Shown here: positions 1 through 64,000 of the stretch, piece after piece | Position numbering within the stretch: position 1 is the first letter of the stretch | How the letters are laid out: every line of letters begins with the position of its first letter | Sequence record: OR844650.1 | Length of the DNA stretch: 64,000 bases | Direction: 5' to 3' (one strand) | Position numbers and translations under genes: made by a program | Notes under the pieces: generated by a model | Seen by the model: only the letters and a program-made list of their open reading frames with translations | What the model was told of the DNA's origin: nothing | Databases searched by the model: none

Positions 1-261
1 AAAATCAACATCAGTTCTTACTTCTTTTCCTTCTTTGATGAATTGTTCAGTTGTCTTTTTAGCTGTACCACCACGAGTAGGATGACCCTGACCACACAAA
101 AAATTACTTGGAGTAATATTGAACTCACCAAAATCAGGGTCAATGATAGTTACTTTTGTTTTGTTATTGATGTACACAACTTTACTATAATCAAAATCTA
201 TATCAGTTCTTACTTCTTTTCCTTCTTTGATGAATTGTTCAGTAGTTTTTTTGGCTGTCAT
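1..261 (-). CDS. DUF723-like repeat protein, probable homing endonuclease; 3' part runs off the window
   Basis: Hand translation from ATG at 261, absent from the ORF track: MTAKKTTEQFIKEGKEVRTDIDFDYSKVVYINNKTKVTIIDPDFGEFNITPSNFLCGQGHPTRGGTAKKTTEQFIKEGKEVRTDVDF. About 45-bp DNA direct repeat at ~9-55 and ~200-246. Confidence 0.7.
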   Translation of the reverse strand, partial: MTAKKTTEQFIKEGKEVRTDIDFDYSKVVYINNKTKVTIIDPDFGEFNITPSNFLCGQGHPTRGGTAKKTTEQFIKEGKEVRTDVDF

Positions 262-299
262 TTTTCTTAATCCTTAGTACGTTTCGTTTCGATGAGTAC

Positions 300-337
300 A
301 TAATACAAAAAAGGGTGACCGAAGTCAACCCTTTTTT
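300..337 (-). terminator. Composite cUUCGg terminator and sigma70 promoter (TTGACT-17-TATTAT); -35 overlaps TGA stop of upstream gene
   Basis: Minus strand GGGTTGAC-TTCG-GTCACCC-TTTTTT-G-TATTAT. Confidence 0.85.
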
Positions 338-738
338 CTTTCAATCAAACATAGTCTACCAGAATGTACCATGCGATGGTGATTAGAACAAAGAATCATA
401 CACTTTCGAATTTCATCTTTGATAGCATCTCGACTTTTACTGAACATAGAACTTGGTGTATGATCTTTGGTATTAGGGTCAAGATGGTGAAAGTCTAAAC
501 ATTCTGGATACTTCATCATACAAATACTACAACCATAAAATGATTTAACTCTGGTCATGAAATCTTTATTTTTTCTTTTGATTTCTTCAAGTTTTTTGAC
601 ATCAGTTTTTTTATTTCTGGTTTTCTTACTGGTAATATTACTACAACCTTTGCATGTATTTCTATGTTTCCCAGTATCTTTTCTTATACCAAATTCACTA
701 ATGTCTTTTTCAATATTACACGTGATACACTTCTTCAT
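325..738 (-). CDS. HNH endonuclease with N-terminal CxxC zinc finger
   Basis: CITC..CKGC; CSIC...LDFHHLDP...CMILCSNHHRMVH. Confidence 0.85.
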   Translation of the reverse strand: MKKCITCNIEKDISEFGIRKDTGKHRNTCKGCSNITSKKTRNKKTDVKKLEEIKRKNKDFMTRVKSFYGCSICMMKYPECLDFHHLDPNTKDHTPSSMFSKSRDAIKDEIRKCMILCSNHHRMVHSGRLCLIERKKG

Positions 739-750
739 TGTTTAATCCAT

Positions 751-1038
751 TTATTCAACAATCCCCAACTTCACAATCTCATACCCGTCCAGATAGCCGT
801 AGGAACACTCAGGTGTTTCATAAGATGAACCATCATGGATGCCTTGGCATTGACTTTTGGAATTCTCAAGCAATCGTTGCAGTACTGATACGTCATCAAG
901 AACGTAATACAAGTTAGCATATAGGTCCGTTACAATACAGTACTCCAACATATCAAATGTATCAATCGAAATTTCAACCTTAGCAAATCGTTTCTTTTCT
1001 TTATTATACAGTGCGTACATATTAATCTCCATAATCAA
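751..1038 (-). CDS. hypothetical protein, paralog-like to 2883..3137
   Basis: MYALYNKEKKRF...YEIVKL resembles MFALRNKNTKEI...YEILQL. Confidence 0.7.
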   Translation of the reverse strand: MIMEINMYALYNKEKKRFAKVEISIDTFDMLEYCIVTDLYANLYYVLDDVSVLQRLLENSKSQCQGIHDGSSYETPECSYGYLDGYEIVKLGIVE

Positions 1039-1393
1039 GTTTAACTAACTTACCACCCAGATACCCAAAGTTTTCTGGCTTCGCATCTGAATAGAAGAAG
1101 TCAGTACTTAACTCTGAATTCAATGCTAAAGCACACAACTCCACCCAAAATAAACCCCTATGTTGTACTGGCTTACAACGTTTCTGTATAGTTACTAGTC
1201 CAGTACATGATGACCACAACGTAGGGCAGATACCACTATTACTACGCTTGGAGTACTGCATCCACGAACGTTCATTGAGGTTAGCTATCATCCCTGTTAA
1301 GAATAGCTTCCAACTTTTAAAGGTTGGAATCTTGATAGCATATTCCCCAATGAGTATGACAGTTCGTGTTGCACCTTTCAAATCTATATTCAT
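1022..1393 (-). CDS. minimal protein-kinase-like protein
   Basis: GATRTV..YAIKIP (beta3 Lys), DAKPENFG (catalytic loop), LDYG (DFG-like). Confidence 0.65.
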   Translation of the reverse strand: MNIDLKGATRTVILIGEYAIKIPTFKSWKLFLTGMIANLNERSWMQYSKRSNSGICPTLWSSCTGLVTIQKRCKPVQHRGLFWVELCALALNSELSTDFFYSDAKPENFGYLGGKLVKLDYGD

Positions 1394-1402
1394 ATTTTTT
1401 AA

Positions 1403-1654
1403 TTAGAAGAACACAAACCAAGTCCAGAATAAATTCCACACTACAAATAAAGACATAGTGGTTTTATGTACAATATCAGCAGTACTGGTCCATCCTCCAC
1501 CGTGTCCTATTCCATTTATGAATAGAACTAAGAACAAGATACCATTTACTACAATAGTACATAGTAAGTACACAAACACATTCCATGCAAGTTCAGGGGA
1601 TACTAACGTAAATGGTAAAACAATTAGTAGTATTAGAACTAATAAAATTTTCAT
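1403..1654 (-). CDS. small membrane protein
   Basis: Three hydrophobic segments. Confidence 0.7.
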   Translation of the reverse strand: MKILLVLILLIVLPFTLVSPELAWNVFVYLLCTIVVNGILFLVLFINGIGHGGGWTSTADIVHKTTMSLFVVWNLFWTWFVFF

Positions 1655-1682
1655 TTATCGCCTCACTTAATTAACGTGACAA

Positions 1683-1859
1683 TTAGTACGAATCAGATTC
1701 CCAGTACTCGATTGCTTCTTTCAGCAATTCTTTAGCACGTTGTTTTGCAATGCGAGCGGGTAACAGATATGTGTACATTAACTGTCGCTTCACTTCATTC
1801 AGTGAAAGCTGTTCATGGTACAGTGCATCCATCAGTCGATTACGAGTACGTAGTTTCAT
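1683..1859 (-). CDS. hypothetical protein, 58 aa (not in ORF track)
   Basis: MKLRTRNRLMDALYHEQLSLNEVKRQ...EYWESDSY; AAGGA SD upstream; fills the gap between neighbours. Confidence 0.65.
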   Translation of the reverse strand: MKLRTRNRLMDALYHEQLSLNEVKRQLMYTYLLPARIAKQRAKELLKEAIEYWESDSY

Positions 1860-1870
1860 ATAAGTTATCC

Positions 1871-2425
1871 TTATTTCAAAGAATCATAGTAAGCAGTGTC
1901 AAAGATTGGAGTCATAATAACATAGTCAATACGGTCAATGTAAGTTGAACTCCACATTTCTGGTTTGTCATATAACTGACGCTCGCGTTCATTCATACGA
2001 GTCAGTACTTCTTCCAATTTACTACGTGAATCCATCAATGTATTACTCGAACCATAAGTGAAGTACTCAGTCCAATGATATTCATATTCAGTACTGATAG
2101 ATTGAATAGTACCATCTTTGAAATGAGCTAAGGCATAACCTTTCTCTACAAAGTTATCAGGTGGAAGAACACCATCTGGATTAGTTTTCAAGGCTTGTGC
2201 TAACTTTTCTTTAATTTCAGTTAACGTGCATACTGAACGAATGTTCTTCAGGTTTGATACTTGAAAATCACTGTACTTTCCAAAGAAAAAGACACGCCAA
2301 TCTTTAGGTTCATTATCAGATACGGTAGCATTAGGATGATGGGCGAGTAAACGAAGAAGGCCAGCTTTATGACCGTTAATGTAGATTTCATGGATGTGGT
2401 TAGCAGTTTTCTTAAAAGTAATCAT
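1871..2425 (-). CDS. hypothetical protein
   Basis: 184-aa ORF, GAGGA SD, downstream of a consensus promoter. Confidence 0.75.
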   Translation of the reverse strand: MITFKKTANHIHEIYINGHKAGLLRLLAHHPNATVSDNEPKDWRVFFFGKYSDFQVSNLKNIRSVCTLTEIKEKLAQALKTNPDGVLPPDNFVEKGYALAHFKDGTIQSISTEYEYHWTEYFTYGSSNTLMDSRSKLEEVLTRMNERERQLYDKPEMWSSTYIDRIDYVIMTPIFDTAYYDSLK

Positions 2426-2473
2426 GGTAGTTCCTCGATTGTAGGGATGAGAAGTTCATCCCCCTTGATAAGC

Positions 2474-2501
2474 ATTATACAGTACTGAATGTGTTTGTCA
2501 A
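2474..2501 (-). promoter_or_regulatory. sigma70-type early promoter TTGACA-16-TATAAT with CAGTACTG abutting -10
   Basis: Minus strand TTGACA aacacattcagtactg TATAAT. Confidence 0.8.
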
Positions 2502-2502
2502 C

Positions 2503-2898
2503 TCAAAATAAATTCATTTCATGTGCGTATTGTGGTTCAAGATAAGATAAGTTTTTGAAACTGTCTTTCAATTCCGCAGCATCTACGTACACAGTACCAG
2601 GTACATTCCCCATAGTGAAGCCAACCCAAACAGACATGTTTCCAGTTCCTAAGCGGGGCATTGATAGCGTCCCATCAGGTGAAACATCAAACGCTACACT
2701 AAAGTCATCCGTTACAACTTCCGAACCATTTTCCAGAATAATACAACCACGTTCTTTAAGCTTCTGAATGTGGATAGCAGCCTCTACAGCACGTTTAAAG
2801 TTATAGTAAGACTCTTTATCCTCAAACATAGATTGTTTAACCAGACGCTTGTTTAGCTCGGTTACTTTGTGCATTTGACGCATTACTTCAACTCCCAC
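2503..2898 (-). CDS. hypothetical protein
   Basis: 131-aa ORF in operon. Confidence 0.7.
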   Translation of the reverse strand: MGVEVMRQMHKVTELNKRLVKQSMFEDKESYYNFKRAVEAAIHIQKLKERGCIILENGSEVVTDDFSVAFDVSPDGTLSMPRLGTGNMSVWVGFTMGNVPGTVYVDAAELKDSFKNLSYLEPQYAHEMNLF

Positions 2899-3137
2899 AG
2901 TTGTAGAATTTCATAAGAGCCTGGTGGTGCTGGATTGATAATCTCAGGGTATTCAGTACTGTTAGGATTACCACCAGCATTGAACTCAGCAAGTAATAAT
3001 TCGAGTTCATTCCTATCATGTACAACAAACACGCAATATCCAGTTCCTTCTTCAAGAACTGTAGTTGATCCCGCACAATCCCATACGGTATCTAAACATA
3101 ATATTTCTTTAGTGTTTTTGTTACGCAATGCAAACAT
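2883..3137 (-). CDS. hypothetical protein, paralog-like to 751..1038
   Basis: Shared N- and C-terminal motifs; GGAG SD. Confidence 0.7.
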   Translation of the reverse strand: MFALRNKNTKEILCLDTVWDCAGSTTVLEEGTGYCVFVVHDRNELELLLAEFNAGGNPNSTEYPEIINPAPPGSYEILQLWELK

Positions 3138-3146
3138 ATATGTCTC

Positions 3147-3491
3147 CTATCGATTCGGCATATTCTTTCGTAGTCGCAAGAGAAATTCAACCACTGACCA
3201 TGTTGCAATGAAGGCAATATAAGTTGCAAGGAATCCGGTAAGAATAAATGCAACCAGCGTACTACCATTTGGTGCAGCAGTTTTAATGCCGATGACACCA
3301 TCGACTACAGTGAAACATGTAGCCATGAATGTGTAACATACGTACAACACAAAGAAAAACTCATTCTCCATTGAAGGATAGAAACGGTTAAACACTTTAT
3401 AAAATTTAAAGTACAGTAGGATTATACCAACAAAGGCATAGAATGTAAACAGTGTTGTTATAATATATGAGATTAGGTTCAAATTATACAT
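3147..3491 (-). CDS. membrane protein, tandem paralog 1 of 3
   Basis: 3 TM segments; FKFYKVFNRFYP and C-terminal LRKNMPNR. Confidence 0.75.
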   Translation of the reverse strand: MYNLNLISYIITTLFTFYAFVGIILLYFKFYKVFNRFYPSMENEFFFVLYVCYTFMATCFTVVDGVIGIKTAAPNGSTLVAFILTGFLATYIAFIATWSVVEFLLRLRKNMPNR

Positions 3492-3492
3492 A

Positions 3493-3840
3493 TCAACGCT
3501 CCGGTAGATTATCACGTAATGTTTTAATTCGATGATACATTTTCATACCAATATTACCAAAGATACCATATCCAAGTACTAAAATGTATGCAATAAGCAT
3601 AGTAATAATTACTATAGTACCAAAACTATAATGTACACTACTGATACCCATTGTAGTTTCAACGATTATTTGAGAAACTGAAAGAATCAAAAGTACAACT
3701 ACAATTGGATGATTTGGGTACATTCGGTTGAACAACGTTTTGTACTTAAAGAAGCACAGTACTCCACCAAATAAGAAGTAAACAATGTAAATGCAAGCAA
3801 CAGCATAGGCAAACATGTTAGTGTAATAAATCATTACCAA
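3493..3840 (-). CDS. membrane protein, tandem paralog 2 of 3
   Basis: 3 TM segments; FKYKTLFNRMYP and C-terminal LRDNLPER. Confidence 0.75.
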   Translation of the reverse strand: MVMIYYTNMFAYAVACIYIVYFLFGGVLCFFKYKTLFNRMYPNHPIVVVLLILSVSQIIVETTMGISSVHYSFGTIVIITMLIAYILVLGYGIFGNIGMKMYHRIKTLRDNLPER

Positions 3841-3843
3841 TCC

Positions 3844-4182
3844 TTACTTTTCAGGGATATTAGAACGCCATATATCAATGCGATGAACTAGTCCAAAGAA
3901 CAACCATACTGGAACGGCAGCTATCATAACAACAAATGAAAACCCAGTCAAGACCGATACCAGATTTAATTCATCAGTACTATACCCACATATCAGTACT
4001 TCTAATATTCCCCACGTACATGCACAAAACATCAAGAATGAAATTGGGGCATCATAGTAGATACGTTCATATAAAGTAGTGTATCGGAAGAATGCAATAA
4101 TGTAGCAAAACATATAATACACCCAAACCAAAGATACTACATAAAATGATACTTTGTTTATTAATTCAAAATATTGTTCCAT
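3844..4182 (-). CDS. membrane protein, tandem paralog 3 of 3
   Basis: 3 TM segments; FRYTTLYERIYY and C-terminal WRSNIPEK. Confidence 0.75.
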   Translation of the reverse strand: MEQYFELINKVSFYVVSLVWVYYMFCYIIAFFRYTTLYERIYYDAPISFLMFCACTWGILEVLICGYSTDELNLVSVLTGFSFVVMIAAVPVWLFFGLVHRIDIWRSNIPEK

Positions 4183-4184
4183 TT

Positions 4185-4466
4185 TTACCCCAATATATAT
4201 TCAGAGAGTAATGTATTAGCTTCATCTTTGTTCTTAAGGTAATACATGTAATATAGATTCGGTTCACCATCTTTAGCACTCAAATCGAAGTACTTTAAAC
4301 TATGTACTTTCATAGTAAAAACAAATAATGACTTAAAACCAATCTCACCGTACTTAACAAATAGTTCATCCAAATGAATGTAACTTTTTGATTTGGATAA
4401 TTCTTTAACGTCTGCATCAATTTCAGATAAAAGATGCTTACCTATTAAGTTTTCAAATGAACGCAT
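4185..4466 (-). CDS. hypothetical protein
   Basis: 93-aa ORF with AAGGA SD. Confidence 0.7.
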   Translation of the reverse strand: MRSFENLIGKHLLSEIDADVKELSKSKSYIHLDELFVKYGEIGFKSLFVFTMKVHSLKYFDLSAKDGEPNLYYMYYLKNKDEANTLLSEYILG

Positions 4467-4527
4467 GATTTTATCCTTTACCGCAATTTTTATGGTTTAT
4501 TAAGAATACATCAGAACATCAGTTCTG

Positions 4528-5169
4528 TCAATAAAAAACTGGATCTTCTTCAGTAATTGGTATTTCTCTACGCACATCACACGAAAGAGGATCAGTAATG
4601 AATACATTCCCATCTTTATCCATCATTACATTACTTGAATGAATGTCTGGTACAAAACGCCCGTGAAACTCTTTCATGATGTTAGCAGCGACCGTCGCAA
4701 TAGCAATCTCTTCAGAATTTCCACGCATATCATTCACTGAAGTAGCGTACTGACCAGCATGTGCATAAGAATATAAATCTCCAATTTTAGTACTAACAAA
4801 GTCATCATAATTATTTTTTTGTTTAATTATAGGATAGTACTTGTCCATCTCATACCATCCAAAGTTTCCTTGTTCGTTGGCACTGTAGATCACTGGAAGA
4901 AACTTGGTTCCTGCGTTTTCAATGCAGTACTTTGCATAAGCACGAAAACCATCCCAGCGTGAAGTGGTTACTTTAAATGCTCGTCCAGGATAGTTTTTAT
5001 GTTCAACTACTACAGAGTACATCCCCATTCCAAGCAAAGTAAGTCCAGCAGCTTTAACTTGTGGAAAGATTACGCGTTCAGCATAAGGAATATCAAACTC
5101 CATCGCACAACGAGTTTTTGATGGACGCAAAATGTCAATTAAAGTTTTGAATATTTCTTGCTTAGTCAT
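4528..5169 (-). CDS. Ser/Thr protein kinase, T7 gp0.7-like
   Basis: LGMGMYSVV Gly loop, RAFKV, DIHSSNVMM catalytic loop, ITDP; start moved to MTKQ after GAGGA SD. Confidence 0.8.
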   Translation of the reverse strand: MTKQEIFKTLIDILRPSKTRCAMEFDIPYAERVIFPQVKAAGLTLLGMGMYSVVVEHKNYPGRAFKVTTSRWDGFRAYAKYCIENAGTKFLPVIYSANEQGNFGWYEMDKYYPIIKQKNNYDDFVSTKIGDLYSYAHAGQYATSVNDMRGNSEEIAIATVAANIMKEFHGRFVPDIHSSNVMMDKDGNVFITDPLSCDVRREIPITEEDPVFY

Positions 5170-5197
5170 TACTTTATCCTCTGTAGTTAATATCAAC

Positions 5198-5234
5198 ATC
5201 ATAACAAAAAAGGCTGACCGAAGTCAACCCTTTT
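5198..5234 (-). terminator. Composite cUUCGg terminator and promoter (TTGACT-18-TATGAT)
   Basis: GGTTGAC-TTCG-GTCAGCC-TTTTTT-GT-TATGAT. Confidence 0.85.
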
Positions 5235-5238
5235 ATTA

Positions 5239-5658
5239 TCATTTACAGTTTTCTATAACTATTGCACGTTTTAGTATTTTACTTTCATAAACATACTTAA
5301 GATGACCTTCTTCACGAATACGATTGAACACATATCCTAGTTTATCTTTTAGTACTGAAGCGGTATCAATGTCAAGATTAACTTCAACCCCTCCTGTTAA
5401 TTTAACTTTATATGTAAAGCTAAAAGCATCACCAGATTCAACCAATGGGACTACTTGTTCATACGTATTCAACATAACTCGTTCATCATTAACTAAATTA
5501 TATATTACTATATCACAAGTTTTTACCCCAATTTCCTCTAAGGTAGGAGCATTGTCTACTATAACATCTTTTACTGTATTAGCAACCTGTTTAGCATCTG
5601 CTGCATATACATTAAAACTAAAAAGTACTAAAATAATACTTAAAAAAATCTTTTTCAT
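5239..5658 (-). CDS. exported protein
   Basis: Signal peptide MKKIFLSIILVLFSFNVYA. Confidence 0.75.
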   Translation of the reverse strand: MKKIFLSIILVLFSFNVYAADAKQVANTVKDVIVDNAPTLEEIGVKTCDIVIYNLVNDERVMLNTYEQVVPLVESGDAFSFTYKVKLTGGVEVNLDIDTASVLKDKLGYVFNRIREEGHLKYVYESKILKRAIVIENCK

Positions 5659-5667
5659 TATATATCC

Positions 5668-5985
5668 TTATTTTATTTTACACGTCATATCGGGTTGTGC
5701 TGGTTTATTATTTTTAAACGGATTAGGTTTTTTATCTTTCTTTTTATCTTTTAAAGGTTTTTTGTCTTCTTTTTTATCTTTGTCTTTTTTATTTTTATCA
5801 GGTTCAGAGGGAGTATTACATTGTGCTGGGGGTTGATTAGTTGGAGTACAGCTATTGTCTGATGGGAGTATTACTTCTTTACAATTGTAAAATAGTAAAC
5901 TTTTATTTGTGGTTAAATTATGAAAACGATAGTTACGTTCATTATTATAATAAATTGTTTTAGTACTTTCAATGTCATTGCACAT
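5668..5985 (-). CDS. hypothetical protein with Lys/Asp-rich low-complexity tail
   Basis: PDKNKKDKDKKEDKKPLKDKKKDKKP. Confidence 0.55.
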   Translation of the reverse strand: MCNDIESTKTIYYNNERNYRFHNLTTNKSLLFYNCKEVILPSDNSCTPTNQPPAQCNTPSEPDKNKKDKDKKEDKKPLKDKKKDKKPNPFKNNKPAQPDMTCKIK

Positions 5986-5995
5986 TGCTACTGAA

Positions 5996-6247
5996 TCACC
6001 GGAACTCTTTTTCTATTCCCATTACATCAGTCTTACGCTCAGATAGTATACCTGAAGTATATGAATCTTTGTTGTCAAACGCATTAAATCCAATAGTTCT
6101 GTCGGTGTCGTGTATTATTCCTTTTGTGTATGAGGTAGTATAGAACTCCCCATTTCTGAAATCCTGCCTTGCTACTGAGCAATGATAATCTGCACCATAA
6201 GCAGTACTGGAAAATAATACAATTCCAAATATAATATATTTTTTCAT
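5996..6247 (-). CDS. small exported protein
   Basis: Signal peptide MKKYIIFGIVLFSSTAYG; the track start at 6307 is a TTG inside the terminator. Confidence 0.7.
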   Translation of the reverse strand: MKKYIIFGIVLFSSTAYGADYHCSVARQDFRNGEFYTTSYTKGIIHDTDRTIGFNAFDNKDSYTSGILSERKTDVMGIEKEFR

Positions 6248-6276
6248 TGTAATCCCTCTTCTTAATTCCTCTTTTG

Positions 6277-6313
6277 TATTTACAAAAAAAAGGCTGACCG
6301 AAGTCAACCTTTT
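6277..6313 (-). terminator. cUUCGg terminator followed by TAAATA late-promoter core
   Basis: GGTTGAC-TTCG-GTCAGCC-T8-G-TAAATA. Confidence 0.8.
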
Positions 6314-6319
6314 AAATGT

Positions 6320-7831
6320 TTATTTTTTATCCTTTCCAACACCACTGTCGTACTCTTTGAATGAGTTATCAAGTGTAGTTAGTGCATACTCATATGCTTC
6401 TGGTGATTCAATGTCAACATCATCTGCACCATTTACTAAATCAGCCCACGCCTTTTGAAGTTTACGAGCATTGTTACCAACATTATCTTTAATCCAACTA
6501 ATGTTTTTGTTGATACTTTTACGATCAGCACCTGCTTTTTTGCCAATCTCGGATATCCACATCATTAGCTTTTGAAGTTCATGAATTGATTTATCGGTCA
6601 TTTCAAGATGTTCTTCTTCCATACCTTCGGAATCAGATGAACCAACGTCAATTCCATGTTTAGCTAATAGTTTACCAAGTTCAAAGAATGCAGCTTCAGC
6701 AGGGAAGTCATAACCTTTCTCTTTGTAGTTATTCCATGCACTATCAAACTCGTCAACAAAACGGTTAGCATAATCTGGATTTTTAACTAATGCTTTATAT
6801 ACTGCAATTGCATGTTCAAAACCTTCTTTATCTGACCCAAACTCTTCCATCTCAGGACGATGAATGTATCCATCCATATCAACGGTATCAGGTAGTTCTT
6901 CTTGCTCAGGCTCAACATCTTTCTGTTCAACTGCACCCTCTTCATCTGCACGCTTTAGATAACCATCTGGTGTTACCTTCTCACCATGTTCTGCTTCATA
7001 CTTTTTCATAGTGTTGAATGCAGCATCCATAGCTGTTACGAAGCGACTTTTCTCACCTTGTACATAAGATTTAAGTGCACTGTTAACTGCATCTGATACG
7101 AGCTTAACCTTATCGTCTTTACCTTCTAAACGGTTTTCAAGTTTAGCCAGTACATTCTTGACTTGCTGGGCATTAGCACGGTCCGCTTTACCAATATTAT
7201 CAAAAGTTTTAAGAATACCATCAAGACTTGCTTCACCCTGTTCAGGTTCTTTGGAATCTTCTTTGTGTGTACCTTCAAGTGCACGCATGATAGTACTGAA
7301 TACTTCAGTTGGTTCAGTGCTCTTATTACCTTTCATTACATCAAGTACAGCTTGTGCTTTACCTTTGAGTTCTTCTTTAGGAACTGCCTGTAGTGCTTTG
7401 ACAATACCCTGAATCAACTGTGGTTTGTTAGCAAAGATCTTACCTAAGTTATCTGATAACTCTTTAACAGGGTTAGCAGCTTTAGGTACTTCTGCTTTTG
7501 GTTCTTCTTTAGGAACTGCTTGTTCTTTCTCAGCACGTTCCATATCAGCTAGGCGTTGTTTTTGTGTAGCATTAAGAAGTCCCAATGAATTAACATAACG
7601 TAGCTTTTCTAGCTCAGTCATGTTCTCAGTACTCTTAACTTCACCTGCTTCTGCGTTTGCTTTACCAGCTAGACCAGTTCCTTGGTTACGTGACCCACGT
7701 GAACCTTGACCTGCTTGATAACTATTTGGACGGCGGTTGCGTTCACTCCATTTATCAGAGTGACCAGCCATGTTACCACCATTTTTATCAGTAAAATTAC
7801 TTGGCATTTGATTTCTCTCCATAGATTTCAT
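6320..7831 (-). CDS. 503-aa charged, helical protein; possible virion internal protein
   Basis: Low-complexity Lys/Glu/Ala-rich sequence; TATAAATA upstream. Confidence 0.6.
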   Translation of the reverse strand: MKSMERNQMPSNFTDKNGGNMAGHSDKWSERNRRPNSYQAGQGSRGSRNQGTGLAGKANAEAGEVKSTENMTELEKLRYVNSLGLLNATQKQRLADMERAEKEQAVPKEEPKAEVPKAANPVKELSDNLGKIFANKPQLIQGIVKALQAVPKEELKGKAQAVLDVMKGNKSTEPTEVFSTIMRALEGTHKEDSKEPEQGEASLDGILKTFDNIGKADRANAQQVKNVLAKLENRLEGKDDKVKLVSDAVNSALKSYVQGEKSRFVTAMDAAFNTMKKYEAEHGEKVTPDGYLKRADEEGAVEQKDVEPEQEELPDTVDMDGYIHRPEMEEFGSDKEGFEHAIAVYKALVKNPDYANRFVDEFDSAWNNYKEKGYDFPAEAAFFELGKLLAKHGIDVGSSDSEGMEEEHLEMTDKSIHELQKLMMWISEIGKKAGADRKSINKNISWIKDNVGNNARKLQKAWADLVNGADDVDIESPEAYEYALTTLDNSFKEYDSGVGKDKK

Positions 7832-7848
7832 TTTTTTCTCTATGTCTA

Positions 7849-7892
7849 TATTTATAGTATAAAGAAAAGGCTGACCGAAGTCAACCTTATTT
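7849..7892 (-). promoter_or_regulatory. Composite cUUCGg terminator, sigma70 promoter (TTGACT-17-TATACT) and overlapping late promoter TATAAATA
   Basis: GGTTGAC-TTCG-GTCAGCC-TTTTCTT-TATAC-TATAAATA. Confidence 0.85.
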
Positions 7893-7894
7893 TG

Positions 7895-8008
7895 TTACTT
7901 AGATTGTTCTTGTGCAGGTGGATTTACTTTTTGATCCACTACATAGAATACACCACCAACCAGTACTGCGGCGATGAGTGCAGCAACTACAAATTTTAAA
8001 CCTTGCAT
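7895..8008 (-). CDS. 37-aa single-pass membrane microprotein (not in ORF track)
   Basis: MQGLKFVVAALIAAVLVGGVFYVVDQKVNPPAQEQSK; GAGGT SD; promoter upstream and terminator downstream. Confidence 0.75.
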   Translation of the reverse strand: MQGLKFVVAALIAAVLVGGVFYVVDQKVNPPAQEQSK

Positions 8009-8037
8009 ATATGATACCTCAGTTATATTGAGAAGTT

Positions 8038-8075
8038 ATGATACAACAAAGGGCTGACCTTAGTCAACCCTTTTT
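8038..8075 (-). terminator. Variant composite terminator and promoter (TTGACT-18-TATCAT)
   Basis: GGGTTGAC-TAAG-GTCAGCCC-TTTGTTG-TATCAT. Confidence 0.8.
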
Positions 8076-8076
8076 A

Positions 8077-8460
8077 TTACTTCTTGAACTTATGTTTTTC
8101 ACTTTCGATTGCATTCACGATTTCATCATGAATTTTACGAAGATTGTGAGTTTTCTTGAGAGAATCATGCAATGCACGGAATGCAGAGTGTACAGTTGCT
8201 TTAAAGTGCTCTTTAGGAGTTACTTTAAGTTTCTCGATAATATCACGTACATAGATTGGGTGATCCTCAAACACACGATTAAGCTCATGACCTAGTGATT
8301 CTAGGCTAAATGCTTTTTCACGGGATGGACGATCATGTGCAAGACTTTGGTCTGGTTTTAGAAGACCTAGTGAATCTAGATACTTGTGCTTATGTGCATT
8401 GTCTAGACCAGAAATATCAACATCATGTGATGGATCTTTCTTATTCCATTTATCAACCAT
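8077..8460 (-). CDS. hypothetical late protein
   Basis: KYLDSLGLL matches RYVNSLGLL in 6320..7831; TATAAATA upstream. Confidence 0.7.
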   Translation of the reverse strand: MVDKWNKKDPSHDVDISGLDNAHKHKYLDSLGLLKPDQSLAHDRPSREKAFSLESLGHELNRVFEDHPIYVRDIIEKLKVTPKEHFKATVHSAFRALHDSLKKTHNLRKIHDEIVNAIESEKHKFKK

Positions 8461-8496
8461 TTTTATAACTCCTATAAGAGATAAATTTTACTATAA

Positions 8497-8504
8497 TATT
8501 TATA
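8497..8504 (-). promoter_or_regulatory. T4-type late promoter TATAAATA
   Basis: Exact consensus about 40 nt upstream of the 8460 start. Confidence 0.65.
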
Positions 8505-8575
8505 GTTCCGTTGTCATTTATATCGAATGACATAAAACATTATATCATAATAAGAATGGTTGTCCCAAAGTTAAA

Positions 8576-9019
8576 TTAGTACTGACCAAGTTCAGATGTA
8601 AAAATAAATGCATCCATGTCTTCCAACGTAAGTTTTAAGTCTGGTACATACTTAAGAATAACGCACTCTGGCTTCTTAATAGCAGCTTGATAAGCAGCAA
8701 TGGCAAGGGATTCCAATTGCTGTGCTGTATAATTTTTACGTTCTGCATTAAAAACTTTGTTTTTGATATCACCACCTGGGAGTTTTTCAAACTCACGCAT
8801 AACTGCGGTAAGAACATCGTCAGCAGTGTTACTATATACCCATTGGGGTAATTGCATTACATTATAAATCACACCACTATCATCCATCAAAGAGATCCAT
8901 TTGTACCCATCACTAGCACTGAACAAACGCCCTTTTAGTACTGTGTTATTAGTTAAATTTACAAATGCAAAAATATCTTGTTCGTTAAGTTCAATACTAT
9001 TAACATTTACCCAACTCAT
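8576..9019 (-). CDS. hypothetical protein
   Basis: ORF; likely start MSWV. Confidence 0.7.
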   Translation of the reverse strand: MSWVNVNSIELNEQDIFAFVNLTNNTVLKGRLFSASDGYKWISLMDDSGVIYNVMQLPQWVYSNTADDVLTAVMREFEKLPGGDIKNKVFNAERKNYTAQQLESLAIAAYQAAIKKPECVILKYVPDLKLTLEDMDAFIFTSELGQY

Positions 9020-9032
9020 TACGATTCCCCAT

Positions 9033-9629
9033 TCATAAATCACGAACAATATTCATTAAACACAATTTAGGTTTTATAGCATTCAACACCCATATGCATT
9101 CTTTGTAAGTAGCTATTATATCATCTAAATGCTCAGTTACAATGCTTTCTTGAAAATATTCTTCATCATTGAGCTTTGCTAATTTAGTAACATCACACGT
9201 AGGCACTATAGGTCTGGATTGTACACCCATTCCATTATTGATATTAGTGAAATGTACAAAATGGTACTTCACTACACCTTTATCTAGATTTATTATACAT
9301 GACAAATTTTCCAACTCAGTTAGTTTTTTATTACAAGTAACATTAATGAAACCAGCATTATAGGCTCTATAATCATCTACTGATATCTCAAAATCATTAC
9401 GTTCAAATATAAGTGAAATGAGTTGGTCCAGTGGTTTGACATTCATATATTTTAATGAATTTACGTATGATACTTCAATCTTAGATGAAATTATCTTTTT
9501 ACTAAGTGCAGTTAAATCTTTGTTAGATTTAACTGTTAAAACAATAGGTTTAAACCTAGAACTTTTGTTCTTTTTTGATACTTTAAAACGACCTTTACGA
9601 TTCATAATTTCCTCAATTAATAATTTCAC
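9033..9629 (-). CDS. EExxFQxST-motif family protein
   Basis: NDEEYFQESIVTEH. Confidence 0.75.
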   Translation of the reverse strand: MKLLIEEIMNRKGRFKVSKKNKSSRFKPIVLTVKSNKDLTALSKKIISSKIEVSYVNSLKYMNVKPLDQLISLIFERNDFEISVDDYRAYNAGFINVTCNKKLTELENLSCIINLDKGVVKYHFVHFTNINNGMGVQSRPIVPTCDVTKLAKLNDEEYFQESIVTEHLDDIIATYKECIWVLNAIKPKLCLMNIVRDL

Positions 9630-9834
9630 ATTTAACGTGTGGTTTATATAGCATAATTAACCCATTTTTAAGTACAATGATTGTTGCTCTGTTAGTAATC
9701 GAAACGTTTTTAATTATACTTTTTTTATATGTTTCAACATATTTCTCTTCATAATTTATACATTTAACATATTCTTTTTGTTTAGCACTTACAACAGTAC
9801 TGAATAATATCAGTACAAGTACTATATATTTCAT
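9613..9834 (-). CDS. small exported protein
   Basis: Signal peptide MKYIVLVLILFSTVVSA. Confidence 0.7.
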   Translation of the reverse strand: MKYIVLVLILFSTVVSAKQKEYVKCINYEEKYVETYKKSIIKNVSITNRATIIVLKNGLIMLYKPHVKCEIIN

Positions 9835-9851
9835 TACTATACCTTATAAAC

Positions 9852-9876
9852 AAAAAGGAATTCATTTAAGAATTCC
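9852..9876 (-). terminator. intrinsic terminator
   Basis: GGAATTC..GAATTCC followed by T5 on minus strand. Confidence 0.6.
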
Positions 9877-9886
9877 TATTTTACAA

Positions 9887-10180
9887 TCATTTATCTAACA
9901 TACCATTGTGCAAACGTTCATATACTTCAGTTCGACGCAAATTAACAATATCTTCTGCGTATTTTAATGTAAATGCCCATGCTTTTGGATGTACGTTAAG
10001 CTTCATACGAATTCGATTTTTCATCAACTCTCCACTTAAACGAATAAATTCGTGTACACCACGACTACCGTATTCAGTAATTAAATCATTAATGTACATA
10101 TCACGAAGAGTTTCATCTGCACATTCTTTAACCATTTCTACGTCAGCGACGATGCTTTCATTAACTGAAGTACTGATCAT
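9887..10180 (-). CDS. hypothetical protein
   Basis: 97-aa ORF, AAGGT SD. Confidence 0.7.
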   Translation of the reverse strand: MISTSVNESIVADVEMVKECADETLRDMYINDLITEYGSRGVHEFIRLSGELMKNRIRMKLNVHPKAWAFTLKYAEDIVNLRRTEVYERLHNGMLDK

Positions 10181-10192
10181 TTTTAATTTACC

Positions 10193-10459
10193 TTATTTAA
10201 ATTCGACTGTAATTTTATCACCTTCAACTACGAACTTACAGTTGTAGCGACGTGCCATATCCATGTACATATGCTCAGAGTACCAAGGAACATCAATAAT
10301 CGGATGCTCTGCATATTGTAGAACTTCACGGTCGCCCACTGTAGTAATGATGAAAGGAATGTTCATCTCTCGTAAAAACAGTTCAGCACCAGGAGAACGA
10401 TTAATAAATTCAGTATCATTACGTAAAGTAAATCCATTATATTGTAATTTAAGCTTCAT
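10193..10459 (-). CDS. hypothetical protein
   Basis: 88-aa ORF, GAGGA SD. Confidence 0.7.
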   Translation of the reverse strand: MKLKLQYNGFTLRNDTEFINRSPGAELFLREMNIPFIITTVGDREVLQYAEHPIIDVPWYSEHMYMDMARRYNCKFVVEGDKITVEFK

Positions 10460-10473
10460 ATGTTATCCTCTAT

Positions 10474-10818
10474 TCAATACCATTCTTTAAAACCATTAAG
10501 TTCGGCTACGTGAGTGATTATAACACATATAACATTCAGGTCAAGTATAATTTGATCATAATTTAATTTTATACGATCATCATTATATGCTCTAAAAACT
10601 ACATCGTAATCAAAGAAATTTGCGTTTTCATCATTCATTGAAACGATTCGGTATCTACGTCTTCCATCTGTATTGAATATAGTTAAACACTGTTGAAACT
10701 TTCTCATTAACTGTTTAGATAGGATATTATAATATTCAATATCTTTTTGTGAATTACGTGGGTCATCAGGAAGATAGAATGAAACAAATTTCTTTAATTC
10801 TATTTGAGTTTTATCCAT
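10474..10818 (-). CDS. hypothetical protein
   Basis: 114-aa ORF. Confidence 0.7.
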   Translation of the reverse strand: MDKTQIELKKFVSFYLPDDPRNSQKDIEYYNILSKQLMRKFQQCLTIFNTDGRRRYRIVSMNDENANFFDYDVVFRAYNDDRIKLNYDQIILDLNVICVIITHVAELNGFKEWY

Positions 10819-11251
10819 ATATTACCTCATGTGTTTCTCTTTTACTTTGTCGGAACTCATCCTTTGCTTCCTTAACTGACATGATACGAACTAATTTAGC
10901 ACTACCGCAATAGTACTGAACCTGATTACGACCAATGTCTACATGGTGGTCTGGAACTTCATATACAGATATAGCAAACCCAGCACGATGCAATTTACCC
11001 AAGTCCATAGTGAAGAATCTGAACAAATCTTTCAAACTTTGACAGCCAAATACCCATCCACTTTTGATTGAATAGATCCCATCCTCAGTTGGTTCAGGTT
11101 GGAATTGAGAAGGTGTAGTCATAAGCAAACGGTCAAATCCATTTTTAGTACTGTATCTGGTTGAATACCGTGCAAACGGACCTACAGTTCGTGCAGGATC
11201 TAAGTTAGGTTCAATGTAACTAAATTTAAGTTCAAAACGATATACATACAT
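10811..11251 (-). CDS. hypothetical protein, possible ADP-ribosyltransferase-like fold
   Basis: N-terminal VYRFE, then GPF, PEPTEDG and VFGCQSL; fold call is speculative. Confidence 0.4.
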   Translation of the reverse strand: MYVYRFELKFSYIEPNLDPARTVGPFARYSTRYSTKNGFDRLLMTTPSQFQPEPTEDGIYSIKSGWVFGCQSLKDLFRFFTMDLGKLHRAGFAISVYEVPDHHVDIGRNQVQYYCGSAKLVRIMSVKEAKDEFRQSKRETHEVIYG

Positions 11252-11279
11252 AATTAAAATCCTCTAATTTATTAAGAGA

Positions 11280-11314
11280 ATTATAACAAAAAAGGCTGAC
11301 CGAAGTCAACCTTT
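11280..11314 (-). terminator. Composite cUUCGg terminator and promoter (TTGACT-18-TATAAT); -35 overlaps TGA stop
   Basis: AAAGGT-TGA-CTTCGGTCAGCC-TTTTTT-GT-TATAAT. Confidence 0.85.
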
Positions 11315-11497
11315 GTTTTGAAGTTCTTGAACTAATTGTCGTACTTCGTTAATATTTTTACACTGCTTTACAGTGAAGTAATCATACTTACGACCATAGG
11401 TTCTTGGGTCATCACCTTCCATATACTGCTGCACATCAAAGATTTGTAAGTAGGGATGCTGCATAACACGAATATTATCACTTTGATAAATCAACAT
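11306..11497 (-). CDS. hypothetical protein
   Basis: Likely start MLIYQS after AAGGA SD. Confidence 0.65.
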   Translation of the reverse strand: MLIYQSDNIRVMQHPYLQIFDVQQYMEGDDPRTYGRKYDYFTVKQCKNINEVRQLVQELQNKG

Positions 11498-11501
11498 AAT
11501 A

Positions 11502-11852
11502 TCAATCCTTATATTTACACAAGCCACCAAAACTAGTTTCTTTAGCACCACGACGCATCATAACTAATTTAGCATATTGTGTGCCATTACTATCTTCATA
11601 TACATCTACTTCAATAAACGCTAAGAAGTTAGGGTCTGTGTCGTTAGAAAACTCAGTGAAGCTAATGTCGCCTACTGTATGCTCTTTAACAAACGTATAT
11701 GATTGTCCATCAATATATACAATATCTCGATCGTCACTATCACCTTGATAGATATGTTTAATATTACCATCTGTACAAACTAAACCTTCCAATGGTTCAG
11801 CATATGACAATCCACACATTAACATACATACAAAAAATAAAATAATTTTCAT
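11502..11852 (-). CDS. exported protein, paralog-like to 12244..12603
   Basis: Signal peptide; LVC...IVYIDGQSYTF. Confidence 0.7.
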   Translation of the reverse strand: MKIILFFVCMLMCGLSYAEPLEGLVCTDGNIKHIYQGDSDDRDIVYIDGQSYTFVKEHTVGDISFTEFSNDTDPNFLAFIEVDVYEDSNGTQYAKLVMMRRGAKETSFGGLCKYKD

Positions 11853-11854
11853 GA

Positions 11855-12232
11855 TTATTTTCCTCCAACGTTAAGTGATTTCTTGTACTGATATTCTTTA
11901 TAAGTACTATACCATATATCACCAACGTAAATCAAGTACCACGTAGCAGGATAAAGAGCCAATCCAGTACTGATGTATACGAACTTTTGGTCAAGGACAT
12001 CAAATACATACAGAAGGAAAGTTACTCCCATAATGCAAGAACAAATTAACCACAAGTTATAAGCAATCGAATCGCAAGCAAAAATAGAATCAAGCTTAGA
12101 AATTAGGACATATTTGTTTGTTAAAATGAAATGAATTACTGCAACTAAACAATATCCTGCCATAAAAATAGAAATTAAAAAAGACAGAATAATTGGAATA
12201 TTCAACAACAAAAGTAAAATAGTGTTTACCAT
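11855..12232 (-). CDS. membrane protein
   Basis: 3-4 hydrophobic segments. Confidence 0.7.
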   Translation of the reverse strand: MVNTILLLLLNIPIILSFLISIFMAGYCLVAVIHFILTNKYVLISKLDSIFACDSIAYNLWLICSCIMGVTFLLYVFDVLDQKFVYISTGLALYPATWYLIYVGDIWYSTYKEYQYKKSLNVGGK

Positions 12233-12243
12233 TTTTTTAAGTC

Positions 12244-12603
12244 CTATATTTCACAGTGTAAGTTCAATTTATCTATATCTAGGTCACGGCGTACCGATGA
12301 GTCCAAGTAAATTACTATATAGATATCACCATTACCAGTTCTTGGGTCTACAATTAATATTACGTTTGCTAATGTACCAGAATCATCTCTATAAGTCGAG
12401 ATTTTTTTATTACCGATAATACTTTCTACTTTAAAACGATAAATCACACCATCAACAACTATATTTTTACCATTTCTAGGGTCGTTAGTCAATACATGCC
12501 ACGTTCCCTTAGTACTACGACAATATGTTTCTGCTGCTGCACAATAACTAAAACATGAAAATAATGCACACACAAGTGCTATTAATTTTATATAACTCTT
12601 CAT
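12244..12603 (-). CDS. exported protein, paralog-like to 11502..11852
   Basis: Signal peptide; TYC...IVVDGVIYRF. Confidence 0.7.
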   Translation of the reverse strand: MKSYIKLIALVCALFSCFSYCAAAETYCRSTKGTWHVLTNDPRNGKNIVVDGVIYRFKVESIIGNKKISTYRDDSGTLANVILIVDPRTGNGDIYIVIYLDSSVRRDLDIDKLNLHCEI

Positions 12604-12620
12604 AACAAACCTCTAACGAG

Positions 12621-12657
12621 AAATACTTCTGTACTATATATATGTACAGAAGTATTT
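12621..12657. repeat. 14-bp perfect inverted repeat with 9-nt AT loop
   Basis: AAATACTTCTGTAC-tatatatat-GTACAGAAGTATTT, intergenic. Confidence 0.75.
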
Positions 12658-12681
12658 AATACTATAGAGATATTTTCACTG

Positions 12682-13008
12682 TTACATCTTATTCGTGAAC
12701 TTGAATTTGATAATATCAATCCAAATTTTAACATTTCCTGCAAATAGTGCTTTGATTAGCCACATAATTGCAACAAAGTTCTCAACTAAATCCAAAGTTT
12801 TAACTACTGCACCGAGTGGGAAGATAAAACTCAAAACCCATACAATTACTGAAACCACAACGACTGCATAGAAAATACGCACAATCGGTGAATCAAGCAT
12901 AAACAACTCAGAGAACTCTTTTTTATCATTATCATCAGTAATGAAGCATTCGTAAACCAGAAGCCAAATCAGAATTAAAGACGGAATTGAAATTAGTACT
13001 GATAGCAT
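12682..13008 (-). CDS. membrane protein
   Basis: 3 hydrophobic segments. Confidence 0.7.
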   Translation of the reverse strand: MLSVLISIPSLILIWLLVYECFITDDNDKKEFSELFMLDSPIVRIFYAVVVVSVIVWVLSFIFPLGAVVKTLDLVENFVAIMWLIKALFAGNVKIWIDIIKFKFTNKM

Positions 13009-13054
13009 ATTTTTTACCTCAAGTTTAAGTGTTAAGTTTCAGACTACAGGAACC

Positions 13055-13082
13055 ATTATACAGTACTACTAATGGTTGTCAA
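13055..13082 (-). promoter_or_regulatory. sigma70-type promoter TTGACA-16-TATAAT with AGTACTG abutting -10
   Basis: TTGACA accattagtagtactg TATAAT. Confidence 0.75.
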
Positions 13083-13308
13083 CTGGTTTTTCTTCAATAA
13101 GCATAAGATAACTGATTACGAAGAGTAATACCGACACAATATCAATAACAGTAAAGCTCACGGGAATGATAATAGAAACCAGTACTAATGCCACGTTTAG
13201 CAAGAATACAGTAGTGATATCTACAATCGGTCGTTTAGTGGCTAATGCTACTAGTGTAGGATAAAACATAAACAATAGTGCAACAACAAAACTTAGTACT
13301 AGATACAT
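13069..13308 (-). CDS. small membrane protein
   Basis: Hydrophobic 79-aa ORF. Confidence 0.7.
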   Translation of the reverse strand: MYLVLSFVVALLFMFYPTLVALATKRPIVDITTVFLLNVALVLVSIIIPVSFTVIDIVSVLLFVISYLMLIEEKPVDNH

Positions 13309-13961
13309 TTCTTTTTCACCTTAATAAAATTATAACACAAAACCACATCAACATCTGGCTCATCATACAAGTACTCAAAACGTTCTTTACTTCGTTTAGT
13401 ACCGATATACTCACCATTCTTATGCCAACGCCATCCACCATCCTTTGGTTGTTCAGACTTCAGTACTGGGTGATAGCACAGGACAATTTCTTCTGGACCT
13501 TCAATTAGGTTCTTGTACTTATTCATAATCTGTTCAAGCGTATCTGCTACACCATAAGATGGATGCATAAGATAAGACTCAGGACGTGGACGTCCACTTG
13601 GTAGAATATCATCAGTACTATTAAAGATAGCACGGAAGTCTTCAGATGTGTATAGACTTCCATCTTCATGGATCATTGGGTATTCATCCACGACATCGTA
13701 ATCAGTGAAGTGTTCAATTGCATGTGCAGGTCGATAACCTGCAAGGATACCTGCATGTTTAGTCTGGACAATAGTCATAACAGATGTATTGTTGTTTACA
13801 TTTGGATCATGAATTTCAGCCCAAAACGGATGATTTGGATCAAAAGTTGCATTTACCAATGTACACTCACCAATGTAGTCAAACATAGTTTCCTTGAAGT
13901 TTAAAGAAACTCCACGTAATGCCCAGTCAGGTGAAGTGATGAAATTAAGATTAACTAACAT
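13299..13961 (-). CDS. conserved phage hypothetical protein (GGWRWHKxGxYIG family)
   Basis: PVLKSEQPKDGGWRWHKNGEYIG...EYLYDEP, a motif recurrent in phage proteins. Confidence 0.7.
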   Translation of the reverse strand: MLVNLNFITSPDWALRGVSLNFKETMFDYIGECTLVNATFDPNHPFWAEIHDPNVNNNTSVMTIVQTKHAGILAGYRPAHAIEHFTDYDVVDEYPMIHEDGSLYTSEDFRAIFNSTDDILPSGRPRPESYLMHPSYGVADTLEQIMNKYKNLIEGPEEIVLCYHPVLKSEQPKDGGWRWHKNGEYIGTKRSKERFEYLYDEPDVDVVLCYNFIKVKKKCI

Positions 13962-13993
13962 AAGTATCCTCAGATGCAATTTTTTTGATGTGG

Positions 13994-14645
13994 TTATTGT
14001 ATCAAAGATGTATCGATTTGTACAACATTTATTGTAACTATTTCGTACATATAGTCAGGTGCATTGAACTCAGCATACCACTCAATGATCTCACAAGCAG
14101 CATCAACTTGGTTGTTCGCATTAACACGTCTTGCATAGGTACTAGACATTTTATATCTACCATTTACATACACGTTATATACACCATGACACCACCACAT
14201 CTTAGTCATTTATACTAGGCCATACTTTATATTGTAAGTTCTGGTATTGAAATTTACCAATTTCATTTTTCTTACGGAATGATTCATCTACTTGAATTTC
14301 CGCATCGTACTGACCATCAGCCTGTACAACGTACTTAAATTCTTCTACGTGTGAAAAACGTTGACCTTCACCTTCTGGTTTATAGACTTGTACTAAACCT
14401 TCAACTAGATATAAATTCATTTATCATTCCTCATCACTTTCAGTTAGTATAATGCTATGTACAGTTTCCACATAGCGGTGTGTTTTGGGTGTGTTATACT
14501 TTGTAATTTCATCAAACAATTTAAACAGTGCATCCACTTCACTAAGAGCACGAATGAATACATCCATCTTTGTGACAACTCTGGAATAACCTCGTATGTT
14601 ATTAAATTCAGAGACGTGTTCATACACAACATAGTATCTATTCAT
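13994..14645 (-). other. Three small hypothetical CDS (13994..14209, 14202..14420, 14424..14645)
   Basis: Abutting 71-73 aa ORFs; two begin MNxYxV. Confidence 0.65.
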
Positions 14646-15160
14646 ATATTAAAAAGTTCCATGAATTCATTGAATAAAGAAGTTCTAATGCACATAACAA
14701 ATTCAAAATCAACATCTATGGTGTCAAGTAGTTTGAACAACTTTGGTACTAATGGATCATTCACCTCAAAGTTATGAATCAAACTTTGTTGAAACACATT
14801 TTCTTCAGTACTATAATCAATAACAAAATATTCAGCAATACCAGGTGGTGTGTAAACATCATATAAAATATGGCGGTGATGATTTGTTTTAGAACTAGGG
14901 GAATATATAAGTTCTATTTCATAAGATTTATCAGCACTGCGTGCGTAACAAACAATATCAGTACTCGTTATTTCTGAACCATCACTTCTCTCTGAAAAAC
15001 AAACATCAGCATAGCGTTTTCCAGAGAGATTCAAAAGGTCATGAGTTGTTTTACCATAACAGAAATCAGTTTCAATGCGTATCACATCTTGATATTCAAT
15101 TGGTCTTGTATCGCGGCGTTCACGATTAAACACTAATTTCAACAACTCATTAATATCCAT
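14642..15160 (-). CDS. EExxFQxST-motif family protein
   Basis: STEENVFQQSLIHNF. Confidence 0.75.
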   Translation of the reverse strand: MDINELLKLVFNRERRDTRPIEYQDVIRIETDFCYGKTTHDLLNLSGKRYADVCFSERSDGSEITSTDIVCYARSADKSYEIELIYSPSSKTNHHRHILYDVYTPPGIAEYFVIDYSTEENVFQQSLIHNFEVNDPLVPKLFKLLDTIDVDFEFVMCIRTSLFNEFMELFNI

Positions 15161-15729
15161 TATTTCGCCTCGATAACCTTAAGGTTAACAAAATCACCTT
15201 TTACTTTCATGCATTTGAATTCAGTGCGAGTTTCATCCCCACTATCGCGAGGCCAATGAGTGGCAGAGTAGCACTGGTCTGGTGTTTTATATACACCTTC
15301 ACCAATAGTACGAGTGATTTCACCATTGGTGAGAACTACTGCGAGATATAAAGTAAACATGATATTCGCCTTAGAATAATTTATTAATAATAATAGCACC
15401 CAACGCAAGAACTGCAATAATTACAGATACCCACATTACTGCATTCACTGTACCAGTAAGTTCTTTATCAAACTCCCTGCACTTCTTGCGGTAATCTTCC
15501 CACTCTTTGTTATTCACACTGCCACTCCTAATAGGTCTGTAGCTTTCTTGAGTACTACGTCAATGGTTTCCAGTACTGCACCTTTGTGTTCAATTGATAC
15601 AATATTATTATAAGTATCAAGGTCCAAGTACTCCATATATTCAGTTTTGAATACACGAACATCAGTACTAGTGATTTTAATATCACAACCTTTATCCCAA
15701 ATAACCTGCATCATTTCATTGGTAGTCAT
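15160..15729 (-). other. Small hypothetical CDS (15160..15417, 15514..15729)
   Basis: ORFs in operon context. Confidence 0.55.
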
Positions 15730-16004
15730 TATTCAACCTTATCATAAACAAGTTTGTGTGTGCTTAGTACTTTGTTGTGATGTCCAGGGCATTCATATAC
15801 ATACAATCGCTCCTGTCGTTTTTCCCAACCACCACAGATACGACCTGATTGTGTACATACCTCATACTCGTTAATAAAAGACTTACCTGTGAATGTACAA
15901 TCCTGACGAACTAAGTCTTTTGCACTAAACCTGCCGTCATCATTACATGCTGTAAGAAACATTGTACAGAATACAAAGACAACTGTCAATAGTTTTTTAA
16001 TCAT
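15729..16004 (-). CDS. lipoprotein
   Basis: Lipobox FLTA-C after hydrophobic signal. Confidence 0.7.
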   Translation of the reverse strand: MIKKLLTVVFVFCTMFLTACNDDGRFSAKDLVRQDCTFTGKSFINEYEVCTQSGRICGGWEKRQERLYVYECPGHHNKVLSTHKLVYDKVE

Positions 16005-16369
16005 TGAACATCACCCCAACGGAAGCCATTCATATAATTCAAATTCACCTCAACGAGTTCATGTGTTTTTGTACACCAAATTGATAGAGTTTTTGTAACA
16101 TCACCAGGTGAACTTTCATACTTCACACAATACCCTTCAATGCGAAGAGTTTTGTTAGTCCAATGTTGCCACTCAATCCAAATTTCATTAGGATAATAAA
16201 CCATATCTTCCTTGAACCTATGGTATTGATCCATCGGTAAGTGACCTTCAACTTCAATTACTTCAGCACTTCGAACAAGTTTGTCAAGCTTGTACTTTAT
16301 CTCAGCAAGATATTCTTCATCATTCAGACGAGTTAATAAATCTGCTGCACGTGTTGTATCAAGGCTCAT
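16001..16369 (-). CDS. hypothetical protein
   Basis: 122-aa ORF, ATGA overlaps. Confidence 0.7.
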   Translation of the reverse strand: MSLDTTRAADLLTRLNDEEYLAEIKYKLDKLVRSAEVIEVEGHLPMDQYHRFKEDMVYYPNEIWIEWQHWTNKTLRIEGYCVKYESSPGDVTKTLSIWCTKTHELVEVNLNYMNGFRWGDVQ

Positions 16370-16617
16370 TGTTGTACTCCATTAATCACTGATGTATGCA
16401 TACGAATTTTCCCACTCGTATGTGACGAAGAAGTGTTTGCATTAGGACAGTACACAGTGTACAAAGTCGCACCAGCACCATCTTGTTGCATACGATAAAT
16501 CTTACACCCTGCTTCTTTTAATTCAGCAGGTAGAACAAAATCACTTGTACGTTCTTTGGTAGAAGCATCACATGCAGTGAGTAGAAATGCGACGAGTACT
16601 GCTACAATGTATTTCAT
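16366..16617 (-). CDS. lipoprotein
   Basis: Lipobox LLTA-C. Confidence 0.75.
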   Translation of the reverse strand: MKYIVAVLVAFLLTACDASTKERTSDFVLPAELKEAGCKIYRMQQDGAGATLYTVYCPNANTSSSHTSGKIRMHTSVINGVQQ

Positions 16618-16925
16618 TAACGAACCTCCACTTCTTGAGAAAGAGCATGAGTCAGTGCATTTGAGTTCGAACCATTCATTTCACGCTGACATACAAACAT
16701 AATGGCATCTTGTACTGAACCTGCGATTTCATACTCACGACCTTCTGGATCAGTTACCAGATGTTCAACGATACAACCACCCCTCAGTACAGAAGCACCA
16801 GTACTTACACTAATTCTGTAACCTAAGAAATCAAACTGCATACATGCGTCAGTAGGTTTCATCCAATAACCGCTGTTTTGATTCAAATCGATGATTACAA
16901 AACCTTGAGTGTTAGTTTGAAACAT
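16617..16925 (-). CDS. hypothetical protein
   Basis: 102-aa ORF, AAGGA SD. Confidence 0.7.
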   Translation of the reverse strand: MFQTNTQGFVIIDLNQNSGYWMKPTDACMQFDFLGYRISVSTGASVLRGGCIVEHLVTDPEGREYEIAGSVQDAIMFVCQREMNGSNSNALTHALSQEVEVR

Positions 16926-17018
16926 AGTTAATTCCTTAATTAATTTAAAAGGGTGGAAACGCAGTGACGAGTACGATTATGCTGTCTTTCCTTTCACTGC
17001 ATTCCCTTTGATATAAAC

Positions 17019-17047
17019 ATTATACTGCTATTATTCAGTTCTGTCAA
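17019..17047 (-). promoter_or_regulatory. sigma70-type promoter TTGACA-17-TATAAT
   Basis: Perfect consensus, followed by GTTTATATCAAA shared with the 17368 promoter. Confidence 0.85.
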
Positions 17048-17322
17048 TCGATATAAGTACCTTTTTTAACATCACAGACTTCTTCCATCCAATGTGGATT
17101 TTCGTTTTTATCAGTGAAGATTTGTTCTGCTTCTTCTTTTGTTTCAGCTAGGACAATACGATCCCCTTCATCCAAATCACGGATACGATACACTTTCAGT
17201 TCTTGTTTCTTCTCAAGAATATTACACAGTTCACGTGCTTTTTCTTCATCGCACTTCCCTTCATTAGCATAAAACCAAATTGCTTTTTTAATAAGGTCAC
17301 GTTCTTCTTTAGAAAAAGACAT
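17044..17322 (-). CDS. hypothetical protein
   Basis: Likely start MSFSKEE. Confidence 0.65.
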   Translation of the reverse strand: MSFSKEERDLIKKAIWFYANEGKCDEEKARELCNILEKKQELKVYRIRDLDEGDRIVLAETKEEAEQIFTDKNENPHWMEEVCDVKKGTYID

Positions 17323-17367
17323 AATATTTCCTATCATTTGTTAAAGTGGATTTCGTTTGATATAAAC

Positions 17368-17395
17368 ATTATACAGTACTGATATCTTATGTCAA
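17368..17395 (-). promoter_or_regulatory. sigma70-type promoter TTGACA-16-TATAAT with CAGTACTG abutting -10
   Basis: TTGACA taagatatcagtactg TATAAT. Confidence 0.8.
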
Positions 17396-17491
17396 GTATT
17401 AATCACCAAAAATCATCAGATACCCAAACCAACCCACACAGACGACTAAGCTAACAATACCAAAGACAATCTCTAAAGTCATGTTGTATCC

Positions 17492-18172
17492 TTAATCAAT
17501 GATTTTATATTCACGATGACCATAGAATCCAGCCTCAAGGATGCGATTACCATCAGCATCTTCCAAATCCCACCCACGGGATGTTTCGGCAATAATAGTC
17601 ATGATGTGACCTCTTGGGAAAATGCCACTCAGAGTGGATACATCCTCAAGTAATTGAACTTTCTTTCCAACATTGGAATTCGGTTTAAACATTTTATGGC
17701 CCTTATTCATTGATCACATCAAGTACTTTATCCAGCTTTTTACCAATGCTTTCCTTTGGTTTCTCACCATTCTGGAATACATTAGAACTGCAATAGTCAG
17801 GACGTGTATTAGGAAACTTCTCCTGCATCCAACTATGACCATACACACCCAGCATAATACCAACAATAAGAATGATAATTTGCATGATAAACCTCTTAAT
17901 TAATGTTTTATTTTAGAACTCAATATAGAAAGTATACTCTAGTACTTCTTATATGTCAACTATTATTCTTTCTCACCAACAAACAGTTTAACTTTTGTAT
18001 TACTGTTATAACACCACATCTGTTCTTTGTTAATAGACATCCAGATATTTTTATTGACCTGTTCGTAGGTACTATCACGAACAGAAATACATTGATTCAT
18101 GGAATTCATTGGAGTGATTTGTACACCGCTTTGCATGGAAAGAGCTACTACTAAAAAGATTACTGAATTCAT
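17492..18172 (-). other. Three small CDS (17492..17710, 17703..17885, 17963..18172); the last two have N-terminal hydrophobic segments
   Basis: ORFs with SD sequences. Confidence 0.6.
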
Positions 18173-18236
18173 TGGATATTCCTTAATGGTTAATCATCCA
18201 TCTCTTCGAGATGTCTGTTCGCTTCTAATACTACGT

Positions 18237-18265
18237 ATTCTACGCGAATGATTAATAACTGTCAA
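18237..18265 (-). promoter_or_regulatory. sigma70-type promoter TTGACA-17-TAGAAT
   Basis: Near-consensus, immediately downstream of the structured RNA. Confidence 0.75.
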
Positions 18266-18269
18266 GGAC

Positions 18270-18753
18270 TTTTAATATTGACGGGATTTGAGGAAGGGAT
18301 TTTTCTTCCCCCCACAAGGAGGGAAATTTGACGCTGATGGTATCAGAGCTATTGCATTGAAGATTACTCATAACGAGTGCGAAAGCGGGTCATCCTGTTT
18401 CTCTCTACTTCAGTTTCATATGACGGTCTACACTTTTAAACATAGTGTATCTTCATTAAGTATCTATGCAATCAAATACTTAATGTGAGTACTCAAATTC
18501 TGGACGCAACTTTCCTGTACAAAATTTGATAACTCTCCCTTAGATAATTCGTAAGGTGTTATCCTTATATGTCTATCAAGGAACCACCAGCTATCCTAAC
18601 GTGGTTCTTTATACAGCCGCATTGCCGTGAGGGGTTCAAACTATGCCCACATCTAACGGGTTTCTTTTGCTGTTCGCACTGTCGGACTGCTCAACTGCCC
18701 TCTACGTTTTCGAGTGGTTCAGGTACATGAATATCATGCCAACAGAATTGTAC
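18270..18753 (-). ncRNA. candidate large structured non-coding RNA (~480 nt), family unknown
   Basis: No minus-strand ORF; higher GC than flanks; extended -10 TGaTATAAT at 18760-18768; at least six stems, e.g. 18454-18463/18476-18485, 18528-18542/18552-18563, 18581-18587/18601-18607. Confidence 0.6.
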
Positions 18754-18789
18754 AAGATAATTATATCACAAACTTTTACTTCATCCCAT

Positions 18790-18820
18790 AAAAAAAGGTT
18801 GGCTTATGCCAACCTTTTTT
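18790..18820. terminator. bidirectional intrinsic terminator after the sigma factor gene
   Basis: A7-GGTTGGC-ttat-GCCAACC-T6. Confidence 0.85.
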
Positions 18821-18822
18821 CT

Positions 18823-19788
18823 TTAGAAATCTTCGTATTCGTACCCTTTTGCAAGTACTAGCTTCTTAAGCTTTTGCATAGCTTCACTGTACTTTCGGTG
18901 TATTGATGAACGGGATTTAACATATTTTCCATTATCATCAACAAAACCATTATCAGCAATCTCACGAAGCGTTTCAGGTTCATATTCACCTAGACCATGA
19001 ACACGATGGATAATCTCACGTTCTTTAGTACTCAATTCGTTAGTCAGTTCATTGATAGCATAACGTAAAGGTGCACGAATACTATCAACATTGAGGTTAA
19101 AATCAGAAGCAGGTGAATGAATAATGTCACCTAGTGTACCATCGGTAACACCGTCTAATGGTGCATCCAGAGAAGTGTATTCGCTTTGAAATAACAAACA
19201 GTTATTAACATGCTGAATCTCAATCCCAGTACCCTCTGAGATTATTTCAGGAGTTGGGCGAACACCATGTTTACGCATATATTCCTGGCAGAATCTTTTT
19301 ACTTTGATCTTATGAACACTCATATAACGTGGGAAGTGTACCATATAGTTAGCGTCAGAACTTTCGTTATAAACTGTCATGTAAATACTAGAAGAAGCAT
19401 AGGTAATGAACTTAACATTCTTATTAAGATCAAAGGTTTTTAGTGCTCTCATGAACCCCTCAACACCATATGAAATCTTATCTTCAAATGGGATATAACA
19501 AGTACATTTACTTGCTACATCAATAATAAGTCCATAATTGTAACGAACTAACAGTTCAGTGTTTTTCTTTACATTGATACCAGCTTGAATATCACGAATT
19601 AGATCTTCATTGGAAACATTTGGTGGTCGCTTAAGTGTAATATTATATTTGAAACTGCTTTGTACTTTACCTTCATTTTCATCTTTATCTTCAACGAAAT
19701 CTAAGGCTTCTAGTGTGTTGACTTCTTCATTAGCAAAACATTCATCCAGAACTTCTTCGGCAATTGTATTTAAATCAAGCTTTTTCAC
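18823..19788 (-). CDS. RNA polymerase sigma factor, sigma70 family (RpoD/RpoS-like regions 2-4)
   Basis: Region 2 LVRYNYGLII..EDKISYGVEGFMRALKTFD..KFITYA; region 3 RPTPEIIS..TSLDAPL; region 4 LSTKEREII..ETLREIA..SRSSIHRKYSEAMQKL. Confidence 0.9.
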   Translation of the reverse strand: MKKLDLNTIAEEVLDECFANEEVNTLEALDFVEDKDENEGKVQSSFKYNITLKRPPNVSNEDLIRDIQAGINVKKNTELLVRYNYGLIIDVASKCTCYIPFEDKISYGVEGFMRALKTFDLNKNVKFITYASSSIYMTVYNESSDANYMVHFPRYMSVHKIKVKRFCQEYMRKHGVRPTPEIISEGTGIEIQHVNNCLLFQSEYTSLDAPLDGVTDGTLGDIIHSPASDFNLNVDSIRAPLRYAINELTNELSTKEREIIHRVHGLGEYEPETLREIADNGFVDDNGKYVKSRSSIHRKYSEAMQKLKKLVLAKGYEYEDF

Positions 19789-19809
19789 TTACATCTCCTA
19801 ATGACGAAA

Positions 19810-20307
19810 TCAAAATCGATATACATTAATATTATCATCTGTGAAGCAATCATGGTTATGCACATCCATGAAAGTACTAAACACTTTATCATATAAAGTT
19901 GTATGTTCTTCATGAATAGCAGCATCTAGCATGTATTCTCCACCACTACCCATAAAGAAAGTGTAGTCTTCATGTAGATATTCAAGTTTTTTAATAAACT
20001 TTCCTTTAGTTAAAATCATATGAATAACATAATCTTTAGAAAGAAGCACACAATGGCAACTTAACTTTCTGTCAGGTATAACTGGTACTTTATTAATTAA
20101 CCAATCCAGTACTTTATCAATTTCACTTACTGACCCACTAGCACTGAATAAACGGTCATGTACATATAAAGTTTTTTGATTAACAACTCCATATTGATAT
20201 TTTGGTCTTAGTGGGAAAAAACCAAATAAGTTTCGTGGTATAGTTGACGTAACTCTAGAATCGGTAATCAATAAATTTAATCGTTTATCAATATAAACAG
20301 TTGTCAT
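19810..20307 (-). CDS. Ntn-hydrolase, HslV/proteasome-beta-like peptidase
   Basis: N-terminal (M)TT, DSRVT and MGSGGEY motifs. Confidence 0.6.
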   Translation of the reverse strand: MTTVYIDKRLNLLITDSRVTSTIPRNLFGFFPLRPKYQYGVVNQKTLYVHDRLFSASGSVSEIDKVLDWLINKVPVIPDRKLSCHCVLLSKDYVIHMILTKGKFIKKLEYLHEDYTFFMGSGGEYMLDAAIHEEHTTLYDKVFSTFMDVHNHDCFTDDNINVYRF

Positions 20308-20308
20308 A

Positions 20309-21320
20309 TTAAACCTTATCTAAGAATTTATCGTATATATAAAATTCTTTATCGGTGAATACATTAATTCTAGTATCGAATCTTTGCATCGTGTTCATAT
20401 ACAATGAACTTTTTAAATAAAAATACAAAGCAACAAATTCTGATATATGCATATTCTTTTTATTGTTACATAAATTCTTTAGCATTTTGATGCTATCAAA
20501 TTCTTCTTTATCAAATCTGTACTGGTAAAAATTGTATCTATTGGAACGGCACTCATAGATACGAAGTGCCATTATATCAATACATTCTTTAGATTTACAG
20601 TACTTATTCAATACGTCATAATCACCCGTACATAATGCTACAAAGATTTTATGTGCAAGCGTAGCTTTGCCCTCAATCGTATAATAGCCAAAGAATTTAA
20701 TGATTAAGTACTGAATGAATGTAATCATTTGATTTAGAATTTCTCCGAAATTACTAGAGTGTCATCATAATCTTCTGCAATCTCATGAAGAACTTTTAAG
20801 TTACTTTCACCAGAAACGCTTTGTACTTCGTTCAAAAGATAGTTTAGATCAACTTTAGTTACTTTTTCTGAATCAAATACACAGAAAGTCAATTCAGCGT
20901 TTGGACAGATCTTCTTCAGATTATCAGCAACAACTTGTTTGAAGTTGAAAGATGGGGAAGCAACCAGGTTAACTGCAACGAGAATAGATTTCATAATGTT
21001 TTCCTTTTTAGCTGATAATTAAATTAGGAGCACATTGTACTCCATATTATTTGTTATGTAAAATACTTTTAGATACCAAGTGCAGTAGATAACTCTTTAC
21101 GTTTGTTATATGAATCAGATTCAATCTTACTTTTCTTGTTGAAAAGGGATTCGATATCCTTATAGATTGCTTCGATAGATTTAGTTACTACCCATTCTGA
21201 TTCTTGAAGCATACCTTGGAGTCGTGCGTACTCAACTTTGATAGTACTGCGAAGTTCTTCACAAACTTCTTCATTCTTAATTAGTGCAGCACTAAGTTCT
21301 TTGACCTTATCGATGTTCAT
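20309..21320 (-). other. Three hypothetical CDS (20309..20728, 20734..20994, 21069..21320)
   Basis: ORFs of 83-139 aa; the last is coiled-coil-like. Confidence 0.65.
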
Positions 21321-21379
21321 AAGTTCCTTACTCTAATTTGCTTTTAACAAAATAATTATATATAACATACTAAATTATG

Positions 21380-21805
21380 TCAAGTATTTTTAGTACCTTC
21401 TTCTGCCATTTTTGTGATATACCAATTAAGTACTGATTTGTGTACCATAAAAAATGTGAATGCAAATATAGCAATAGCTGCTGATGTAACACTATTAGAT
21501 AATGACCCAAGTTGGATGTTAGTACCTAAAATAACAATAAATGGATACAACACAATCAATCTACTGTAAGGTTCGTCTCCAGTATCACGGAGAAATCCAA
21601 GCCTTTCATGATCAGTATCCATAGTGACAATTGGACAGAACATAAGTGCAGACATAAGAGCAATACCAATTTGTGCTACATTGGAAATTGTAAACCACAA
21701 AGGATTTAAACCATATGAAATATTATTTTCTGTACAGTAGTAACCAAACGAATTGAATGCACAAACTAAAAATACAAAAATACAAATCTTATTATAGCCT
21801 CTCAT
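21380..21805 (-). CDS. membrane protein, 4 TM
   Basis: Hydrophobic segments; similar layout to the next gene. Confidence 0.7.
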   Translation of the reverse strand: MRGYNKICIFVFLVCAFNSFGYYCTENNISYGLNPLWFTISNVAQIGIALMSALMFCPIVTMDTDHERLGFLRDTGDEPYSRLIVLYPFIVILGTNIQLGSLSNSVTSAAIAIFAFTFFMVHKSVLNWYITKMAEEGTKNT

Positions 21806-22224
21806 TTGTTTAGCTCCGTTAATTTTCGTTTAACTTCTAGATCATGAAACTCATCGGCATATGAGTTTTGAACAGTTCTGATGTATTCCAACATAACAAA
21901 CATAGTTCCACATACCCATAGATATGTATAGTAATCAAATACAAATGCATATAACATACACGGTACTAAAATGAAAGTGTAAACAAAACTATATCGTGTA
22001 GTTCCAAATACTTTCAGATATAACAAACGTCGATAATCACGGGCAAATGTATTGATGCACACTGAAAATGTAATTAATGTATACCATGAAATACCCTGAA
22101 TTAAACCTGAAACATTTAAAAGTTTATGTTCATCGGAAAACCCCAGTGCATTTAGCACTGGAGCCATAACCCAACCAATAATACTAATAAGAAAAAGATA
22201 TTTTGCATTACTTAGTGTGAACAT
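21802..22224 (-). CDS. membrane protein, 4 TM
   Basis: Hydrophobic segments. Confidence 0.7.
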   Translation of the reverse strand: MFTLSNAKYLFLISIIGWVMAPVLNALGFSDEHKLLNVSGLIQGISWYTLITFSVCINTFARDYRRLLYLKVFGTTRYSFVYTFILVPCMLYAFVFDYYTYLWVCGTMFVMLEYIRTVQNSYADEFHDLEVKRKLTELNK

Positions 22225-22225
22225 A

Positions 22226-22684
22226 TTACTTTAGTCCCCATGCTTTTTTGATTGCATCAACAGAGTTTTGGTCCACTACTTCCTTTTTTTCTGATGTAGT
22301 TTGAAGTTTATTAATTACATATTCCTTTGCATCTTTTTCTATCATAAATTTACCATCAACCAACACACCAAAAACTTTAGAATTTCGGGCTGGATATGGA
22401 TTAATTTCATCAAGAGTACGGACTTTCTTATCAACTATAATGGCTTTGATGTAACCAGTTTCAAGTACTGTTGTAATCACAGTCATTTCAATTGCAACTG
22501 GTGAATCTTCCCAATACGCAATCCATTTAGTAAAGCTACGATCAGGTGAATCTTTTGTGCATTTTAATTTAATTGCACTATTAAAAATGTATTGTTTAAA
22601 ATTGTCATCGACAACTTCACTAATACTAAAATAACCTTCACGCTCTTCAACATTACGTTTGAAATTTGTAGCTAATACATCCAT
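22226..22684 (-). CDS. hypothetical protein
   Basis: 152-aa ORF. Confidence 0.7.
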   Translation of the reverse strand: MDVLATNFKRNVEEREGYFSISEVVDDNFKQYIFNSAIKLKCTKDSPDRSFTKWIAYWEDSPVAIEMTVITTVLETGYIKAIIVDKKVRTLDEINPYPARNSKVFGVLVDGKFMIEKDAKEYVINKLQTTSEKKEVVDQNSVDAIKKAWGLK

Positions 22685-22725
22685 TTTCCATCCCCCTTGG
22701 GTTACTTGGTGTGTTAATTATAATA

Positions 22726-23202
22726 CTAAGAATCTTTGTTGTCAAACTTTTCCCTCAAATATTTTTCTATTAATCTAATTTGTGTTGGTGGTAAGATAAA
22801 GTAATCGTACATAGATTTACTACCATGTATCGAACAACCTACACTAATACTATAATCATATGGATATAAGTATATTGGATCTTGTATATCAGGTATGAAA
22901 ACTATTCTTGATATATTACCATTTCCTATTCTTACTTGGACGTTATCATTATTATTAAGATAATTTCTTATACAGTACTCAATTATACCATTTACTTTAG
23001 AATCATAACCATAATTTTTATATTCAGGAAAAATGAAATAGCGTTCATGGTATAGATATGAGCATAGTAATGCTGGGAAAAAATTCCAAAAACCTTCATG
23101 CTTTGCAATTGTTTGTGCATATTTAAAATGATTAGCATTACTAAAAATATTATACAGCACAAAATACACAAATGGACTTACCAATAACACTATTGTTAAC
23201 AT
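22726..23202 (-). CDS. membrane-anchored hypothetical protein
   Basis: N-terminal TM segment. Confidence 0.7.
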   Translation of the reverse strand: MLTIVLLVSPFVYFVLYNIFSNANHFKYAQTIAKHEGFWNFFPALLCSYLYHERYFIFPEYKNYGYDSKVNGIIEYCIRNYLNNNDNVQVRIGNGNISRIVFIPDIQDPIYLYPYDYSISVGCSIHGSKSMYDYFILPPTQIRLIEKYLREKFDNKDS

Positions 23203-23663
23203 CAGAAGCCTCTGTATTTTTCATACACTTCAACGCATTCCATGATTTTGTCATCGTCCATCATATCATAGCCTTGTAGAAATTCTTCTTTATCAACCTT
23301 CCCTGCCATCATATCTGTGTCAGAAATTCTGGAGTCATAGAAGTAATACATATCTTTATAGTACTGGTTTTTGTGCTGCTCAATCTTTACTTTAGCATAT
23401 CCAGCACAAAATGAAGGAGATTTAACAACTTCCCATTTATGCTTCTTGATGGGTTTATCATTAGCATGTTTTTCCCTGTATGTCTGACGATAACGTTCAC
23501 GCATTTCAGGCATGTATTCTTCAGCAGTACGTTTAGGGGGAGTTTTACCAGTCCCAATAGTTTTAATAGTTTGACGTTGTTCTTCTGCGTGTACTGGGGA
23601 AATGAAACATGATGTACCAAACAGTACTGCTACGATAACCATAAAATTCTTAAACATAATCAA
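23202..23663 (-). CDS. exported protein
   Basis: Signal peptide ending VHA. Confidence 0.7.
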   Translation of the reverse strand: MIMFKNFMVIVAVLFGTSCFISPVHAEEQRQTIKTIGTGKTPPKRTAEEYMPEMRERYRQTYREKHANDKPIKKHKWEVVKSPSFCAGYAKVKIEQHKNQYYKDMYYFYDSRISDTDMMAGKVDKEEFLQGYDMMDDDKIMECVEVYEKYRGF

Positions 23664-23887
23664 ACCTCTTTTACAATAATATCGATTGATACTGGAATTG
23701 CAATTTCACTATTACATGAATATACATCAGCACAGTACTCAATATCTAGTACTTTATAATATTTCTCAAAACCACAAATGGTAAGATTCAACGTTGACCC
23801 AACTGCTGGGAGTACAGGAAATGATAAGAACGCAATTTTAGAATGAAATTCTTCATTGATATCTTGATATACAGTTGCAGTAATCAC
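23660..23887 (-). CDS. hypothetical protein
   Basis: 75-aa ORF. Confidence 0.65.
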   Translation of the reverse strand: MITATVYQDINEEFHSKIAFLSFPVLPAVGSTLNLTICGFEKYYKVLDIEYCADVYSCNSEIAIPVSIDIIVKEV

Positions 23888-24468
23888 AATGGTAACTCCT
23901 GTAGTGGTTTCATAATACCGAGTACTGGGTGATTTTCAATCATTGGTCGCCCTGGTACACCAGTGAGGATAACTGGGATAGAACTAATATCTTTTACATA
24001 GTTGAATCCCTCAAACGTGAACTCTTGTTTTTTCTCATTATACAATACCCATAGTATTACGTCAGCTTTTTTCTGGATATTTTTTAACTGTCGAGTACTA
24101 ACACATGGTCCAAAGTCAGTCCATGATTTATACTTGATACCTTTTACTTCAATACGAAGGTTGTTTACCTTAATATCACATTCACCGTCACGTGCTTCAT
24201 TTTGGAATGCTGGATCGATATTAAGTTTAATACCAGTATTGTTTTCAATTTCATTAAAAAGTACTAAAGATGCGTGCTCACACACCATACCAACAAAATG
24301 ACTATGTGCATGATTAAAACCATATGGCGATTTACTTGCTGGAGCCAAAAGTTTATATCTTTCTGATTTTTCAATCGCTTTTGCCATAAAGGAATCAGCT
24401 TCATCTTTATATAACTTAACAGTCATTTTTCCATTTTTCAGTACTAATCTATTATCAATAACATTCAT
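23884..24468 (-). CDS. PD-(D/E)XK nuclease-like protein
   Basis: GMVCEHA helix followed by ECDIKVNNLRIEVKG. Confidence 0.5.
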   Translation of the reverse strand: MNVIDNRLVLKNGKMTVKLYKDEADSFMAKAIEKSERYKLLAPASKSPYGFNHAHSHFVGMVCEHASLVLFNEIENNTGIKLNIDPAFQNEARDGECDIKVNNLRIEVKGIKYKSWTDFGPCVSTRQLKNIQKKADVILWVLYNEKKQEFTFEGFNYVKDISSIPVILTGVPGRPMIENHPVLGIMKPLQELPL

Positions 24469-24584
24469 AAAAACACCTCATTATTCATTCACTACATGAT
24501 AACACCAAATCATACACCAGTCAAGCTCATTTTTTGGATATGCATAATAAATACGTTATAATAATTATACCAATGGAGGGATAA

Positions 24585-25739
24585 ATGTCAAGGTCAATTG
24601 CTGCGGCTGGACGCTATAAGTTTGGTGAATGTGGTTATGTTGTTGATGGTGCAATCCTCAATGATGGAACTAGACTAAAAAATATTAGAATCTATCGCCA
24701 AAGAAGCCATAGATTATATGATTTAGTTGATCCAAGAACTAATATAATATATCGTAAAGTACAAATAACAACTAAAGATAATAAAGGTTATCTATTAAAT
24801 TACAATAAAACTAATGACCAACTATTAAGTGAAATTAATAAAAATTGTTTCTTTGTTCGTGGATATTCTGAAGAGCCACAAGAAACTGATACTGGATTTG
24901 TATATAAATTCATGCTACATAAAACAATTTTAGGTAGTTCACAAACCTTGTATCATATGTATACACCTGAATGTGGTATTATAGATCGTGATATAGATAA
25001 TATTCTCATTTCACCAGTATTTGTTGGTAATGACTCAATTAGTGGTAAATTATTCAACACTGGTTCAGAAATTGATACTAACGGTATGGTAATAACAATC
25101 GTATTACCAGACGGGACAGAATACTTTACTACCCAATTTGTTAATGATGCATTTACAATTCCAGTTGATGTTATCACACAATCAGGGAAAGGTACTGCTA
25201 CGCTCACTTCTCCATATTATAACACTAAAGTGGTGGAATTTGATGTTCTTGAAAGTGGTGAGGATATTGATTTTGTTACATCAGTTCTTCTATCCCAATT
25301 TGAACCTGTTTCGGAAGGTGTATTTTCTGCGGTTGTTCCATTTGATGTTCATGATCGTGGACAGTACTTAGCACTTCAAGCATACAGTGGTGACTTATAT
25401 CAAGTTGGTGTAGATCTTTCTGTAGACGCAGAAGGTAATATTACTGTGTATCAAACTGATAATTTACCTGTTTCTTTGAGTATAATCGGAAAAACACTGC
25501 ATACTACTCCTTTCCATAAAGAATATACTTTAAGTGAGTGGGTTCTCGGTGAAGACTCTATGTACTCTATCTCAGTTCCAGTAACTGAACATGGTAAAGC
25601 ACTACCACAAGTTCAATTATATTCTTCAGACAATCATGTAGTTCATAGTGAAATACAAGTGGATGAAGATGATAATGTAATTCTTAAAGTAGTAGAACCG
25701 CTTGACTGCTCAGTCGTAATAGTTGGTTACAACGCATAA
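24585..25739 (+). CDS. 384-aa beta-rich protein, possibly structural; the only convincing plus-strand gene
   Basis: GGAGGG SD; ATAAATA upstream; two C-terminal repeats (VVPFDVHDRG..VDAEGNITV and VPVTEHGKA..VDEDDNVIL). Confidence 0.7.
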   Translation: MSRSIAAAGRYKFGECGYVVDGAILNDGTRLKNIRIYRQRSHRLYDLVDPRTNIIYRKVQITTKDNKGYLLNYNKTNDQLLSEINKNCFFVRGYSEEPQETDTGFVYKFMLHKTILGSSQTLYHMYTPECGIIDRDIDNILISPVFVGNDSISGKLFNTGSEIDTNGMVITIVLPDGTEYFTTQFVNDAFTIPVDVITQSGKGTATLTSPYYNTKVVEFDVLESGEDIDFVTSVLLSQFEPVSEGVFSAVVPFDVHDRGQYLALQAYSGDLYQVGVDLSVDAEGNITVYQTDNLPVSLSIIGKTLHTTPFHKEYTLSEWVLGEDSMYSISVPVTEHGKALPQVQLYSSDNHVVHSEIQVDEDDNVILKVVEPLDCSVVIVGYNA

Positions 25740-25740
25740 T

Positions 25741-25766
25741 AAAAAAAGCCACTACATTGTAGTGGC
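25741..25766 (-). terminator. intrinsic terminator between convergent genes
   Basis: GCCACTAC-att-GTAGTGGC with T-tract on minus strand. Confidence 0.8.
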
Positions 25767-25781
25767 ATTAATTTTATCTAA

Positions 25782-26570
25782 TTATTTGAAATTGTCACGT
25801 AGAACTTCTTCAAGTGTTTTATCTGGATTGCTAATGGCTACATTATAAATCAATTCTTTAAATGCAGTTAGTGCCTGCTCAGTTGCTTCTGGACCAAAGT
25901 TCTCACTAATGCTTTTAAACATACTTTGTGCACGTTCTGATTTGATACAACTAGTTACAAACTTGTCAATTTCATTACGAAGCTGCTTAGTTGTCATGTC
26001 ACCAATGAGCATCTCACTAATTTCTTTTGGTTCATCTGCACTTGTTCGGACATTCGTAAAACCAAACACATCATCACCTGAGCCAAAGCTACGTTTTTCT
26101 TTTTTAGTTTCTTTTACTGGTTCTTCTTCAACTTCTTGTTCGTATTCTTTAGTAAAGAGATGAGATAGTACATCATCAAGATTTTTAACCATACCGTCAA
26201 TACGAGATTCAGCATTCTTGGATACATGTTTGAATGCTTGCTCTAGTGCTTTTTCTTGAATCTGGTCACGAACATTATTAACTACATTACGAAGTTTTTC
26301 ATTACAGTTGTCTAAAATTTCTAATACTTCACCAGTTTTGATTTTTTCCAAAAGTACATCTAAATCAGATTTTACATGTTGTTTTTGACTTACTTCACCA
26401 TTAAGAATTGAATTCAATTCTTTAGCACCTTCAACTGCTTCTTCATGTGTTTTAAATTCAACTGGTACGTCAACACCATCCAGTACAATATTAAGCACTT
26501 TACCATCAACGTAGGCGTAGGAGTAAGATGCTTTTTTGAAAGAAATAGTTTTGAAGAAAATGTTGCTCAT
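25782..26570 (-). CDS. hypothetical protein, acidic and helical
   Basis: Long ORF; AAGGAG SD before MSNIF. Confidence 0.75.
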   Translation of the reverse strand: MSNIFFKTISFKKASYSYAYVDGKVLNIVLDGVDVPVEFKTHEEAVEGAKELNSILNGEVSQKQHVKSDLDVLLEKIKTGEVLEILDNCNEKLRNVVNNVRDQIQEKALEQAFKHVSKNAESRIDGMVKNLDDVLSHLFTKEYEQEVEEEPVKETKKEKRSFGSGDDVFGFTNVRTSADEPKEISEMLIGDMTTKQLRNEIDKFVTSCIKSERAQSMFKSISENFGPEATEQALTAFKELIYNVAISNPDKTLEEVLRDNFK

Positions 26571-26583
26571 ATTGATATACTCC

Positions 26584-28319
26584 TTAATGCCCACTAGCTG
26601 GGAAGGTTTTAAACATATAGTGACATTGTACTAAATCATCGAACTTCAAGCCGAAGTCTTTAGTACCCATCAGTGTGTGGTAAAAATAATGCGAAATTGT
26701 ATTAGTTTCAGCGTCTTTAATATAGATACCAAATTCGGTACAGCAAAACTGAACAACTTCATTATAACTTTCTAACTTGGAAATTACAAGTACTTGATCA
26801 TAAGAATTTTTATCAAATCCAATGATGTACATTTCCTCTGTTTCTGGGTGTACAATCATCCCACCGCGAGAAATAATTTTCTCGAAGTTACTGCTCAAGT
26901 ACTGAATTGTTGAACTTAAGTTCATTTACAACTCCTTACGTATTACTCGTCCGGTAAGATGTTCATCTGTACAGAACTTCATTATAAATGCTTTTAGATG
27001 GAAGTCTTCTAAAATTCTATATGCTTGCTTTTTCATAACGACTTCCTTCTTCTCCACATCAACAATTATATCATGTTTCTCGTGAAGTTCCTGGATCATT
27101 TGATATGAATTCAAACTTAGTACGCTCATAACCACCAATGTCCTCCATCTCCCACAAAATTTGAACTGCCACTTCTAATTCGTGGTGAATTTGAAAATAA
27201 CCATTACTTGCAGTATAGATGTAGCCATTTTTAGTAATTGCATAACCCCACTTTTTACTTTGAGAATGCATCTCACGTTTCAACCCATAAGGTGATGGTG
27301 GCTTCTTGACTGGTTCTGGTTCTCGGTTTTCGTTGTAAATCTCTTGTTCGATTCGCAACGCTTTATGATATGAGTATACATGAATCAGGCGACAAAGTAC
27401 AATAGTAATGCAACAAATAATTGTAAATGTTATCAAGCTCATCAATTTGCCCTCTGCCTAGATACATATTCATTAATTGCATCTTCCAAATCATACCCTG
27501 ACATTTTTACATTATCAATTGAAACATGATATTTTTTCAGCACTTTTTGTCCAGCAGTGTTCTCCCATATAGACCCATCAGGCTCAATATGAACTTTATG
27601 GTTCAGGATGAAATCGAACATTTCTTCTTTTGATAAGTTTGCTTTACGGGTTTCAATGTGATTAGTATTAAGTAATTCACGAGTATGTTTAATGCCATAT
27701 TCAGTGTGCTCACCAACACTACGATGCAAAACTTTTAACTGCTCGGCAGCAGTATCTTCATCATAAACATGAATAGTTTCAGTACTATATAAAATATCCT
27801 GAATATTACCAGTACTCACTTCTGTCCATGTGTCTTTGAAATGCACTTTGATTGTTTTCATAAAAGCTCTTGTTAGTTATATGCAGTGAATAGATCAATA
27901 TTTTTATCATCTACACTGATTAATTTACCAGTTGAACTAACAAACACAATATTACCACCAGGGGTGATTTGAACACGCTGGTTTACTGAATATTGATCAC
28001 TAAGGTTATAATTAGCCCATTCAACTACATAACGCTGTTCAACACCGTTAGTATCATATAGATAAACGTGTGTAACGTCACGCATTTTTAAACGGTCTAA
28101 CAGTGTAGAGTTGTCCATGAAATCCGATGGTGTATTGCTGCGTAATGCAATACCGAACTCACCGATAACAGTACTAATTGTCAGTCCGTTTGAAAAACGG
28201 CTACAAAGAGTCTTCTCATCAGCAATATGCATCCATAAAACATTCTTTACATCAATATCAACAAATTCACAGTTTTCAAAAACCAAACCTACTTTGGAAA
28301 CTTTACCATTAAATTGCAT
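26584..28319 (-). other. Five hypothetical CDS (26584..26925, 26926..27129, 27071..27442 with N-terminal TM, 27442..27861, 27873..28319)
   Basis: Abutting ORFs of 67-148 aa. Confidence 0.65.
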
Positions 28320-28719
28320 TAGTAACTCCTATTTTTTTATATTTTAAAATTAAATCACTCACGGCTTTCATTAGCTTATATGGAATAGCTAACTCTTGAA
28401 CAGTACTTTCCATAAAATGTTCTTCTTCTGTATCATAAAATGTTGAACTATAGTGTTCACAATCATCTATACTATCATAAAAAGAAGACGTAAGTTTATC
28501 AACAATGACAGTGATTTGTTTGTCAGTTTTGGCACATCCTACCTGAACGGTTAATCCAATATCATCAGCCTCTACACGAATTATAAACGAATTATTAGTA
28601 TAGTTCAGCCAACAATCTTCACCAAAGTATACAACACTGTGTTTCTTCTGAAATGAAGTTGCGGTGTTAAGAACACCAATAACAACATCAACTGTTTTTT
28701 CATTTAAAATATTAGACAT
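28309..28719 (-). CDS. EExxFQxST-motif family protein
   Basis: TEEEHFMESTVQEL. Confidence 0.75.
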   Translation of the reverse strand: MSNILNEKTVDVVIGVLNTATSFQKKHSVVYFGEDCWLNYTNNSFIIRVEADDIGLTVQVGCAKTDKQITVIVDKLTSSFYDSIDDCEHYSSTFYDTEEEHFMESTVQELAIPYKLMKAVSDLILKYKKIGVTNAI

Positions 28720-29128
28720 TTTTATTCCTGCTTCGTATGTTTCGTGAAATCTCAAATATTCCATTCAACTGCTCAGCAGTTAAACCCTGTAAATCGTAAA
28801 CTGTTGATAGCTGAAAGAACATCTCTGAATCTATAGTATCATGTTCAATTGGAAGACTCAAGAGGTCTTTATTAATAAAATAATCATATGTTCGAATTGT
28901 CAAAGAATCACCAAAGATATCAATGTAAAATTTCGGAACATTATGTAACGAAACATCTATTAATATGTTTTCAGCATATCTACAAGAAATTTTAGAATTA
29001 TTTTTATAAGATTGGTATGAAAAATTATAAGGTTCATCGACCAATGTGTATGATGAGGTATCACCTTCGGAAAATATTACACCACATTCAATAAGATGTG
29101 TTAACGACTTAGGTGGAATTTTTAACAT
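28712..29128 (-). CDS. EExxFQxST-motif family protein
   Basis: DSEMFFQLSTVYDLQGLT. Confidence 0.75.
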   Translation of the reverse strand: MLKIPPKSLTHLIECGVIFSEGDTSSYTLVDEPYNFSYQSYKNNSKISCRYAENILIDVSLHNVPKFYIDIFGDSLTIRTYDYFINKDLLSLPIEHDTIDSEMFFQLSTVYDLQGLTAEQLNGIFEISRNIRSRNKNV

Positions 29129-29129
29129 T

Positions 29130-29558
29130 TCACTTCCCATCCTTACTCATATTACTACGGATCACCCCACTAAGAAAACATATTTTCCTTAATGTATCAT
29201 AACTGATATTTGTAAGATTATGTACAAAATTCAACTGCAAGTACATTTCTTCAGTTAATTGATTAAATGTATCATCAACATGAATGTTAGTATGTTCCGT
29301 TATATCTATTTCTATATTATTTTCCCAAATATCAATGCTAACAGCATAGTCTGATGTATGTCTGGATTGAACTGAAATAAAAATATTATTACTGTTGTAT
29401 AATGTCTCGGTGTATCCATTCAAAAATGATCCAACGACAACATCAAAAATGCCATCTCTAATTGGGTTTTTTGTTTCAAACGTATCACTACAAACTTGAC
29501 GGTATACAATGTCAACATACTTATCAATTAAAGTAAACAAATAACTCATTGCATTCAC
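29130..29558 (-). CDS. EExxFQxST-motif family protein
   Basis: TEEMYLQLNFVHNLTNIS. Confidence 0.7.
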   Translation of the reverse strand: MNAMSYLFTLIDKYVDIVYRQVCSDTFETKNPIRDGIFDVVVGSFLNGYTETLYNSNNIFISVQSRHTSDYAVSIDIWENNIEIDITEHTNIHVDDTFNQLTEEMYLQLNFVHNLTNISYDTLRKICFLSGVIRSNMSKDGK

Positions 29559-29567
29559 CTATATAAG

Positions 29568-29627
29568 AAAAAAGGCCGATTCATCGAATCAGCCTTAAGT
29601 ATAACACAGTAGAAGTTAAAAAGTCAA
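29568..29627 (-). promoter_or_regulatory. Promoter TTGACT-18-TATACT immediately followed by an intrinsic terminator
   Basis: -10 at 29598-29603; hairpin GGCTGATTC-gat-GAATCGGCC-T6 at 29568-29594. Confidence 0.7.
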
Positions 29628-29723
29628 CTTCTAAATTACAGCATCCAAGAGGAATAAAAAGATACTGTTAGAGGGTAACGAATATAATGAATTTGAGGGT
29701 AATATCATTATACGTAAAAAAGT

Positions 29724-29770
29724 GATAGCTTCTATACATAAGGAGGAATCAGTACTGACTAGAAGCTATC
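29724..29770 (-). other. 11-bp hairpin with CCTCCTTA and a TCAGTACTGA palindrome in the loop
   Basis: GATAGCTTCTA-gtcagtactgattcctccttatgta-TAGAAGCTATC on minus strand. Confidence 0.6.
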
Positions 29771-29783
29771 GGGTTAAACGATT

Positions 29784-30259
29784 TCAGTACTGAGTGTTTA
29801 GTTTAGGATGAGTATTTCCATCTTCGATTTGTTTTAGAATCGAGTCACGAATTTCTACTGCCCCTTGATAACTATATTTATCTTTTGGGATCACCCATGT
29901 ATATTCGCCATCAGTGGTTTTAAAATCAATACATGGATTATCCCTGTATTCAGATGCAATGATTGCAATAACATGTAATGAATTCAATGAATGATTTGTA
30001 TAAGGATAATTGTTATTATCTCTGAACGTGAATGTTTTAAGTTCATCAGGTGCAACAATGAATTCCATTATTCATCCTCGTACTTCTTGAATGGTGGAAC
30101 ATCTACCTTGAAGTCTTTGCACATCTTAGTTGTACGAACTTCAGTATTGTTGTGATAATTTTTCTTAAATTCATAAGAAACATAATTACGAATACCAGGT
30201 GTATGAATAATAGCAAGAACCAATGTACGACCAAACAAGCATAATAAATTCCAGAACAT
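29784..30259 (-). other. Two hypothetical CDS (29784..30068, 30068..30259)
   Basis: Abutting ORFs. Confidence 0.65.
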
Positions 30260-30268
30260 ATGAATCTC

Positions 30269-30634
30269 CTAATTGTGGGTTTTAACCAAACGTGAGACAG
30301 CTAGTATAGCATTAACCTCATCCAATGTCAACCCACCAATGTCATTAATCATTGAGTACTGAAATAGTGATTCTTCAGTGTAATGGTAATCATGAGAAGC
30401 AATAAAGATTGCTGGTTTAGATGCATCCAAAATTATCTTTGTCATTGTACTATATATATCAAATTGATATAATAGATTTTCACCTGTATATGCTACGTAG
30501 ATATTATTTGAATAGGCTGGATGCACCATTGTAAAACCATCATAACATAATATTTTTATGTTCGGATCGTCAAAATTGCCTGTATAAAGGTTATTACAAA
30601 CATCTTGCATTATACGTACTATTAGACTAGTCAT
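30269..30634 (-). CDS. EExxFQxST-motif family protein
   Basis: TEESLFQYSMINDIGGLT. Confidence 0.75.
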   Translation of the reverse strand: MTSLIVRIMQDVCNNLYTGNFDDPNIKILCYDGFTMVHPAYSNNIYVAYTGENLLYQFDIYSTMTKIILDASKPAIFIASHDYHYTEESLFQYSMINDIGGLTLDEVNAILAVSRLVKTHN

Positions 30635-31052
30635 TTAACGGATTTAATACCTCTTCTGGAATCAATCTTTGAACTTTAAGGATAGCACTAATGTCATCAA
30701 ATGTTAATCCTAATGTGTTGTTAACGAGGCAGTACTGGAAGAATTTTTCTTCAGTATCAATATCGTTAACATTCAATTCAATTGATTCGTCATCATAATC
30801 ATAATCTTCATTATCACATTCATAACTTCTGAATATAACTTTTTCAAAATACACATCAAATGAATAAAAATGATTATTGAATTCATAACCAAGAAAAATA
30901 TTAAAACATTTACTCAAATCTGTGGTTTGATTCAAATCTGGATCATAGCAAAATACTCTAACTTCACCAATATCTTCTAATTGTACATCATGCAATGACC
31001 ATGCGTTGTTTTTTAATACATAGTTCACCATTCTAACAATGTTGTATTTCAT
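30627..31052 (-). CDS. EExxFQxST-motif family protein
   Basis: TEEKFFQYCLVNNTLGLT. Confidence 0.75.
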   Translation of the reverse strand: MKYNIVRMVNYVLKNNAWSLHDVQLEDIGEVRVFCYDPDLNQTTDLSKCFNIFLGYEFNNHFYSFDVYFEKVIFRSYECDNEDYDYDDESIELNVNDIDTEEKFFQYCLVNNTLGLTFDDISAILKVQRLIPEEVLNPLND

Positions 31053-31058
31053 AGTGTA

Positions 31059-31148
<90 letters not shown>

Positions 31149-31160
31149 AGAAGTAAGATA

Positions 31161-31261
<101 letters not shown>

Positions 31262-31316
31262 GCCAAGTGTCGGCATAGGTGCAGCACTACAAAGTACTTC
31301 AAGCTGTTTGGCAGTC

Positions 31317-31403
<87 letters not shown>

Positions 31404-31405
31404 TA

Positions 31406-32218
<813 letters not shown>

Positions 32219-32239
32219 TTATACCTCTCATTGTTTATG

Positions 32240-32311
<72 letters not shown>

Positions 32312-32315
32312 TAAT

Positions 32316-32923
<608 letters not shown>

Positions 32924-32974
32924 ATAAACCTCACTATACGTAACTTACACCATATACGTCTGATTGTGGAATTC

Positions 32975-32999
32975 ATTATATCAGTACTGAACTATTTAG

Positions 33000-33003
<4 letters not shown>
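32975..33003 (-). promoter_or_regulatory. Repeated promoter, copy 2 (TTGACT-17-TATAAT)
   Basis: 23-bp identity with copies 1 and 3. Confidence 0.85.
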
Positions 33004-33413
<410 letters not shown>

Positions 33414-33421
33414 CTTTTTTT

Positions 33422-33583
<162 letters not shown>

Positions 33584-33587
<4 letters not shown>

Positions 33588-33744
33588 AATCGTACCAGTA
33601 GTTCAATTAAGTACATTTCATATGCTGGATCGTTGATAAGTTTATCATACAGATGTGGCTCTGAAATGAATTCCCAATGATACTTTAGCCATCTACCGAT
33701 ACCCGAATATCTAAAATTAATGTCATTCATCCATTCTTCATGTG

Positions 33745-33748
<4 letters not shown>
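33584..33748 (-). CDS. MTHEEW-family microprotein, 54 aa (not in ORF track)
   Basis: MTHEEWMNDINFRYSGIGRWLKYHWEFISEPHLYDKLINDPAYEMYLIELLVRL; ATGA overlap. Confidence 0.8.
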
Positions 33749-33909
<161 letters not shown>

Positions 33910-33932
33910 GGTTTTTAACCTTTAATTAAAAT

Positions 33933-34009
33933 TGGCCGAGGTAGAGGGACTTGAACCCCCAACCTAGAGATTAGAATTCTCTTGCACTATCCAATTGTGC
34001 TATACCCCG
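33933..34009 (-). tRNA. tRNA-Arg(UCU), CCA encoded
   Basis: AGAGA-AT-TCT-AA-TCTCT; cloverleaf. Confidence 0.85.
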
Positions 34010-34013
34010 TATT

Positions 34014-34129
<116 letters not shown>

Positions 34130-34162
34130 ATGTTATGTCCCATTATATAATGAATTAATGAT

Positions 34163-34489
34163 TTATGCAAGTGCTTTAGATACACCGACACCAATAATTC
34201 CAGTGATATCGATATGGATATTGGCAAGTTGATTACTATCATATGGGTTTGTTTCTGTAATAACCAATGTTGTATCATTGACTAAAACCACAGTACCTTT
34301 TACACGATAACCATGTAGTAGTACTTGAACCTCATCTTCAGGTTTTAATGATTGAATAACTTCAAATAAAGTTGTTTCCATTTTTTGTATTCCTTGTTTA
34401 GTTTTGATTATTTGACTTTCTAAATGCCAGTTCGCATATAAACCAGGGTTTTCTGGTATCCAAAACATATGACCTGAAAAGATTTTCAT
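34163..34489 (-). CDS. hypothetical protein; true start probably internal (METTL)
   Basis: ORF; AAGGA SD before METT. Confidence 0.55.
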   Translation of the reverse strand: MKIFSGHMFWIPENPGLYANWHLESQIIKTKQGIQKMETTLFEVIQSLKPEDEVQVLLHGYRVKGTVVLVNDTTLVITETNPYDSNQLANIHIDITGIIGVGVSKALA

Positions 34490-34580
34490 CTCTTAATATA
34501 TCATAATGTACCTGACGAATGCCATTCCCAAAGCAGTCATGTTCTTTATGCTGTTTGGACATCCATTCTTCGTGTGTCAT
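34398..34580 (-). CDS. MTHEEW-family microprotein
   Basis: MTHEEWMSKQHKEHDCFGNGIRQVHYDILRD..WFICELAFR. Confidence 0.75.
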   Translation of the reverse strand: MTHEEWMSKQHKEHDCFGNGIRQVHYDILRDENLFRSYVLDTRKPWFICELAFRKSNNQN

Positions 34581-34581
34581 T

Positions 34582-34917
<336 letters not shown>

Positions 34918-34922
34918 TCTTA

Positions 34923-35099
34923 CTATTTTTTATCTCTAATAGCAAGCTCGTAGATGAACCAGTGGTTGGAATCTTCGTCCAAAACCAATGATTCGAACGT
35001 TTTTTTATCGTTCAAAACATCATAATGGCCTTGGCGTATACCAAATCCAAAATGATCATGTTTATATTTTAGTGACTCTATCCATTCTTCATGTGTCAT
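34923..35099 (-). CDS. MTHEEW-family microprotein
   Basis: MTHEEWIESLKYKHDHFGFGIRQGHYDVLND..WFIYELAIRDKK. Confidence 0.75.
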   Translation of the reverse strand: MTHEEWIESLKYKHDHFGFGIRQGHYDVLNDKKTFESLVLDEDSNHWFIYELAIRDKK

Positions 35100-35100
35100 T

Positions 35101-35167
35101 TTATGTATCCAGTTCAATTAAGTGTTTCATTTATTCTTCTGTAAAGAAAGCATTGCAATGGACAATG
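35101..35167 (-). pseudogene. Remnant of the 3' end of 34582..34797, with premature stop
   Basis: FFTEE*MKHLIELDT versus FFTKEEMQHLIVLDT. Confidence 0.7.
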
Positions 35168-35177
35168 GAAAAGGTTA

Positions 35178-35357
35178 TTATATTTTTTTGTCTCTAACCG
35201 CAAGCTCATAGATGAACCAACGATTTCCATTCTCATCTAGTACATATGATTCGAACTTATATTTGTCTCGTAAAATATCGAAATGACCATCAATAAATCC
35301 ATTTCCAAACTGGTCATAACGTTTTTTCATCATTGCCATCCATTCTTCATGTGTCAT
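35178..35357 (-). CDS. MTHEEW-family microprotein, 59 aa (not in ORF track)
   Basis: MTHEEWMAMMKKRYDQFGNGFIDGHFDILRD..WFIYELAVRDKKI. Confidence 0.8.
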   Translation of the reverse strand: MTHEEWMAMMKKRYDQFGNGFIDGHFDILRDKYKFESYVLDENGNRWFIYELAVRDKKI

Positions 35358-35539
35358 CTCTTAATATCCATAACGGCTATACTAAAATATGTACCAAAAT
35401 CATCACAATTGATAATGTTGTTATAGTACTCAATTGGGTTACGCAATGATATATACAATTCAAGCTTAAAATAGTATATATCTGCTGCATTTATATTATA
35501 GTGTAGATTAAACCACTCATCAAATGTCTTAGGCTGCAT
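35354..35539 (-). CDS. divergent MTHEEW-like microprotein
   Basis: MQPKTFDEWF...FSIAVMDIKR. Confidence 0.6.
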   Translation of the reverse strand: MQPKTFDEWFNLHYNINAADIYYFKLELYISLRNPIEYYNNIINCDDFGTYFSIAVMDIKR

Positions 35540-35933
35540 TATATTTATCTTTATAAAAATCCATGATTTTAGTCAACAGTACTGCAATCGTATAATCTAA
35601 ATCAGGATAAAGTAAATTGTACTGAAATTCTTCCTCAACACTATAGTTAGTGGTACAGTACTGGTAATCTTTATAACCTATTGAAAAATAATTCGGATAC
35701 AATGTACAACGAAAGCGATAAGCTTCATCTGTCATATAATCATTGTATTCAACACAGAAGTATAGTGATTTTGAATTTAATTCGATAAGCTCCACGAAAC
35801 CATCTGGTAATGAATGATTATAAATGGTATTATCATTATTAAACCATTCATAATATTTTTCTAAAAAATCACTAATAGATACATCAAGACTTTGTATAGG
35901 TGGAGTTATGATAATTTGAACTTCGTTATTCAT
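35529..35933 (-). CDS. EExxFQxST-motif family protein
   Basis: SVEEEFQYNLLYPDL. Confidence 0.7.
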   Translation of the reverse strand: MNNEVQIIITPPIQSLDVSISDFLEKYYEWFNNDNTIYNHSLPDGFVELIELNSKSLYFCVEYNDYMTDEAYRFRCTLYPNYFSIGYKDYQYCTTNYSVEEEFQYNLLYPDLDYTIAVLLTKIMDFYKDKYNAA

Positions 35934-36418
35934 TTTCTCCCCTTATTATATTTTACATATGGGTTATCATAAAGATCATAACTTTTCTGAGCACGTTCTT
36001 TTTTGCGTTCATACATAATTCTATCATACTCCTTCGCTTTCCCATTTGCTTCATTATACAGTTTTAAAATTAGCAAAAATGTATCAAGGTCAGGGTAGTT
36101 TGCTGGATTGATAGTACTTAACATAAATCGTTCTTCTTCAGTTCTAGCAACATCAAACTCATACTTAATAGTTTTATACCCACTCCATTTATATGTGTGT
36201 ATTACTTTGTTAGTAAGTACATTATATTCAACGAAATCAGTACTACCATCAAGTACACGAGTAATCTTAATAGATGTACCAATGACAATCTGTACAGAAC
36301 TCATTTCTGAAGTTTTAAAGTAATAAATGTTATTACGGCGAAGATTAACTTCTCGATCTCCAATGCGAACATGCTTAATAACTTCCATTAATGGTTCTGG
36401 TACACCACGAATTGGCAT
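35930..36418 (-). CDS. EExxFQxST-motif family protein
   Basis: TEEERFMLSTINP. Confidence 0.7.
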   Translation of the reverse strand: MPIRGVPEPLMEVIKHVRIGDREVNLRRNNIYYFKTSEMSSVQIVIGTSIKITRVLDGSTDFVEYNVLTNKVIHTYKWSGYKTIKYEFDVARTEEERFMLSTINPANYPDLDTFLLILKLYNEANGKAKEYDRIMYERKKERAQKSYDLYDNPYVKYNKGRK

Positions 36419-36419
36419 G

Positions 36420-36638
36420 TTAATGCTCCTTTTTAATTCTATACATTTTAACAGCACTGGTTTCCCAAAAGTCACCATCTAAGTTGCTGAATTTATATAT
36501 AGTTTCGAGATTTTCACCATCAAACGAAAACAACACAACATCTTCTTGTACAGTGCCGTTATGTAACATGATATCATAAACTTCATTTCTTACAAATAAT
36601 TCTTTGGCCTTAGAAATATCAAAATCAATAAATTTCAT
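36420..36638 (-). CDS. hypothetical protein
   Basis: ORF, AGGAGGA SD. Confidence 0.7.
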   Translation of the reverse strand: MKFIDFDISKAKELFVRNEVYDIMLHNGTVQEDVVLFSFDGENLETIYKFSNLDGDFWETSAVKMYRIKKEH

Positions 36639-36686
36639 ATATCCTCCTATTATCATTATTTGTATTATATCAGAGTTTCATTGCAT

Positions 36687-37079
36687 CTACCAGCATGTTT
36701 TCATAACTTCTGTGATGTGATTCATTTTATCTTTAAGTACGTAAGGGATGCAAATTTCACCTGGGCTTAACGTTGTGTTCTTTTGAAACTCATCTTCTTC
36801 GGAATCAGCCAGGTAAAATGGGTGTGTCACAAAGGTATCATCAACTGGACGATTATGTGGTTTCATTAATGCATCATGATTGACAAAATAATAAGCATCA
36901 ATATCAGGACGGAAATACAAACAATCAACCTTAATGCACGGGTGTAACCATAAGGACAAAGAATATGTTATTTGGTTACCAATTTGTCTTGGGCCTGATG
37001 CAATTGTATTGATGTTATTTTTATCTTGTACCATTTCATAAATGAAATCTATCATTTCGTGTAGTTCTGATTCAGTCAT
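36687..37079 (-). CDS. EExxFQxST-motif family protein
   Basis: DSEEDEFQKNTTL. Confidence 0.7.
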   Translation of the reverse strand: MTESELHEMIDFIYEMVQDKNNINTIASGPRQIGNQITYSLSLWLHPCIKVDCLYFRPDIDAYYFVNHDALMKPHNRPVDDTFVTHPFYLADSEEDEFQKNTTLSPGEICIPYVLKDKMNHITEVMKTCW

Positions 37080-37090
37080 TTTATTTCCTT

Positions 37091-37120
37091 AAAAAAATAC
37101 CCAGTACTTGACTGGGTATT
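37091..37120 (-). terminator. intrinsic terminator
   Basis: AATACCCAGT/ACTGGGTATT 10-bp stem plus T-tract. Confidence 0.75.
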
Positions 37121-37133
37121 TACAAAGTAACGT

Positions 37134-37283
37134 TTAATCAGATTTCTTTTCGTAATCTGTAAAAACAGTCAGGATTGTTGCACATAGTGAATCAACTACT
37201 GATGCACGTGTGTTATCAAGGTCTTTAGCTAGTGCTTGAATCTCTTGAAGTTTTACTACTAAGTCGATTTTTTGATTACTCAT
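37134..37283 (-). CDS. 49-aa hypothetical protein (not in ORF track)
   Basis: MSNQKIDLVVKLQEIQALAKDLDN...; AGGAG SD. Confidence 0.6.
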   Translation of the reverse strand: MSNQKIDLVVKLQEIQALAKDLDNTRASVVDSLCATILTVFTDYEKKSD

Positions 37284-37305
37284 TACTTCTCCTATTGGAT
37301 GTTTT

Positions 37306-39341
37306 TTAGATATTAATTTTTATACCACTAAGGTCTAGAACTTTTTTATTAGATACTGTTTCTGATTCTAATTTAGTTTCTTTTACCTCAGTGTTAATAT
37401 TTACGTCATCTTTGAGAATATCAGGGATAATACCATGTTGAATATCATCGTACATAGAAACAACGGTTTCGGCACAAGATAACATTTCACGAACTTTGTA
37501 CTGATAACCCTGTGGTAACTCATTGATGATTTCCATAATATCTAGTAATTTAGTTTGGACATCAATAAGAATTTTTCTTGATTTTTCTGGTTCCATTACT
37601 CCAACTCCACAACATTACTTTTTTTGGATTTAATCACTGATGGTGGCTCATTAACGCTTGTTTGACCACGAAGTGATTTTTCCAACGCAATGATGCGTTT
37701 TAAAGTTTTTATTGATGGTCGCTTCTTCGTCAACTCAGCTTTTGCTTCTGAATAATATTTTCTTACATATCCATAGGCATAATATTTTGAACCAATGAAA
37801 ATTTCAGCAACTACTGGATTTGAGTATTGTGTATCAATTCCATCTAGATCCGTGTCAACCGAGTAGAATGAAATATTTGTATCACATGCTGAAATTTTAG
37901 CCACCAAAAGATTTGCATCGAACTTATCTAAAATTAGAGAAATTGTTTTTTCGGCATCAGCACTATATGGCATAGCAGACATTAAAAGTTGGAATGTCTT
38001 AAAGTACTTACTTCCACTAATCATGGTATTGAAAATCAATCCAATGGTGATTAATGCAAGTGTACCAATACACACAAACAAAAACCAATATTCAACACTC
38101 ATTTATAAATCCTCTTACTTTATATGATTAAAATGCCCCATCAAAAATGATGAGGCGGTAAGATAAATTACTTACGATTTGCTTTACGCAGTTCAGATAG
38201 TTCTTCTTGAAGACTTTTCTTCCATGCAATCAAGTGAGCAAAACGGATTGGCCTTGCACCAGTACCGTGGAATACTGCTAGAGCTTCTTCTGCTTGATGA
38301 ATCTGGAATTGAATGTAGTTCACAGTGCGGTCGAAGTCGGTGATATCTAGTACTTGTGCGTTAGTTTCTTTAGCCATTTTAATACCCTTTTATTTCTTTT
38401 TTATGAAAAACCCTCATCATTGAGGAATGGTTTGCATTTTAATATCTGCCGATAACAAACATTATATCACAATATCTGTTCTTGTCCAATTTTTAATTAT
38501 TAGAAAGAACAATTTTTGAAACTGGTAAATCTGTATCATTTACACGTTGTTCATTATATCCATTCTGTACAAGAATGTCAATAACTTTAGACTTATCAAT
38601 TGTAAATGATTCTAACATATCATATCGGTAATAACCAATAGTCTGACTGAACTCATATTTTCCTGGCTGTTGACGACAACACGTATTTGTTTCAGCCATA
38701 ATCTTATTGATTAGGTAATATGTTTCAGTACTATCAATATTTGGAATATAGATCTTATCATCAAAATGAATTACTTCATGTTTATTCATAGAGTGATTCA
38801 ATCTCCGCTTTAAGAATGGAAATGATCTCTTTCTGAAGGCCAGTAATTTCACTGTTCAAAGATGATAGTCGCTTCGATAATGCCATGAATTGCTTTGCAT
38901 CTTCTTTAGAACGGTCATTTCGTACTTTATCAGAACTCCAGTTAGCATATGATTGCTCATCTTTCCTGTTAAGGATATCCCAGTCTAAACGTACTAGTTT
39001 ACGTTCTTTCTTCAGTTCGCTTAAGCGAGATTTCATTTCGTCTTTAGTCATTAGATTGTTCCTTTCATGAAGTCTGGAATAACGATTACGATAGGAGGAT
39101 TATACTCTACATAACCATTTTTTGTCAATAGACTTTTAATATCTGAAATCACATTATCATGCTGTTCAATATCTTTATCACAAAAGATTTCCAATTCTTT
39201 CTGAAACGGTTTTTTAACCGAGATGTTTTGAGTCAGTGTTTGGATTCTCTGTAACATATCAATTGGATCTGGACTGAACTCATTACCAACATAAAGAGTA
39301 CCAGATGCATCTTTTTCTAGCAAGACTTCTAAAATTTTCAT
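37306..39341 (-). other. Six hypothetical CDS (37306..37596, 37596..38102 membrane-anchored, 38168..38377, 38493..38852, 38782..39051, 39051..39341)
   Basis: Co-oriented ORFs of 69-168 aa. Confidence 0.65.
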
Positions 39342-40174
39342 TTCGTATCCTTCAATTTACTAAAGTTTTCTCGTGTAAATCCAGGAACTGGAAAATATAC
39401 ATCACAGTCAACATCAGGATTCATAATTACCATGTCATTACATATTATATCACGAATTTTACTGCCGTCCACGATTTTTTGCATTAAATCATTCCATTTT
39501 TTACGAGAAATAACGAATGTACTAATTATACATAAATCATGTCCACATTTTGAAATATATCCTAGTACTTCATTATCGTAAACAACACGTATGGTAACTT
39601 TTCCAATTGTAACCCCTCTTACTGGATTAATACTAGTATCTTCAAAAATTAATTCTAATTTAAGTTTACCATTCGAAATAAGTGATGAAGTATATCTAGA
39701 AACCATTTTATCAATTTCTTGAGTCAAATCATCTCTATTTAGATATTCAAATACAGAATAAGTTAATTCGTCTGCACCTAGTTCTTGGATAGTTGGAAGC
39801 TGTGACACCATATCCAAAGATACAGGTTCGATATATATTCTTTCAATATCAGAAGATTGTACAAATAGACAACCATCAGGTGTCGTATCTCTAACAATTT
39901 CGGCATAATATGTATAAAGATAAAAAACATTAGACTCTGATGAGTCAGTTTCTACCCAAATCTCAGATTGTTTCATTTCATCTTTATGAAGAATTCGTTG
40001 AGTAAATCCTATGTAAAAACCAAGATATAAATCATCATCAGTTTCAAACGGATTAAACATCAAATACGGATATTTGTCAAGGTACTCATTGAACTTACGC
40101 TGTACATCTCTATCACAATCCATGATATACTTTCGGAATTCAGAAATGATTATTTTTTCTAATGACATAATCAA
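39338..40174 (-). CDS. hypothetical protein, 278 aa
   Basis: Long ORF in operon. Confidence 0.75.
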   Translation of the reverse strand: MIMSLEKIIISEFRKYIMDCDRDVQRKFNEYLDKYPYLMFNPFETDDDLYLGFYIGFTQRILHKDEMKQSEIWVETDSSESNVFYLYTYYAEIVRDTTPDGCLFVQSSDIERIYIEPVSLDMVSQLPTIQELGADELTYSVFEYLNRDDLTQEIDKMVSRYTSSLISNGKLKLELIFEDTSINPVRGVTIGKVTIRVVYDNEVLGYISKCGHDLCIISTFVISRKKWNDLMQKIVDGSKIRDIICNDMVIMNPDVDCDVYFPVPGFTRENFSKLKDTK

Positions 40175-40368
40175 TCCTCAAGATGCATGTAGTACATAAA
40201 CATCGCCAACCATATAAAAAACCCGAAACAACGAAGTAAAATATCAATTGTTGGATCTGTCCCACCATTAACTTGGTAAACGATTACTGGGATTAAAGCA
40301 ATAGTAATAGACACAGCACATAAGATGAATGCAACAAACACCTCAAACATAAACTTAATCGTTTCCAT
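40171..40368 (-). CDS. small membrane protein, 2 TM
   Basis: Hydrophobic hairpin. Confidence 0.7.
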   Translation of the reverse strand: METIKFMFEVFVAFILCAVSITIALIPVIVYQVNGGTDPTIDILLRCFGFFIWLAMFMYYMHLED

Positions 40369-40927
40369 TATTATCCTTCAATGTGTAGTGTAGTACATCT
40401 AAAAAGTTATACATTGATTCATTACGCACAACCTTGATTGTTAAATTACGACAACCCAACATACGTTTGAGGCGACGCTTCACCGCAGTTAAATCATGTG
40501 TACTATTCGTATACAGACCATTAACCTGACCTGGAACAGTTGGCACATGAAGAATGTAATCATAATTCATTAGTAAGCGTTGATTATATTTCTTTAATGC
40601 TTGCTTGTATTCTGAAATATTTTCAAAGAATGTACAATAACGGTCGTAACGATTCATTTTATTCAAAATTGAAATACGAAAAGCGTTACCACTATTCCAA
40701 TCATCTTCAGTTGGGTTTGGGTTGATATGTGCCATGTTAGCTGTACTGTACCCACCACTTGTGAAAACTTCAGAATATCCATTCTCAAAAACATACAATG
40801 TTGCTTTGTGGCCTCTGAATTCTTTACGGTACTTTGACAGTACTTGGATGTGATTACGCTTGGACTTGTACATTTCGTAACCTTCATAATCTGAACTGAA
40901 TTCACAAATTTTATCAACACCAGCCAT
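40355..40927 (-). CDS. conserved phage hypothetical protein
   Basis: MAGVDKICEFSSDYEGYEMYKSKRNHIQV; GAGGA SD. Confidence 0.75.
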   Translation of the reverse strand: MAGVDKICEFSSDYEGYEMYKSKRNHIQVLSKYRKEFRGHKATLYVFENGYSEVFTSGGYSTANMAHINPNPTEDDWNSGNAFRISILNKMNRYDRYCTFFENISEYKQALKKYNQRLLMNYDYILHVPTVPGQVNGLYTNSTHDLTAVKRRLKRMLGCRNLTIKVVRNESMYNFLDVLHYTLKDNNGND

Positions 40928-41127
40928 TTCGTATATCCTCGTTTAATTAATATAGGAGTATTATACATACTCCATTTTCATGTGTCAAGCTTTATAATAC
41001 GGAAGACTTTTTACTAAAGATTCAGACGTATTATTTTTTACCCATGTACTACCGTTGTCATTAGATACGTATCCAGTACCATTAATAAATTTACGCATAA
41101 TACCAGTAAAAATATTAGTATACACCA

Positions 41128-41325
41128 TTACTCAGTATCCTTTGGTTTAGAATGTAAACCATACTTTTCATCATAACGATCATAGGTAGTACCATTAGTA
41201 CTAGCTTTGATGCTTTCAGTACGATTGATTGGTTCAATCTTAACACCACGATAACCAATCTCTTCTTTAAATTGTTCCCATGATTCACGTAAACTCATTT
41301 TAGCCCCTTTTGTTATTTCATACAC
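41128..41325 (-). CDS. hypothetical protein
   Basis: ORF; likely start MSLRES. Confidence 0.55.
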   Translation of the reverse strand: MYEITKGAKMSLRESWEQFKEEIGYRGVKIEPINRTESIKASTNGTTYDRYDEKYGLHSKPKDTE

Positions 41326-41458
41326 TCACGTAGGTCAATCTTTTCTACTGACCCACCGAGCACTAGATAGTGAAAATTAGAATCTTTGTTTGCCATATTC
41401 AAAAGATCTGCTTTCTGTTGAAGCGTAAAGCGTGAAGTACTGTTACGTACTGGCATAG

Positions 41459-41902
41459 TTACTCCTTAAAGTAGATATCACGAATTTGTTTAATCATCTC
41501 TAACTCTTGAAGTCCTATCATACCAAAGTCTTCTTGTATTGTCAACTGCTGAAAGTACATTTCTTCTAAATTATTGTACGGAATCTCAACAAGATTCAAA
41601 GGCTTACTTTCCACACGATAAATTGTATCTTGTACATCATGCTTTTCGATATGAATACTAAATGTATCTTTTTGAATTCTAAATTTATAAAATGTTTGAT
41701 TTGTTGTAAACAAACCAACTTTAGGATGGAATCCCATTTGAATACACAAACAATCTTCATCCTTATATTTCAAGTATATAGCTTTTGACGTTGCTAGTAC
41801 TTTAGATTTTGGGAAATAAAAATCACCCATCAACTTCTGTCGTTTCCAATCCTCGTATACAACTGGATGCTTAACCTTCTTCAATTGGTGCAGTACTGTC
41901 AT
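41459..41902 (-). CDS. EExxFQxST-motif family protein
   Basis: NLEEMYFQQLTIQEDFG. Confidence 0.75.
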   Translation of the reverse strand: MTVLHQLKKVKHPVVYEDWKRQKLMGDFYFPKSKVLATSKAIYLKYKDEDCLCIQMGFHPKVGLFTTNQTFYKFRIQKDTFSIHIEKHDVQDTIYRVESKPLNLVEIPYNNLEEMYFQQLTIQEDFGMIGLQELEMIKQIRDIYFKE

Positions 41903-42282
41903 AGTTTTTTCCAGTCCAATGAATCGAAATCGATTTGCTCAGGATTATCAACAGCGACAACTCGTGCATTATGAAGAGTTTCAAAGTAGCCGTTCCACGG
42001 TGTACGTACTGGGATTTTTTCATCTCCAATTTTTACAAAGAAAGAGAATTCACATGACATTGGATCAAACCATTCTTTATGTTTGGCTTCATCGATTATT
42101 GTAGCACGTTCGTTACTATATGCATCATCGAGTTTCTTAAAGAATACCCAATGCTCTTTCAAAGACTGTAATGCTACAACTGCCTCATCCTTTGATTCCC
42201 ATTGAACATCCAATGTATTGGTAACTGAATCTTCAGTTTCAGTGTCCCCTGTAGTGTAATGTACTTCAATGCAGTATTTCAT
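41899..42282 (-). CDS. hypothetical protein
   Basis: 127-aa ORF. Confidence 0.7.
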   Translation of the reverse strand: MKYCIEVHYTTGDTETEDSVTNTLDVQWESKDEAVVALQSLKEHWVFFKKLDDAYSNERATIIDEAKHKEWFDPMSCEFSFFVKIGDEKIPVRTPWNGYFETLHNARVVAVDNPEQIDFDSLDWKKL

Positions 42283-42734
42283 TATTCATCACCTTTTAGT
42301 AATTTACAAATTTCAATCATATGATAATAACATGTATTCCAAAATTGTCCATTAGTACTCCCAACATCATGCACAGTACTTAGCTGGAACACATATTCAT
42401 CGTTAAACATATTTTTCATATCTTCAACGTAACATTCTTTTTTAGAATCATAGTTATATTCTATACTCATTTCTCCATCTGGGTCAAGTGATATTGATGA
42501 TATGTCTTGAACGAAGGCGGGGTTTGTTGGAGAAAAGTATAACGTAAGTTGATAGCAGTCTGGGTCAGTTTCATAACAATACACAATATTATAATTCCCA
42601 CCCGTGGTTGGGCTGTATTTAAATTCTGTTTTATTAGTATTTGACATGCTATACCCAAGGTTCTTTATCTCTTGGAGATGTAATAATATTTTATGTAAAG
42701 TTCCTAAAACATGAATCAAATTATCAATTTTCAT
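42282..42734 (-). CDS. EExxFQxST-motif family protein
   Basis: NDEYVFQLSTVHDVG. Confidence 0.75.
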   Translation of the reverse strand: MKIDNLIHVLGTLHKILLHLQEIKNLGYSMSNTNKTEFKYSPTTGGNYNIVYCYETDPDCYQLTLYFSPTNPAFVQDISSISLDPDGEMSIEYNYDSKKECYVEDMKNMFNDEYVFQLSTVHDVGSTNGQFWNTCYYHMIEICKLLKGDE

Positions 42735-43246
42735 TTACGTTCCTTTAAAAAGTTCAGTTTAAAAGTTTTACCAAATTCCATTGTAGCTTTACCCAGATTA
42801 TTAATATTTTCTTTCAACATTTCTTGCATCTTCCTAATACTTTCATTCCAGGCTTCTTCTTCTTTGCGGAGGACTGGTCGCAATCGTTCCTGAATATCGT
42901 TAAAACGTGTATTGAGTTCAACCAATGATTCATATGTGAAATCTTTCATATCGATGATAGTACTACGTTGAAAGAATTCTTCTTCAGACAAATTACTTAA
43001 AATGATTTTATCACGACCAATAGATAATGTCAATTCATCATCTTTATTTTTTTTAATTACAATACTAACAGGTGTTTTTAATGTAATGCAAATATCATGA
43101 TTATTAAATGTTTCAGTTTGGTTTGACATTCTGAATTGAAGTTTCCCAGATAAAGCATGTACTGGTGATGGTTTCTTTTTACCAGTAATAACATCTTCCC
43201 ATGAATCGAGAATATTATTAATAATTTTAACATAAGGAATTGGCAT
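42731..43246 (-). CDS. EExxFQxST-motif family protein
   Basis: SEEEFFQRSTIIDMKDFTYE. Confidence 0.75.
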   Translation of the reverse strand: MPIPYVKIINNILDSWEDVITGKKKPSPVHALSGKLQFRMSNQTETFNNHDICITLKTPVSIVIKKNKDDELTLSIGRDKIILSNLSEEEFFQRSTIIDMKDFTYESLVELNTRFNDIQERLRPVLRKEEEAWNESIRKMQEMLKENINNLGKATMEFGKTFKLNFLKERK

Positions 43247-43288
43247 ATATGCACCTATGAAAAATCCACGCAATGCGTGGATTTGTAA

Positions 43289-43819
43289 TTATTCAAGTAT
43301 AGTAATTTCAATTAAACGAATTTCGATAAACTCGTTTTCAGTTTCCCATGACGTGCCAAATTTCTTTTCAAGTTCAGATTTCACATCACTTTTAAATTTT
43401 CCCATAGTATTAGGAATAATTTGTTTGGTTAATTTGTCGTAACCACAATAAAACATAGGTTTCTCCCTTCGAGATATTAGCTGAACAAAATCTTTTGGAT
43501 ATGCAGGTATGTTATGCATCACTTCATGAATACACTCAGTACTTGAATCTTGTACTTTGTACATTACATTAAGTTTACCTCTGAAATTTGCGGTCATATC
43601 AACAATAGTTCCTTTACCCGATTTAAGTAAAGTTCCATTCTTTGAATGAGAGCAATAAAATACCTCATCACCAATATTAGGATAATACAAATTAAATTCT
43701 AATTCAGATTTTACAGCCAGCCGTTTGAAACTTTCTGTACGTTTTATATAAGTTTGGTATTTGTTTATGTTCAAAAGAATATCTCTCTTAGTAAATGTGA
43801 TATAACTGGCATAGTCCAT
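43289..43819 (-). CDS. hypothetical protein
   Basis: 176-aa ORF. Confidence 0.65.
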   Translation of the reverse strand: MDYASYITFTKRDILLNINKYQTYIKRTESFKRLAVKSELEFNLYYPNIGDEVFYCSHSKNGTLLKSGKGTIVDMTANFRGKLNVMYKVQDSSTECIHEVMHNIPAYPKDFVQLISRREKPMFYCGYDKLTKQIIPNTMGKFKSDVKSELEKKFGTSWETENEFIEIRLIEITILE

Positions 43820-44631
43820 CCATTCCCAAGCATTTTGTATGCTTGTGTCTTACTAGACACTTTAAAGAAATCTTCAGGAACACCCTGTAATTTACAACAT
43901 TCTACTACACTTAAGTGTCTATAGTCAATATTTCTTTTGCCATTCTCTAATAGATATTGACGACTGATCACTGGGTCACGAAACACCAATTGTCGTCTGG
44001 ATTTATTAAAGTACTGGTTACAATCACCACCTTTAAAATAGTTAGCATCTATACAGTACGAAGCGGTTCTGTCAGTGTACCAACCATCTTCAATAATATC
44101 TTGAAGTTTAGGTGCATTGGATAATGCAGGTGGTATAAAAAGCTTATCAGTACTGTACCAGTAATATCTCTGCCTGAAGTGAGGCGTATAATGCTGGGAG
44201 TTTATCAGTACTGGCGTGATTCCTAAAATACTATTAATGTATTCTTTGAAATCTTCCTTCATTTTAACATTTTCAAACAGAAATTTCAAGTTAGGATTGA
44301 GACTTTTGATATGATCAAAAATTTCAACCATTACTAAAAATAACTGCCCACGTATATCATTTAAACCACCCTGTTTACCTGCAACTGACCAGGCTTGGCA
44401 TGGGAAACCACCCATTAATAAATCTATTTTGTCCCACTCAATATCCCATTCTCTCCACTTAGTTACATCACCCAATTGGATAATATCAGGAAAGTTAGAT
44501 TGAGATTCAGCTATTGCGTACTTATCAATTTCGGATGAATAATATTTTTCAACTGGGATACCCGCATCTTGCAATGCCATATATCCCACACTCATTCCAT
44601 TAAAAAGAGAAAGTACTCGGATAGGTTTCAT
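43771..44631 (-). CDS. DNA (cytosine-5)-methyltransferase, orphan
   Basis: Motif I VLSLFNGM, motif IV GGFPCQ, motif VI FENV, motif VIII RQRYYW, motifs IX-X LSVVECCKLQG..YKMLGNGW. Confidence 0.92.
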   Translation of the reverse strand: MKPIRVLSLFNGMSVGYMALQDAGIPVEKYYSSEIDKYAIAESQSNFPDIIQLGDVTKWREWDIEWDKIDLLMGGFPCQAWSVAGKQGGLNDIRGQLFLVMVEIFDHIKSLNPNLKFLFENVKMKEDFKEYINSILGITPVLINSQHYTPHFRQRYYWYSTDKLFIPPALSNAPKLQDIIEDGWYTDRTASYCIDANYFKGGDCNQYFNKSRRQLVFRDPVISRQYLLENGKRNIDYRHLSVVECCKLQGVPEDFFKVSSKTQAYKMLGNGWTMPVISHLLREIFF

Positions 44632-44683
44632 ATAAAATCCTTTTTATATTGTTAAGGTACTATAATATATTATAGCATCTTAT

Positions 44684-45274
44684 TTAGAAATCTTCCAAAC
44701 TTTTTTCATCACACCATCGTGATGTACAGATGATTGCAGATGCCAGAATTGAAGCACTTGCACGTCCTCCACCGAGTAAATACTGGCTAATTACGCCAAT
44801 CATATTGAACACTTTATCATACTCGGTTAGTTGTTCAAAACCTTTCTTCCAATGCTGATATTCTTCTTCTGTGACATTAAACTCACCATCAAGTTCCTTT
44901 AAAATCTTTTTAAGCACAGCACTATGTTCACTCATCATCATCTCCATATCGTTCGTCATAAAAATCATCATCACGATCTAATGGTTCTTTTGGCTTTTCA
45001 GACATATATTTCCTCACATGGTAAAGGTATTATCACCATCCATATCTTCATCAGTTGCTTCAGCTAATGTCTTGATTGTAAGTAATCCACGCTTCACGTA
45101 CAACATGAAGACCTTTTCATAATTACCAAACATAATCTCAGGTGACATGTAATTCTCTGTTACAATGACGATTGGACGGCCCTGTGAAAGCATACGAAAC
45201 ATAGTACGATATTTGTCAAATGTGCGAAATTCATCCATGTTCATCATGTGGCGTTTACGAACTACTTTAGTCAT
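44684..45274 (-). other. Two hypothetical CDS (44684..44974, 45014..45274)
   Basis: ORFs. Confidence 0.65.
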
Positions 45275-45288
45275 CTTATTACCTTTAG

Positions 45289-45729
45289 TTAATTGAACTC
45301 TACTTCTGGATAATGATTATAGAACATCTCACGAACTGCGTCAAGATGTTCTTGAAATTGTTTTATATCTTCTAATGATGGTGCATCAATAACAGTACTA
45401 AGTTGAAACAACGATTCTTCTGTGTTATATAGTGACATATCAAATGAATTATTGTTGTCATCAGTTATGATATTATCACAAATTTCGTAAGTGTCAATAC
45501 AAACATCATCAAGTGTTGTATTATCATATACAGTGTATACGAATACAAAAATAAAAGAAGAATGTTCTTTACCATAACGCGGTGGGTCATATGTCACATA
45601 GCATTTGTGATCAAATGTATCGAGTTCCATAGACACCACCCCAGCTTCACGATATTCATTAGTTTCACTGGTAAGATCCGGTATTGATGTTATCGAAAGT
45701 AAGTGGAGAAATTTACTTGGATTTAGCAT
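45289..45729 (-). CDS. EExxFQxST-motif family protein
   Basis: TEESLFQLSTVIDAPSLE. Confidence 0.75.
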   Translation of the reverse strand: MLNPSKFLHLLSITSIPDLTSETNEYREAGVVSMELDTFDHKCYVTYDPPRYGKEHSSFIFVFVYTVYDNTTLDDVCIDTYEICDNIITDDNNNSFDMSLYNTEESLFQLSTVIDAPSLEDIKQFQEHLDAVREMFYNHYPEVEFN

Positions 45730-46178
45730 TTCACCACCATTGGATTTTGCGACTGTATATTAAAAAGGGATAATACAAAAGTACTCAATTTTTCGAAACA
45801 ATCTACTAATACATTTAACTCATCATAACTAACACCAATTTCACGAATAAGCGATTGTTGAAAGAATCCTTCTTCGGTTAACGTTAAACTACTAACCTCA
45901 GTTATGTTATAATAACTTTGGGATGTTGTGGTTGATATTAGTTGTATTGAAATCGTATCTGATGTTGTGTTGTACAGATATAAATATTTTGTTTTTCTTT
46001 CCAATGGATCTATACATGAAAGATCGATCATGTCATAGGTTTTTCCAATAAAAATATTACAATCATCTGACAATTCACAACAAATGCGTATATGTTCTTT
46101 CGGGTCATGAACACGTTGTGTGTCAAATTCACATGACATTGCAATTTCAAAATGATTTTTTATTTCGTCAACATTCAT
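45723..46178 (-). CDS. EExxFQxST-motif family protein
   Basis: TEEGFFQQSLIREIGVSYDE. Confidence 0.75.
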   Translation of the reverse strand: MNVDEIKNHFEIAMSCEFDTQRVHDPKEHIRICCELSDDCNIFIGKTYDMIDLSCIDPLERKTKYLYLYNTTSDTISIQLISTTTSQSYYNITEVSSLTLTEEGFFQQSLIREIGVSYDELNVLVDCFEKLSTFVLSLFNIQSQNPMVVKC

Positions 46179-46552
46179 CTGCACCCACCATTAATTCTTA
46201 TATTTGTATAGTTTAATGCTTTTTTAATAATACCAATTTCTGTAATTCCTATTACATTTTTCTCAATCAATGACAATTGGAATAGTTCCTCTTCGGAAAT
46301 ATCAATACTGTGGATTCTTGTACAATAATCGTTGAAGTCATATACATATCGTATTGTATAGTCGTTTATAGAAACTGATACAATTGCAATCCCATCATGG
46401 ATGTAAGTTAGTTCATTTGAGTATCTATTAAAAATTAACCTATCTGGTGAACCTATTGGTAGTTGAAATGTATTTCTAGTATCTTGAACAATAACAAAAT
46501 CATCATCTATATTTCTACTCAGAACACCCAAAATATCATATATAGTAGTCAT
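46175..46552 (-). CDS. EExxFQxST-motif family protein
   Basis: SEEELFQLSLIEKNVIG. Confidence 0.75.
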   Translation of the reverse strand: MTTIYDILGVLSRNIDDDFVIVQDTRNTFQLPIGSPDRLIFNRYSNELTYIHDGIAIVSVSINDYTIRYVYDFNDYCTRIHSIDISEEELFQLSLIEKNVIGITEIGIIKKALNYTNIRINGGCR

Positions 46553-46553
46553 G

Positions 46554-46958
46554 TTATTCTTTACCTTCAGCAGTTCTGATAATTTTCATAACTTCTCTGG
46601 ATAGTGCGTATATTTTTTTATAGTACTCAAATGTAACTGAACCAAAATCATTAATAGTACTAGCCATGAAGAACGATTCTTCTGTATATAGTTCATTTGA
46701 CAAAGCAACCAGTTCTTGGTGAAATTTTGCGTTCTTCCAATAACGAAATTCAAAAACAAATTGTCCGTCATGACCGACTCTACAACATTCAGAACGATCA
46801 CTGTCTACACAGCTAAACACAATATCCCTTTCAGAGTCGTACCAGATATTTCCAATATTTGTTTCAATAACAGCATAATCAATTTTTTTAGAATTTGGAA
46901 TTAAACCTTTTTTCACCAGCACTAAACTGGTATTATCAATATCTAGTAAACTTACCAT
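46554..46958 (-). CDS. EExxFQxST-motif family protein
   Basis: TEESFFMASTINDFGSVTFE. Confidence 0.75.
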   Translation of the reverse strand: MVSLLDIDNTSLVLVKKGLIPNSKKIDYAVIETNIGNIWYDSERDIVFSCVDSDRSECCRVGHDGQFVFEFRYWKNAKFHQELVALSNELYTEESFFMASTINDFGSVTFEYYKKIYALSREVMKIIRTAEGKE

Positions 46959-46959
46959 A

Positions 46960-47370
46960 TCAATTCCCCATTACTAAAGTGTTTTTAATCTCCAACAATT
47001 CACTATACATATTCTTCAATTGTAATATATCTTCAAAAGTAATACCACCAAGATCATCAACTAATGAACGTTGGAATAAAGATTCACTTGTTTGTAATGT
47101 ATCTAAATCGGTGATTTTTAATAAAGAACTTGGATTAAGTGTTTCGACTAGTAGTATGTTTTTGTATGGTACATATGTGATCTTGATGTTCTTTTTATAA
47201 TTAATCTTATAAAATCGCATAATTGACGATTCATCACTTAGTTGGATAATTGGGTCGTCTTGATCATTAGACCACCATACAGTACTAGTCATATGATTGA
47301 CGTGGTGGTTCAATTCTGATATGTCCAAATCTAAAAAATATTTTAGTTCATTGTGTAAATCTAAACTCAT
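46960..47370 (-). CDS. EExxFQxST-motif family protein
   Basis: TSESLFQRSLVDDLGGITFE. Confidence 0.75.
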   Translation of the reverse strand: MSLDLHNELKYFLDLDISELNHHVNHMTSTVWWSNDQDDPIIQLSDESSIMRFYKINYKKNIKITYVPYKNILLVETLNPSSLLKITDLDTLQTSESLFQRSLVDDLGGITFEDILQLKNMYSELLEIKNTLVMGN

Positions 47371-47425
47371 AAATTTATCCTCAATGCAGCATCATCATGT
47401 ATTGTAGGATAAACCCACAATAATG

Positions 47426-47821
47426 TCAAGATGTGAAATAATTATACCAGTAATATAGTTCTTTTAATTCTTCAGTACTGAACAATACTTCTTCTATTGT
47501 AGATTGTTGAAAGTGATATTCATCATTTAGATACATAGAAATATTACTATATACTTTCCTATTGTATTGACATAAAAAAGAAGTTTTTTGATTAATGTAT
47601 TCAGTAAATGTTAATTTATCTAACTCAATATCGAATGATAATTTAATAATATGACTATTATCATTTACATACATTAGTTTCTTTGAAAAATGATCAATTG
47701 TAATATATTCTTTATGAGAGAACTGAAATATATTATTAAATTTATTACCATTTGTGCTTCTAAATTTTTCAAGGTAATAAGAAAGTGGTTTAATTATTGA
47801 AGTTCCAATATTGTTCTTCAT
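47426..47821 (-). CDS. EExxFQxST-motif family protein
   Basis: NDEYHFQQSTIEEVLFSTEE. Confidence 0.75.
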   Translation of the reverse strand: MKNNIGTSIIKPLSYYLEKFRSTNGNKFNNIFQFSHKEYITIDHFSKKLMYVNDNSHIIKLSFDIELDKLTFTEYINQKTSFLCQYNRKVYSNISMYLNDEYHFQQSTIEEVLFSTEELKELYYWYNYFTS

Positions 47822-47842
47822 ATATCCTCAATTTTAGATAAG

Positions 47843-47866
47843 AAAAATGCCCCGAAGATCGGGGCA
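47843..47866 (-). terminator. intrinsic terminator
   Basis: TGCCCCGA-tct-TCGGGGCA followed by T5. Confidence 0.75.
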
Positions 47867-47981
47867 GTACTAAAATGATTTTGTACCAAAAGGGGAATAA
47901 GAACAAAATGAAAATATAATAACGCATCATTATTATGTAAGGGAGGAAAGTAACATGATATGTTAACCATTTCTGGTATAT

Positions 47982-48533
47982 TTATTTATCATTTAATTCT
48001 TTAAGTTGGGTTTGTATATCTTTAGTTATATTTCGAATTTTCTTAAAGCAATAAACACTATCGTCCAATTCGATTTTAAGTTCATGTGTAAATGCATACA
48101 GAAGTTCAGCAAATACTAAATCTTGACGCATCCAGTTTCCATCTTTATATAAAGTCATTACACAATATGGGCATTCACTATTAGAAGTTTGCTTTCCAAT
48201 AAAAACACTTTGAATTGATTCATGCTTAAAGCCAATAAAACTTTCATTTATTTTTTTAATTTCAGTACTGATATCGAATTTAGCACTGGTGTTGATTGCA
48301 AAAATTTTATTCCCACTTTCATCAGTATTGATATTGAGTTCAATATCACTACCTAGTTTACGTACTGCTAGAGTATAAAGAAGTAATTCATACATGTCGT
48401 AACTTGTTACATTACCATTTGGTGCAATTACATCAACACTAACACCGTGCATTTTTACTTCTGTATTAAATCCATCTTTATCAGAAAGAAAATCAGTGAT
48501 TTGCTTTGTAAGGATTTTAATTTGGTCTATCAT
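47982..48533 (-). CDS. hypothetical protein
   Basis: 183-aa ORF. Confidence 0.7.
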   Translation of the reverse strand: MIDQIKILTKQITDFLSDKDGFNTEVKMHGVSVDVIAPNGNVTSYDMYELLLYTLAVRKLGSDIELNINTDESGNKIFAINTSAKFDISTEIKKINESFIGFKHESIQSVFIGKQTSNSECPYCVMTLYKDGNWMRQDLVFAELLYAFTHELKIELDDSVYCFKKIRNITKDIQTQLKELNDK

Positions 48534-48553
48534 ATTTCATTTCCTTATGTGAT

Positions 48554-48578
48554 AAAAGCCTCCATAATGGAGGCTTTT
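48554..48578. terminator. intrinsic terminator, bidirectional
   Basis: AAAA-GCCTCCA-taa-TGGAGGC-TTTT. Confidence 0.8.
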
Positions 48579-48586
48579 GTATTTAC

Positions 48587-49015
48587 TTAGAGAGATTCTT
48601 CGTATTCAGCAACAATCTCAACCATTTCATTAATGAACTTGATGTGAGAATGTGTCACTGTACGGAAGTCGTAAACAAGTGACTGTTGGAAAAATACATC
48701 TTCATCAAGAGAACCATCAAAGTTCAAATCAATGTTTTCATCGTCATTGCTTGGTGCAACTTTAATATTCAGAAGATTTTCATCAACTGCAAGTTTTACA
48801 ACACAACCCAGTGCAATGGCAAGAACATATGCTGGTTTCTTAGCTTTTTCATTACGGAATGGTGCACGTAGAGCACAAAAAGTACTGCTAATCTCATCAT
48901 TTGGTTCTTTGTATTTAACATTGACCATTAGTTCTTCGATTTTGACGCTCTCAATAACACGACCAGTTTCTGGAGCGAAGAAAGAATGTTCACGGATAGT
49001 TTGTTCGATATTCAT
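48587..49015 (-). CDS. EExxFQxST-motif family protein
   Basis: DEDVFFQQSLVYDFRTVT. Confidence 0.75.
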   Translation of the reverse strand: MNIEQTIREHSFFAPETGRVIESVKIEELMVNVKYKEPNDEISSTFCALRAPFRNEKAKKPAYVLAIALGCVVKLAVDENLLNIKVAPSNDDENIDLNFDGSLDEDVFFQQSLVYDFRTVTHSHIKFINEMVEIVAEYEESL

Positions 49016-49018
49016 ATA

Positions 49019-50613
49019 TTATTCCTTATTTAGATTGCTAAAAATACGAAGATTGCGGTTTGCTTTAAACTGTTTCAAATCACCAAATCTATCATCAACG
49101 ATGAAAGTTGCTGATTTCTTTGACTGACATATTGTACAAATCAACATACCTTGTATTGTATACTCAGTTGAGCAATTTGTACAGTACTTTTTTTCATAAA
49201 GTTCAGTACTCATAAAACCTTCACATCAGTACGTTTTTCTCTTTGTTCTTTTTTAACCTCATCAGTTCTAGTATCTTCTAATTGTAACACAACTTCTTTT
49301 AGAATGTCAACATCAATTGTTGCTTCTACATATTGATAGTCGTTTACACCAAAAACATACTTTACTGCAACCCATACACGGTTATACCATTTTAAAAAAG
49401 GATTTAAACGCATACTTATCAGACATTGACCAAGTTTATCATCTCCATATTCCTCTGTCAAGTCAAATTGTGCAATGTGAACGCAATGCTCCATTTTATC
49501 GCCACAAGAACAACGTAAAATATACTCTTTACTATCTTCACTCATACTGGATAAGCCTTTAAAAATTGTTTAAGAACTCCAAACTTAGATGAATCGTAAT
49601 CGTATTGATAGTTAAGCTCTCGCTTATCATTCATACGATACACCATATGAAAATTTGGATAACCAATTCTAACAGGTTTTTTAGGATTAGCAAGTAAAAT
49701 TGCCCATTCTTTTACTGGAAATACGTTTTCAGTCAGCATTTTGATATTTGTTTCAAAATACTTCATGGCTTGCTTTCCGTGTTTGTAATCTTCTTCACTA
49801 ATCTCTTGACAATCAATTCTATGTGTTTCGGTATCTAACACCCATTGTTGATCTTCGGTATATAAATCAATTACATCATCAATAGTATAACTATCAGGTA
49901 AATCATAAAATACCCAATGAGATAAACCAGAACTTACACCAATTCGAATTTTAAAGAACTTCATTCTTTATCACCTTTTACATAATTATAACACACGACA
50001 CAGTGAATTACAAGAAGAATTATTTCCACAATGTTAAGAGACAATACATGACTCTGCGGTGTGAAAAGTGCCAATAACAACATTATAGCAGGTATTGTGA
50101 ATATTTTCCAAGTTTTTTTCATTTTATTCCTTTGTATATGCATATGGTAAAAATAAAACCTCTGCATTAGGAATGCATTGTGCCAATCCTTCAACAATAG
50201 ATTTGTTTTTATTACATTGCCAAACTTTAGTAATTTTATGTCTAAATACTTTTTTATCAACGACAATCCAGTACATGTCCATTTTAACAGTACTGTTATC
50301 AGATGGTGTTAGTAAAGTATCGATGTCATATGTATCAAAGATTTTGTCGTTCATATAATCTCCTAATAAAATATTCTCGATTCTCTCTTATATACCCAGA
50401 TACACAGTTAGTTGTGGCTTGGTTAGTGAATGAAATCTCACTATTGGACACGCCATTTGCATCACACAAAGGACATATTCCCATGTACTTGGGGGTCGGG
50501 TAGGTGTCCAATTTGTATTTTTCATTACACACCATGTACTGCTGTGGCAATACATCTAATATTATTTCATATTCTTCATCAAACACCTTGAAGCATACCC
50601 AACATTTACCCAT
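49019..50613 (-). other. Run of small hypothetical CDS (49019..49213 CxxC zinc-finger-like, 49210..49545, 49542..49964, 49961..50122 membrane, 50124..50354, 50335..50613)
   Basis: Abutting ORFs; CTNC..CTIC in the first. Confidence 0.65.
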
Positions 50614-51097
50614 TATAGTTTTCCTTTAACACCGTTCTTATATATTCGAATGTTTTAACAAACCAATCATGTTCGTCGGATACATCTACAACTTTACCAC
50701 CATATACATAGTAATGGTAAAAAGGTAACTTGCTTTTTCTTAATCTTTCGGCTAACTCTGGATTTTGAATTATCTTAGCACAAATAGCATCTTGAATAAT
50801 AGAAATACAATCATCCGTCATTTCAATTCGATCATGCATATATTTGTTAGCGGCTGCTTTTGCTGCTGCACCAGATACTTTTCTAAGGTCATCATGTTTT
50901 TGCCCAGTTAAAAACCAAAAGTAAAATGTTTCAACTGAAGGGAACCAACCATATGGTTCAAGTGTGAAGCTATGTGAAGAAAAGTTAGATAGATCTCTAC
51001 CTAACTTAGTTCTAGCTTTACTATAAATGTTAATGTGTCGGTATCCATCATCAGTAGGGTCAATAAAGTCAAATGACTCTTCTGGGAACTCAAACAT
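50606..51097 (-). CDS. NADAR-family protein, T4 gp30.3-like
   Basis: INIYSKARTKLGRDLSNF..GWFPSVETFYFWFLTG..AICAKIIQNPELAERL. Confidence 0.65.
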   Translation of the reverse strand: MFEFPEESFDFIDPTDDGYRHINIYSKARTKLGRDLSNFSSHSFTLEPYGWFPSVETFYFWFLTGQKHDDLRKVSGAAAKAAANKYMHDRIEMTDDCISIIQDAICAKIIQNPELAERLRKSKLPFYHYYVYGGKVVDVSDEHDWFVKTFEYIRTVLKENYNG

Positions 51098-51099
51098 AA

Positions 51100-51453
51100 T
51101 TATTCTTCTTCTCCTGAAGGAGTTCCACGTAGTTTGTCAAAATCAACCCAAATACCATGCTGATTTTTAAATCTACATTTCTCATAGTACCAGCTATAGT
51201 CAGTTTCAACACCTTGTGATATAGATCTAACACTACAATCATACATATTATATAAATGATCCCTGACAATATACGTATTAATCAGAATAACAAACAATAC
51301 AATAATACCACAGACTTTAGGATGATCCATAATCAAATCTAGAACGGAACTCGTTTCAGTACTGTCAATTTTACTACGACCGATGGCAACAGCTTTCAGT
51401 ACTGCTAATGATACCAGTAATGAAATAACAAGAACACTCAAATAAATTAGCAT
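51100..51453 (-). CDS. membrane protein, 2 TM
   Basis: Two hydrophobic segments. Confidence 0.7.
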   Translation of the reverse strand: MLIYLSVLVISLLVSLAVLKAVAIGRSKIDSTETSSVLDLIMDHPKVCGIIVLFVILINTYIVRDHLYNMYDCSVRSISQGVETDYSWYYEKCRFKNQHGIWVDFDKLRGTPSGEEE

Positions 51454-51455
51454 AA

Positions 51456-52037
51456 TTAGACTCCTACACCAAAACGTAAAAGGATGTTATTAACAAACAC
51501 AAAATCAAATGGAGACTTTGGTTCAGATACCGAGTACTGAAAAGTTTCAGCGGAGAAACTTTCCCTATTGTGCCATGTTGATGAATCGATTAGTAATTGT
51601 TTATCACCAATTGACGTTGAATGTAATGGAACGTGTGCTGATGAATTTATGGAATACGCATTTAGTTTTCCTTGTTCATCTAATGTGATACTAAGATAAT
51701 ATTTTTTCTCAATATCAGGAATAAGTTCTTTTGTATACGAATAGATTGAATCAACCCATTCATCATGTACATTTTCTGCACCAATCAGGTGTCCGAATGA
51801 TAAATTACGTTTAACTGGCTTTGATCCTGGTCGAGTTAGAATGAATTGTTTTGTTAAGTAAAAATTATTATGTTTTACTTCAATATTAACATTTTTAAAA
51901 TTCACAACTTTATCATATACATTTCGAAAAACTGTTATATCCCAAGTACTAATTTCATCCATAATACTTATCACCAGTTCTTCTAGTTCTTGGATAAATG
52001 GCAAATCATCCTGATGAAATCTAGTCATGGTTTTCAT
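51456..52037 (-). CDS. hypothetical protein, weak EExxFQxST-like tail
   Basis: SAETFQYSVSEP. Confidence 0.65.
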   Translation of the reverse strand: MKTMTRFHQDDLPFIQELEELVISIMDEISTWDITVFRNVYDKVVNFKNVNIEVKHNNFYLTKQFILTRPGSKPVKRNLSFGHLIGAENVHDEWVDSIYSYTKELIPDIEKKYYLSITLDEQGKLNAYSINSSAHVPLHSTSIGDKQLLIDSSTWHNRESFSAETFQYSVSEPKSPFDFVFVNNILLRFGVGV

Positions 52038-52608
52038 ATACCTTTTTCAAATTCATAATTTCTAGAATGCTGTATTCTTTATCACCAATCAAATCTTCAG
52101 TGAATGCAGTGGGGTCGGCATCGCTATACAACTTACCATTGATGATAACACAACCATTACTAAGATACAATGCACTCATGATCTGTTGTCCTTCTTTCAC
52201 ATTTTGTGCTAGACCTGTATTTGTTACTACAAATCCATTTGTTGCTAATGATGATGTTAGTTCTGACCATTCAACTGATATTAAGTCGCGATAGTCCTTA
52301 GATACTTTTATATTCACAATACAAGCAACTCGTTTAATAGGTGGAGTGCTAATCGTGTACATTTGTGGTTGTTGGTAATTAGAGTTGTATGTTTGTGGTG
52401 TTTTAACAGCAGTTCCTGAATTTTGAGTTGATTTGGTAATTACTGGTTCTACACTGGGGACTGTTGTTCTTAGTGATATAATACGTCCAGTTTCATCCAA
52501 TTTAAGGACTAAACGATGAGTTTCATCCTCAGAGTAATAGGGAAACAAGCCACCGGAATTCATATTTTGAAGCATTTTAATTAATTCATAAGTATTTTTT
52601 AAAAACAT
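52021..52608 (-). CDS. hypothetical protein
   Basis: ORF; likely start MFLK. Confidence 0.7.
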   Translation of the reverse strand: MFLKNTYELIKMLQNMNSGGLFPYYSEDETHRLVLKLDETGRIISLRTTVPSVEPVITKSTQNSGTAVKTPQTYNSNYQQPQMYTISTPPIKRVACIVNIKVSKDYRDLISVEWSELTSSLATNGFVVTNTGLAQNVKEGQQIMSALYLSNGCVIINGKLYSDADPTAFTEDLIGDKEYSILEIMNLKKVYENHD

Positions 52609-52622
52609 AGTACACCCCATAG

Positions 52623-52646
52623 AAAAGGGGAGTACAAAGTACTCCC
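52623..52646 (-). terminator. intrinsic terminator
   Basis: GGGAGTAC-ttt-GTACTCCC followed by T-tract. Confidence 0.75.
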
Positions 52647-52655
52647 AACATTTAA

Positions 52656-53210
52656 TTATAGTTTAATTGATTCTTGAATACCAGTATCCATTGCTTTCTT
52701 GGTACGTGTATCAGATACTACTGTACAAAGGTGTTCAATATTTTCACTTGGAAACGTATTCGAATCAAGAATTTTGGAATTCCAGAAGCCTTTGCGGAAC
52801 TTAGCATAATCAGTACACTGGTCAATTTTCATTTTCTGAAGATTGTTGAACTTTGTACGTCCTGTTTCAATTGTCACCATCAATTCCTGATAAATTTTAG
52901 GATCAAGATTTGGAACCTGTTGTTGAATCTGTGACATTACAAACTTCTGGTCAACACCTTCACGCCCTTTAAAGTATGACTCAATCGTTTCTTTCAACGC
53001 ATTTTTGTACTTATCTGCTACTTGAACCTTATCTTGAATAGTAAGAGTATAATTGCTAAGTTGACTTTCAGATGCATCATAGTACTTTTTAATGTTTCCT
53101 TCAAACTCAACTGCACGATCATGTGCACCAACATACATACTAATAGAACCAAACACCATTAGTACAATAACTACCAAAATACCAATTAACGCAAGGAGTT
53201 TACCATTCAT
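52656..53210 (-). CDS. membrane-anchored LemA-like coiled-coil protein
   Basis: N-terminal TM segment; QQQVPNLDPKIYQELM..GRTKF pattern typical of this phage family. Confidence 0.55.
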   Translation of the reverse strand: MNGKLLALIGILVVIVLMVFGSISMYVGAHDRAVEFEGNIKKYYDASESQLSNYTLTIQDKVQVADKYKNALKETIESYFKGREGVDQKFVMSQIQQQVPNLDPKIYQELMVTIETGRTKFNNLQKMKIDQCTDYAKFRKGFWNSKILDSNTFPSENIEHLCTVVSDTRTKKAMDTGIQESIKL

Positions 53211-54301
53211 AAATCGTTATCCCTCATATAAAGGCCAATGAAAATAGACAGAATCAACAAAACAATGGAAGCACCGATAAGAACATCTTTTCTAGGTTCC
53301 ATTTTTACTGACAAGTACTCAAACTCTTTATTAGAGAGTCTCTCAAACTGTGTGTCAATATTATGTACTTCTTTAACTAGTAAGTCAAGAGTTAATTTTT
53401 CATTTAATGCATCAATACGCATCTTTGCATGTAACTCTTCATTCTTCATTCCTTGTGCAAATGATGTACTGTAAAATTTGACAACGTTACCATCATTGTC
53501 AATACCAAAGAACATAATAACATCATTCTTCTTACCACCACGCCACGATGCAAGGGTAGCATCAACAAAATCCACATCTTTGTAATCATAAACTAGTACT
53601 TGGATGTTTACCTGCTTTCGTGCACCCATCGTTTTTAGCTCATTACGAAGGTATTCATCGTAACCATCAACGTTGTAATTTGTAGTGTTAATTACGTGAT
53701 GTGTTTTGTAATAATCAACTACACTTGGGTATTCTGGAATAGTACTAAGATACTTTTCATCATACATGTTGTGTAGTTCTTCAGGACTAAACAATGAGTT
53801 CTTATCAGCAAATAGATAGTTGATATATGAACTCTCTGCGGCGGCATAGTCACCAATCATAACTTGCTGCCAACGTGGTGGTGTCATTGTACCTTGACGG
53901 TTCACACGTTCAATCTCAAACTCACCTACTGTACTTTTCACATACCAATCAACTTCATATGAGTAATCAAAAACCTTATATGATTCACACTCACGATGTG
54001 ATTTACCTTTACTATCATATCGCGTATGGCACTTCTCATGCCATGTATAGTGCTTACATGAACTAGATTGTGTGCAATATTCTTTGTGGCTGTATTTTGA
54101 AGTTACTTGACCATTCAGAATCTCAACATCATAAAGCTGGCTATAGTTGATTGCGTATGAAATACCAAGAACAAGAGCCGCACCAACCAGACAACAACCA
54201 ATATGAATCAATAGTTCTTTAGTACTGATATGCTTATCGTACATGTATTTCATAACGAATACAACGATAAGAGCAGGTATTAACAGAATAATGAAATTCA
54301 T
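53207..54301 (-). CDS. membrane protein with large periplasmic domain (TPM-like C-terminal part)
   Basis: 2 N-terminal TM and 1 C-terminal TM; WRGGKKNDVIMFFG; paired with the LemA-like gene. Confidence 0.6.
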   Translation of the reverse strand: MNFIILLIPALIVVFVMKYMYDKHISTKELLIHIGCCLVGAALVLGISYAINYSQLYDVEILNGQVTSKYSHKEYCTQSSSCKHYTWHEKCHTRYDSKGKSHRECESYKVFDYSYEVDWYVKSTVGEFEIERVNRQGTMTPPRWQQVMIGDYAAAESSYINYLFADKNSLFSPEELHNMYDEKYLSTIPEYPSVVDYYKTHHVINTTNYNVDGYDEYLRNELKTMGARKQVNIQVLVYDYKDVDFVDATLASWRGGKKNDVIMFFGIDNDGNVVKFYSTSFAQGMKNEELHAKMRIDALNEKLTLDLLVKEVHNIDTQFERLSNKEFEYLSVKMEPRKDVLIGASIVLLILSIFIGLYMRDNDL

Positions 54302-54304
54302 GTA

Positions 54305-54994
54305 TTAATCCATTTTAAGCTTGTTTAGACAGAATGAAATCTGGATTGCTTCACGTGCTGCATCAAACAGTGGGTGATGTAACTCCAACCCATTAATCCC
54401 ACACGTATTTGCATATGTGATAAATTTATCCAACTGTACCGAAACGATTTCATCCATTTCAATACGAGCTTCTTCATTCAATAAACGTTTCAATGTGCGT
54501 GCATTTTCAGGTGCATCATACTGCCACAACTCACCAGCGTTCATTAGTTTTAAATGGTTTGCTTGTAAAATACTACAATCGAAGTTACATCCGTTGCCCC
54601 AGACTGAATGAGGAACTTCTTCACCATAATCATTGTAACGTAATTCTTTCCAGAAATCAACAATACTACTGTATGCAAAAAATCGTCGTGATTGACCATT
54701 CGGTCCATACAGTTCAGGTGCTTTGAGTTTCATAGTACTGGCAACTTCAGAATATGCATTAGGGTATTCTTTCTGACATGTATTCATCCAAAAATCCATT
54801 GCACCTGCGTCTGATTTTAAACCAGCAGCAACTTGATCCTGGTATGGTAATTTAATATATAAGAACTGACGAATGTCATTTTCAGGTTTACTTGGAACTA
54901 CTACTGCTGCGTAATTTGGGATAATAATATCATAACCGGAAAGTTCAGGTGTTCCAAGAGCTTCAATATCAACACTAATATGACGACGTTTCAT
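54305..54994 (-). CDS. DEDDh 3'-5' exonuclease, T4 DexA/Rv2179c-like
   Basis: SVDIEALG, VWGNGCNFD, HHPLFDA. Confidence 0.8.
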   Translation of the reverse strand: MKRRHISVDIEALGTPELSGYDIIIPNYAAVVVPSKPENDIRQFLYIKLPYQDQVAAGLKSDAGAMDFWMNTCQKEYPNAYSEVASTMKLKAPELYGPNGQSRRFFAYSSIVDFWKELRYNDYGEEVPHSVWGNGCNFDCSILQANHLKLMNAGELWQYDAPENARTLKRLLNEEARIEMDEIVSVQLDKFITYANTCGINGLELHHPLFDAAREAIQISFCLNKLKMD

Positions 54995-55073
54995 AAGTTA
55001 GTTCCTTATCTGTACATTAAAAAGAGTGCGTTTTCAATAAGATTATATTAAAAACGCACTCATATGTCAACTA

Positions 55074-56210
55074 TTACTTGTTAGCTTTTTCGGCAATTTC
55101 ACGAAGAGTGTCTTCCAGTTCATAGGAAAGTTGTGCAATTTCCTGTTTAGCACGTTCACGTTCCAATTTACCTTTTTTCTCTTCTTCAATAACTGCTTCA
55201 ATACTGTCAATCATCGTTTTATGTACATTACGCAAGGTTTTAATATCCACAATACCACGGTTGTTTGCCTTTGCTGCATCCAACATATTTGCTGCAACCA
55301 TTTTAGAGTTAGTTTCCAAAAGACGGTTTGTCTCATTATCAATTAGATTGCCTAGTTCATTATCCTTACGTTGACGCTCGGAAATCAACTGTTCAGCCAA
55401 TTGAGACTTCCATGCTGGAATAACAACGGATTTTAAATCTTCAAACTTAGAAACAGTGTTCAAGTTTACTTTTTTCATACTCATCAAGCGTGGACCACTT
55501 AGTTCGCACATCATGATAAGACGACGAATCTTATCTTCTTGTTTAGAAAGTGCTTCACAAATCATTTTTTGCTCTTGAATAGCAAAAGAGTCTACATTTT
55601 TGTCTGCTTGCATTTCTACTAATAATGCATCTTGTGTTTTAGTCACTTCTTCTAAACCAACTAATGTATCACGCAATTCAAACAAATATTCTTTGTTTTC
55701 ATTATATGCTTTATCAAGCCATTCACATTCTCCGTGCTGGCGATTAATACCAGTTTGAAGAGTTTTCATAATTTCGTCAATTTGCTCTTTACTGTTTTTG
55801 TACTGATCACCTACTTTCTGTTGAGCATTAACAAAGAATTTCTTAATACGACCAACAATTGATTTATCTTCTTGAAGACTGTCAATATCAACTGCACGAG
55901 TCAACGTAAGAATTGTGGTGATTGATTTACCAAACTCGGTATTGTCATCCGTTACATTAACTTTAGACATAATTTCATCAGCCAAACGCCCAACAGCAGC
56001 ACCAGCAGTTGTACCAACAGTATTGATGTTTTGAACTGTTAGAGACATAGTATTTCCCTTAACATCTTTCAGTACTGGTAGTGATTTTGTAGTTTGGTTA
56101 AAAATATCACTTGCATCAATTGTATGACCTTTAGTCGCAGTTTTAGTAGTACGTTTTGCTGATTTAGCTGCGGTGGATGCTTTTTTAGGATTGATTTCTT
56201 TCTCGGACAT
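55074..56210 (-). CDS. toxic anion resistance protein, TelA-like
   Basis: Helical coiled coil; IVGRIKKFF, SGPRLMSMKKVNLNTVSKF, IPAWKSQL. Confidence 0.75.
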   Translation of the reverse strand: MSEKEINPKKASTAAKSAKRTTKTATKGHTIDASDIFNQTTKSLPVLKDVKGNTMSLTVQNINTVGTTAGAAVGRLADEIMSKVNVTDDNTEFGKSITTILTLTRAVDIDSLQEDKSIVGRIKKFFVNAQQKVGDQYKNSKEQIDEIMKTLQTGINRQHGECEWLDKAYNENKEYLFELRDTLVGLEEVTKTQDALLVEMQADKNVDSFAIQEQKMICEALSKQEDKIRRLIMMCELSGPRLMSMKKVNLNTVSKFEDLKSVVIPAWKSQLAEQLISERQRKDNELGNLIDNETNRLLETNSKMVAANMLDAAKANNRGIVDIKTLRNVHKTMIDSIEAVIEEEKKGKLERERAKQEIAQLSYELEDTLREIAEKANK

Positions 56211-56295
56211 TTAGTATTCCTCGTTTAATTTAATATGATGTGCTGCTCTGTGATAAACATTATACGGACAGCACGTATGATAGTCAAGTATTTTT

Positions 56296-57423
56296 TTACT
56301 CTTTGTTACCATATGCCAGATTACGAATAATTTCTACAGTACTCTCATCCACAGCTTTACCTGTCTGTGATTGTAAACGATTGATAATCAAAGGAATAGT
56401 AATAGTTTGAATATCTACCATACGATTCATATCAACTTGATATTGCTTACTTGTTGCAATAATGCTCGTTTCAGTCATGGAGGTGGTGATTCCCATTTTC
56501 ATAATACGTTCTAATGTTAATTCATATTCAAACGCATCATCCACACAACGTAGTGCGTATTCACAACCCAACTTACCATATTCAAGTTCATTTTTGATTT
56601 CATTAACTTCGTTTCTAAGTTCTGAAAACATGGTACTAAGACCACTAAACTTATTAGTATCGTACTTAACTGCTTCATTTAGTGCTTTCATCACTTTTGG
56701 CAAATCTGATGGTTGCACTTTGATATCAGTTTTACCAAACAATTTCTGCGTAAAGGTCGGCTTCAATGGGAACAACGTTTCCAACGCAACAGTAAGGTTA
56801 TTCATAAGCATTCTAATATAATCACTATGCTGTTGTAATGCTGAGTTAAGATCCAATTGACGTTCTGAAATTTGTTGAATCTTAGTCCCAATTTCTTGTG
56901 CACAAACTGGTAAGTTTACAAACCAGTCTAGTACTTTTACTGAATTCTTTTCAATAGTACTAGGGAATTCAACCCATCTTTCAATGTCATCAATTCTGCT
57001 ATCGTCTGGGTTGATAGGTTTTTTCTTAAGAACAATAGGTGCAGGTACATCTGGTGATGTTTGTACCAAGTCTAAACGTGGTTTGGCACGACCTTCTTTC
57101 CATTCACGATATTCACGCTCTAATGGCGGTACTGGCATGTTAGGATCAATTCTAATATTACTAAAATGAATTTTATCCTTCATTAAATCAAGAACTTTCA
57201 GACGTTTATTATCAAAATAGATTTCATCTAATGACAGAGTTTTTACATCAAATAACGGATTACCCAGCGAGTCATAGGTGCGACGTACAATTACATTGTA
57301 AATGTATTTTTTGTTTGATGAACGGTCATATTGTTTCAATAAAGAGTTCAGTACATAATTATAGTTAAATTCTTGAATCTCAACTTCTTTGCCATTTTCA
57401 ATGAAAAAATATTTACCTTTCAT
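56296..57423 (-). CDS. second TelA-like protein with an extra N-terminal domain
   Basis: C-terminal half PTFTQKLFG..QTITIPLI parallels TelA. Confidence 0.5.
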   Translation of the reverse strand: MKGKYFFIENGKEVEIQEFNYNYVLNSLLKQYDRSSNKKYIYNVIVRRTYDSLGNPLFDVKTLSLDEIYFDNKRLKVLDLMKDKIHFSNIRIDPNMPVPPLEREYREWKEGRAKPRLDLVQTSPDVPAPIVLKKKPINPDDSRIDDIERWVEFPSTIEKNSVKVLDWFVNLPVCAQEIGTKIQQISERQLDLNSALQQHSDYIRMLMNNLTVALETLFPLKPTFTQKLFGKTDIKVQPSDLPKVMKALNEAVKYDTNKFSGLSTMFSELRNEVNEIKNELEYGKLGCEYALRCVDDAFEYELTLERIMKMGITTSMTETSIIATSKQYQVDMNRMVDIQTITIPLIINRLQSQTGKAVDESTVEIIRNLAYGNKE

Positions 57424-57464
57424 TATAAAACCTCATAATCAATTAAAATTTACGCTATGGTGAT

Positions 57465-57493
57465 ATTGTACATACTTCGACTACACATGTCAA
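57465..57493 (-). promoter_or_regulatory. sigma70-type promoter TTGACA-17-TACAAT
   Basis: Near-consensus. Confidence 0.75.
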
Positions 57494-57504
57494 CACCTGA
57501 AAAG

Positions 57505-57534
57505 AAAAAAGGACGCACCTTAGTGCATCCTTTT
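57505..57534 (-). terminator. intrinsic terminator
   Basis: GGATGCAC-taag-GTGCGTCC-T6. Confidence 0.8.
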
Positions 57535-58338
57535 GTTACTTTTATCCTTGTACCATACAAATGTCTTGACAGGTGGATATTTTTCATTCTTTGGTGGTTC
57601 AGGCATGTCGTATACAGTTGCATTTCTAAACTTAAGAATGTATGTGTCCATTAAACGGATTATACAATAGTTTAAACATTTTTGTGCTCTTTCTTTCCAA
57701 AAATGTTTATATGGTTCTGGACAACCAAGATAATCAAGTTTATACATACTCATAGCAACTTGCATAAATCTTTGGGCCGAGAATTTTCGCTTATCAATCT
57801 TACTTGCTCTGTGTTGGTCACATGTCCAACTTGATACACCAGGCAAGTGACAAAACAAATCAAAACTAACCATACTATCAAAGTATTTGTTATGACCATG
57901 TAACTCACCATAAAATACAGCTTCTGACACAGTATCATATAATGAGAAATTTGAATGTATATGTTCATTATCAAAAATACTTTTTAAATCTTTATAAGTT
58001 TCTGGAACAGGTGGCTCAGGTAATACTTCACCGAATACTTCAACACACCATATCTTCCATAAACCTTTTGTAAATTTATTTTCTAATTCTCTATCACTAT
58101 CAATATAAAAAGTTTTTTCATTTATGAAAACTTTTCTAGCCATGTATGCTTTAAAAATTGCATCTGGATCAATGTCTTCACGATTTACATCATCCCAGCC
58201 TTTACCAATTCTTGAAATTTCAAATCTACGCATATACATACGACATGCTAAATCTTTAGTAAGGCTGCGACGATACTTTTCATCCTGATGTAATTTGGTT
58301 GTTTCGTGAAGAGATTTAAGCATATTTAAAATTCTCAT
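57520..58338 (-). CDS. hypothetical protein, 272 aa
   Basis: Long ORF. Confidence 0.75.
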   Translation of the reverse strand: MRILNMLKSLHETTKLHQDEKYRRSLTKDLACRMYMRRFEISRIGKGWDDVNREDIDPDAIFKAYMARKVFINEKTFYIDSDRELENKFTKGLWKIWCVEVFGEVLPEPPVPETYKDLKSIFDNEHIHSNFSLYDTVSEAVFYGELHGHNKYFDSMVSFDLFCHLPGVSSWTCDQHRASKIDKRKFSAQRFMQVAMSMYKLDYLGCPEPYKHFWKERAQKCLNYCIIRLMDTYILKFRNATVYDMPEPPKNEKYPPVKTFVWYKDKSNKRMH

Positions 58339-59015
58339 CGCAACACCAAATATTTCCCGTTTCTTCCAATTACATATTGATCACCACTTCGTAGTACTGT
58401 ATAGCTTTCCCCTAGTATGGAACTAAGACGCGAAGTGTCTAATTGTGTATCATTCTTTAATAACTTTTTCACATATGTTTCTGAAACAAAACCGCTTCCA
58501 GTACTGTAATGTAATTTACCATATGCTGTTTTTAATGTCAACATGTTTCCTTCTTTGATTACTGAAACACCAGCATAATCAAGGAACTCACTAATTGAAC
58601 TAGGAATACCCAAATCAATTCTCTGCTGTATTTCTTCAAAATCAACATCGATTGGGTCATTAACACCATATAGTTGTATTTTCCAACCTGGGTCTGGACA
58701 AATATTTTCAATAGTTTTAATTAAACGTAAAAGTTTTTCAGGGAATTCGGCATTTCGTTCCATTTCAACATAAACTTGATATCGACCATCTAAATTTGGT
58801 GTTTCTGCTGCTTCTGTATCAGCTACATCAATAGGTGATTTTTCAATAAAAGAAGATAAATCATATGCTGCATCAAAATTGTTAAGTACCTGAAACATAA
58901 TAACAATATTACTATCTTCAATTTTAGGAGTATATTCATCAACACTAATGATAGGATGAATCAAATCTTTGAGAACTTGCGGACGTAAGCCTTGTTCATT
59001 TAATTTCTTTTTCAT
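58335..59015 (-). CDS. conserved jumbo-phage hypothetical protein
   Basis: LNEQGLRP..DLIHPIISVDEYTPKI..AAYDLSSFIEK. Confidence 0.75.
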   Translation of the reverse strand: MKKKLNEQGLRPQVLKDLIHPIISVDEYTPKIEDSNIVIMFQVLNNFDAAYDLSSFIEKSPIDVADTEAAETPNLDGRYQVYVEMERNAEFPEKLLRLIKTIENICPDPGWKIQLYGVNDPIDVDFEEIQQRIDLGIPSSISEFLDYAGVSVIKEGNMLTLKTAYGKLHYSTGSGFVSETYVKKLLKNDTQLDTSRLSSILGESYTVLRSGDQYVIGRNGKYLVLR

Positions 59016-59578
59016 TACATTCCACCTTCTTGTGTCTCATCCGTTACTTCTACATCTAAATCCACATCATCACCAGTTACAGGTTCTTCAATATTCTCAG
59101 GAGAATTCATTGGATTACTATTGAATTCTGCTGCCATTAGTTTATATTCATCAAAACTTTCTGGATTAATCAAGTTTCGTGGAATCTGCACTCTAACCAA
59201 TAGTACTGGGATTCTTTCATTTTTTGGTATACGTACAGAGCCAGATTGTGTCGCTACACTTTTCATGTCAGCTTGACGATTTGGTTCTTTAATAGGAGTT
59301 ATTTCATAATCAGCTTTAACATATACTTTAGTTCCATGTTTCTCTAAAATAGAGAATGCGGTAGGATCGGGAAAATTTTCACGATAGTATTTAAATGTAA
59401 CAGTACACCAATACTTACTTACAATTGGCCCCTCTACCAACTCACCCTCAATAATTCCTTTATACGCATATAAATCATTATCATCGAAATATTTCTCTAC
59501 AGCAAGAAGTATATCTAACATACCACTGTTATCATACAACTGCTGAATAGCATTATCTGTATAATCTAAATCGTCCAT
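59015..59578 (-). CDS. conserved jumbo-phage hypothetical protein
   Basis: VEKYFDDNDLYAY..GELVEGP..SKYWCTVTF..PDP; TAAATA upstream at 59616-59621. Confidence 0.75.
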   Translation of the reverse strand: MDDLDYTDNAIQQLYDNSGMLDILLAVEKYFDDNDLYAYKGIIEGELVEGPIVSKYWCTVTFKYYRENFPDPTAFSILEKHGTKVYVKADYEITPIKEPNRQADMKSVATQSGSVRIPKNERIPVLLVRVQIPRNLINPESFDEYKLMAAEFNSNPMNSPENIEEPVTGDDVDLDVEVTDETQEGGM

Positions 59579-59639
59579 ATTTTATATTATCCTTAAAAAC
59601 TAGCACATATAATACTATTTACTACTTTTAAAATACAAC

Positions 59640-59662
59640 AAAAGGGGTTTGAATCAAACCCC
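59640..59662 (-). terminator. intrinsic terminator
   Basis: GGGGTTTG-att-CAAACCCC followed by T-tract. Confidence 0.75.
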
Positions 59663-59674
59663 AATTTAAAAGTT

Positions 59675-60301
59675 TTATTTGTAATATTTACCTAGTACTG
59701 AATAAATTTTCAGTCTAAGTTCTGTCCAGTTTTCGATATATTCAAAACCACTATGATTCTTATACATAGTATTATGAGAACATCCCATCATAACTGATGG
59801 AATACCAAGACCCATAGCAGTTTCAATATTATTGATATAATCATCAATCATTAGTTTTACATCATATCGTGTTTGTAAATCCTCTAATGCTTCTTTCTTT
59901 GATTCATTCATTTCTATGATAATAATCTCATCAAAGCAGTTTTCACCAAATTCACGCATTAGATTTACATTTCGTAAAACTTCACCATAGCCTTTTTTAC
60001 CACATTTTGTGAGTACTACGAATTTTTCTTTATGAAAACGATCACGTAGCTCTTGTACAATATCAACTGTATTTGGTTCGACTGGCTTTAACAACCCAAA
60101 CAAATATGATTGTTGGTTGAACTGTCCAAGAATCTTTTTAACTTCAGGTTGAGGAACACCCAACCAGTCTGATAAATCATATTCTAATGGGTATGGTGTT
60201 GATGGTGTGATATTATAAGTTTGTTTTACAAACTCAGAAAGCATACCCATATGGTCCAATAGAACTTCATCACAATCAAAAACTATACAACGTGGTTTCA
60301 T
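59675..60301 (-). CDS. HAD-superfamily 5'(3')-deoxyribonucleotidase
   Basis: Motif I FDCDEVL, motif II VVLT, motif IV MIDD. Confidence 0.8.
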   Translation of the reverse strand: MKPRCIVFDCDEVLLDHMGMLSEFVKQTYNITPSTPYPLEYDLSDWLGVPQPEVKKILGQFNQQSYLFGLLKPVEPNTVDIVQELRDRFHKEKFVVLTKCGKKGYGEVLRNVNLMREFGENCFDEIIIIEMNESKKEALEDLQTRYDVKLMIDDYINNIETAMGLGIPSVMMGCSHNTMYKNHSGFEYIENWTELRLKIYSVLGKYYK

Positions 60302-61254
60302 TACATGTTCCCCGAACAAATTAGGTCAATCTCACACAGTAAAGCACTAAGATTCATTTCACGGTCTGATACTGTTGCTTGCTTAACAACTGCATCACGA
60401 ATTTTAACTTTAATCTTCATCAGTGTGATTTCATCAGTACTGAACATTTCAGCATTACGATACAGATAAGAAAAGAATGCATCCATCTCATCATCAGGGA
60501 TATTTTGTACAATTTGTTCACGCATTTGGCGAATGTTTCCTGCCTTTAATGCTTCAACAATTGCAGTACGATACCCTGCTGAATTTTCAATACTATCTTC
60601 AAGTTTTACTAGCTTACCATCAACAACTGAACTTTGCAATACGTTTAGTGTTTTACGGAAATCAGGATAGGAAGCATTGATATACTTTTGAACTTGTTCA
60701 ACACTATCATCACTACTCAAATCAACACCTTCTGCTAGAAGAATATTATAAATTCGAGTCATGAATTGTTCCATATCATGCTTTTCGATTGTAATAACTT
60801 GAACACGAGAAATGATAGGTTTTTGAATTTTATGTGGTTCGTTACTTGTTAAAATAAAGCGAGCGTTTTCATGGTAGTCTTCCATTACACGTTTCAAACT
60901 ACCTTGTGCTTTATGGTTCATCTGCTCCATTTCTTCAAGAACAAAGATACGATACCTACCAAAACATGATAGCTTTGCTGCGGCATCGATTTTATCACGA
61001 ACTGCATCAATACCCTCATCCGACATGTTAAGCGTAGTCACATCACTTGGGTCAAGGTGTCCATTCTGTACCAATCCATTAATGAGTACTTTGATCGCAG
61101 ATGTTTTACCAGTTCCTGCTGGGCCAAAAAACCCAATATGTGGAATGTCACCAGTTTTAATCCATTCTTCCATTTTCTGGCGTAGTGCATCATTTTTTGA
61201 TACATAATCTTCCATTGATTGTGGGCGATATTTTTCAGTCCATAGTGTGGTCAT
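60301..61254 (-). CDS. sliding-clamp loader ATPase subunit (T4 gp44/RFC small subunit-like)
   Basis: LWTEKYRP, Walker A GPAGTGKT, Walker B-like FVLEEME, PIISRV (SRC-like). Confidence 0.92.
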   Translation of the reverse strand: MTTLWTEKYRPQSMEDYVSKNDALRQKMEEWIKTGDIPHIGFFGPAGTGKTSAIKVLINGLVQNGHLDPSDVTTLNMSDEGIDAVRDKIDAAAKLSCFGRYRIFVLEEMEQMNHKAQGSLKRVMEDYHENARFILTSNEPHKIQKPIISRVQVITIEKHDMEQFMTRIYNILLAEGVDLSSDDSVEQVQKYINASYPDFRKTLNVLQSSVVDGKLVKLEDSIENSAGYRTAIVEALKAGNIRQMREQIVQNIPDDEMDAFFSYLYRNAEMFSTDEITLMKIKVKIRDAVVKQATVSDREMNLSALLCEIDLICSGNM

Positions 61255-61277
61255 TTTTATTTCCTTATGTGTACGTG

Positions 61278-61550
61278 TTATAGAATCCAATCGGCTGAAT
61301 TATATAATAAAGCCGTGAAAAGTTCTTCTGTCATTTCCAATTGATTTAATAAAAAATTAAAAGAATTTGCCTTATTTTTAATCCCAGTACTTTCAGCTTG
61401 GGCCGATGCAACTAATAAAACTTTAAACATATCATGTGAAACTTCATATACATATTTGGTATTTTTTCTATCTTCAAACATGAATCTTCCGTTTTTAGAT
61501 ACTAATGTTACATCCTTGAAACTAAATTTTCCATCATCAGTTATCATCAA
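61278..61550 (-). CDS. hypothetical protein
   Basis: 90-aa ORF. Confidence 0.65.
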   Translation of the reverse strand: MMITDDGKFSFKDVTLVSKNGRFMFEDRKNTKYVYEVSHDMFKVLLVASAQAESTGIKNKANSFNFLLNQLEMTEELFTALLYNSADWIL

Positions 61551-61603
61551 AATCTGTCCAAATAAAAAGCCCAGATATTCATCCGAGCTTTAATTATATT
61601 TTA

Positions 61604-61930
61604 TTAACGACCAAAGGTTAGCATTTTAGTTCGTGGATCTTCATCTGAAACTAAACTAACTGCGGCTGGATAATCAACCAAGTTTAATTCAATACCATCA
61701 ACTTCAATAGTTCTTGACCATCGACCATGATCAATTAAAATCCATTGACCTTCTTTAATATCAGTAATGTCTTCGCCTACAGAATAAACTTTTGCCCAGC
61801 GAGAACGAATACCTCTAATTTTACCGTCATCGTTTGTTAAAACGATACCACCTGCTGTTTTGCGTTCACCATGTTCCAGTTCAGTTACCAGTACTTTACC
61901 TTTACATGCAGTCATTACTTTATTAGTCAT
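61604..61930 (-). CDS. groES: co-chaperonin GroES
   Basis: KVLVTELEHGERKTAGGIVL mobile loop; AKVYSVG; IKEGQWIL. Confidence 0.88.
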   Translation of the reverse strand: MTNKVMTACKGKVLVTELEHGERKTAGGIVLTNDDGKIRGIRSRWAKVYSVGEDITDIKEGQWILIDHGRWSRTIEVDGIELNLVDYPAAVSLVSDEDPRTKMLTFGR

Positions 61931-61938
61931 TTAATATA

Positions 61939-62283
61939 TTACTCCTGATCTTTGGTTCTAGCTCGACGTGGTGCTTTCTTCTCTTCAGAAACCTCAGCTT
62001 CTTGTTCTTCGGGCTTAACTTCAAAACTCTCATCATCCCATACTTCATCCGTACCATGTTCAGTACTATGAAGTTGATGTTCAGGGATATAATCAGGAAT
62101 TTGCATTTCTCGTTCTTTTTCTTGAATCAACTCTTCACGAGTTTTAATAATTGTTCCACCGGAACCGATTTTATCACCACGTGCGTTTAGATTAGCATTA
62201 CCCAATGCTACCTGATGTTGATTTTGGTACTTGAGCATATCCATGTCAATTGTTGTACCACGATAAGTTGTATGTTTAGACAT
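61939..62283 (-). CDS. conserved jumbo-phage hypothetical protein
   Basis: TYRGTTIDMDML..ALGNANLNARGDKIGSGGTIIKTREE. Confidence 0.75.
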   Translation of the reverse strand: MSKHTTYRGTTIDMDMLKYQNQHQVALGNANLNARGDKIGSGGTIIKTREELIQEKEREMQIPDYIPEHQLHSTEHGTDEVWDDESFEVKPEEQEAEVSEEKKAPRRARTKDQE

Positions 62284-62346
62284 ATCAAAATCCTTTTATT
62301 GTATGTGTGATATAAGCCTACAATAAACATTATATCACATGTTTTT

Positions 62347-62865
62347 CTACCATTTCAAAAATTCGTTAACATCAAGTTCGTACTTCAATGAATCTACCAT
62401 ATGTAGTCCAATCAAAAACAAACAGTATGATGCAACAGAGCTTCCACGACCTAGACCCCAAAAGATCTCATTTTCTTCCATATAATCAACAAGCCATATC
62501 ATACATCTTAGTAGCTTTGTCATATTATAATATTCATATAAATCAAGTTCATACTCAACACGTTTTCGTGCTTCATCGGATGTGCATTTTTGTAAGAAAA
62601 AGTCACGCAGATTTATATTGTCGTATACTGGATCATATCGCCACAGTTCATGATTTTTATCATGCTCAATTGTATAATCCAGCATACGTTGTTCTAAGCC
62701 AAATTTTTTACAGTTATCATTGAATTTCAACCTTTCAGGTTCATCAATTTCCTGCAATTGTAAGTACTGGATATCTGCACCGCAATTGATTGCATAAACA
62801 ACTGCGTTAAGATTACATTTCACATCACCATTGGGACTTATAAATCTGTTTCCTTGTACTTTCAT
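62347..62865 (-). CDS. stand-alone fragment of DNA polymerase III alpha (DnaE)-like protein
   Basis: RVEYEL..LVDYMEENEIFWGLGRGSSVASYCLFLIGLHMVDSLKYEL; ends before the PDID catalytic motif. Confidence 0.75.
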   Translation of the reverse strand: MKVQGNRFISPNGDVKCNLNAVVYAINCGADIQYLQLQEIDEPERLKFNDNCKKFGLEQRMLDYTIEHDKNHELWRYDPVYDNINLRDFFLQKCTSDEARKRVEYELDLYEYYNMTKLLRCMIWLVDYMEENEIFWGLGRGSSVASYCLFLIGLHMVDSLKYELDVNEFLKW

Positions 62866-63136
62866 TTTTCTTCTTCTGGGCCTCTTCGTTGTCAGTTAGA
62901 TATGAATCCATATCGAAGATACATGGGTCTTCTTCGTCATAAACAGTTTTTTCTTTTTGTCCTTGGCGAAGTTCTAGTTCAGCATAACATTGATTTAAGA
63001 CAGTTTGCATATTACCAATAATCATGTCGCTTAGGCCAGCAGCACGAGCAGAAGTTAAACGCATAGACTGTTCATTAATTTTTAACTGTAGTTCTTTTTC
63101 CGTCATTCCAGACGGGTCAAAAAACGGATTAAACAT
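62825..63136 (-). CDS. hypothetical protein
   Basis: 103-aa ORF, GGAGG SD. Confidence 0.7.
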   Translation of the reverse strand: MFNPFFDPSGMTEKELQLKINEQSMRLTSARAAGLSDMIIGNMQTVLNQCYAELELRQGQKEKTVYDEEDPCIFDMDSYLTDNEEAQKKKNESTRKQIYKSQW

Positions 63137-63137
63137 A

Positions 63138-63953
63138 TTAACCTCCTATGTTATTGTTTTGCAATGTAATCAAAAATGTATCTGAAACATAATTCACTGA
63201 TTCATGCGAAAAGTATCCGAATTCAACCGATGTGATTTCGAACTCTACACCTACCATTGTACCATGTTCATTGTTCTGAAGTAAAGTGTTGAAAAATGCT
63301 TCACCTTTCCCTGGTTGACAATATGCAACTGGAATGATAGGCATGAATTTTTTCTGTATACCATCTTCAATGTATGGGTGATTCATAAATCTTGGAACCG
63401 TATCAAGCATTTCATCACTGATACTTGGTATCGCATCAACGTATAGACCACGATTTTGTAAATCGGTTGGGTCTTTTACTAAGTTGGTTGTGTCTTCACC
63501 AATAGCCTGAAAAATATTTTGTCGTAAACCAAATAATTCACCAAGCTGACCGTTGTCGATTTGAGTATATTGACGTGGATTTTTGGATACAGATACTAAA
63601 GATCCTTCAGGTAAAACCTCTCTATATAATAGATCATATTGTAAGTTACCTTGATTGTCAAGTGCTGATATTATTTTATAATTACCCATTACCATTTTAA
63701 ATTTTCCATTTGGAATAGTAGTTCCATTTGGGTTAATTATACTATTTCTCAATACTTTCTTGATATCAGAAAGGTTAGTATATGGATACGTTTGACTTAG
63801 GAAGTTTTCTTTCAATAACATCTTCGGTATTTTCTGAAGACCATATCTATTGTCAGATTGTCGGAAAAATAGTTGATTAGTGAATGATGAAGTACTGATA
63901 CATTTAAACCATTCTCTCTCAAATGCAACCGAAGGTAATACATGTGCACTCAA
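63138..63953 (-). CDS. hypothetical protein, 271 aa
   Basis: Long ORF. Confidence 0.7.
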   Translation of the reverse strand: MSAHVLPSVAFEREWFKCISTSSFTNQLFFRQSDNRYGLQKIPKMLLKENFLSQTYPYTNLSDIKKVLRNSIINPNGTTIPNGKFKMVMGNYKIISALDNQGNLQYDLLYREVLPEGSLVSVSKNPRQYTQIDNGQLGELFGLRQNIFQAIGEDTTNLVKDPTDLQNRGLYVDAIPSISDEMLDTVPRFMNHPYIEDGIQKKFMPIIPVAYCQPGKGEAFFNTLLQNNEHGTMVGVEFEITSVEFGYFSHESVNYVSDTFLITLQNNNIGG

Positions 63954-64000
63954 ATAATTCTGTCCGAATCCTCTTACAATCTTAAGGTTAAATATTTTTC

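Follow-up and report, generated by a model that had tools for sequence, protein, structure and literature searches.

The word AGTACT in the window

The window, i.e. the whole stretch of 64,000 nucleotides analysed here, is the first 64 kb of the 352-kb genome of Escherichia phage ECO103 4-12-1 (OR844650.1), an E. coli phage of the genus Asteriusvirus in the 121Q/Rak2 jumbo group. Its GC content, judged by eye in the original prediction as about one third, is 33.4%. One strand carries 129 of the 140 ORFs in the window. The gene content includes an orphan C5 cytosine DNA methyltransferase of 286 aa (43771-44631, minus strand; Pfam PF00145, E = 7.5e-38), which is a candidate writer for the sequence word described below. 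This word, the hexamer AGTACT, is found 163 times between positions 1 and 64000, and 35 of these copies form the full palindromic octamer CAGTACTG.

Expected numbers of AGTACT for the whole window are 21.5 from mononucleotide composition, 17.4 from dinucleotide composition and 32.8 under a second-order Markov model. The excess of "about 10-fold" that had been predicted is a fair figure, as it amounts to 7.6 to 9.4-fold under the composition models and to 3.8 to 6.9-fold in codon-aware comparisons. Among the 180 permutations of the hexamer the median is 20.5 copies, and the runner-up (62 copies) overlaps AGTACT. CAGTACTG is the most over-represented octamer of the window, with 35 copies compared to 0.71 +/- 0.87 in dinucleotide-preserving shuffles, none of which yielded more than 3. 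It is likewise the top octamer in 148.5 kb of Asteriusvirus DNA (89 observed, 1.48 expected). All 15 positions previously read off by hand in the first 4 kb are exact, with C preceding 12 of them, and the dozen or so sites claimed for 58-64 kb were counted as 12. Sites follow each other at a mean distance of 389 bp, or about one per 400 bases, with a largest gap of 1437 bp, and in the window they are spread a little more evenly than chance would give (CV 0.83, P = 0.01). Even spacing is significant in three of eight loci and clustering in none. Extrapolated from about 2.5 sites per kb, the whole genome would have roughly 900.

Several copies coincide with recognisable features of the minus strand, and the locations anticipated in promoters, terminator hairpins and a tRNA-Gly gene are real. 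CAGTACTG abuts the -10 hexamer in 6 of the 18 sigma-70-type promoters of the window. It does so directly at 2474-2501 (TTGACA-N16-TATAAT), at 17368-17395 and at 33385-33412 (TTGACT-N16-TATAAT), and in the form AGTACTG at 13055-13082; at 32515-32543 (TTGACT-N17-TAAAAT) and 32975-33003 (TTGACT-N17-TATAAT) it supplies the TG of an extended -10 element. Two terminator-like hairpins followed by a T run contain the motif, one as CAGTACTG in the loop region (29725-29780, fold -17.2 kcal/mol) and one with AGTACT as its tip (37085-37125, -17.6 kcal/mol). The tRNA-Gly(tcc) gene (34823-34895) bears AGTACT at 34863-34868. The promoter arrangement recurs in 10 of 16 promoters in the 100-150 kb region of 121Q, and is absent from CBB, Muenster, Rak2 and L022 despite their genome-wide excess. 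Promoters hold six of the 163 sites and hairpins about three. The identity of the motif as a promoter or terminator element was rejected, because the word is not concentrated between genes and other genera lack the promoter link.

Coding context, flanks and related words

The excess of AGTACT is real and independent of codon usage. Coding sequences contain 138 copies, compared to 36.5 +/- 5.2 after shuffling of synonymous codons (z = 19.5), the codon-aware control proposed with the original prediction, and to 20.1 under codon permutation (z = 26). Sites are as dense in coding DNA (2.53 per kb) as in non-coding DNA (2.58 per kb), and 25 of the 163 do not lie wholly within a CDS. All three reading frames are used, as had been claimed, with 60, 46 and 32 sites. 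Codon choice and protein sequence are both bent to fit the motif: 60 of 97 Ser-Thr pairs are encoded as AGT-ACT (15 expected from codon usage), the arrangement nAG-TAC-Tnn occurs 30 times (2.9 expected), and the dipeptides Ser-Thr and Val-Leu are themselves ~1.45-fold over expectation. A comparison of the 40-nt flanks of the sites found no relatedness between them, so that repeats or paralogues do not account for the count.

After correction for strand composition the flank preferences are symmetric, with C before and G after the hexamer equally favoured and with weaker A/T preferences further out. The enrichment is nested, as the inner 4-mer and 6-mer of CAGTACTG are also in excess. Single-nucleotide variants at the outer positions of the octamer keep an 8 to 14-fold enrichment, those at inner positions 0.6 to 4.3-fold, with the exception of A>G at position 2 (7.7-fold, 12 observations). 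Near-cognate words of AGTACT are mildly enriched, not depleted.

Distribution and conservation among phages

The AGTACT excess is a trait of one clade, wider than ECO103 4-12-1 alone. Enrichment reaches 4.6 to 16-fold in 121Q, UE-S1, CBB, Muenster, Rak2, L008 and L022, and is present in all enterobacterial Rak2-like phages sampled. More distant terminase relatives (43-45% identity) and a further 70 viral contigs show no enrichment, nor does PA5oct (1 observed, 10 expected), and the word is missing from phi92 (0 observed, 11.9 expected). A 50-kb sample of E. coli MG1655 holds 3 copies where 11.6 are expected, so that the phage exceeds this host sample 42-fold in density of the word (2.5 vs 0.06 per kb). 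Our literature search found no published account of (C)AGTACT(G) iteration in these phages.

The same clade lacks another palindrome, GCGC (0 observed, 126 expected; none in >250 kb of Rak2-like DNA), and this absence accompanies the AGTACT excess in every genome sampled that has the latter. CCGG (0.19 of expectation) and CGCG (0.21) are depleted as well, and GGCC is likewise avoided in the genome of the window. As the clade purges GCGC, CCGG and CGCG, it has no blanket anti-restriction system. GCGC is common in the E. coli sample (6.8 per kb). Its purge from the clade looks intrinsic rather than host-imposed, since phi92, which also infects E. coli, has normal GCGC (37 observed, 40 expected).

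The sites are shielded from substitution, often conserved in position between genera, and still being gained. Compared with UE-S1, divergence at third codon positions is 0.089 within AGTACT sites and 0.206 outside, and in non-coding DNA 0.049 and 0.112, i.e. the sites evolve 2 to 3 times slower than the matched background. In this comparison 81 of 111 sites are kept (53.5 expected). Co-location is found for 11 of 21 sites between 121Q and Rak2 and for 8 of 24 against locus L008, with 2.5 expected in either case. Polarised changes comprise 11 gains and 5 losses, where neutrality, by our own arithmetic, predicts roughly 3.4 and 21, respectively. Recent gains arose chiefly from AGAACT/AGTTCT and AGCACT through several different mutations, for the most part A/T transversions and transitions affecting the central two bases. 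C-to-T losses are not in excess at the C position of the motif.

Possible readers of the word and known systems

An orthologue of the C5 methyltransferase is found in every Rak2-like genus, so that its conservation matches exactly the clade with the AGTACT excess; relatives at 36-55% identity occur in phages without this excess. The names of the sources of these relatives give no hint of specificity. Full-length matches in the PDB are catalytic domains of DNMT3, and M.HhaI and M.HaeIII match the catalytic N-terminal part. Adenine methyltransferases have also been reported for this phage group (PMC11895373, PMC7247149).

We tentatively interpret (C)AGTACT(G) as a selected, genome-wide duplex word that is read by a two-fold-symmetric protein of the Rak2-like phages, most likely their modification machinery, and assign this reading a probability of about 0.4. 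The reader would be one of the orphan methyltransferases of the clade, modifying AGTACT or its GTAC core. Such a modification would explain how the phage carries a ScaI/Eco255I-type site at about 2.5 per kb, in contrast to the avoidance of the word in the E. coli sample, phi92 and PA5oct. The modified palindrome would mark phage DNA positively, at high density and with a fairly even spread, and might be used in self/non-self discrimination, in chromosome organisation or in the control of early promoters that carry the motif. The functional genome-wide mark of the original prediction is upheld in part: the motif behaves as a mark at the level of the duplex and not as a by-product of coding, and the footprint of methylation-coupled repair, which had been offered as one form of it, is not supported in a Vsr-type version.

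We also have to consider observations that speak against a methyltransferase as the reader. With 286 aa the enzyme encoded in the window is very small, and the structures that match it along its whole length, CpG-specific DNMT3 domains, point to a short target and not to one of 6 to 8 bp. 5mC in an A-C context is a substrate of McrBC, and so would be 5mC at the motif, yet the Sharanji record lists K-12 MG1655 in its host field. The graded preference over 8 bp resembles a DNA-binding protein equally well. Even spacing in only three of the eight loci, the missing excess of C-to-T loss and the occurrence of relatives of the enzyme in phages without AGTACT excess, with source names that give no specificity, likewise count against our preferred interpretation.

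It is possible, though rather unlikely, that the motif is instead the binding site of an abundant dimeric, sequence-specific phage protein without any methylation. Such a protein, nucleoid-organising or histone-like as TF1 of Bacillus phage SPO1, would coat the phage DNA and in Asteriusvirus would also occlude early promoters with the motif beside the -10 element. This would agree with the graded, symmetric preference over 8 bp and the weaker A/T preferences outside, with spacing that is never clustered and in three loci more even than random, with CAGTACTG abutting the -10 element in window and 121Q promoters, and with conserved sites and a fixation bias toward the motif. However, no DNA-binding domain was found in the neighbours of the methyltransferase or in the 20 largest ORFs of the window, the promoter link is missing in four of the enriched genomes (CBB, Muenster, Rak2 and L022), and binding by itself leaves the tolerance of hundreds of restriction-type sites unexplained. 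Neutral molecular drive, in which biased repair or gene conversion makes AGTACT from near-cognates with no benefit to the phage, resembles the Vsr-driven CCWGG excess in E. coli or the methyl-dependent repair proposed by Elhai for HIP1. Drive predicts gains above and losses below neutral expectation as well as selection does, and a methyltransferase is present and near-cognates are mildly enriched. We nevertheless regard it as improbable, because the gains use several mutations and not the single T:G-to-C:G path of a Vsr-type system, the spacing tends to evenness, and changes of amino acids to fit the motif are a cost that weak drive would not easily impose. Moreover, AGTATT and AATACT stand at 0.68 and 0.94 of expectation, and their octamer equivalents are as enriched as other inner mutants.

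Still less probable, in our opinion very much so, is that the T4-like type II topoisomerase of the phage, or host gyrase or topoisomerase IV, prefers the motif as a place to cleave or bind, the density of the motif then helping to unlink 350 kb of DNA. Genes for a T4-type topoisomerase II are present in the clade (121Q genes 52 and 53). The GTAC core agrees with the 4-base stagger at which type IIA enzymes cut and with their preference for G at +1 and C at +4; type II topoisomerases, however, select sequence loosely, and more distant relatives lack the motif. Effects at the level of RNA or translation, be it a motif in mRNA, a preference for certain codon pairs or RNA contact through self-complementarity, deserve hardly any credence, and the same applies to an origin as by-product of word avoidance, repeats, promoters or terminators. 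Owing to the strand bias of the ORFs nearly all sites are transcribed, and some lie in promoters and terminator hairpins. This class of explanation is nevertheless already largely refuted by the symmetric flank preferences, by the excess that both codon-aware shuffles leave, and by the unrelated flanks; in addition, non-coding density is equal, all three frames are used, and promoters and hairpins together account for only some 10 of the 163 sites. The loss of GCGC is numerically insufficient as a source, with 48 expected copies lost compared to 244 extra GTAC.

A further, unlikely reading is a two-word self/host code of the Rak2-like clade, with CAGTACTG as the positive and GCGC as the negative mark. 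A phage-encoded GCGC-directed activity would attack host DNA only, being either a nuclease or a methyltransferase whose marks make host DNA a target for the methyl-dependent restriction of the host itself, and the AGTACT-reading machinery would act on phage DNA only.

Cyanobacteria have been known for three decades to carry highly iterated palindromes, and no function has been agreed on. To find the same phenomenon in a coliphage that can be cultured, that has a laboratory host and a genome of 350 kb, and for which few enzymes are candidates opens the question to experiment. Restriction-type palindromes are as a rule purged from phage genomes, and the Rak2-like clade has about 2.5 copies of one of them per kb; that it does so while GCGC is fully purged implies a specific, previously undescribed protection or recognition system. 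In practice, the motif is a simple signature of Rak2-like jumbo phage DNA in metagenomes, and could flag recently acquired DNA inside Rak2-like genomes.

Among known systems, restriction-site avoidance involves the same kind of word, as AGTACT is a type II site (ScaI/Eco255I) and the same genome avoids GCGC, CCGG, CGCG and GGCC; unlike the usual case, AGTACT is in 7.6-fold excess and not in deficit. Chi, Neisseria DUS and Haemophilus USS are likewise short, denser in self DNA and kept by selection or drive, but they are asymmetric with known readers (RecBCD, uptake machinery), whereas the phage word is palindromic. The E. coli SlmA-binding site GTGAGTACTCAC shares the AGTACT core. SlmA-binding sites, with their GTG...CAC flanks, were rejected as an identity of the motif, since only 10 of the 163 hexamers have a G before them, positions -3 and -2 show no enrichment of GT, and GAGTACTC occurs once. 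The CCWGG excess and CTAG deficit attributed to Vsr in E. coli also concern palindromic methyltransferase-type words off expectation in a genome with a C5 methyltransferase, but the phage effect is far larger. Contrary to the predicted repair footprint, AGTATT and AATACT are not specially depleted, the T-for-5mC octamer neighbours CAGTATTG/CAATACTG are 1.9-fold over expectation, at most one of the 11 recent gains is a T-to-C change, and no Vsr was seen in the genome parts examined.

The closest precedent, as originally suggested, is HIP1 of cyanobacteria (GCGATCGC), and the analogy holds on every property testable here. Both words are octamer palindromes occurring about once per 0.4 to 2 kb, tens-fold over expectation, with nested enrichment of the inner 4-mer and 6-mer and with orphan methyltransferases in the genome (PMC4390886, PMC5861425). 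CAGTACTG exceeds the excess of about 15-fold that was taken as the minimum for a palindrome of the HIP1 type. In both, single-nucleotide variants fall mostly at the first or last base (PMC4390886), and sites are conserved within genes and between them. A periodicity of 10-90 kb has been reported for HIP1; the phage window is only 64 kb long, and at short range its sites are spaced randomly to slightly evenly. The phage word differs in its AT-rich sequence, in being carried by a virus lineage and not by a cellular phylum, and in being avoided by the host genome instead of common to both.

Abundance and symmetry of the motif

The first 20 kb of the window match positions 1-20000 of Escherichia phage ECO103 4-12-1 (OR844650, 351,992 bp) at 100% identity, and the gene of a C5 cytosine methyltransferase has the same coordinates in that record as in the window. 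The same 20 kb share 96-98% identity with 121Q, PBECO4, phAPEC6, G17 and Sharanji, so that the phage belongs to the genus Asteriusvirus of the Rak2-like jumbo myoviruses. The window has a GC content of 33.4%, seven tRNA genes and about 130 ORFs, nearly all of these ORFs being encoded on the minus strand.

The excess of the palindrome (C)AGTACT(G) is real and robust. The hand-counted site coordinates of the original prediction all proved exact on recount, a C precedes 12 of the 15 AGTACT sites in the first 4 kb, and the stretch from 58 to 64 kb holds 12 sites. The window contains 163 copies of AGTACT, compared to 21.5, 17.4 and 32.8 expected under mononucleotide, dinucleotide and second-order Markov models, respectively, and CAGTAC, GTACTG and AGTACT are the three most over-represented of all 4096 hexamers. 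The enrichment is nested and every layer adds to it, from GTAC (2.25-fold) through AGTACT (7.6-fold) to the full octamer CAGTACTG (about 59-fold). The latter occurs 35 times in the window, where dinucleotide-preserving shuffles predict 0.71 +/- 0.87, and is the most over-represented octamer across 148.5 kb of Asteriusvirus sequence (89 vs 1.48).

Neither of the two outcomes that would have refuted the original prediction was observed: the excess persists under codon-aware controls, and other hexamers of equal composition do not share it. Coding DNA holds 138 sites, while a synonymous-codon shuffle within genes, which preserves protein sequence and codon usage, yields 36.5 +/- 5.2 and codon permutation 20.1. 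In the set of 180 hexamers with this composition, the second in rank reaches 62 copies and overlaps the motif, and the median is 20.5. Coding and non-coding DNA carry sites at the same density (2.53 and 2.58 per kb, respectively), and all three reading frames are in use (60, 46 and 32 sites). Codon usage or dipeptide bias is ruled out as the cause by the two codon-aware shuffles and the equal non-coding density, and repeats or paralogues are ruled out because the stretches of 40 nt on either side of the sites are mutually unrelated, so that repeats do not raise the count.

After correction for strand composition, C is preferred before the hexamer 2.6-fold and G after it 2.8-fold. These preferences are equal, which points to recognition of duplex DNA by some two-fold symmetric agent. 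When only one outer base (C or G) is changed, enrichment stays at 8 to 14-fold; changes inside AGTACT leave 0.6 to 4.3-fold, with the exception of A>G at position 2 (7.7-fold, from only 12 observations). Flanks around AGTACT do not match SlmA sites, which are thereby ruled out. Sites are clustered in none of the loci. They are spread more evenly than expected by chance in the window (CV 0.83, P = 0.01), in 121Q 1-50 kb (0.72) and in phage CBB (0.77), but not in five other loci, and this evenness is suggestive only.

The motif also leaves its trace in the proteins. AGT-ACT spells 60 of the 97 Ser-Thr pairs (15 expected), A precedes 46 of the 65 Val-Leu pairs of the form GTA-CTN, and nAG-TAC-Tnn is observed 30 times instead of 2.9. 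Ser-Thr and Val-Leu dipeptides are each in about 1.45-fold excess, which indicates that the amino-acid sequence has been shifted too, beyond codon choice. AGT is the most used serine codon of the window (383 vs 55 AGC), and 60 of these codons open an AGT-ACT motif site. At 32413-32504 (minus strand) ARAGORN predicts a serine tRNA whose anticodon, ACT, reads AGU, and 121Q carries an annotation for the same gene; an A34 serine tRNA is unusual for bacteria.

Distribution among phages and absence of GCGC

Enrichment of AGTACT extends through the enterobacterial Rak2-like phages. Three 50-kb blocks of 121Q have observed/expected ratios of 4.6, 7.8 and 13; UE-S1 stands at 6.7, Pectobacterium phage CBB at 9.5 and Klebsiella phage Muenster at 7.5. 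For Rak2, two loci give 7.3 and 6.7, while a 366-kb IMG/VR contig (L008) reaches 5.1 and a 31-kb Logan contig 16. By contrast, nine contigs with a terminase 43-45% identical show no enrichment (0.5 to 1.9), and the excess is absent in the related phage PA5oct of the same GC content (1 vs 10 expected) and in phi92 (0 vs 11.9). A 50-kb sample of E. coli K-12 MG1655 (1.00-1.05 Mb) has 3 copies where 11.6 are expected, a density 42 times below that of the phage. The motif therefore arose in, and is maintained by, the enterobacterial Rak2-like clade. In four IMG/VR contigs with a terminase at 43-45% identity (L011, L012, L013 and L017), all without an excess of AGTACT, the non-palindromic CCAGTG/CACTGG is 6.5 to 8.8-fold above expectation, and L011 and L017 have CAGCTG in about 5-fold excess.

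Motif-free gaps do not in general mark mobile genes, and the sole striking case is 121Q gene 221. This gene, whose annotated product is an endonuclease or restriction enzyme with two CapR homology domains (PF21817), coincides with the longest AGTACT-free stretch of the third 121Q block (10822-12871, i.e., 121Q 110822-112871) in a region with one AGTACT per 226 bp, and may have been recently acquired.

GCGC is absent from the window, where dinucleotide shuffles predict 27.5 +/- 3.9 copies, from 148.5 kb of Asteriusvirus (0 vs 126 expected) and from CBB, Muenster, Rak2 and the contigs L008 and L022 (loci covered: window 1-64000, L001-L005, L008, L019, L022 and L023). Its frequency is normal in phi92 (37 vs 40), PA5oct (28 vs 20) and most distant relatives, and the E. 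coli sample has 6.8 GCGC per kb, one every 146 bp. Because phi92 shares the host species, a clade-encoded factor is a more likely cause of the purge than host enzymes. GCGC absence and AGTACT excess co-occur in every genome sampled, and the two appear as mirror-image words, which suggests, without showing, a self/non-self scheme. An origin of AGTACT or GTAC by double deamination of methylated GCGC was rejected on numbers, as about 48 expected GCGC stand against a surplus of 244 GTAC and about 140 AGTACT. Several unrelated small phages with a methyltransferase homologue of the same family (among them L020, L026, L036, L074, L078 and L089) show the opposite of the Rak2-like clade, GCGC being 2 to 4-fold over-represented.

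In an analysis of the window and the three 121Q blocks, 148.5 kb contained 15 copies of the Chi octamer GCTGGTGG/CCACCAGC (0.81 expected). Copies in 121Q 1-100 kb and in the window follow the direction of the genes, and those in 121Q 100-150 kb lie in either direction. Words akin to Chi, CTGGTG and CACCAG among them, show a 4 to 5-fold enrichment.

Turnover of sites and their use in promoters

Comparison with relatives indicates that the sites are under selection. Relative to UE-S1 (88.5% identity), 81 of 111 aligned sites are kept, compared to 53.5 predicted from codon-position-specific rates. Divergence from UE-S1 is lower in sites than outside at third positions (0.089 vs 0.206) and in non-coding DNA (0.049 vs 0.112), as is divergence from 121Q (0.0115 vs 0.0327). 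Changes in the window/121Q pair, polarised with UE-S1 as outgroup, comprise 11 gains and 5 losses, while neighbour counts and divergence give a neutral expectation of about 3.4 gains and about 21 losses; fixation is thus biased toward the motif. Among core-gene orthologues, 11 of 21 sites of 121Q lie at the same codon position in Rak2 (2.5 expected from identity) and 8 of 24 are co-located in contig L008 (2.5 expected). Roughly half of the sites are very long-lived, and the remainder turn over at constant density.

Recent gains derive mainly from AGAACT/AGTTCT and AGCACT, i.e., they affect the two central positions, and the deamination neighbours AGTATT/AATACT show no special depletion. Neighbour profile and gain spectrum do not fit a Vsr-type drive, which was rejected on these grounds. 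Of the functional, HIP1-like genome-wide mark that had been proposed, the selective component is borne out by site retention, low divergence and gain bias; its interpretation as a footprint of methylation-coupled repair of the Vsr type is not supported.

The predicted occurrence in promoters, terminators and tRNA-Gly was confirmed, with six promoters, a few terminator hairpin loops and one tRNA-Gly site. Of the 18 sigma-70-type promoters in the window, which all lie on the gene strand, six have CAGTACTG directly upstream of the -10 hexamer, and in two of the six it provides the TG of an extended -10. The same placement is found in 10 of 16 promoters of 121Q 100-150 kb and in none of the comparable promoters of CBB, Muenster, Rak2 and L022. 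With only six sites, and only in Asteriusvirus, a promoter element is ruled out as the cause of the excess; the placement reflects how Asteriusvirus in particular uses the word and does not account for the excess. All 18 matches to TTGAC[AT]-N16-18-TA[TA]AAT in the window are on the gene strand (minus). The hexamer TAAATA, similar to the core of T4-type late promoters, falls about 4-fold short of expectation genome-wide (93 vs 377).

Proposed modification-linked recognition and comparison with HIP1

Our best current guess for the mechanism behind the motif is modification-linked recognition. The avoidance of AGTACT in phi92, PA5oct and the E. coli sample would be the usual signature of restriction pressure on this word. 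Rak2-like phages avoid other palindromes (GCGC 0, CCGG 0.19, CGCG 0.21 and GGCC 0.42 of expectation) and consequently have no blanket immunity to restriction. A load of about 2.5 AGTACT per kb, which extrapolates to roughly 900 per genome, would then imply that the word is specifically protected, most simply through modification by one of the clade's own methyltransferases.

A candidate is the C5 cytosine methyltransferase of 286 aa at 43771-44631 (minus strand; PF00145, E = 7.5e-38). Its PDB matches over the full length are DNMT3 catalytic domains, while matches to M.HhaI and M.HaeIII are limited to the catalytic N-terminal part. Orthologues with 64-100% identity occur in Asteriusvirus, Mimasvirus, Alcyoneusvirus, two Erwinia phages, Xanthomonas phage XbC2 and EJP2, a distribution compatible with a link between enzyme and motif, in which a monophyletic clade counts as one observation. 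Names of homologues are uninformative on its specificity, as are the homologues at 36-55% identity, whose 70 viral contigs lack the AGTACT excess. The adjoining ORFs have no recognisable domains, and an overlapping ORF of 176 aa (43289-43819), considered as a partner, matches no known family and lacks conservation in CBB and Muenster. The orthologue in UE-S1 (L007 1729-3609; equivalent point near window 44400) has 626 instead of 286 aa, as about 1 kb is inserted in frame immediately behind the catalytic GFPCQ motif. The insert looks like an intein or some other mobile insertion, and for TH47, JNE01, ph0011 and A4, too, the tblastn alignment begins only at residue 78.

Several points speak against modification. 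The C5 enzyme of the window is small, and losses by C-to-T change are not in excess at the motif's C. Moreover, 5mC after A would be a substrate of McrBC, yet the record of phage Sharanji names K-12 MG1655 as host. The main rival to modification-linked recognition is a TF1-like, non-enzymatic DNA-binding protein as the reader of the motif. Further adenine methyltransferases are reported for this phage group in the Sharanji and phAPEC6 papers (PMC11895373, PMC7247149).

Full-text searches of the open-access literature and keyword look-ups in the Sharanji, CBB and phAPEC6 papers returned no mention of the motif or the GCGC gap. The closest precedent is HIP1, the highly iterated palindrome of cyanobacteria, for which Elhai reported the same pattern of single-nucleotide deviations, with tolerated outer positions (PMC4390886). 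The phage motif shares five descriptive properties with HIP1, but differs from it in its sequence, in its viral carrier and in a word usage opposite to that of the host.

Follow-up and report, generated by a model that had tools for sequence, protein, structure and literature searches.

Why would a jumbo phage repeat one short hairpin between its early genes? The question is raised by a 64-kb stretch of OR844650.1 ("the window"), which is the start of the genome of Escherichia phage ECO103 4-12-1, a 352-kb E. coli jumbo phage of the genus Asteriusvirus (121Q/PBECO4 jumbo group). A unit of 35–40 bp, GGTTGAC-UUCG-GUCAGCC followed by a U-tract, occurs six times among the early genes of the window. 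Here, we argue that each copy is quite probably a two-function intergenic cassette, combining a terminator with a promoter, that also serves as a recombination patch.

All six copies are on the minus strand, as is every gene between 1 and 12 kb. The core, GGTTGACTTCGGTCAGCC, is exact at 5212–5229, 6292–6309, 7869–7886 and 11294–11311; at 313–330 the 3′ arm is GTCACCC, leaving a bulged U, and at 8052–8069 the loop is UAAG. A degenerate form of this 18-mer matches six sites (11 strand matches, with five sites matching on both strands), compared to 0.18 expected from shuffled sequences, and it has no further copy in the 64-kb window. This confirms the repeats as an earlier note on this DNA had described them. 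Genome-wide, there are nine near-identical copies, all on the coding strand and all inside one 61-kb arc (302–352 kb plus 0–11 kb), with no copy in the other 290 kb of the 352-kb genome. Identity between copies extends over 28–35 bp.

Every copy follows a stop codon and precedes a Shine-Dalgarno sequence and ATG. Copy 1 (300–337) consists, in the direction of transcription, of an A-tract that begins at 337, the hairpin GGGUUGAC-UUCG-GUCACCC (313–331, with the bulged U; −15.8 kcal/mol), a T-tract and the −10 hexamer TATTAT (300–305). It lies between an HNH homing-endonuclease gene (325–738, minus strand; phrog_2255, E = 1e-32) and the start of a repeat-module endonuclease gene (1–261, minus strand; phrog_559 HNH endonuclease, E = 2e-9), which it would be expected to drive; the contig begins inside the latter gene, at a position where relatives have denV. 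Copy 2 (5198–5234) has its hairpin at 5207–5234 (−16.6 kcal/mol) and a TG-extended −10, TATGAT, at 5198–5203. It is placed between the stop codon of ORF 5239–5658 and a protein kinase gene with a Shine-Dalgarno-supported start at 5169, and is kept in seven relatives. Copy 3 (6277–6313), with a 503-aa virion structural gene upstream and ORF 5996–6250 downstream, has a hairpin at 6288–6313 (−16.8 kcal/mol), then U8, then the late-promoter-like sequence TAAATA at 6277–6282. Copy 4 (7849–7892) precedes the virion structural protein gene 6320–7831; its hairpin (7867–7888) is at −12.4 kcal/mol, and its −10, TATACT (7856–7861), overlaps the late motif TATAAATA (7849–7856). Copy 5 (8038–8075), the UAAG-loop variant, follows the structural gene 8077–8460 and has a hairpin at 8049–8074 (−17.6 kcal/mol), a weak, interrupted U-tract (UUUGUUG) and the −10 TATCAT (8038–8043). 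Copies 5 and 4 bracket a 37-aa ORF (7895–8008, minus strand; phrog_35037) that marks a gene-content hot spot in relatives. Lastly, copy 6 (11280–11314), which is kept in eight of eight relatives, has a hairpin at 11291–11314 (−14.0 kcal/mol) and a TG-extended consensus −10, TATAAT, at 11280–11285. The earlier note had pointed out that in two copies the TGA inside TTGACT doubles as the upstream stop codon. These are copy 1, in which the TGA at 325–327 ends the HNH ORF, and copy 6, in which the TGA at 11306–11308 ends the upstream 63-aa gene (ORF 11306–11551); the remaining four copies have a TAA in the A-tract, 10–12 nt upstream.

Nine near-identical copies in a single arc, each with a core that is an imperfect palindrome, might suggest a mobile miniature element spread by transposition, or a palindromic site for a phage regulator or recombinase; indeed, a binding protein has been speculated upon by the authors who described promoter-early stem-loops (PeSLs; see below). 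We regard an origin of this kind as extremely improbable. The copies always have the orientation of the genes and are placed exactly from stop codon to Shine-Dalgarno sequence, no transposase is associated with them, and a U·G wobble, found in 55 of 64 viral sites picked only for having a −10, makes the palindrome imperfect at the DNA level. We also considered and rejected a MITE- or REP-like repeat: there are no target-site duplications or duplicated flanks, and no terminal repeats beyond the hairpin, and the copies have a single orientation and are bound to gene punctuation.

At the RNA level, the A-tract, the stem-loop GG(G)UUGAC-UUCG-GUCAGCC(C) and the U-tract would form an intrinsic terminator for the transcript arriving from upstream. 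The sense-strand RNA hairpins of the six copies range from −12.4 to −17.6 kcal/mol, with z-scores of −4 to −6.5. The antisense hairpins are weaker in five of the six (−7.7 to −11.5 kcal/mol), the U·G wobble there becoming a C·A mismatch. Four copies have the classic terminator form, with U6–U8 directly after the stem. The U-tracts of copies 4 and 5 are imperfect and, given its interrupted U-tract, copy 5 may terminate poorly. Independently, the GenBank record of phage G17 has ARNold terminator annotations at these sites. Most loop variants in relatives are of the UNCG type (UUCG, UACG and UCCG), pointing to selection on the RNA. In the 64 viral sites, each of the three base pairs of the stem that lie outside TTGAC is formed in 62–63 cases, compared to shuffle maxima of 57–59, and changes from GC to CG and from GC to AT occur.

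A stable hairpin could instead chiefly shield the upstream mRNA against exonucleases attacking its 3′ end, or serve as a processing mark, while polymerase mostly reads through. Such a 3′ protection or processing role is often assigned to the C(UUCG)G hairpins of T4 intercistronic regions, which Tuerk et al. reportedly described in 1988 as RNA stability or structure elements. The repeat resembles these hairpins in having an extra-stable UUCG tetraloop, closed by C-G and lying between phage genes; however, the description of the T4 hairpins included neither a −35 box within the hairpin nor gene shuffling through repeats. The unusual stability of UNCG tetraloops and the imperfect U-tracts of copies 4 and 5 would suit a protective role. 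By contrast, the U6–U8 runs right after the stem in most copies do not, and the conserved −35/−10 geometry would be left unexplained. We therefore consider protection distinctly unlikely as the chief function, while noting that it could coexist with partial termination and with the terminator-promoter model.

At the DNA level, TTGAC in the 5′ arm is extended by the first base of the loop to TTGACT, which would be the −35 hexamer. What remains of the loop would then make up the spacer, together with the 3′ arm and the T-tract, and the −10 comes directly after. The hexamers listed in the earlier note are present as given, in five of six copies: TATTAT and TATACT with 17-bp spacers, and TATGAT, TATCAT and TATAAT with 18-bp spacers, which exceed the optimum by one. 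This shared layout suggests that host σ70 RNA polymerase would restart just beyond the termination point, ~12–16 nt past it as predicted from the end of the U-tract to +1, and the restarted transcript would have a leader without the hairpin and with the downstream Shine-Dalgarno sequence. The proposal that each copy ends one transcript and restarts another is thus supported, in terms of sequence, by the fold, the U-tracts and the conserved and enriched −35/−10 pairs. It does not extend to a σ70 promoter in every copy: copy 3 has no σ70 −10, only TAAATA, 19 bp on.

If the repeats were terminators only, the TTGAC of the stem and the TA-rich hexamer would be by-products of AT-rich DNA, and no transcription would start there. 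Several observations would fit this explanation. The G17 record labels the sites solely as terminators; scattered bacterial genomes have the same hairpin as a stand-alone terminator that mostly lacks a −10; and looser promoter-like matches show no excess in this AT-rich DNA, with 83 found and 91.7 expected from shuffles. The stricter pattern TTGACW-N16–18-TAWWAT behaves differently, with 20 matches in the window against 1.6 expected (12-fold), all of them on the minus, coding strand and two of them element copies; this excess argues that the phage uses consensus σ70 promoters. Other terminators in the window have unrelated stems without TTGAC. The −35/−10 geometry holds in the orthologous copies of eight relatives, and −35, stem and −10 are retained in the 80–88% identical WPEC3/EC.P1 group despite diverged flanks. 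In unrelated viral contigs, a −10 follows with a spacer of 16–19 bp at 59 of 75 terminator-like TTGACTYCGGTCA sites, compared to 6–14 of 75 at control offsets and 5 of 76 at non-terminator occurrences. Given these data, it is very unlikely that the repeats only terminate. The public sequencing runs that contain this sequence provide undirected, low-depth contigs only.

Two copies, 3 and 4, contain the late sequences that the earlier note had observed. These are T4-type late motifs, and they take the place of the −10 (TAAATA, copy 3) or overlap it (TATAAATA, copy 4). This suggests that the gene downstream belongs to the late class, which for copy 4 is a virion structural gene. TATAAATA occurs only three times in the 64 kb, and two of these occurrences precede the two virion structural genes.

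Because copies are identical over tens of base pairs, the cassettes could also act as short homology patches, at which recombination would delete, replace or insert whole self-expressing gene modules. The earlier note had proposed that the repeats could recombine to delete, duplicate or circularise gene modules and that gene gain and loss in relatives should have breakpoints at them. Such junctions do lie inside the element or at its edge. Copy 1 is a hybrid: its 5′ half matches the WPEC3 element after the HNH gene, and its 3′ half and leader match the WPEC3 element before the large endonuclease gene. In WPEC3, denV and a small ORF lie between these two elements, and denV is absent from the whole 352-kb ECO103 4-12-1 genome; the hybrid sits 300 bp from the contig end, in an unverified assembly. 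In phage UB, the 5′ arm and loop of copy 5 continue, from a crossover within the 3′ arm, into a leader and gene that are RaK2-like. In EC.P1, an additional gene of 528 nt is inserted immediately past the hairpin of copy 4. The HNH gene 325–738 is missing in 121Q and G17, whose homology resumes at 750, and this indel abuts the copy-1 A-tract. A deletion in SD-1_S14 ends at the 5′ edge of copy 3, and the sequence upstream of this copy varies among relatives as far as the A-tract. What lies between copies 4 and 5 differs across UB, WPEC3, EC.P1 and the 121Q group: in UB, a 774-nt gene takes the place of the 114-nt ORF, WPEC3 has the 114-nt ORF plus 297- and 264-nt genes, and EC.P1 has it plus 558- and 528-nt genes.

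These junctions have to be weighed against a simpler account, in which the elements serve transcription and have no special role in recombination, the breakpoints reflecting intergenic viability and homing-endonuclease insertion. Of the indel breakpoints between 1 and 12 kb, about half are away from elements (1394/1682, 4480/5876, 6603/6914 and 9609/9722). Eight of 11 intergenic breakpoints fall in element-bearing spacers, which make up ~41% of intergenic bases; this is a hand count and a modest enrichment over an intergenic-only null, and viable breakpoints would in any case be those retained in intergenic DNA. Moreover, two HNH-type endonuclease genes flank copy 1, and two of the copy-1 junctions concern homing-endonuclease genes, whose mobility has a mechanism of its own. 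Identity between elements can also arise by convergence, as near-identical cassettes are found in a phage of Brochothrix, a Gram-positive host, and in Aeromonas phage 65. Random intergenic joining, however, would not yield the two hybrids, in which the crossover lies inside the 18-bp hairpin or T-tract and the halves come from different parental elements, and the changing contents of the copy 4–5 slot likewise favor exchange at the cassettes. We consider it unlikely, on balance, that the elements have no part in recombination.

The two-function cassette looks like a further example of the PeSLs known from T4-like phages rather than a new kind of element. PeSLs have been described in comparisons of RB49/phi1, PST/T4 and nt-1/KVP40 (Arbiol et al. 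2010, PMC2839356; Comeau et al. 2014, PMC4122927). Both are multi-copy intergenic elements that combine a stop codon, a stem-loop terminator, σ70-like −35 and −10 hexamers, a Shine-Dalgarno sequence and an ATG, and a PeSL subclass with the stem-loop overlapping the −35 box has been listed (PMC2839356). In ECO103 4-12-1, the σ70-like promoter is within the repeat in five of six copies, and the stable stem-loop overlaps the −35 box and leads into a U-tract in four of six. The stem contains the stop codon or lies ≤12 nt from it, and the ATG is 20–38 nt past the −10. Both families cluster among small early genes of unknown function in plastic accessory regions; in both, indels between close relatives join in the cassette, stem-loop included; and the middle-promoter variants of PeSLs (PmSLs) parallel the late-motif variants of ECO103 4-12-1. 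There are also differences. The stem here is GGTTGAC/GTCAGCC with a UNCG tetraloop rather than polyG/polyC, the conserved patch is 28–35 bp rather than ~100 bp, and there is one fixed layout, in which the 5′ arm contains the −35 and the T-tract belongs to the spacer, rather than five positional subclasses. Promoter and terminator activity, as well as minicircles, have been measured for PeSLs (PMC2839356; PMC4122927), whereas for the ECO103 4-12-1 copies termination and initiation are predicted from sequence. Of the parallel drawn in the earlier note, the architecture stands, while the host phage, a 350-kb jumbo Asteriusvirus, is not T4-type. The likeness is therefore an analogy by architecture, although the host difference concerns where PeSLs have been described and is not a mechanistic criterion. 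The same hairpin with a −10 is also found in the T4-like Aeromonas phage 65, in Vibrio phage D483 (254 kb) and in contigs of KVP40-like size.

A second parallel is provided by bacterial promoter-coupled terminators, in which a terminator and the next promoter share DNA, with a mapped RNA 3′ end ≤35 bp (mode ~10 bp) upstream of a same-strand 5′ end (Fletcher et al. 2026 preprint, doi 10.64898/2026.08.19.745784). As in these, all phage copies with a −10 have the −35 in the stem-loop DNA and a T-tract that abuts the −10. The bacterial elements terminate ~10 bp before the start, between tandem genes; the predicted geometry here gives ~12–16 nt. They are individually diverse in sequence, in contrast to the repeated, near-identical family described here, and no recombination role has been proposed for them. 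Lastly, the self-expressing genes that, under the cassette model, would be gained or lost as units in ECO103 4-12-1 recall the morons of lambdoid phages, which are single genes equipped with a promoter and a terminator of their own (Hendrix et al. 2000, as discussed in PMC2839356).

The first 12 kb of the window align at 100% with the 351,992-bp genome of Escherichia phage ECO103 4-12-1 (Asteriusvirus; OR844650.1), beginning at its position 1, and are 96–99% identical to 121Q, PBECO4, G17, slurp01 and other Asteriusvirus jumbo phages. In the homologous region of G17 and 121Q, all annotated genes lie on the window's minus strand; the motif of the repeated element, a cassette with an A-tract, a TTGAC-bearing hairpin, a U-tract and mostly a −10 hexamer, is therefore written 5′ to 3′ on that strand. 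A search for TTGACTTCGGTCA, allowing up to two mismatches, returned six minus-strand matches: 316–328 (copy 1, 300–337), 5215–5227 (copy 2, 5198–5234), 6295–6307 (copy 3, 6277–6313), 7872–7884 (copy 4, 7849–7892), 8055–8067 (copy 5, 8038–8075) and 11297–11309 (copy 6, 11280–11314). A degenerate 18-mer found the same six sites and none besides in 64 kb (11 strand matches, versus 0.18 expected from shuffles). The six copies described in an earlier note are thus present, all on the minus strand and with no others in the 64 kb.

Four copies share an identical core, GGTTGACTTCGGTCAGCC; the 3′ arm of copy 1 is GTCACCC, and the loop of copy 5 is UAAG. The five −10 hexamers that the earlier note had placed 17–18 nt from TTGACT (TATTAT, TATGAT, TATACT, TATCAT and TATAAT) were reported independently by a separate consensus scan. 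Each copy has the stop codon of the preceding minus-strand gene on one side and the Shine-Dalgarno sequence and ATG of the next gene on the other, with 20–38 nt between the −10 hexamer and the start codon. At two copies, as previously claimed, the TGA within TTGACT is itself the upstream stop codon (ORF 325–738 and ORF 11306–11551). The 352-kb genome as a whole carries nine minus-strand copies and no others, six of them in the window; the remaining three (genome positions 302444, 305196 and 311937, i.e., 302–312 kb) have a UCCG loop and TATTAT. On a circular map, 9/9 copies fall within one 61-kb arc. Downstream of each of the three copies outside the window is a conserved leader (..ctagcccacagggtgc..) that lacks a start codon in the ~45 nt examined; these copies may be promoters for non-coding RNAs. 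In 121Q and other jumbo contigs, similar leaders come after the element.

Sense RNA of the copies is predicted to fold into an 8–12 bp stem with a UUCG or UAAG tetraloop (−12.4 to −17.6 kcal/mol; z −4 to −6.5). Copies 1, 2, 3 and 6 continue with U6–U8, and copies 4 and 5 with a U-run that is interrupted. The antisense strand folds more weakly in 5/6 copies (−7.7 to −11.5 kcal/mol), and the U·G wobble facing the first T of TTGAC becomes a C·A mismatch there. From these antisense folds and the frequency of G at that position, the wobble G may serve to keep the antisense strand free of both a −35 and a good hairpin. In Asteriusvirus copies, loops are mostly UNCG (UUCG, UACG and UCCG), and UAAG, UUCA and GUCG also occur. 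Other terminator-like hairpins in the window (e.g., 29572–29596, 47848–47866 and 57507–57534) have unrelated stems that lack TTGAC, and the element family is therefore specific. The G17 GenBank record annotates the same sites solely as ARNold terminators. Rfam gave no match at the gathering score; weak matches to MicX and PhrS were driven by the terminators. Low-depth, undirected Logan contigs from wastewater metatranscriptomes and one probable DNA run have loose ends at 5201, 5229–5234 and 6284–6315, mostly partial alignments of other repeat copies, and a single joint, 5234→6285.

In so AT-rich a window, a generic promoter scan is no proof of promoters, since its matches are not enriched (83 versus 91.7 expected). 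By contrast with that scan, the strict pattern TTGACW, 16–18 bp, TAWWAT occurs 20 times in the window versus 1.6 expected, with 20/20 on the minus strand; genome-wide, 58/63 strict promoters lie on that strand. This excess points clearly to host-type sigma70 promoters serving the minus-strand gene block, with the element copies part of that population. The −35, stem and −10 are kept at every orthologous copy in eight relatives, and are retained in the WPEC3/EC.P1 group though the surrounding DNA is just 80–88% identical and the flanks have diverged.

A scan of IMG/VR with TTGACTYCGGTCANNNNTT gave 151 distinct contexts, 75 terminator-like and 76 non-terminator. A −10-like hexamer (mostly TATTAT, TATAAT or TATACT, with a spacer of 17 or 18) stands at a spacer of 16–19 in 59/75 of the former and in 5/76 of the latter; three control offsets in the same 75 contexts gave 6, 14 and 8. 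Stem pairing was assessed in 64 sites chosen solely by the presence of a −10. Pairing at the three stem positions outside TTGAC is kept in 62–63 of these sites (shuffle maxima, 57–59), with GC-to-CG and GC-to-AT changes among them, and G faces the first T of TTGAC in 55/64. Together, the promoter enrichment, the conservation, the IMG/VR −10 counts, the stem pairing and the UNCG loop variants argue for selection on both the hairpin in RNA and the promoter geometry in DNA. The earlier proposal that each copy ends the upstream transcript and starts the next is supported by the folds, the −10 enrichment and the conservation in relatives, and we consider it probable that the element is a bifunctional terminator-promoter cassette with a role in transcription.

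Two copies also carry late motifs, as had been suggested: TATAAATA at 7849–7856 in copy 4, where it overlaps the sigma70 −10, and a weaker TAAATA alone at 6277–6282 in copy 3. TATAAATA is rarer in the window than expected (3 versus 11.9). The match in copy 4 precedes the virion structural gene 6320–7831, a second (8497–8504) precedes the virion structural gene 8077–8460, both named from PHROGs and the 121Q record, and the third is at 45979–45986. The placement of the first two is as expected for a T4-type late promoter; in the related jumbo phages CBB and GAP32, ATAAATA reportedly precedes structural genes and a gp55-like sigma factor is encoded (CBB paper). Names of the proteins flanking the elements come from PHROGs, and Pfam returned no family for them. 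The 127-aa (8077–8460) and 503-aa (6320–7831) minus-strand structural proteins, both phrog_16530, are distant paralogues (22% identity, E 5e-8); between their genes lies just the element-flanked 37-aa ORF.

The earlier note had also proposed that the repeats could recombine to delete, duplicate or circularise gene modules, to be tested by looking for breakpoints at the elements in relatives. Junctions were analyzed by comparing window 1–14000 with eight relatives. In WPEC3, a first element lies between an HNH gene and denV, and a second, 720 bp on, precedes a large endonuclease gene. Copy 1 of the window matches the first WPEC3 element in its 5′ flank and 5′ arm, and the second in its −10 (TATTAT) and ATCGAAAYGAAACGTACTARGGAT leader, the product expected of a crossover between two element copies. 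denV (endonuclease V, a pyrimidine-dimer glycosylase) lies just downstream of the copy-1 site in the annotated relatives examined, and has no tblastn match across the whole 352-kb genome; in its place is a repeat-module HNH-type endonuclease gene, inside which the contig begins, and the denV-less junction at copy 1 is thus close to a contig end. Within that gene, positions 1–60 are repeated at about 191–250. A second hybrid was seen in UB, where the element that follows the 127-aa structural gene still has the 5′ arm and UAAG loop of copy 5 and then, starting in the 3′ arm, continues as a T-tract, TAAATA motif, leader and 258-aa gene resembling a RaK2 cassette (the first 138 residues are 52% identical at the amino-acid level). 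Deletion and replacement of modules by recombination at the repeats is supported by these hybrids, i.e., copy 1 with its loss of denV and the UB/RaK2 junction.

From its 5′ flank through the hairpin, copy 4 is common to EC.P1 and WPEC3; after the T-tract, EC.P1 has a different −10 and leads directly into an extra 528-nt gene. Between copies 5 and 4, the window, 121Q, G17, JP4 and slurp01 have the 37-aa ORF (114 nt) alone, UB has a 774-nt gene in its place, WPEC3 has this ORF plus 297- and 264-nt genes, and EC.P1 has it plus 558- and 528-nt genes. The HNH gene 325–738 is absent from 121Q and G17, with the junction at the hairpin A-tract. In SD-1_S14, one deletion reaches the 5′ edge of copy 3 and stops there; a second takes out copy 4. 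Counting against a role of the elements, breakpoints at 1394/1682, 4480/5876, 6603/6914 and 9609/9722 lie away from them. By hand count, about 8/11 intergenic breakpoints fall in spacers that bear an element, compared with these spacers' share of about 41% of intergenic bases, an excess that is suggestive but not decisive; two copy-1 junctions involve homing-endonuclease genes with mobility of their own. The hybrid copies are stronger evidence for recombination at the elements than the breakpoint count. MITE-like mobility was rejected, given the lack of target duplications and the fixed orientation. A single cassette would then act as terminator for the upstream gene, promoter for the downstream gene and recombination patch. 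This last role is supported, and we are somewhat less confident that recombination at the cassettes exceeds that of any intergenic spacer than we are of the transcriptional role.

A shared design of ~33 nt, consisting of an A-tract, GGGTTGAC-UUCG-GTCAGCCC, T4–6, G, one further base (C or T) and TATWAT, often continuing into a ATCGAAAC-type leader, is found in Asteriusvirus, RaK2, GAP32-like, Eneladusvirus, CR9-like and KVP40-like phages, Aeromonas phage 65 and Brochothrix phage A9. In IMG/VR, 39 stretches contain the exact 18-mer, including putative RaK2, 121Q and GAP32 genomes. The 18-mer is also present in a contig with about 93% identity to Cronobacter phage CR9, in the T4-like Aeromonas phage 65, in a putative KVP40-like contig, in Vibrio phage D483, in Erwinia phage pEa_SNUABM_19 and in Brochothrix phage A9; in nearly all phage cases CCCTTTTTGC or a comparable run comes next, and then a −10. 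Of 185,579 bacterial and archaeal genomes, 50 from scattered taxa, with no enterobacteria among them, contain the 18-mer, each a single time; roughly half of the sites are terminator-like and few have a −10. By our own estimate, about 17 are expected by chance in 596 billion bases, and the 50 found are within about threefold of this. Borrowing from the host was rejected on this count and the absence of enterobacterial matches; being rare, scattered and seldom accompanied by a −10 in bacteria, the cassette is a phage feature rather than one copied from the host.

Brochothrix phage A9 (127,065 bp), whose host is Gram-positive, carries the identical hairpin, T-tract and TATTAT at least twice, with about 33 nt identical to RaK2 copies. 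This match probably reflects convergent design, and finding the element in a Brochothrix phage speaks for convergence as the source of much of the cassette identity across phages; few positions are free given TTGAC in the stem, a UUCG loop and a 17-bp spacer. Alternatively, the cassette could be a shared linker through which large lytic phages of different families swap ready-to-express single-gene cassettes, and the hairpin could be the preferred crossover point in such exchange, as the UB/RaK2 hybrid hints. In copies 1 and 6, whose 5′ arm contains the stop codon, a terminating ribosome would cover the stem and make termination dependent on translation of the upstream gene. These ideas, an interfamily linker beyond convergence and translation-dependent termination at copies 1 and 6, seem to us unlikely.

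Two known systems resemble the elements. PeSLs (promoter-early stem-loop cassettes) of RB49 and phi1 are repeated composites of a stop codon, AT-rich tract, sigma70 −35/−10, stem-loop and Shine-Dalgarno/ATG, in five positional subclasses, one with the stem-loop over the −35 box; their promoter and terminator activities have been measured, and indels at the cassettes and minicircles with crossovers in the loop are described (Arbiol et al. 2010, PMC2839356). PeSL versions of their own, some with middle promoters, occur in PST/T4 and nt-1/KVP40 (PMC2839356; Comeau et al. 2014, PMC4122927). Many terminators of Acinetobacter baumannii and other bacteria reportedly overlap the promoter that follows, with the −35 in the stem DNA, the T-tract abutting the −10 and termination about 10 bp ahead of the start site (Fletcher et al. 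2026 preprint, doi 10.64898/2026.08.19.745784). By architecture, the Asteriusvirus elements match both descriptions. They differ in their carrier, an Asteriusvirus, in having one fixed architecture with a UNCG tetraloop, in their short identity patch (28–35 bp) and in being known from sequence alone. The RaK2 paper mentions neither promoters nor terminators, and the CBB paper places them in separate lists. Our literature search found no description of these elements for this phage group, no Asteriusvirus transcriptome, and the literal core sequence in one unrelated paper only.

Reading the sites as combined terminator-promoters, as opposed to the bare terminators of current GenBank records, would define single-gene transcription units in the early region and predict early versus late genes. 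The cassettes would also explain the loss or swap of accessory genes among near-identical isolates, e.g., denV (UV repair), homing endonucleases and small membrane peptides. 121Q/RaK2-group jumbo phages are in use and under study for therapy and biocontrol, and more than half of their genes are unknown; to our knowledge, their transcription signals have barely been described. The element would extend the PeSL idea past T4-like phages, represent a natural, highly repeated case of the bacterial promoter-coupled terminator architecture, and offer synthetic biologists a compact 35-bp insulating part to test.

Hairpins are not a general companion of the phage's sigma70 promoters: 11/34 have one of ≥6 bp nearby, equal to the 31% background. 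Two minus-strand consensus promoters, at 40955–40988 and 55024–55070, overlap hairpins of a different kind, one with its −10 TATAAT mostly in the loop of a 7-bp stem and the other with its −10 TATAAT inside the 5′ arm of a 16-bp stem, recalling the PeSL subclass that overlaps the −10 box. At 4500–4535 (minus strand), an intergenic TTGACA, 17 bp, TATTCT overlaps a short hairpin, CAGAAC-UGAU-GUUCUG, without a U-tract; one breakpoint of the kinase-region replacement in WPEC3/EC.P1 is nearby, at 4480.

The palindrome CAGTACTG occurs 35 times in 64 kb versus 0.71 expected from shuffles (e.g., 880–887, 2480–2487, 17374–17381 and 33391–33398), within coding sequence and also between the −35 and −10 of several consensus promoters (TTGACA..CAGTACTGTATAAT). 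Several 6-bp palindromes are nearly absent genome-wide (CAGCTG, 1 versus 32 expected; ACCGGT, 2 versus 18; CGATCG, 2 versus 9; GACGTC, 4 versus 14), which looks like restriction-site avoidance; AGTACT occurs 919 times in the 352-kb genome.

Follow-up and report, generated by a model that had tools for sequence, protein, structure and literature searches.

A family of motif-bearing genes in the window

The stretch of DNA analysed here (the window) corresponds to the first 64 kb of the 352-kb genome of Escherichia phage ECO103 4-12-1, an E. coli jumbo phage of the RaK2-like type (Asteriusvirus). An earlier note on this DNA had listed 23 open reading frames, counted as about 22 carriers of one C-terminal motif, [TS]EExxFQxS[TL][VI]x[DE]. 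The motif was indeed common to many reading frames, as a loose regular expression of it matched 18 on the minus strand of the window and none on the plus strand. While phmmer alone joined 9 of the 23 listed frames, an iterated HMM built from the family united 18. Each of these was recovered in leave-one-out tests, with E-values of 1e-4 to 3e-11; the best non-member scored no better than 0.007.

The members and candidate members listed below lie on the minus strand, and the leave-one-out E-value is given with each member. The motif was present in 14642..15160 (172 aa, 4.4e-5). Three contiguous genes followed, 28309..28764 (151 aa, 4.5e-7), 28712..29140 (142 aa, 1.2e-9; no reciprocal orthologue in phage Ecwhy_1) and 29130..29558 (142 aa, 7.3e-7), the last with the invariant F replaced by L. 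The closest paralogue of 30269..30634 (121 aa, 3.4e-11) was the adjacent gene, at 32% identity, and 30627..31052 (141 aa, 2.3e-7) encoded the protein used for structural model 1. Further members were 33000..33353 (117 aa, 1.5e-8), 35930..36478 (182 aa, 1e-4), 41459..41902 (147 aa, 1.4e-6), the model 2 protein at 42282..42734 (150 aa, 1.2e-5) and 42731..43273 (180 aa, 2.8e-8). Six genes in a row then comprised 45289..45729 (146 aa, 4.2e-9), 45723..46184 (153 aa, 1.5e-10; Ecwhy_1 orthologue only 49% identical), 46175..46552 (125 aa, 3.5e-5), 46554..46958 (134 aa, 8.1e-11; a homologue of about 30% identity in RaK2/K64-1 phages), 46960..47370 (136 aa, 1.3e-9) and 47426..47821 (131 aa, 1.7e-5 with filters off; missed under default filters in a 7-fold held-out test), and the last member was 48587..49015 (142 aa, 6.8e-7). 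These coordinates agreed with the tandem arrays noted previously at 28.3-31.0 kb and, six in a row, at 45.3-47.8 kb.

Of the remaining five listed frames, 9033..9629 (198 aa) was a probable member, with the motif present, the F 40 aa from the C-terminus and left-out E-values of 0.0035 and 0.0019. Two others were possible degenerate members only: 32540..32923 (127 aa; E = 0.0012 and 0.033), in which the conserved Ser was changed to Arg, and 35529..35933 (134 aa; E = 8.9 and 0.073), in which the spacing from the acidic pair to F-Q was shorter by one residue. Membership of the frames at 36687 and 51456 was unsupported (held-out E = 1.5 and 220).

The earlier observation was thus real and understated in size, as the window, with 18-19 members, carried only about one third of the family. 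The iterated HMM found 63 members in the whole genome, about one tenth of its genes, all on the minus strand, with no match among shuffled or reversed decoys; when held out, 56 of the 63 were recovered at E < 1e-3 and 61 at E < 1e-2. The loose regular expression likewise matched 50 of 964 minus-strand and none of 849 plus-strand reading frames genome-wide. Outside the window, members formed a near-contiguous array of roughly 28 kb. The nearest paralogue was the adjacent member in 9 of 63 cases (2 expected) and lay at most three members away in 20 of 63, and within the arrays the ends of same-strand genes overlapped at many junctions. These adjacent best paralogues and overlapping genes point to growth of the family by tandem, local duplication.

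The constant C-terminal module and the predicted fold

Among the 63 genome members, F was found at its motif position in 61, Q in 60 and S in 51. In 140 cluster representatives from the database search described below, the polar residues were conserved at 96-97% (E), 89% (Q) and 96% (S), and the shares in the 63 paralogues were similar; the database values are partly circular because the information of the profile lies in the motif itself. For a helix with a purely structural role, conservation above 90% at E, E, Q and S is unusually high, and it would also fit a hub model. The distance from the motif to the C-terminus was 28-98 aa among family members; in the window the invariant F lay at 28-50 aa, as had been described, and further in 35930, with its extra C-terminal tail (65 aa), and in 42731, with its long charged one (80 aa). 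The Ser-Thr of the motif had been singled out as often encoded AGT ACT, which turned out to be ordinary codon bias: the motif Ser was encoded by AGT 24, TCA 12, AGC 6, TCG 4 and TCT 3 times and the Thr by ACT 15 and ACA 8 times, and the genome-wide shares of AGT and ACT were 0.34 and 0.45. Synonymous codons varied at every motif position, with both Ser codon families in use, and therefore the conservation acts on the protein.

At the sequence level the proteins combined a C-terminal module of about 40 aa, constant throughout the family, with an unalignable N-terminal part, as first described. The C-terminal parts alone (35-87 aa) recovered held-out members with E = 8e-4 to 1e-12, whereas HMMs of the N-terminal parts alone gave E = 0.3-26, and profile-profile comparison of the N-terminal parts recovered no similarity. 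The N-terminal parts were about 60 to 150 aa long, and extra tails were present in some members. Since N-terminal homology was not demonstrable by sequence, some members may have other N-terminal folds, and P0137 probably does. In this protein, a single sequence from a 1-kb contig, the module was joined to a short N-terminal part scoring 46.6 bits against PF21220 (RecQ-1-like_HTH).

The members were small (about 105-230 aa) and mostly acidic, with a median pI of 4.8 and a median net charge of -9, and a TM-like segment was present in 2 of 63. The fold predicted by AlphaFold begins with an N-terminal helix, continues with 6-7 strands in an antiparallel sheet and closes with a C-terminal helix-loop-helix, whose first helix is the motif and has a capping-box-like beginning. 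In model 1 (30627..31052; pLDDT 87, pTM 0.80) the motif formed helix 101-110, and model 2 (42282..42734; pLDDT 73, pTM 0.69), of moderate confidence, showed the same order of elements. Mean pLDDT in the 10-residue blocks around the motif was 95-96 (model 1) and 90-91 (model 2), and both models contained the helix after the motif that had been anticipated from the letters. Foldseek matched model 1 over its full length (TM 0.51-0.62, 11-21% identity) to predicted structures of family-type proteins, uncharacterised proteins of asteriusviruses, RaK2, GAP32 and CBB, and the structural matches of model 2 were weak (TM 0.2-0.4).

The motif is therefore predicted to be an integral helix of one compact alpha+beta domain. 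When the motif was drawn on a helical wheel, just two of its positions varied. Most of the circumference of the helix is therefore under constraint, which would be expected of a helix packed at the centre of a fold; this pattern, together with the pTM values, suggests that the helix is buried. The earlier note had taken the motif for a constant docking tag, an idea that it held to be at risk if the proteins shared one ordinary fold with the motif as a buried core helix. The place of the helix inside a compact domain in both models speaks against a free tag, and the two variable positions bring the family close to a buried core helix in one fold; the unalignable N-terminal parts and the different one of P0137 would fit a separable module. 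No relatives were found in PDB, Pfam, NCBIfam or PADLOC, and profile, structure and literature searches gave no homologue of known function, consistent with the remark that no described function was known. An Ocr/ArdA-type DNA mimic was considered in view of the acidity of the members, but no match to a known one was obtained in Pfam, in PDB by fold or sequence, or in PADLOC.

Divergence, distribution and expression

Orthologues of family members had a median identity of 73%, compared with 89% in neighbouring genes (p = 3e-4), and pN/pS was 0.29 in the family, well below 1, against 0.15 in the neighbours in two comparisons. The rate of evolution of members is thus about double that of the neighbouring genes, which bears out the suggestion that the family diversifies. 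Between orthologues, the N-terminal part was 68%, the motif 85% and the tail 76% identical, and orthologues were retained in Ecwhy_1, phAPEC6 and RaK2.

A profile search of 1.84 billion proteins gave 146 clusters at 50% identity. The 140 clusters examined had a median length of 140 aa (most about 115-170 aa), and 80% of them carried the motif 34-59 aa from the C-terminus. RaK2/K64-1-type Klebsiella phages carry the family, with 10 members in one 40-kb stretch of RaK2, and a run of 36 consecutive genes in a metagenomic contig included 33 members. A degenerate DNA pattern of the motif, covering only part of the family, matched only viral contigs of 345-378 kb; in 185,579 bacterial and archaeal species genomes the same pattern gave a single match, a spurious reading frame, and the family was not found there. 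In these searches the family was restricted to one viral lineage, the RaK2-like jumbo phages.

None of the 62 proteins of the phAPEC6 virion proteome (PMC7247149 Table 1) was a family orthologue, a result that rests on published proteomics of this close relative rather than of ECO103 4-12-1 itself; the phAPEC6 orthologues checked were gp054c, 083c-088c, 093c, 103c, 120c-121c, 127c-134c and 404c-466c. This disfavours the packaging or injection apparatus that the earlier note had named among the possible hubs. Members lie downstream of near-consensus sigma-70 promoter matches, of which the coding strand of the window had 33 scoring 11/12 or more; the other strand had 2, and 2.7 were expected per strand. 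PA5oct, a related phage dependent on the polymerase of its host, expresses a block of largely uncharacterised genes early (PMC7318152). From these two observations we infer that the family is transcribed early by host RNA polymerase. A phage sigma factor gene (18823-19788) lies in the same presumably early region.

Proposed role and comparison with known systems

The reading we prefer, with a probability of roughly 0.45, is that of an old RaK2-like family of compact-domain proteins, built around the motif helix, which have most likely diversified as binders in host takeover or counter-defence. Tandem duplication would have built the approximately 60 copies per genome of this lineage-specific multigene family, whose genes would be transcribed early by host RNA polymerase into soluble, acidic products that stay outside the virion. 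The motif helix would be central and hold the fold together, and its invariant polar residues probably also make a shared functional site. The sheet and the N-terminal helix, free to diverge, would form the specificity surface, so that each paralogue may bind a different target. As a whole, the family would probably represent an arsenal for host takeover or counter-defence.

Rather unlikely, in our judgement, is that the proteins are adaptors in which a portable C-terminal module of about 40 aa binds one common partner of host or phage origin (such as RNA polymerase, a protease or the ribosome) and the variable N-terminal part picks different targets. Such docking would account for the confinement of all detectable sequence similarity to the module, the polar residues that hardly vary in over 200 proteins (140 cluster representatives and 63 paralogues), the varying N-terminal lengths and extra tails, the junction with a different N-terminal part in P0137 and the phage sigma factor in the same region. 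However, P0137 is a lone sequence on a 1-kb contig, and the enclosed position of the motif helix in both models, its only two variable positions, the full-length structural matches of model 1 between paralogue types, and the lack of an F-box/PRANC profile match or a known partner all speak against such docking. Alternatively, the conserved helix-loop-helix could mediate homo- or mixed oligomers, e.g. acidic ring-like assemblies, which would oblige it to remain compatible in every copy as the other parts of the proteins drift. We consider this improbable: a simultaneous constraint on about 60 co-expressed paralogues would explain the near-invariance, and the order of elements and the acidity recall the oligomeric p32/gC1qBP, which is among the weak PDB matches, but these matches were insignificant (Foldseek E 0.38 or worse, TMq 0.17-0.34) and no profile match to p32/gC1qBP/MAM33 was obtained in Pfam or PDB sequences.

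The motif is also similar to the site recognised by potyviral NIa proteases: acidic and aromatic residues, F and Q form a near-invariant string, and a small residue follows two positions later. That a glutamine-specific protease or some other modifying enzyme reads it is nevertheless very improbable. A site of this viral type needs a small residue directly after Q in an extended, accessible context, and the motif fails on both counts: the position after Q varied and was mostly occupied by large residues (L 14, E 12, Q 11 and Y 11 of 63, together 48), and the segment was confidently predicted as helical, with hydrophobic periodicity running on through it. In addition, the family was absent from the phAPEC6 virion proteome, and virions are where phage maturation proteases act. 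A DNA-level repeat, chance or spurious reading frames can be regarded as refuted; the remark on AGT ACT was all that spoke for them, against the varying synonymous codons, the low pN/pS, the zero matches on the plus strand and in shuffled or reversed sequences, and the retention of orthologues in three other phages.

The family finds partial parallels in several known systems. The internal proteins of T4-type phages are likewise variable proteins of one phage that share a short constant region. The T4 capsid-targeting tag is N-terminal, is cleaved and delivers proteins into the head, whereas the motif of the present family is C-terminal and helical and its orthologues are outside the phAPEC6 virion proteome; a tag of this type is unsupported. 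F-box and PRANC adaptors offer a conceptual likeness, in that a constant short helical region is combined with variable regions in many paralogues. The likeness put forward in the earlier note is an analogy only, as no F-box or PRANC match in Pfam was found for the 18 window members or 76 representatives; moreover, the motif helix of the phage family is packed in a compact domain in the models and its hub is hypothetical. Bacteria are not known to have an SCF ligase. The p32/gC1qBP/MAM33 proteins share with the models an N-terminal helix, seven antiparallel strands and C-terminal helices, as well as acidity, and given the insignificant matches they would be a lead rather than a relationship.

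In Bacillus phage G, a zinc ribbon has undergone a lineage-specific expansion and is present in about 35 copies (Iyer et al. 2021, PMC7824862). In both cases one small domain occurs in dozens of copies in a jumbo phage, with a function that is guessed at most. Fold and sequence are unrelated, and the motif family differs in its approximately 60 copies per genome and its clade-wide occurrence in Asteriusvirus, RaK2/K64-1 and relatives of GAP32 and CBB. The ankyrin/PRANC proteins of poxviruses and the multigene families of asfarviruses are tandem non-structural paralogues with a short conserved region and a divergent remainder, and they evolve faster than core genes. The motif family is also tandem and fast-evolving with a divergent remainder, although its host is bacterial, it shows no sequence or profile relationship to these families, and the models predict that its conserved part belongs to the domain itself instead of forming a module apart. 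The features by which a multigene family is recognised, namely many paralogues, same-strand tandem arrays, one viral lineage and faster divergence, were all found in this family of RaK2-like phages.

Membership, size and setting of the family

The family of small proteins sharing the C-terminal motif [TS]EExxFQxS[TL][VI]x[DE] proved to be real, and its total over the whole genome was about three times that seen in the earlier note, which listed 23 ORFs of the window. Pairwise phmmer comparison connected nine of the listed ORFs (named here by their window start coordinates), and one round of profile iteration raised the number to 18, after which the search converged. Each of the 18 was recovered when left out of the profile, with E values of 1e-4 to 3e-11 versus at least 0.007 for the best non-member. 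The ORF 9033, with E = 0.0035 and 0.0019 when held out, is a probable member, and 32540 (E = 0.0012-0.033) and 35529 (E = 0.073) may be degenerate members. The profile tests gave no support for 36687 (E = 1.5) or 51456 (E = 220). The tandem arrays were arranged as previously described, and the distance from the invariant Phe to the C-terminus was 28-50 aa, rising to 65 aa in 35930 and 80 aa in 42731, in agreement with the spacing noted before.

The similarity was limited to the C-terminus, as the barely alignable N-terminal regions had suggested. Profiles of the C-terminal part recovered all held-out members (E = 8e-4 to 1e-12), and HMMs of the N-terminal part recovered none (E = 0.3-26). Comparison of N-terminal orthologue-group profiles by hhalign gave a median probability of 0.2, with a value above 50 in 1 of 171 pairs, which is a weak negative, given shallow alignments and no more than three qualifying controls.

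The remainder of OR844650 was obtained as six pieces, each scanned separately with the profile. Over the genome the profile converged at 63 members, every one of them encoded on the minus strand. The window accounts for 19 of these, a pair lies near 199 kb, single members occur near 212 kb and near 252 kb, and some 40 are found at 266,957-294,906. This last region, outside the window (loci L008 and L009), is a nearly contiguous array that contained many longer members (150-207 aa) and recent duplicates, such as the five consecutive genes at 281,546-283,870. In a 7-fold held-out test, E was below 1e-3 for 56 of the 63 members and below 1e-2 for 61, and three array-adjoining ORFs scoring just under membership may be further members. 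Relative to the ORF count of phAPEC6, a close relative with 551 ORFs (PMC7247149), the 63 members correspond to about 11% of the genes, or about one in nine.

Counted from the invariant Phe as position 0, the motif columns of the 63 members contained F in 61 at position 0, Q in 60 at +1 and S in 51 at +3. Upstream, position -5 was T in 22 and S in 16, and Glu occupied -4 in 47 and -3 in 48; downstream, +4 was L (28) or T (26), +5 was V (31) or I (24), and +7 was D (28), N (10) or E (9). The greatest variability within the motif was at positions -2 and +2.

The window matches bases 1-64000 of OR844650 (Escherichia phage ECO103 4-12-1, 351,992 bp) exactly and is 96-99% identical to PBECO4, 121Q, phAPEC6, G17 and other members of Asteriusvirus, a genus of RaK2-like jumbo myoviruses. 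Its G+C content was 28-38% per 2-kb window (mean ~33%), and the minus strand carried nearly all of its genes. Other paralogues were also observed on this strand. A second, smaller family at 33423-35357 comprises six ORFs of 54-66 aa (33423, 33584, 33745, 34398, 34923, 35178) with identical first seven N-terminal residues and phmmer links of E = 1e-4 to 1e-26, three of them being exact 165-bp tandem neighbours. Probable small membrane proteins are encoded at 3147-4182 by three paralogues in tandem (112-122 aa), in which several hydrophobic segments occur, and the paralogous ORFs 11502-11852 and 12244-12603 (116 and 119 aa) each have a hydrophobic, signal-peptide-like N-terminus.

Predicted fold and the motif helix

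The AlphaFold2 model of the 30627-31052 product (model 1, 48 aligned sequences) had a pLDDT of 87 and a pTM of 0.80, with confidence peaking at 93-96 over residues 91-130. Its elements were helix 5-15, seven strands, helix 95-98, helix 101-110 containing the motif, and helix 118-128. The model of the 42282-42734 product (model 2), a protein 15-21% identical to the first, had a pLDDT of 73 and a pTM of 0.69 and showed the same order of elements, in that a long N-terminal helix precedes six strands, which are followed by a short helix, the motif helix (112-119) and a last helix. The helix predicted earlier to follow the motif was thus present in both models.

No significant match to model 1 was found by Foldseek among the solved structures of the PDB, the best E value being 0.12. 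The weak matches to p32/gC1qBP shared the order of elements, with TM scores of only 0.17-0.34. Among predicted viral structures, model 1 matched uncharacterised proteins of asteriusviruses and of the related jumbo phages RaK2, GAP32 and CBB over 121-149 columns (TM 0.51-0.62, identity 11-21%), and these long matches support a whole-length common fold in several paralogue types. Model 2 gave only weak matches in BFVD (TM 0.2-0.4), partly to the same entries, so reciprocal confirmation of the shared fold was not obtained.

On a helical wheel, both variable motif positions fell on one narrow stripe, and the remaining circumference was conserved and mixed hydrophobic with polar residues. A helix cap is suggested by the T/S-acidic-acidic opening of the motif, and likewise by the T/S-x-acidic opening of the helix that follows. 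Because of the conserved circumference and these cap-like starts, we read the motif as probably the central helix, packed for the most part, within a layer of three helices on the sheet.

Relatives, distribution and evolution

Searches with Pfam, NCBIfam and PADLOC on 18 members, and with Pfam on 76 family representatives, revealed no family-wide match, and no family profile matched PDB sequences below E = 0.27. In PHROGs, the members were spread over at least ten groups of unknown function with weak cross-matches between groups. The sole Pfam match among the 76 representatives was found in P0137, a 115-aa protein from a 1-kb ENA contig, whose residues 9-33 matched PF21220 (RecQ-1-like_HTH) with 46.6 bits. 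In P0137 the C-terminal module is joined to a short N-terminal part, and this single sequence hints that the module can be carried by an N-terminal part of another kind. Neither the family nor its motif was found to be described in genome papers on such phages, in a broad jumbo-phage review or by motif-string searches; the RaK2 genome paper remarks only that ~10% of RaK2 proteins are paralogues.

The 18-member profile (E <= 1e-3) matched 146 clusters at 50% identity among 1.84 billion representative proteins. In the 140 clusters examined, the median length was 140 aa (most ~115-170 aa) and the motif lay 34-59 aa from the C-terminus in 80%. The motif columns of the 140 representatives contained E at 96-97%, F at 99%, Q at 89% and S at 96%, a partly circular measure since the information of the profile sits in the motif. 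The named sources of cluster members were asteriusviruses or "E. coli" assemblies with ~350 kb contigs. Homologues ~30% identical over the full length were present in the Klebsiella phages RaK2, K64-1 and Muenster, with 10 members within one 40-kb stretch of RaK2. In the window, a C-5 cytosine DNA methyltransferase gene (43771-44631, minus strand) lies between two family arrays, and its synteny with flanking family genes was preserved in RaK2 and K64-1.

A degenerate 39-nt DNA pattern, back-translated from the motif as first written, matched IMG/VR at 12 loci. These were confined to contigs of 345-378 kb, and 1-8 profile-positive ORFs lay near each of them. The single match of the pattern in 185,579 bacterial and archaeal species (one genome each) was an Arg-rich spurious ORF in a contig of 53% G+C. 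In a 53-kb metagenomic contig (L012; Logan SRR26954460, contig 1203), 33 of 36 consecutive same-strand genes at 188-20256, encoding 165-225 aa, were members; tblastn of one metagenomic member against the phage collection gave no match. A word-based protein search with the 76 representatives added close relatives only.

Paralogue pairs were mostly only 25-35% identical, over short stretches, and a few were recent duplicates (58% and 43% identity). For 9 of the 63 members (~2 expected) the nearest paralogue was the neighbouring member, and for 20 it lay within three members. In the 17-63 kb part of the window, 16 of 17 members kept a reciprocal orthologue in Ecwhy_1, a phage ~82% identical, and therefore the expansion is old. 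The exception, 28712-29140, also had no annotated CDS at the corresponding phAPEC6 site, which indicates that array content differs among asteriusviruses. The family orthologues had a median identity of 73% versus 89% for neighbouring genes (Mann-Whitney p = 3e-4). Within orthologue pairs, identity was 68% in the N-terminal part, 85% in the 13 motif residues and 76% in the tail. The pN/pS of the family was 0.29 versus 0.15 for neighbouring genes, and as comparison with a close relative and with a distant one gave the same 0.29, the members are real genes under purifying selection.

Expression, alternatives and significance

The members were acidic (median pI 4.8, net charge -9), with a pI below 5.5 in 51 of 63 versus 51% of similar-sized ORFs, and only 2 of 63 had a TM-like segment. 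Sigma-70 consensus matches of at least 11/12 in the window numbered 33 on the coding strand and 2 on the other (2.7 expected per strand), several lying directly upstream of family genes or arrays; the corresponding counts in the second array region were 20 and 3. Four perfect 12/12 matches were located on the coding strand of the window at 31462, 38581, 39128 and 40988. The RaK2-like phage PA5oct, which relies on the polymerase of its host, has an early-transcribed block made up mostly of uncharacterised genes (PMC7318152). From the promoter matches and this early block we infer early expression of the family genes. Amid small early-type genes, an ORF of 321 aa was present at 18823-19788 (minus strand), the phAPEC6 orthologue of which is annotated as an RpoD-type sigma-70 factor.

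None of the 62 phAPEC6 virion proteins identified by mass spectrometry (PMC7247149 Table 1) was a family orthologue, by which virion cargo was rejected. The sole long plus-strand gene of its region, 24585-25739, and its minus-strand neighbour 25782-26594 have phAPEC6 orthologues (gp077/gp078c) which are virion proteins by mass spectrometry inside an otherwise non-virion block. The reading with most support is that of an old multigene family, lineage-specific, whose small and acidic products are non-virion and probably early proteins. The members would have a common alpha+beta architecture with the invariant helix as its structural keystone. This helix is probably also part of a shared functional site, because its polar residues are invariant; specificity would come from the divergent side formed by the sheet. 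Host takeover or counter-defence is the likely role, judged by analogy with multigene families of other viruses.

Among the alternatives, the earlier note took the variable domain plus constant tag as a modular system in which many effectors or adaptors dock on one hub. This model is rather doubtful, and its packaging or injection version is disfavoured by the same absence from the virion proteins. An oligomer interface shared by the members is improbable. The motif may be likened to the short recognition-site pattern of a plant potyvirus protease, and a protease site was rejected on the column composition of the 63 members, leaving it very improbable. The probability that the motif reflects a DNA-level element or chance is negligible. 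Synonymous codons varied freely across the motif positions, by which a DNA-level repeat was rejected: Phe was encoded by TTT (36) and TTC (24), Gln by CAG (33) and CAA (26), and Ser by AGT (24), AGC (6), TCA (12), TCG (4) and TCT (3), codons drawn from both serine families. The frequent AGT ACT, which had been singled out as a feature, is explained by the codon preferences of the genome (AGT 0.34, ACT 0.45). At +1, CAG accounted for 33 of 59 Gln codons, though its genome-wide share is only 26%. Chance was rejected since a loose motif expression found 18 minus-strand ORFs and 0 plus-strand matches in the window, and no shuffled or reversed decoy scored against the family profile.

The copy number of this old family is nearly twice that of a 35-copy expansion called "unprecedented" in a jumbo-phage survey, from which the family is absent (PMC7824862). 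Related Klebsiella phages and uncultured phages also contain long arrays of the same unannotated family, and merging the split PHROGs groups would improve the annotation of the whole phage clade. The invariant helix offers a clear point of entry for work on the structure and expression of a repertoire that is large and probably serves host takeover or counter-defence. A more speculative reading, which we consider unlikely, is a combinatorial adaptor system in which ~60 paralogous specificity domains each offer the same invariant helix to one hub, some host or phage machine of which RNA polymerase, a protease and the ribosome are examples. If so, one machine would be steered towards dozens of different targets or shielded from them, and the family, whose likeness to F-box proteins is conceptual only, would represent a phage counterpart of the F-box principle on a fold without a solved relative.

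Follow-up and report, generated by a model that had tools for sequence, protein, structure and literature searches.

In 64,000 nucleotides of sequence record OR844650.1, a stretch that we call the window, the comparison of homologous copies shows that positions 18277-18753 of the minus strand correspond to a stand-alone gene for a large, ornate and pseudoknotted non-coding RNA. Large ornate RNAs of bacteria and phages are rare, the known ones being OLE, GOLLD, ROOL, HEARO and raiA. An earlier note made from the letters of the window had proposed a new phage ncRNA at this place, and the proposal is now strongly supported: the nucleotides covary, the G.U pairs are specific to one strand, the gene has its own promoter and no Rfam family matches it. 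The family has turned out to extend far beyond this window, and its support exceeds what one window could provide. In dozens of jumbo-phage genomes, where the locus had been either left blank or filled with spurious 'hypothetical proteins', the annotation is thereby corrected as well.

Genomic context

The record OR844650.1 is the 352 kb genome of Escherichia phage ECO103 4-12-1, an Asteriusvirus jumbo phage of the Rak2-like group. The RNA gene occupies most of a 650-nt gap (18173-18822) between two minus-strand ORFs, one at 17963-18172 and the other at 18823-19788, which encodes a phage sigma-70 family factor (Pfam domains Sigma70_r2, r3 and r4) and is considered here as context only. The genes around the gap all lie on the minus strand, and a BLAST comparison, which returned the gap at the same coordinates of this record with 100% identity, showed 99% identity over the gap sequence in PBECO4 and 121Q, two other Asteriusvirus phages of the Rak2-like group with genomes of ~350 kb. 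The gap had been presented as the largest ORF-free one of the window, a description that needs some correction: on the gene strand, and for ORFs of at least 60 aa, it comes second after the tRNA region (33354-34162), and since this region is the sole larger gene-strand gap, 18173-18822 stands as the largest non-tRNA gap of the window. It is not strictly free of reading frames either, since it contains mechanical ORFs of 39-72 aa, the majority of them on the opposite strand, and three to four 'hypothetical proteins' are annotated there in several GenBank records. The gap is indeed richer in GC than its flanks (0.34-0.45 versus about 0.28-0.37), a modest rise.

The signals that had been read at both ends of the gap are found where they had been placed. 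On the side of the sigma gene, a bidirectional intrinsic terminator (18790-18822; about 18790-18820 in the earlier reading) can be read directly as an A-run, a GGTTGGC/GCCAACC hairpin and a T-run, and also appears as an inverted self-match; it ends the sigma gene and separates the sigma transcript from the RNA gene. At this terminator Rfam gave weak terminator-type matches only, and a simple scanner left it unflagged. On the other side, a predicted sigma70-type promoter on the minus strand (18237-18265), with the form TTGACA-17-TAGAAT and 11 of 12 consensus matches, serves the next ORF, 17963-18172.

Distribution in jumbo phages and bacterial islands

The RNA gene of the window is the first (c1) of four paralogous copies in the OR844650.1 genome, which lie in one orientation at about 18.5, 128.5, 208.3 and 261.7 kb; across copies, the length of the gene is 450-650 nt. 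BLAST searches of phage genomes located 245 places in 61 records, about four per genome, and three to five homologs are present in each of 62 Rak2-like jumbo phage records. Pattern scans of IMG/VR followed by nhmmer yielded 41 full-length copies, with metagenomic jumbo contigs among their sources, and a pattern scan of metagenomes detected at least 80 loci. The homologs, searched with nhmmer profiles, all gave full-length matches, and a set of 32 representative copies showed a median pairwise identity of 66%. The family pattern finds 43 of the 45 local copies and retrieved only homologs from genome and metagenome collections, and two short motifs of the element are confined to the four copies within the 352 kb genome. 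The window copy itself keeps the invariant blocks GACCGU...UAR..AGA..AC.G....ACCCGCUU, the pseudoknot that we number 1 and a promoter of the TGRAAC-N14-TGnTATAAT type.

In a phylogenetic tree, the copies of Cronobacter, Serratia, Yersinia and Erwinia-type phages group by their genomic position, and this clustering across genera indicates long-term retention of each paralog. From genus to genus the paralogs are found at syntenic positions, and the genes downstream form a distinct orthologous group at each position, which rules out a common downstream gene family. The four Asteriusvirus copies group together in the same tree, a clustering that suggests concerted evolution.

The RNA is not restricted to phages. 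A single pattern scan of species-representative bacterial genomes revealed eight full-length copies, seven of them in Enterobacterales (Serratia fonticola, Silvania and Enterobacter chinensis among the carriers) and the eighth on a short contig labelled as a Clostridium MAG. Among 5,426 complete E. coli genomes, two contained one copy each, in both cases unannotated, and no homolog was found among 72,556 plasmids. The bacterial copies are single and sit within small integrative islands. The island of E. chinensis, of about 10.5 kb, is located between hofB/hofC and nadC, and carries a large serine recombinase, the RNA, a CI-like repressor, a cro-like gene, two uncharacterised genes and a small resolvase, together with a DarT/ADP-ribosylglycohydrolase/UvrD-like defence module (DarTG). 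In E. coli LR-29-1 the island has about 10.7 kb and adjoins ffs, whereas the gene order in S. fonticola is serine recombinase, two ParB-like genes, the RNA and rof. The island RNA, which adjoins a serine recombinase and a CI-like repressor, is convergent with the gene of the latter, and the island copies have kept both the phage-type promoter and the pseudoknots. The E. coli island copy shows 79% identity with a copy of the Serratia-phage type, and the main island clade is nearest to copies on a 349-kb jumbo contig; such similarity of island copies to different phage copies implies that islands and jumbo phages have probably exchanged the RNA repeatedly.

The gene neighbourhoods also bear on a second proposal of the earlier note, that the RNA might partner the adjacent sigma factor. 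In the genome, one of the other three copies adjoins a homing-endonuclease-like ORF and a baseplate gene, another a DUF7325 protein and the last hypothetical proteins, and neither protein comparison nor a Pfam scan related any of them to the sigma protein. Likewise, no sigma gene occurs among the annotated or called neighbours of the island copies, and in the phages and islands examined there is no conserved protein partner. Given these unrelated neighbours in the genome and in the islands, the sigma-factor adjacency is best read as coincidental, and the proposal of a partnership, which also fits poorly with a multi-domain and pseudoknotted fold that is not a 6S-like bubble, finds no support. 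At most positions the structured RNA is followed by a terminator-like hairpin and, 30-160 nt further downstream, by the start of co-directional genes. In seven of the eight c2-type loci examined, which belong to different genera, a convergent baseplate-like gene is alone downstream, so the RNA is maintained at a site where there is nothing co-directional to regulate.

Secondary and tertiary structure

Single-sequence folding of the window copy gave z = -1.83, with 4 of 100 shuffled sequences folding as well as the natural one, a value so modest that the structure would stay unproven from the window alone; the proof comes from comparative data. Two alignments of the 32 copies were used, A1 for the 3' half and A2 for the 5' half of the RNA, and a scan of the alignment for stacked covarying column pairs revealed many helices. 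Altogether, about 80 base pairs are supported among the 32 copies, 58 of them with compensatory (both-side) changes, and they make up at least 14 helices and three pseudoknots. The 46 pairs of A1 are formed in 97.2% of the cells (79.8% after shuffling), with 32 pairs changed on both sides and a covariation score of 0.537, whereas shuffles scored 0.211 and slid partners did not exceed 0.112. In A2, 34 pairs, of which 26 show compensatory changes, are formed in 96.5% of the cells and reach a covariation score of 0.581 (shuffles, 0.163; slid partners, 0.10 or less). Covariation among collected homologs had been put forward earlier as one way of checking the structure, and the covariation found here greatly exceeds that of the two controls, shuffled and slid. 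When read on the minus strand of the window, the helices contain 168 G.U but only 6 A.C appositions, which assigns the RNA to the gene (minus) strand and excludes an RNA on the plus strand as well as a palindrome acting purely at the DNA level. The variable hairpins occupy fixed insertion sites, which is also seen in other large structured RNAs.

The RNA encoded by copy c1 (18277-18753, minus strand), which is supported by full-length nhmmer matches, covariation and the G.U bias, would have about 476 nt from its predicted start to a conserved 3' motif. Its 5' domain (18529-18756, minus strand; alignment A2) comprises a variable leader hairpin, a long-range helix, a hairpin with a GAAAAYGUA loop, nested helices around an invariant CACGGCAAUGCGGC, the hairpin 18581-18607, a small hairpin and an invariant UAAGGGAG. 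The 3' domain (18276-18498, minus strand; alignment A1) comprises a 12-bp hairpin, a pseudoknotted core built around the invariant GACCGU and ACCCGCUU, a variable hairpin, a GC hairpin and a tail. Six of the seven stems listed in the earlier note coincide with conserved helices of this model, and the remaining one (18528-18542/18552-18563) lacks conservation in the other copies. Both strands have changed in a compensatory way in the stems 18581-18587/18601-18607, 18454-18463/18476-18485, 18429-18434/18444-18449, 18389-18393/18420-18424 and 18366-18378, whereas the GC hairpin near the 3' end, also a conserved helix, varies on one side only, from G-C to G-U.

Three pseudoknots, all on the minus strand, complete the fold. 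In pseudoknot 1, the hairpin loop AUUGCAU (18466-18472) pairs with AUGCAAU (18351-18357), a strand placed directly 3' of the helix 18358-18362/18408-18412. Supported by covariation at 5 of its 7 positions, with 99.5% of the cells paired over the 7 pairs, this interaction joins strands that are about 115 nt apart in the window and has at least 10 compensatory versions across clades. Pseudoknot 2 (18381-18424) is of the H-type and belongs to the invariant core, where GUCAU (18424-18420) and AUGAC (18393-18389) form a helix that crosses GAGAG (18405-18401)/CUUUC (18385-18381) and UGAAG (18412-18408)/CUUCA (18362-18358). Each of these three helices (4, 5 and 6 of A1) is 100% paired, with 3, 4 and 2 covarying pairs, respectively. 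Pseudoknot 3 (18542-18597), for which 8 compensatory versions are found, connects GGAUAG (18597-18592), in the loop of the hairpin 18581-18607, with UUAUCU (18547-18542), just 5' of the invariant UAAGGGAG; the mean best helix was 4.20 for each copy's own partner, compared with 3.61 +/- 0.13 (maximum 4.07) for swapped partners in 200 shuffles. The three pseudoknots could be either intramolecular or, like the bridges of GOLLD, intermolecular.

Promoter and 3' region

The predicted promoter of the RNA gene (18760-18788, minus strand) consists of a -35-like TGGGAT (18788-18783), an extended -10 TG (18768-18767) and TATAAT (18765-18760), with a predicted start at about 18753. The extended -10 that had been pointed out at 18760-18768 is thus present, as TGATATAAT on the minus strand (18768-18760), and a promoter of conserved architecture occupies the same place in every homolog: TG(G/A)AAC(A/G)-N14-TGn-TATAAT is found 35-80 nt before the core in all the full-length copies with enough upstream sequence, including the bacterial ones. 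A census of the 352 kb genome by variable-spacing search gave 17 strict sites of this promoter, all on the gene strand and one of them directly upstream of the tRNA cluster. By its sequence, the putative RNA-gene promoter matches the 'divergent RpoD-like' class described for phages CBB and GAP32 (PMC5259590), which in CBB is enriched before DNA-synthesis genes (PMC5259590).

At the other end of the gene, about 60% of the copies have an intrinsic terminator made of a hairpin and U6, roughly 75 nt before conservation ends, whereas the window copy lacks it. Beyond this optional terminator there are still conserved elements, namely a GC hairpin with a G6 run, the sequence CAAAUCYCGUCAR, an AU-rich spacer and one or two hairpins with a GAACGNAGUGA loop, so that the simple picture of an RNA ending at the terminator is insufficient and there is room for DNA-level or cis functions. 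In the window, the GC hairpin UUCCCUCC-UUGU-GGGGGGAA with its G6 run (18303-18327, minus strand) is helix 8 of A1 and is 98.7% paired; across the whole 352 kb genome the motif is restricted to the RNA copies. The conserved 3' motif CAAAUCCCGUCAA (18278-18290, minus strand) corresponds to the A1 consensus CAAAUCYCGUCAR, with an invariant CGUCA core and nearly invariant flanking positions, occurs in the genome only at the four copies and is followed by the AU-rich spacer (78.5% AT versus a background of 66.6%). Comparison with other copies uncovers a degenerate version of the downstream hairpin module, UUCGC...AAUAC-GUA-GUAUU...GCGAA (18217-18250, minus strand), which overlaps the promoter of the next gene and elsewhere appears as one or two hairpins with the loop GAACGNAGUGA. 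As a general motif, this loop shows no enrichment elsewhere in the window. In c4-type copies, a hairpin followed by a U-run is found between the promoter and the core.

Comparison with known RNAs

Scans with the Rfam 15 models (cmscan at the gathering threshold for the whole window, at E <= 10 for 17900-19000 and at E <= 0.1 for 10 other loci) matched no family to the RNA, RNase P RNA, group I/II introns and known ribozymes included, and the search of Rfam that the earlier note had proposed therefore points to no described family. The same scans yielded only tRNAs and terminator-like noise. ARAGORN, run on 17900-19000 for tmRNA and tRNA-like sequences, returned nothing, in agreement with the earlier remark that hallmarks of tmRNA and RNase P are lacking. 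Under the matches in GenBank, where features are listed, there is either no feature at all or a 'hypothetical protein', a 'terminator' or a 'repeat_region', never an RNA gene. Moreover, there is no mention of the RNA in the genome papers of CBB, UE-S1 and Sharanji, in the Fremin 2023 survey of viral structured RNAs or in the 2026 language-model preprints, and the family is apparently undescribed.

The closest likeness in character is with ROOL, a highly pseudoknotted RNA of about 500-600 nt, encoded by phages and prophages with no associated protein (PMC12286853), and with GOLLD, a giant ornate RNA of phages and prophages whose expression goes up during lysis and whose covarying 'pseudoknots' are intermolecular bridges of a cage (PMC12286853). 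Both form RNA-only cages, the function of which is still open (PMC12286853). The present RNA is of a size comparable to ROOL (RF03087) and, like it, ornate, associated with phages and without a conserved protein neighbour, but it does not match the Rfam model, has Enterobacterales phages and islands as hosts and is present four to five times in a genome, every copy having a separate promoter. ROOL is often found near tRNA islands; our RNA, encoded by phages and islands, lies in the window about 12-16 kb away from the tRNA cluster (31-34 kb), with which it shares its promoter class. With respect to GOLLD (RF01998), it also lacks an Rfam match, is smaller (about 480-650 nt versus more than 800 nt), folds differently and has no embedded or adjacent tRNAs. 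The nearest published examples are the ORF-free transcripts ncRNA001-004 of PA5oct, a Pseudomonas jumbo phage of the wider Rak2-related clade, which were defined by RNA-seq, have 236-619 nt, include two very abundant species and are tabulated individually, at four loci that differ in length, rather than as a family (PMC7318152). A comparison restricted to ncRNA002 and ncRNA004 detected no homology, with nhmmer E values of at least 0.2 and no invariant block within either of them.

Beyond what ROOL and GOLLD offer, the present family provides two handles, its four to five copies per genome and its occurrence in small islands, one of them with a DarTG defence system. Its hosts include phages that plate on E. 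coli K-12 (Sharanji and vB_Eco_slurp01), which makes genetics, RNA-seq, pull-downs and cryo-EM straightforward.

Possible roles

Our preference, with moderate confidence, is for a stable, abundant and trans-acting ornate RNA of the ROOL/GOLLD kind that acts through its own fold. Such an RNA would accumulate as a stable molecule acting in trans, its abundance being argued from the high gene dosage and the promoter class. The fold, with its at least 14 helices, three pseudoknots and the unpaired invariant blocks UAAGGGAG, CACGGCAAUGCGGC, GACCGU and ACCCGCUU, would constitute an RNA particle or scaffold, and during infection the RNA might either bind a conserved host or phage macromolecule or self-assemble, which is how ROOL and GOLLD are thought to work. 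The RNA could in this way be a scaffold, a decoy or a self-assembling particle, and would not act through the neighbouring sigma factor.

Some features of the RNA also recall replication origins. ColE1 RNA II, a structured RNA of about 500 nt, is transcribed from a promoter dedicated to it, and the several origins dispersed in the genome of phage T4 combine middle promoters with an unwinding element. With its dedicated promoter (18760-18788) and a structured transcript of about 476 nt, the RNA of the window resembles RNA II, and it could be the primer RNA of origins like that of ColE1 or the R-loop origins oriF/oriG of T4, where a promoter-driven structured transcript would form a persistent hybrid near its 3' end and prime the leading strand at four to five origins per phage and one per island. 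The dispersal of the copies (at about 18, 128, 208 and 262 of 352 kb) in one orientation would suit such a model, as would the RNA II-like size, a promoter of the class enriched before DNA-synthesis genes in CBB (PMC5259590), the G6 run in a hairpin, the conserved sequence past the optional terminator, the AU-rich stretch (78.5% AT) able to unwind and the presence in small mobile islands that need replication after excision. We nevertheless find it unlikely, and the structured origin that the earlier note kept as its alternative is now graded as less likely than a role based on the RNA fold. The defined tertiary fold, with three pseudoknots, strict Watson-Crick covariation and many invariant unpaired bases, is far richer than those of RNA II or oriF/oriG and exceeds the known needs of priming, in many copies a strong intrinsic terminator precedes the putative hybrid region by about 75 nt, neither an antisense gene of the RNA I type nor a conserved antisense promoter was noticed, and absence from 72,556 plasmids is unexpected for a host-driven origin. 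GC skew does not switch at the copies and is uninformative on origins because it follows gene orientation, and no other replication signal was seen. A cis-acting leader, whose folded nascent RNA would modify the polymerase (antitermination in the manner of HK022 put) or control the downstream genes, with the optional terminator as the regulated element, appears to us quite improbable. The succession at most positions of promoter, structured RNA, terminator-like hairpin and co-directional genes, and the hairpin with a U-run between promoter and core in c4-type copies, speak for a leader, but c2-type copies have been kept across genera with a convergent gene alone downstream, the island RNA converges with the gene of the CI-like repressor, the genes downstream differ in family from one position to another, the gene after the window copy has a separate strong sigma70 promoter and a length of 450-650 nt far exceeds that of known antitermination RNAs.

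Catalysis deserves a word as well, since the size, the pseudoknotted core and the absolutely conserved unpaired blocks would be compatible with an active site formed by invariant nucleotides, either for self-processing or for action on another substrate; like features prompted ribozyme proposals for other large ornate RNAs such as OLE (PMC11332333). No ribozyme family of Rfam 15 matches the RNA, however, no candidate substrate is at hand, and ROOL and GOLLD, which share the same hallmarks, proved to be architectural assemblies (PMC12286853), so that we give a ribozyme a small chance, slightly below that of a leader. A 6S-like regulator, which would pair with the adjacent phage sigma factor or the sigma70 holoenzyme, is very improbable: the sigma gene adjoins this one copy, and the promoter class may depend on a phage-modified polymerase, but the three other copies of the genome have no adjacent sigma gene, the island genes, annotated or called, do not include one, and the RNA does not match 6S RNA (RF00013) in Rfam, from which it also differs in size and in a multi-domain fold with three pseudoknots that lacks the long helix and the central open-promoter-like bubble. 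Hardly any weight is left for a selfish repeat, a mobile DNA element or an unrecognised coding sequence in place of a functional RNA. It is true that the element is repeated in the genome and common to mobile islands, and that some records annotate a short CDS or a 'repeat_region', but the copies are syntenic across genera and old, with a median identity of 66%, a reading of the flanking sequences brought neither target-site duplications nor terminal inverted repeats to notice, and the indels of 1-2 nt inside conserved blocks, together with the G.U bias and the compensatory changes, are incompatible with coding.

If the RNA does work in trans through its own fold, the island copies might exploit or interfere with the same activity upon infection by a jumbo phage. 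An extension of this idea, to which we give tentative and clearly lesser credence, is a new functional RNA class mediating the interplay of giant phages and small chromosomal islands. In one version, jumbo phages would need a high dose of an RNA-only assembly or ribozyme, and islands carrying defence genes or behaving like satellites would copy the RNA and use that copy to sense, hijack or poison the phage. Such an interplay is compatible with the way in which island and phage copies interleave in similarity, with the promoter of phage type that precedes the island copies and with the DarTG cargo.

Conserved elements around the RNA core

Outside the core of the RNA, hairpins with a conserved 11-nt loop, GAACGNAGUGA, occur alike in phage and island copies, where one or two of them are found on the 3′ side, 60-170 nt beyond the conserved CGUCAR motif. 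Such hairpins were located in all the copies, the one in the window (18217-18250) being degenerate, and their loop could be a GNA triloop closed by sheared G.A pairs in tandem. On the 5′ side, the promoter of c4-type copies is separated from the RNA core by a hairpin with a U-run behind it. This element is conserved across genera (about 1990-2060 of L007, the locus of copy c4 in the same genome, and also in loci L029, L030, L032, L036 and L041) and could work as an attenuator or as a 5′ protective hairpin.

Evolution and genomic distribution of the copies

The four Asteriusvirus copies group together in the tree of RNA copies despite occupying positions that are syntenic with distinct clades of other genera, suggesting that the paralogs of this genome have undergone gene conversion with one another. 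Downstream of copy c2 there is a convergent, T4-baseplate-like gene, and the ORF upstream (15961-16932 of locus L004, genome about 128.96-129.93 kb) looks like a free-standing homing endonuclease, judging from its matches to DUF723, a treble-clef zinc finger and DUF2726.

Among the bacterial chromosomes, that of Enterobacter chinensis has a mobile island (L139:5909-16183, JARDVI010000005.1), about 10.5 kb long and located between hofB/hofC and nadC, in which the RNA is accompanied by a large serine recombinase, a small resolvase and a CI/cro-like switch. The island also has a defence module composed of DarT, an ADP-ribosylglycohydrolase and a UvrD-like helicase. The island of E. coli LR-29-1 (about 10.7 kb, L136:9958-20302, NZ_AP027515.1) adjoins ffs and contains an IS3, a truncated tyrosine recombinase, DUF4326, DUF488 and dual-OB genes and a small serine recombinase; its full-length RNA copy (13892-14554), with 79% identity to a Serratia jumbo-phage-type copy, sits inside an unannotated gap of 1.4 kb. 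Another full-length copy of the island type was found on a 2.8 kb contig binned as a Clostridium sp. MAG (L054, DPOH01000171.1), a label that is probably a binning error given the similarity of this RNA to the Enterobacterales island copies.

Annotation and genomic context

In several GenBank records of jumbo phages, three or four CDS for a 'hypothetical protein' have been drawn across the RNA gene (window 18173-18822 and equivalent places), and these are very probably spurious; the record of UE-S1 annotates the locus as a 'repeat_region'. Two other stretches of the window, of about 480-570 nt, likewise have no ORF of at least 60 aa on the minus strand (24469-24952 and 25208-25781), and neither gave an Rfam match at the gathering threshold.

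The promoter class TGRRAY-N13-16-TGNTATAAT, which matches the 'divergent RpoD-like' promoters reported in phages CBB and GAP32 (PMC5259590), has 17 sites in the 352 kb genome, all of them on the gene strand. The tRNA cluster has one of the 17 directly upstream; the sites include those at window 34114-34142 (minus strand), 8539 and 62329.
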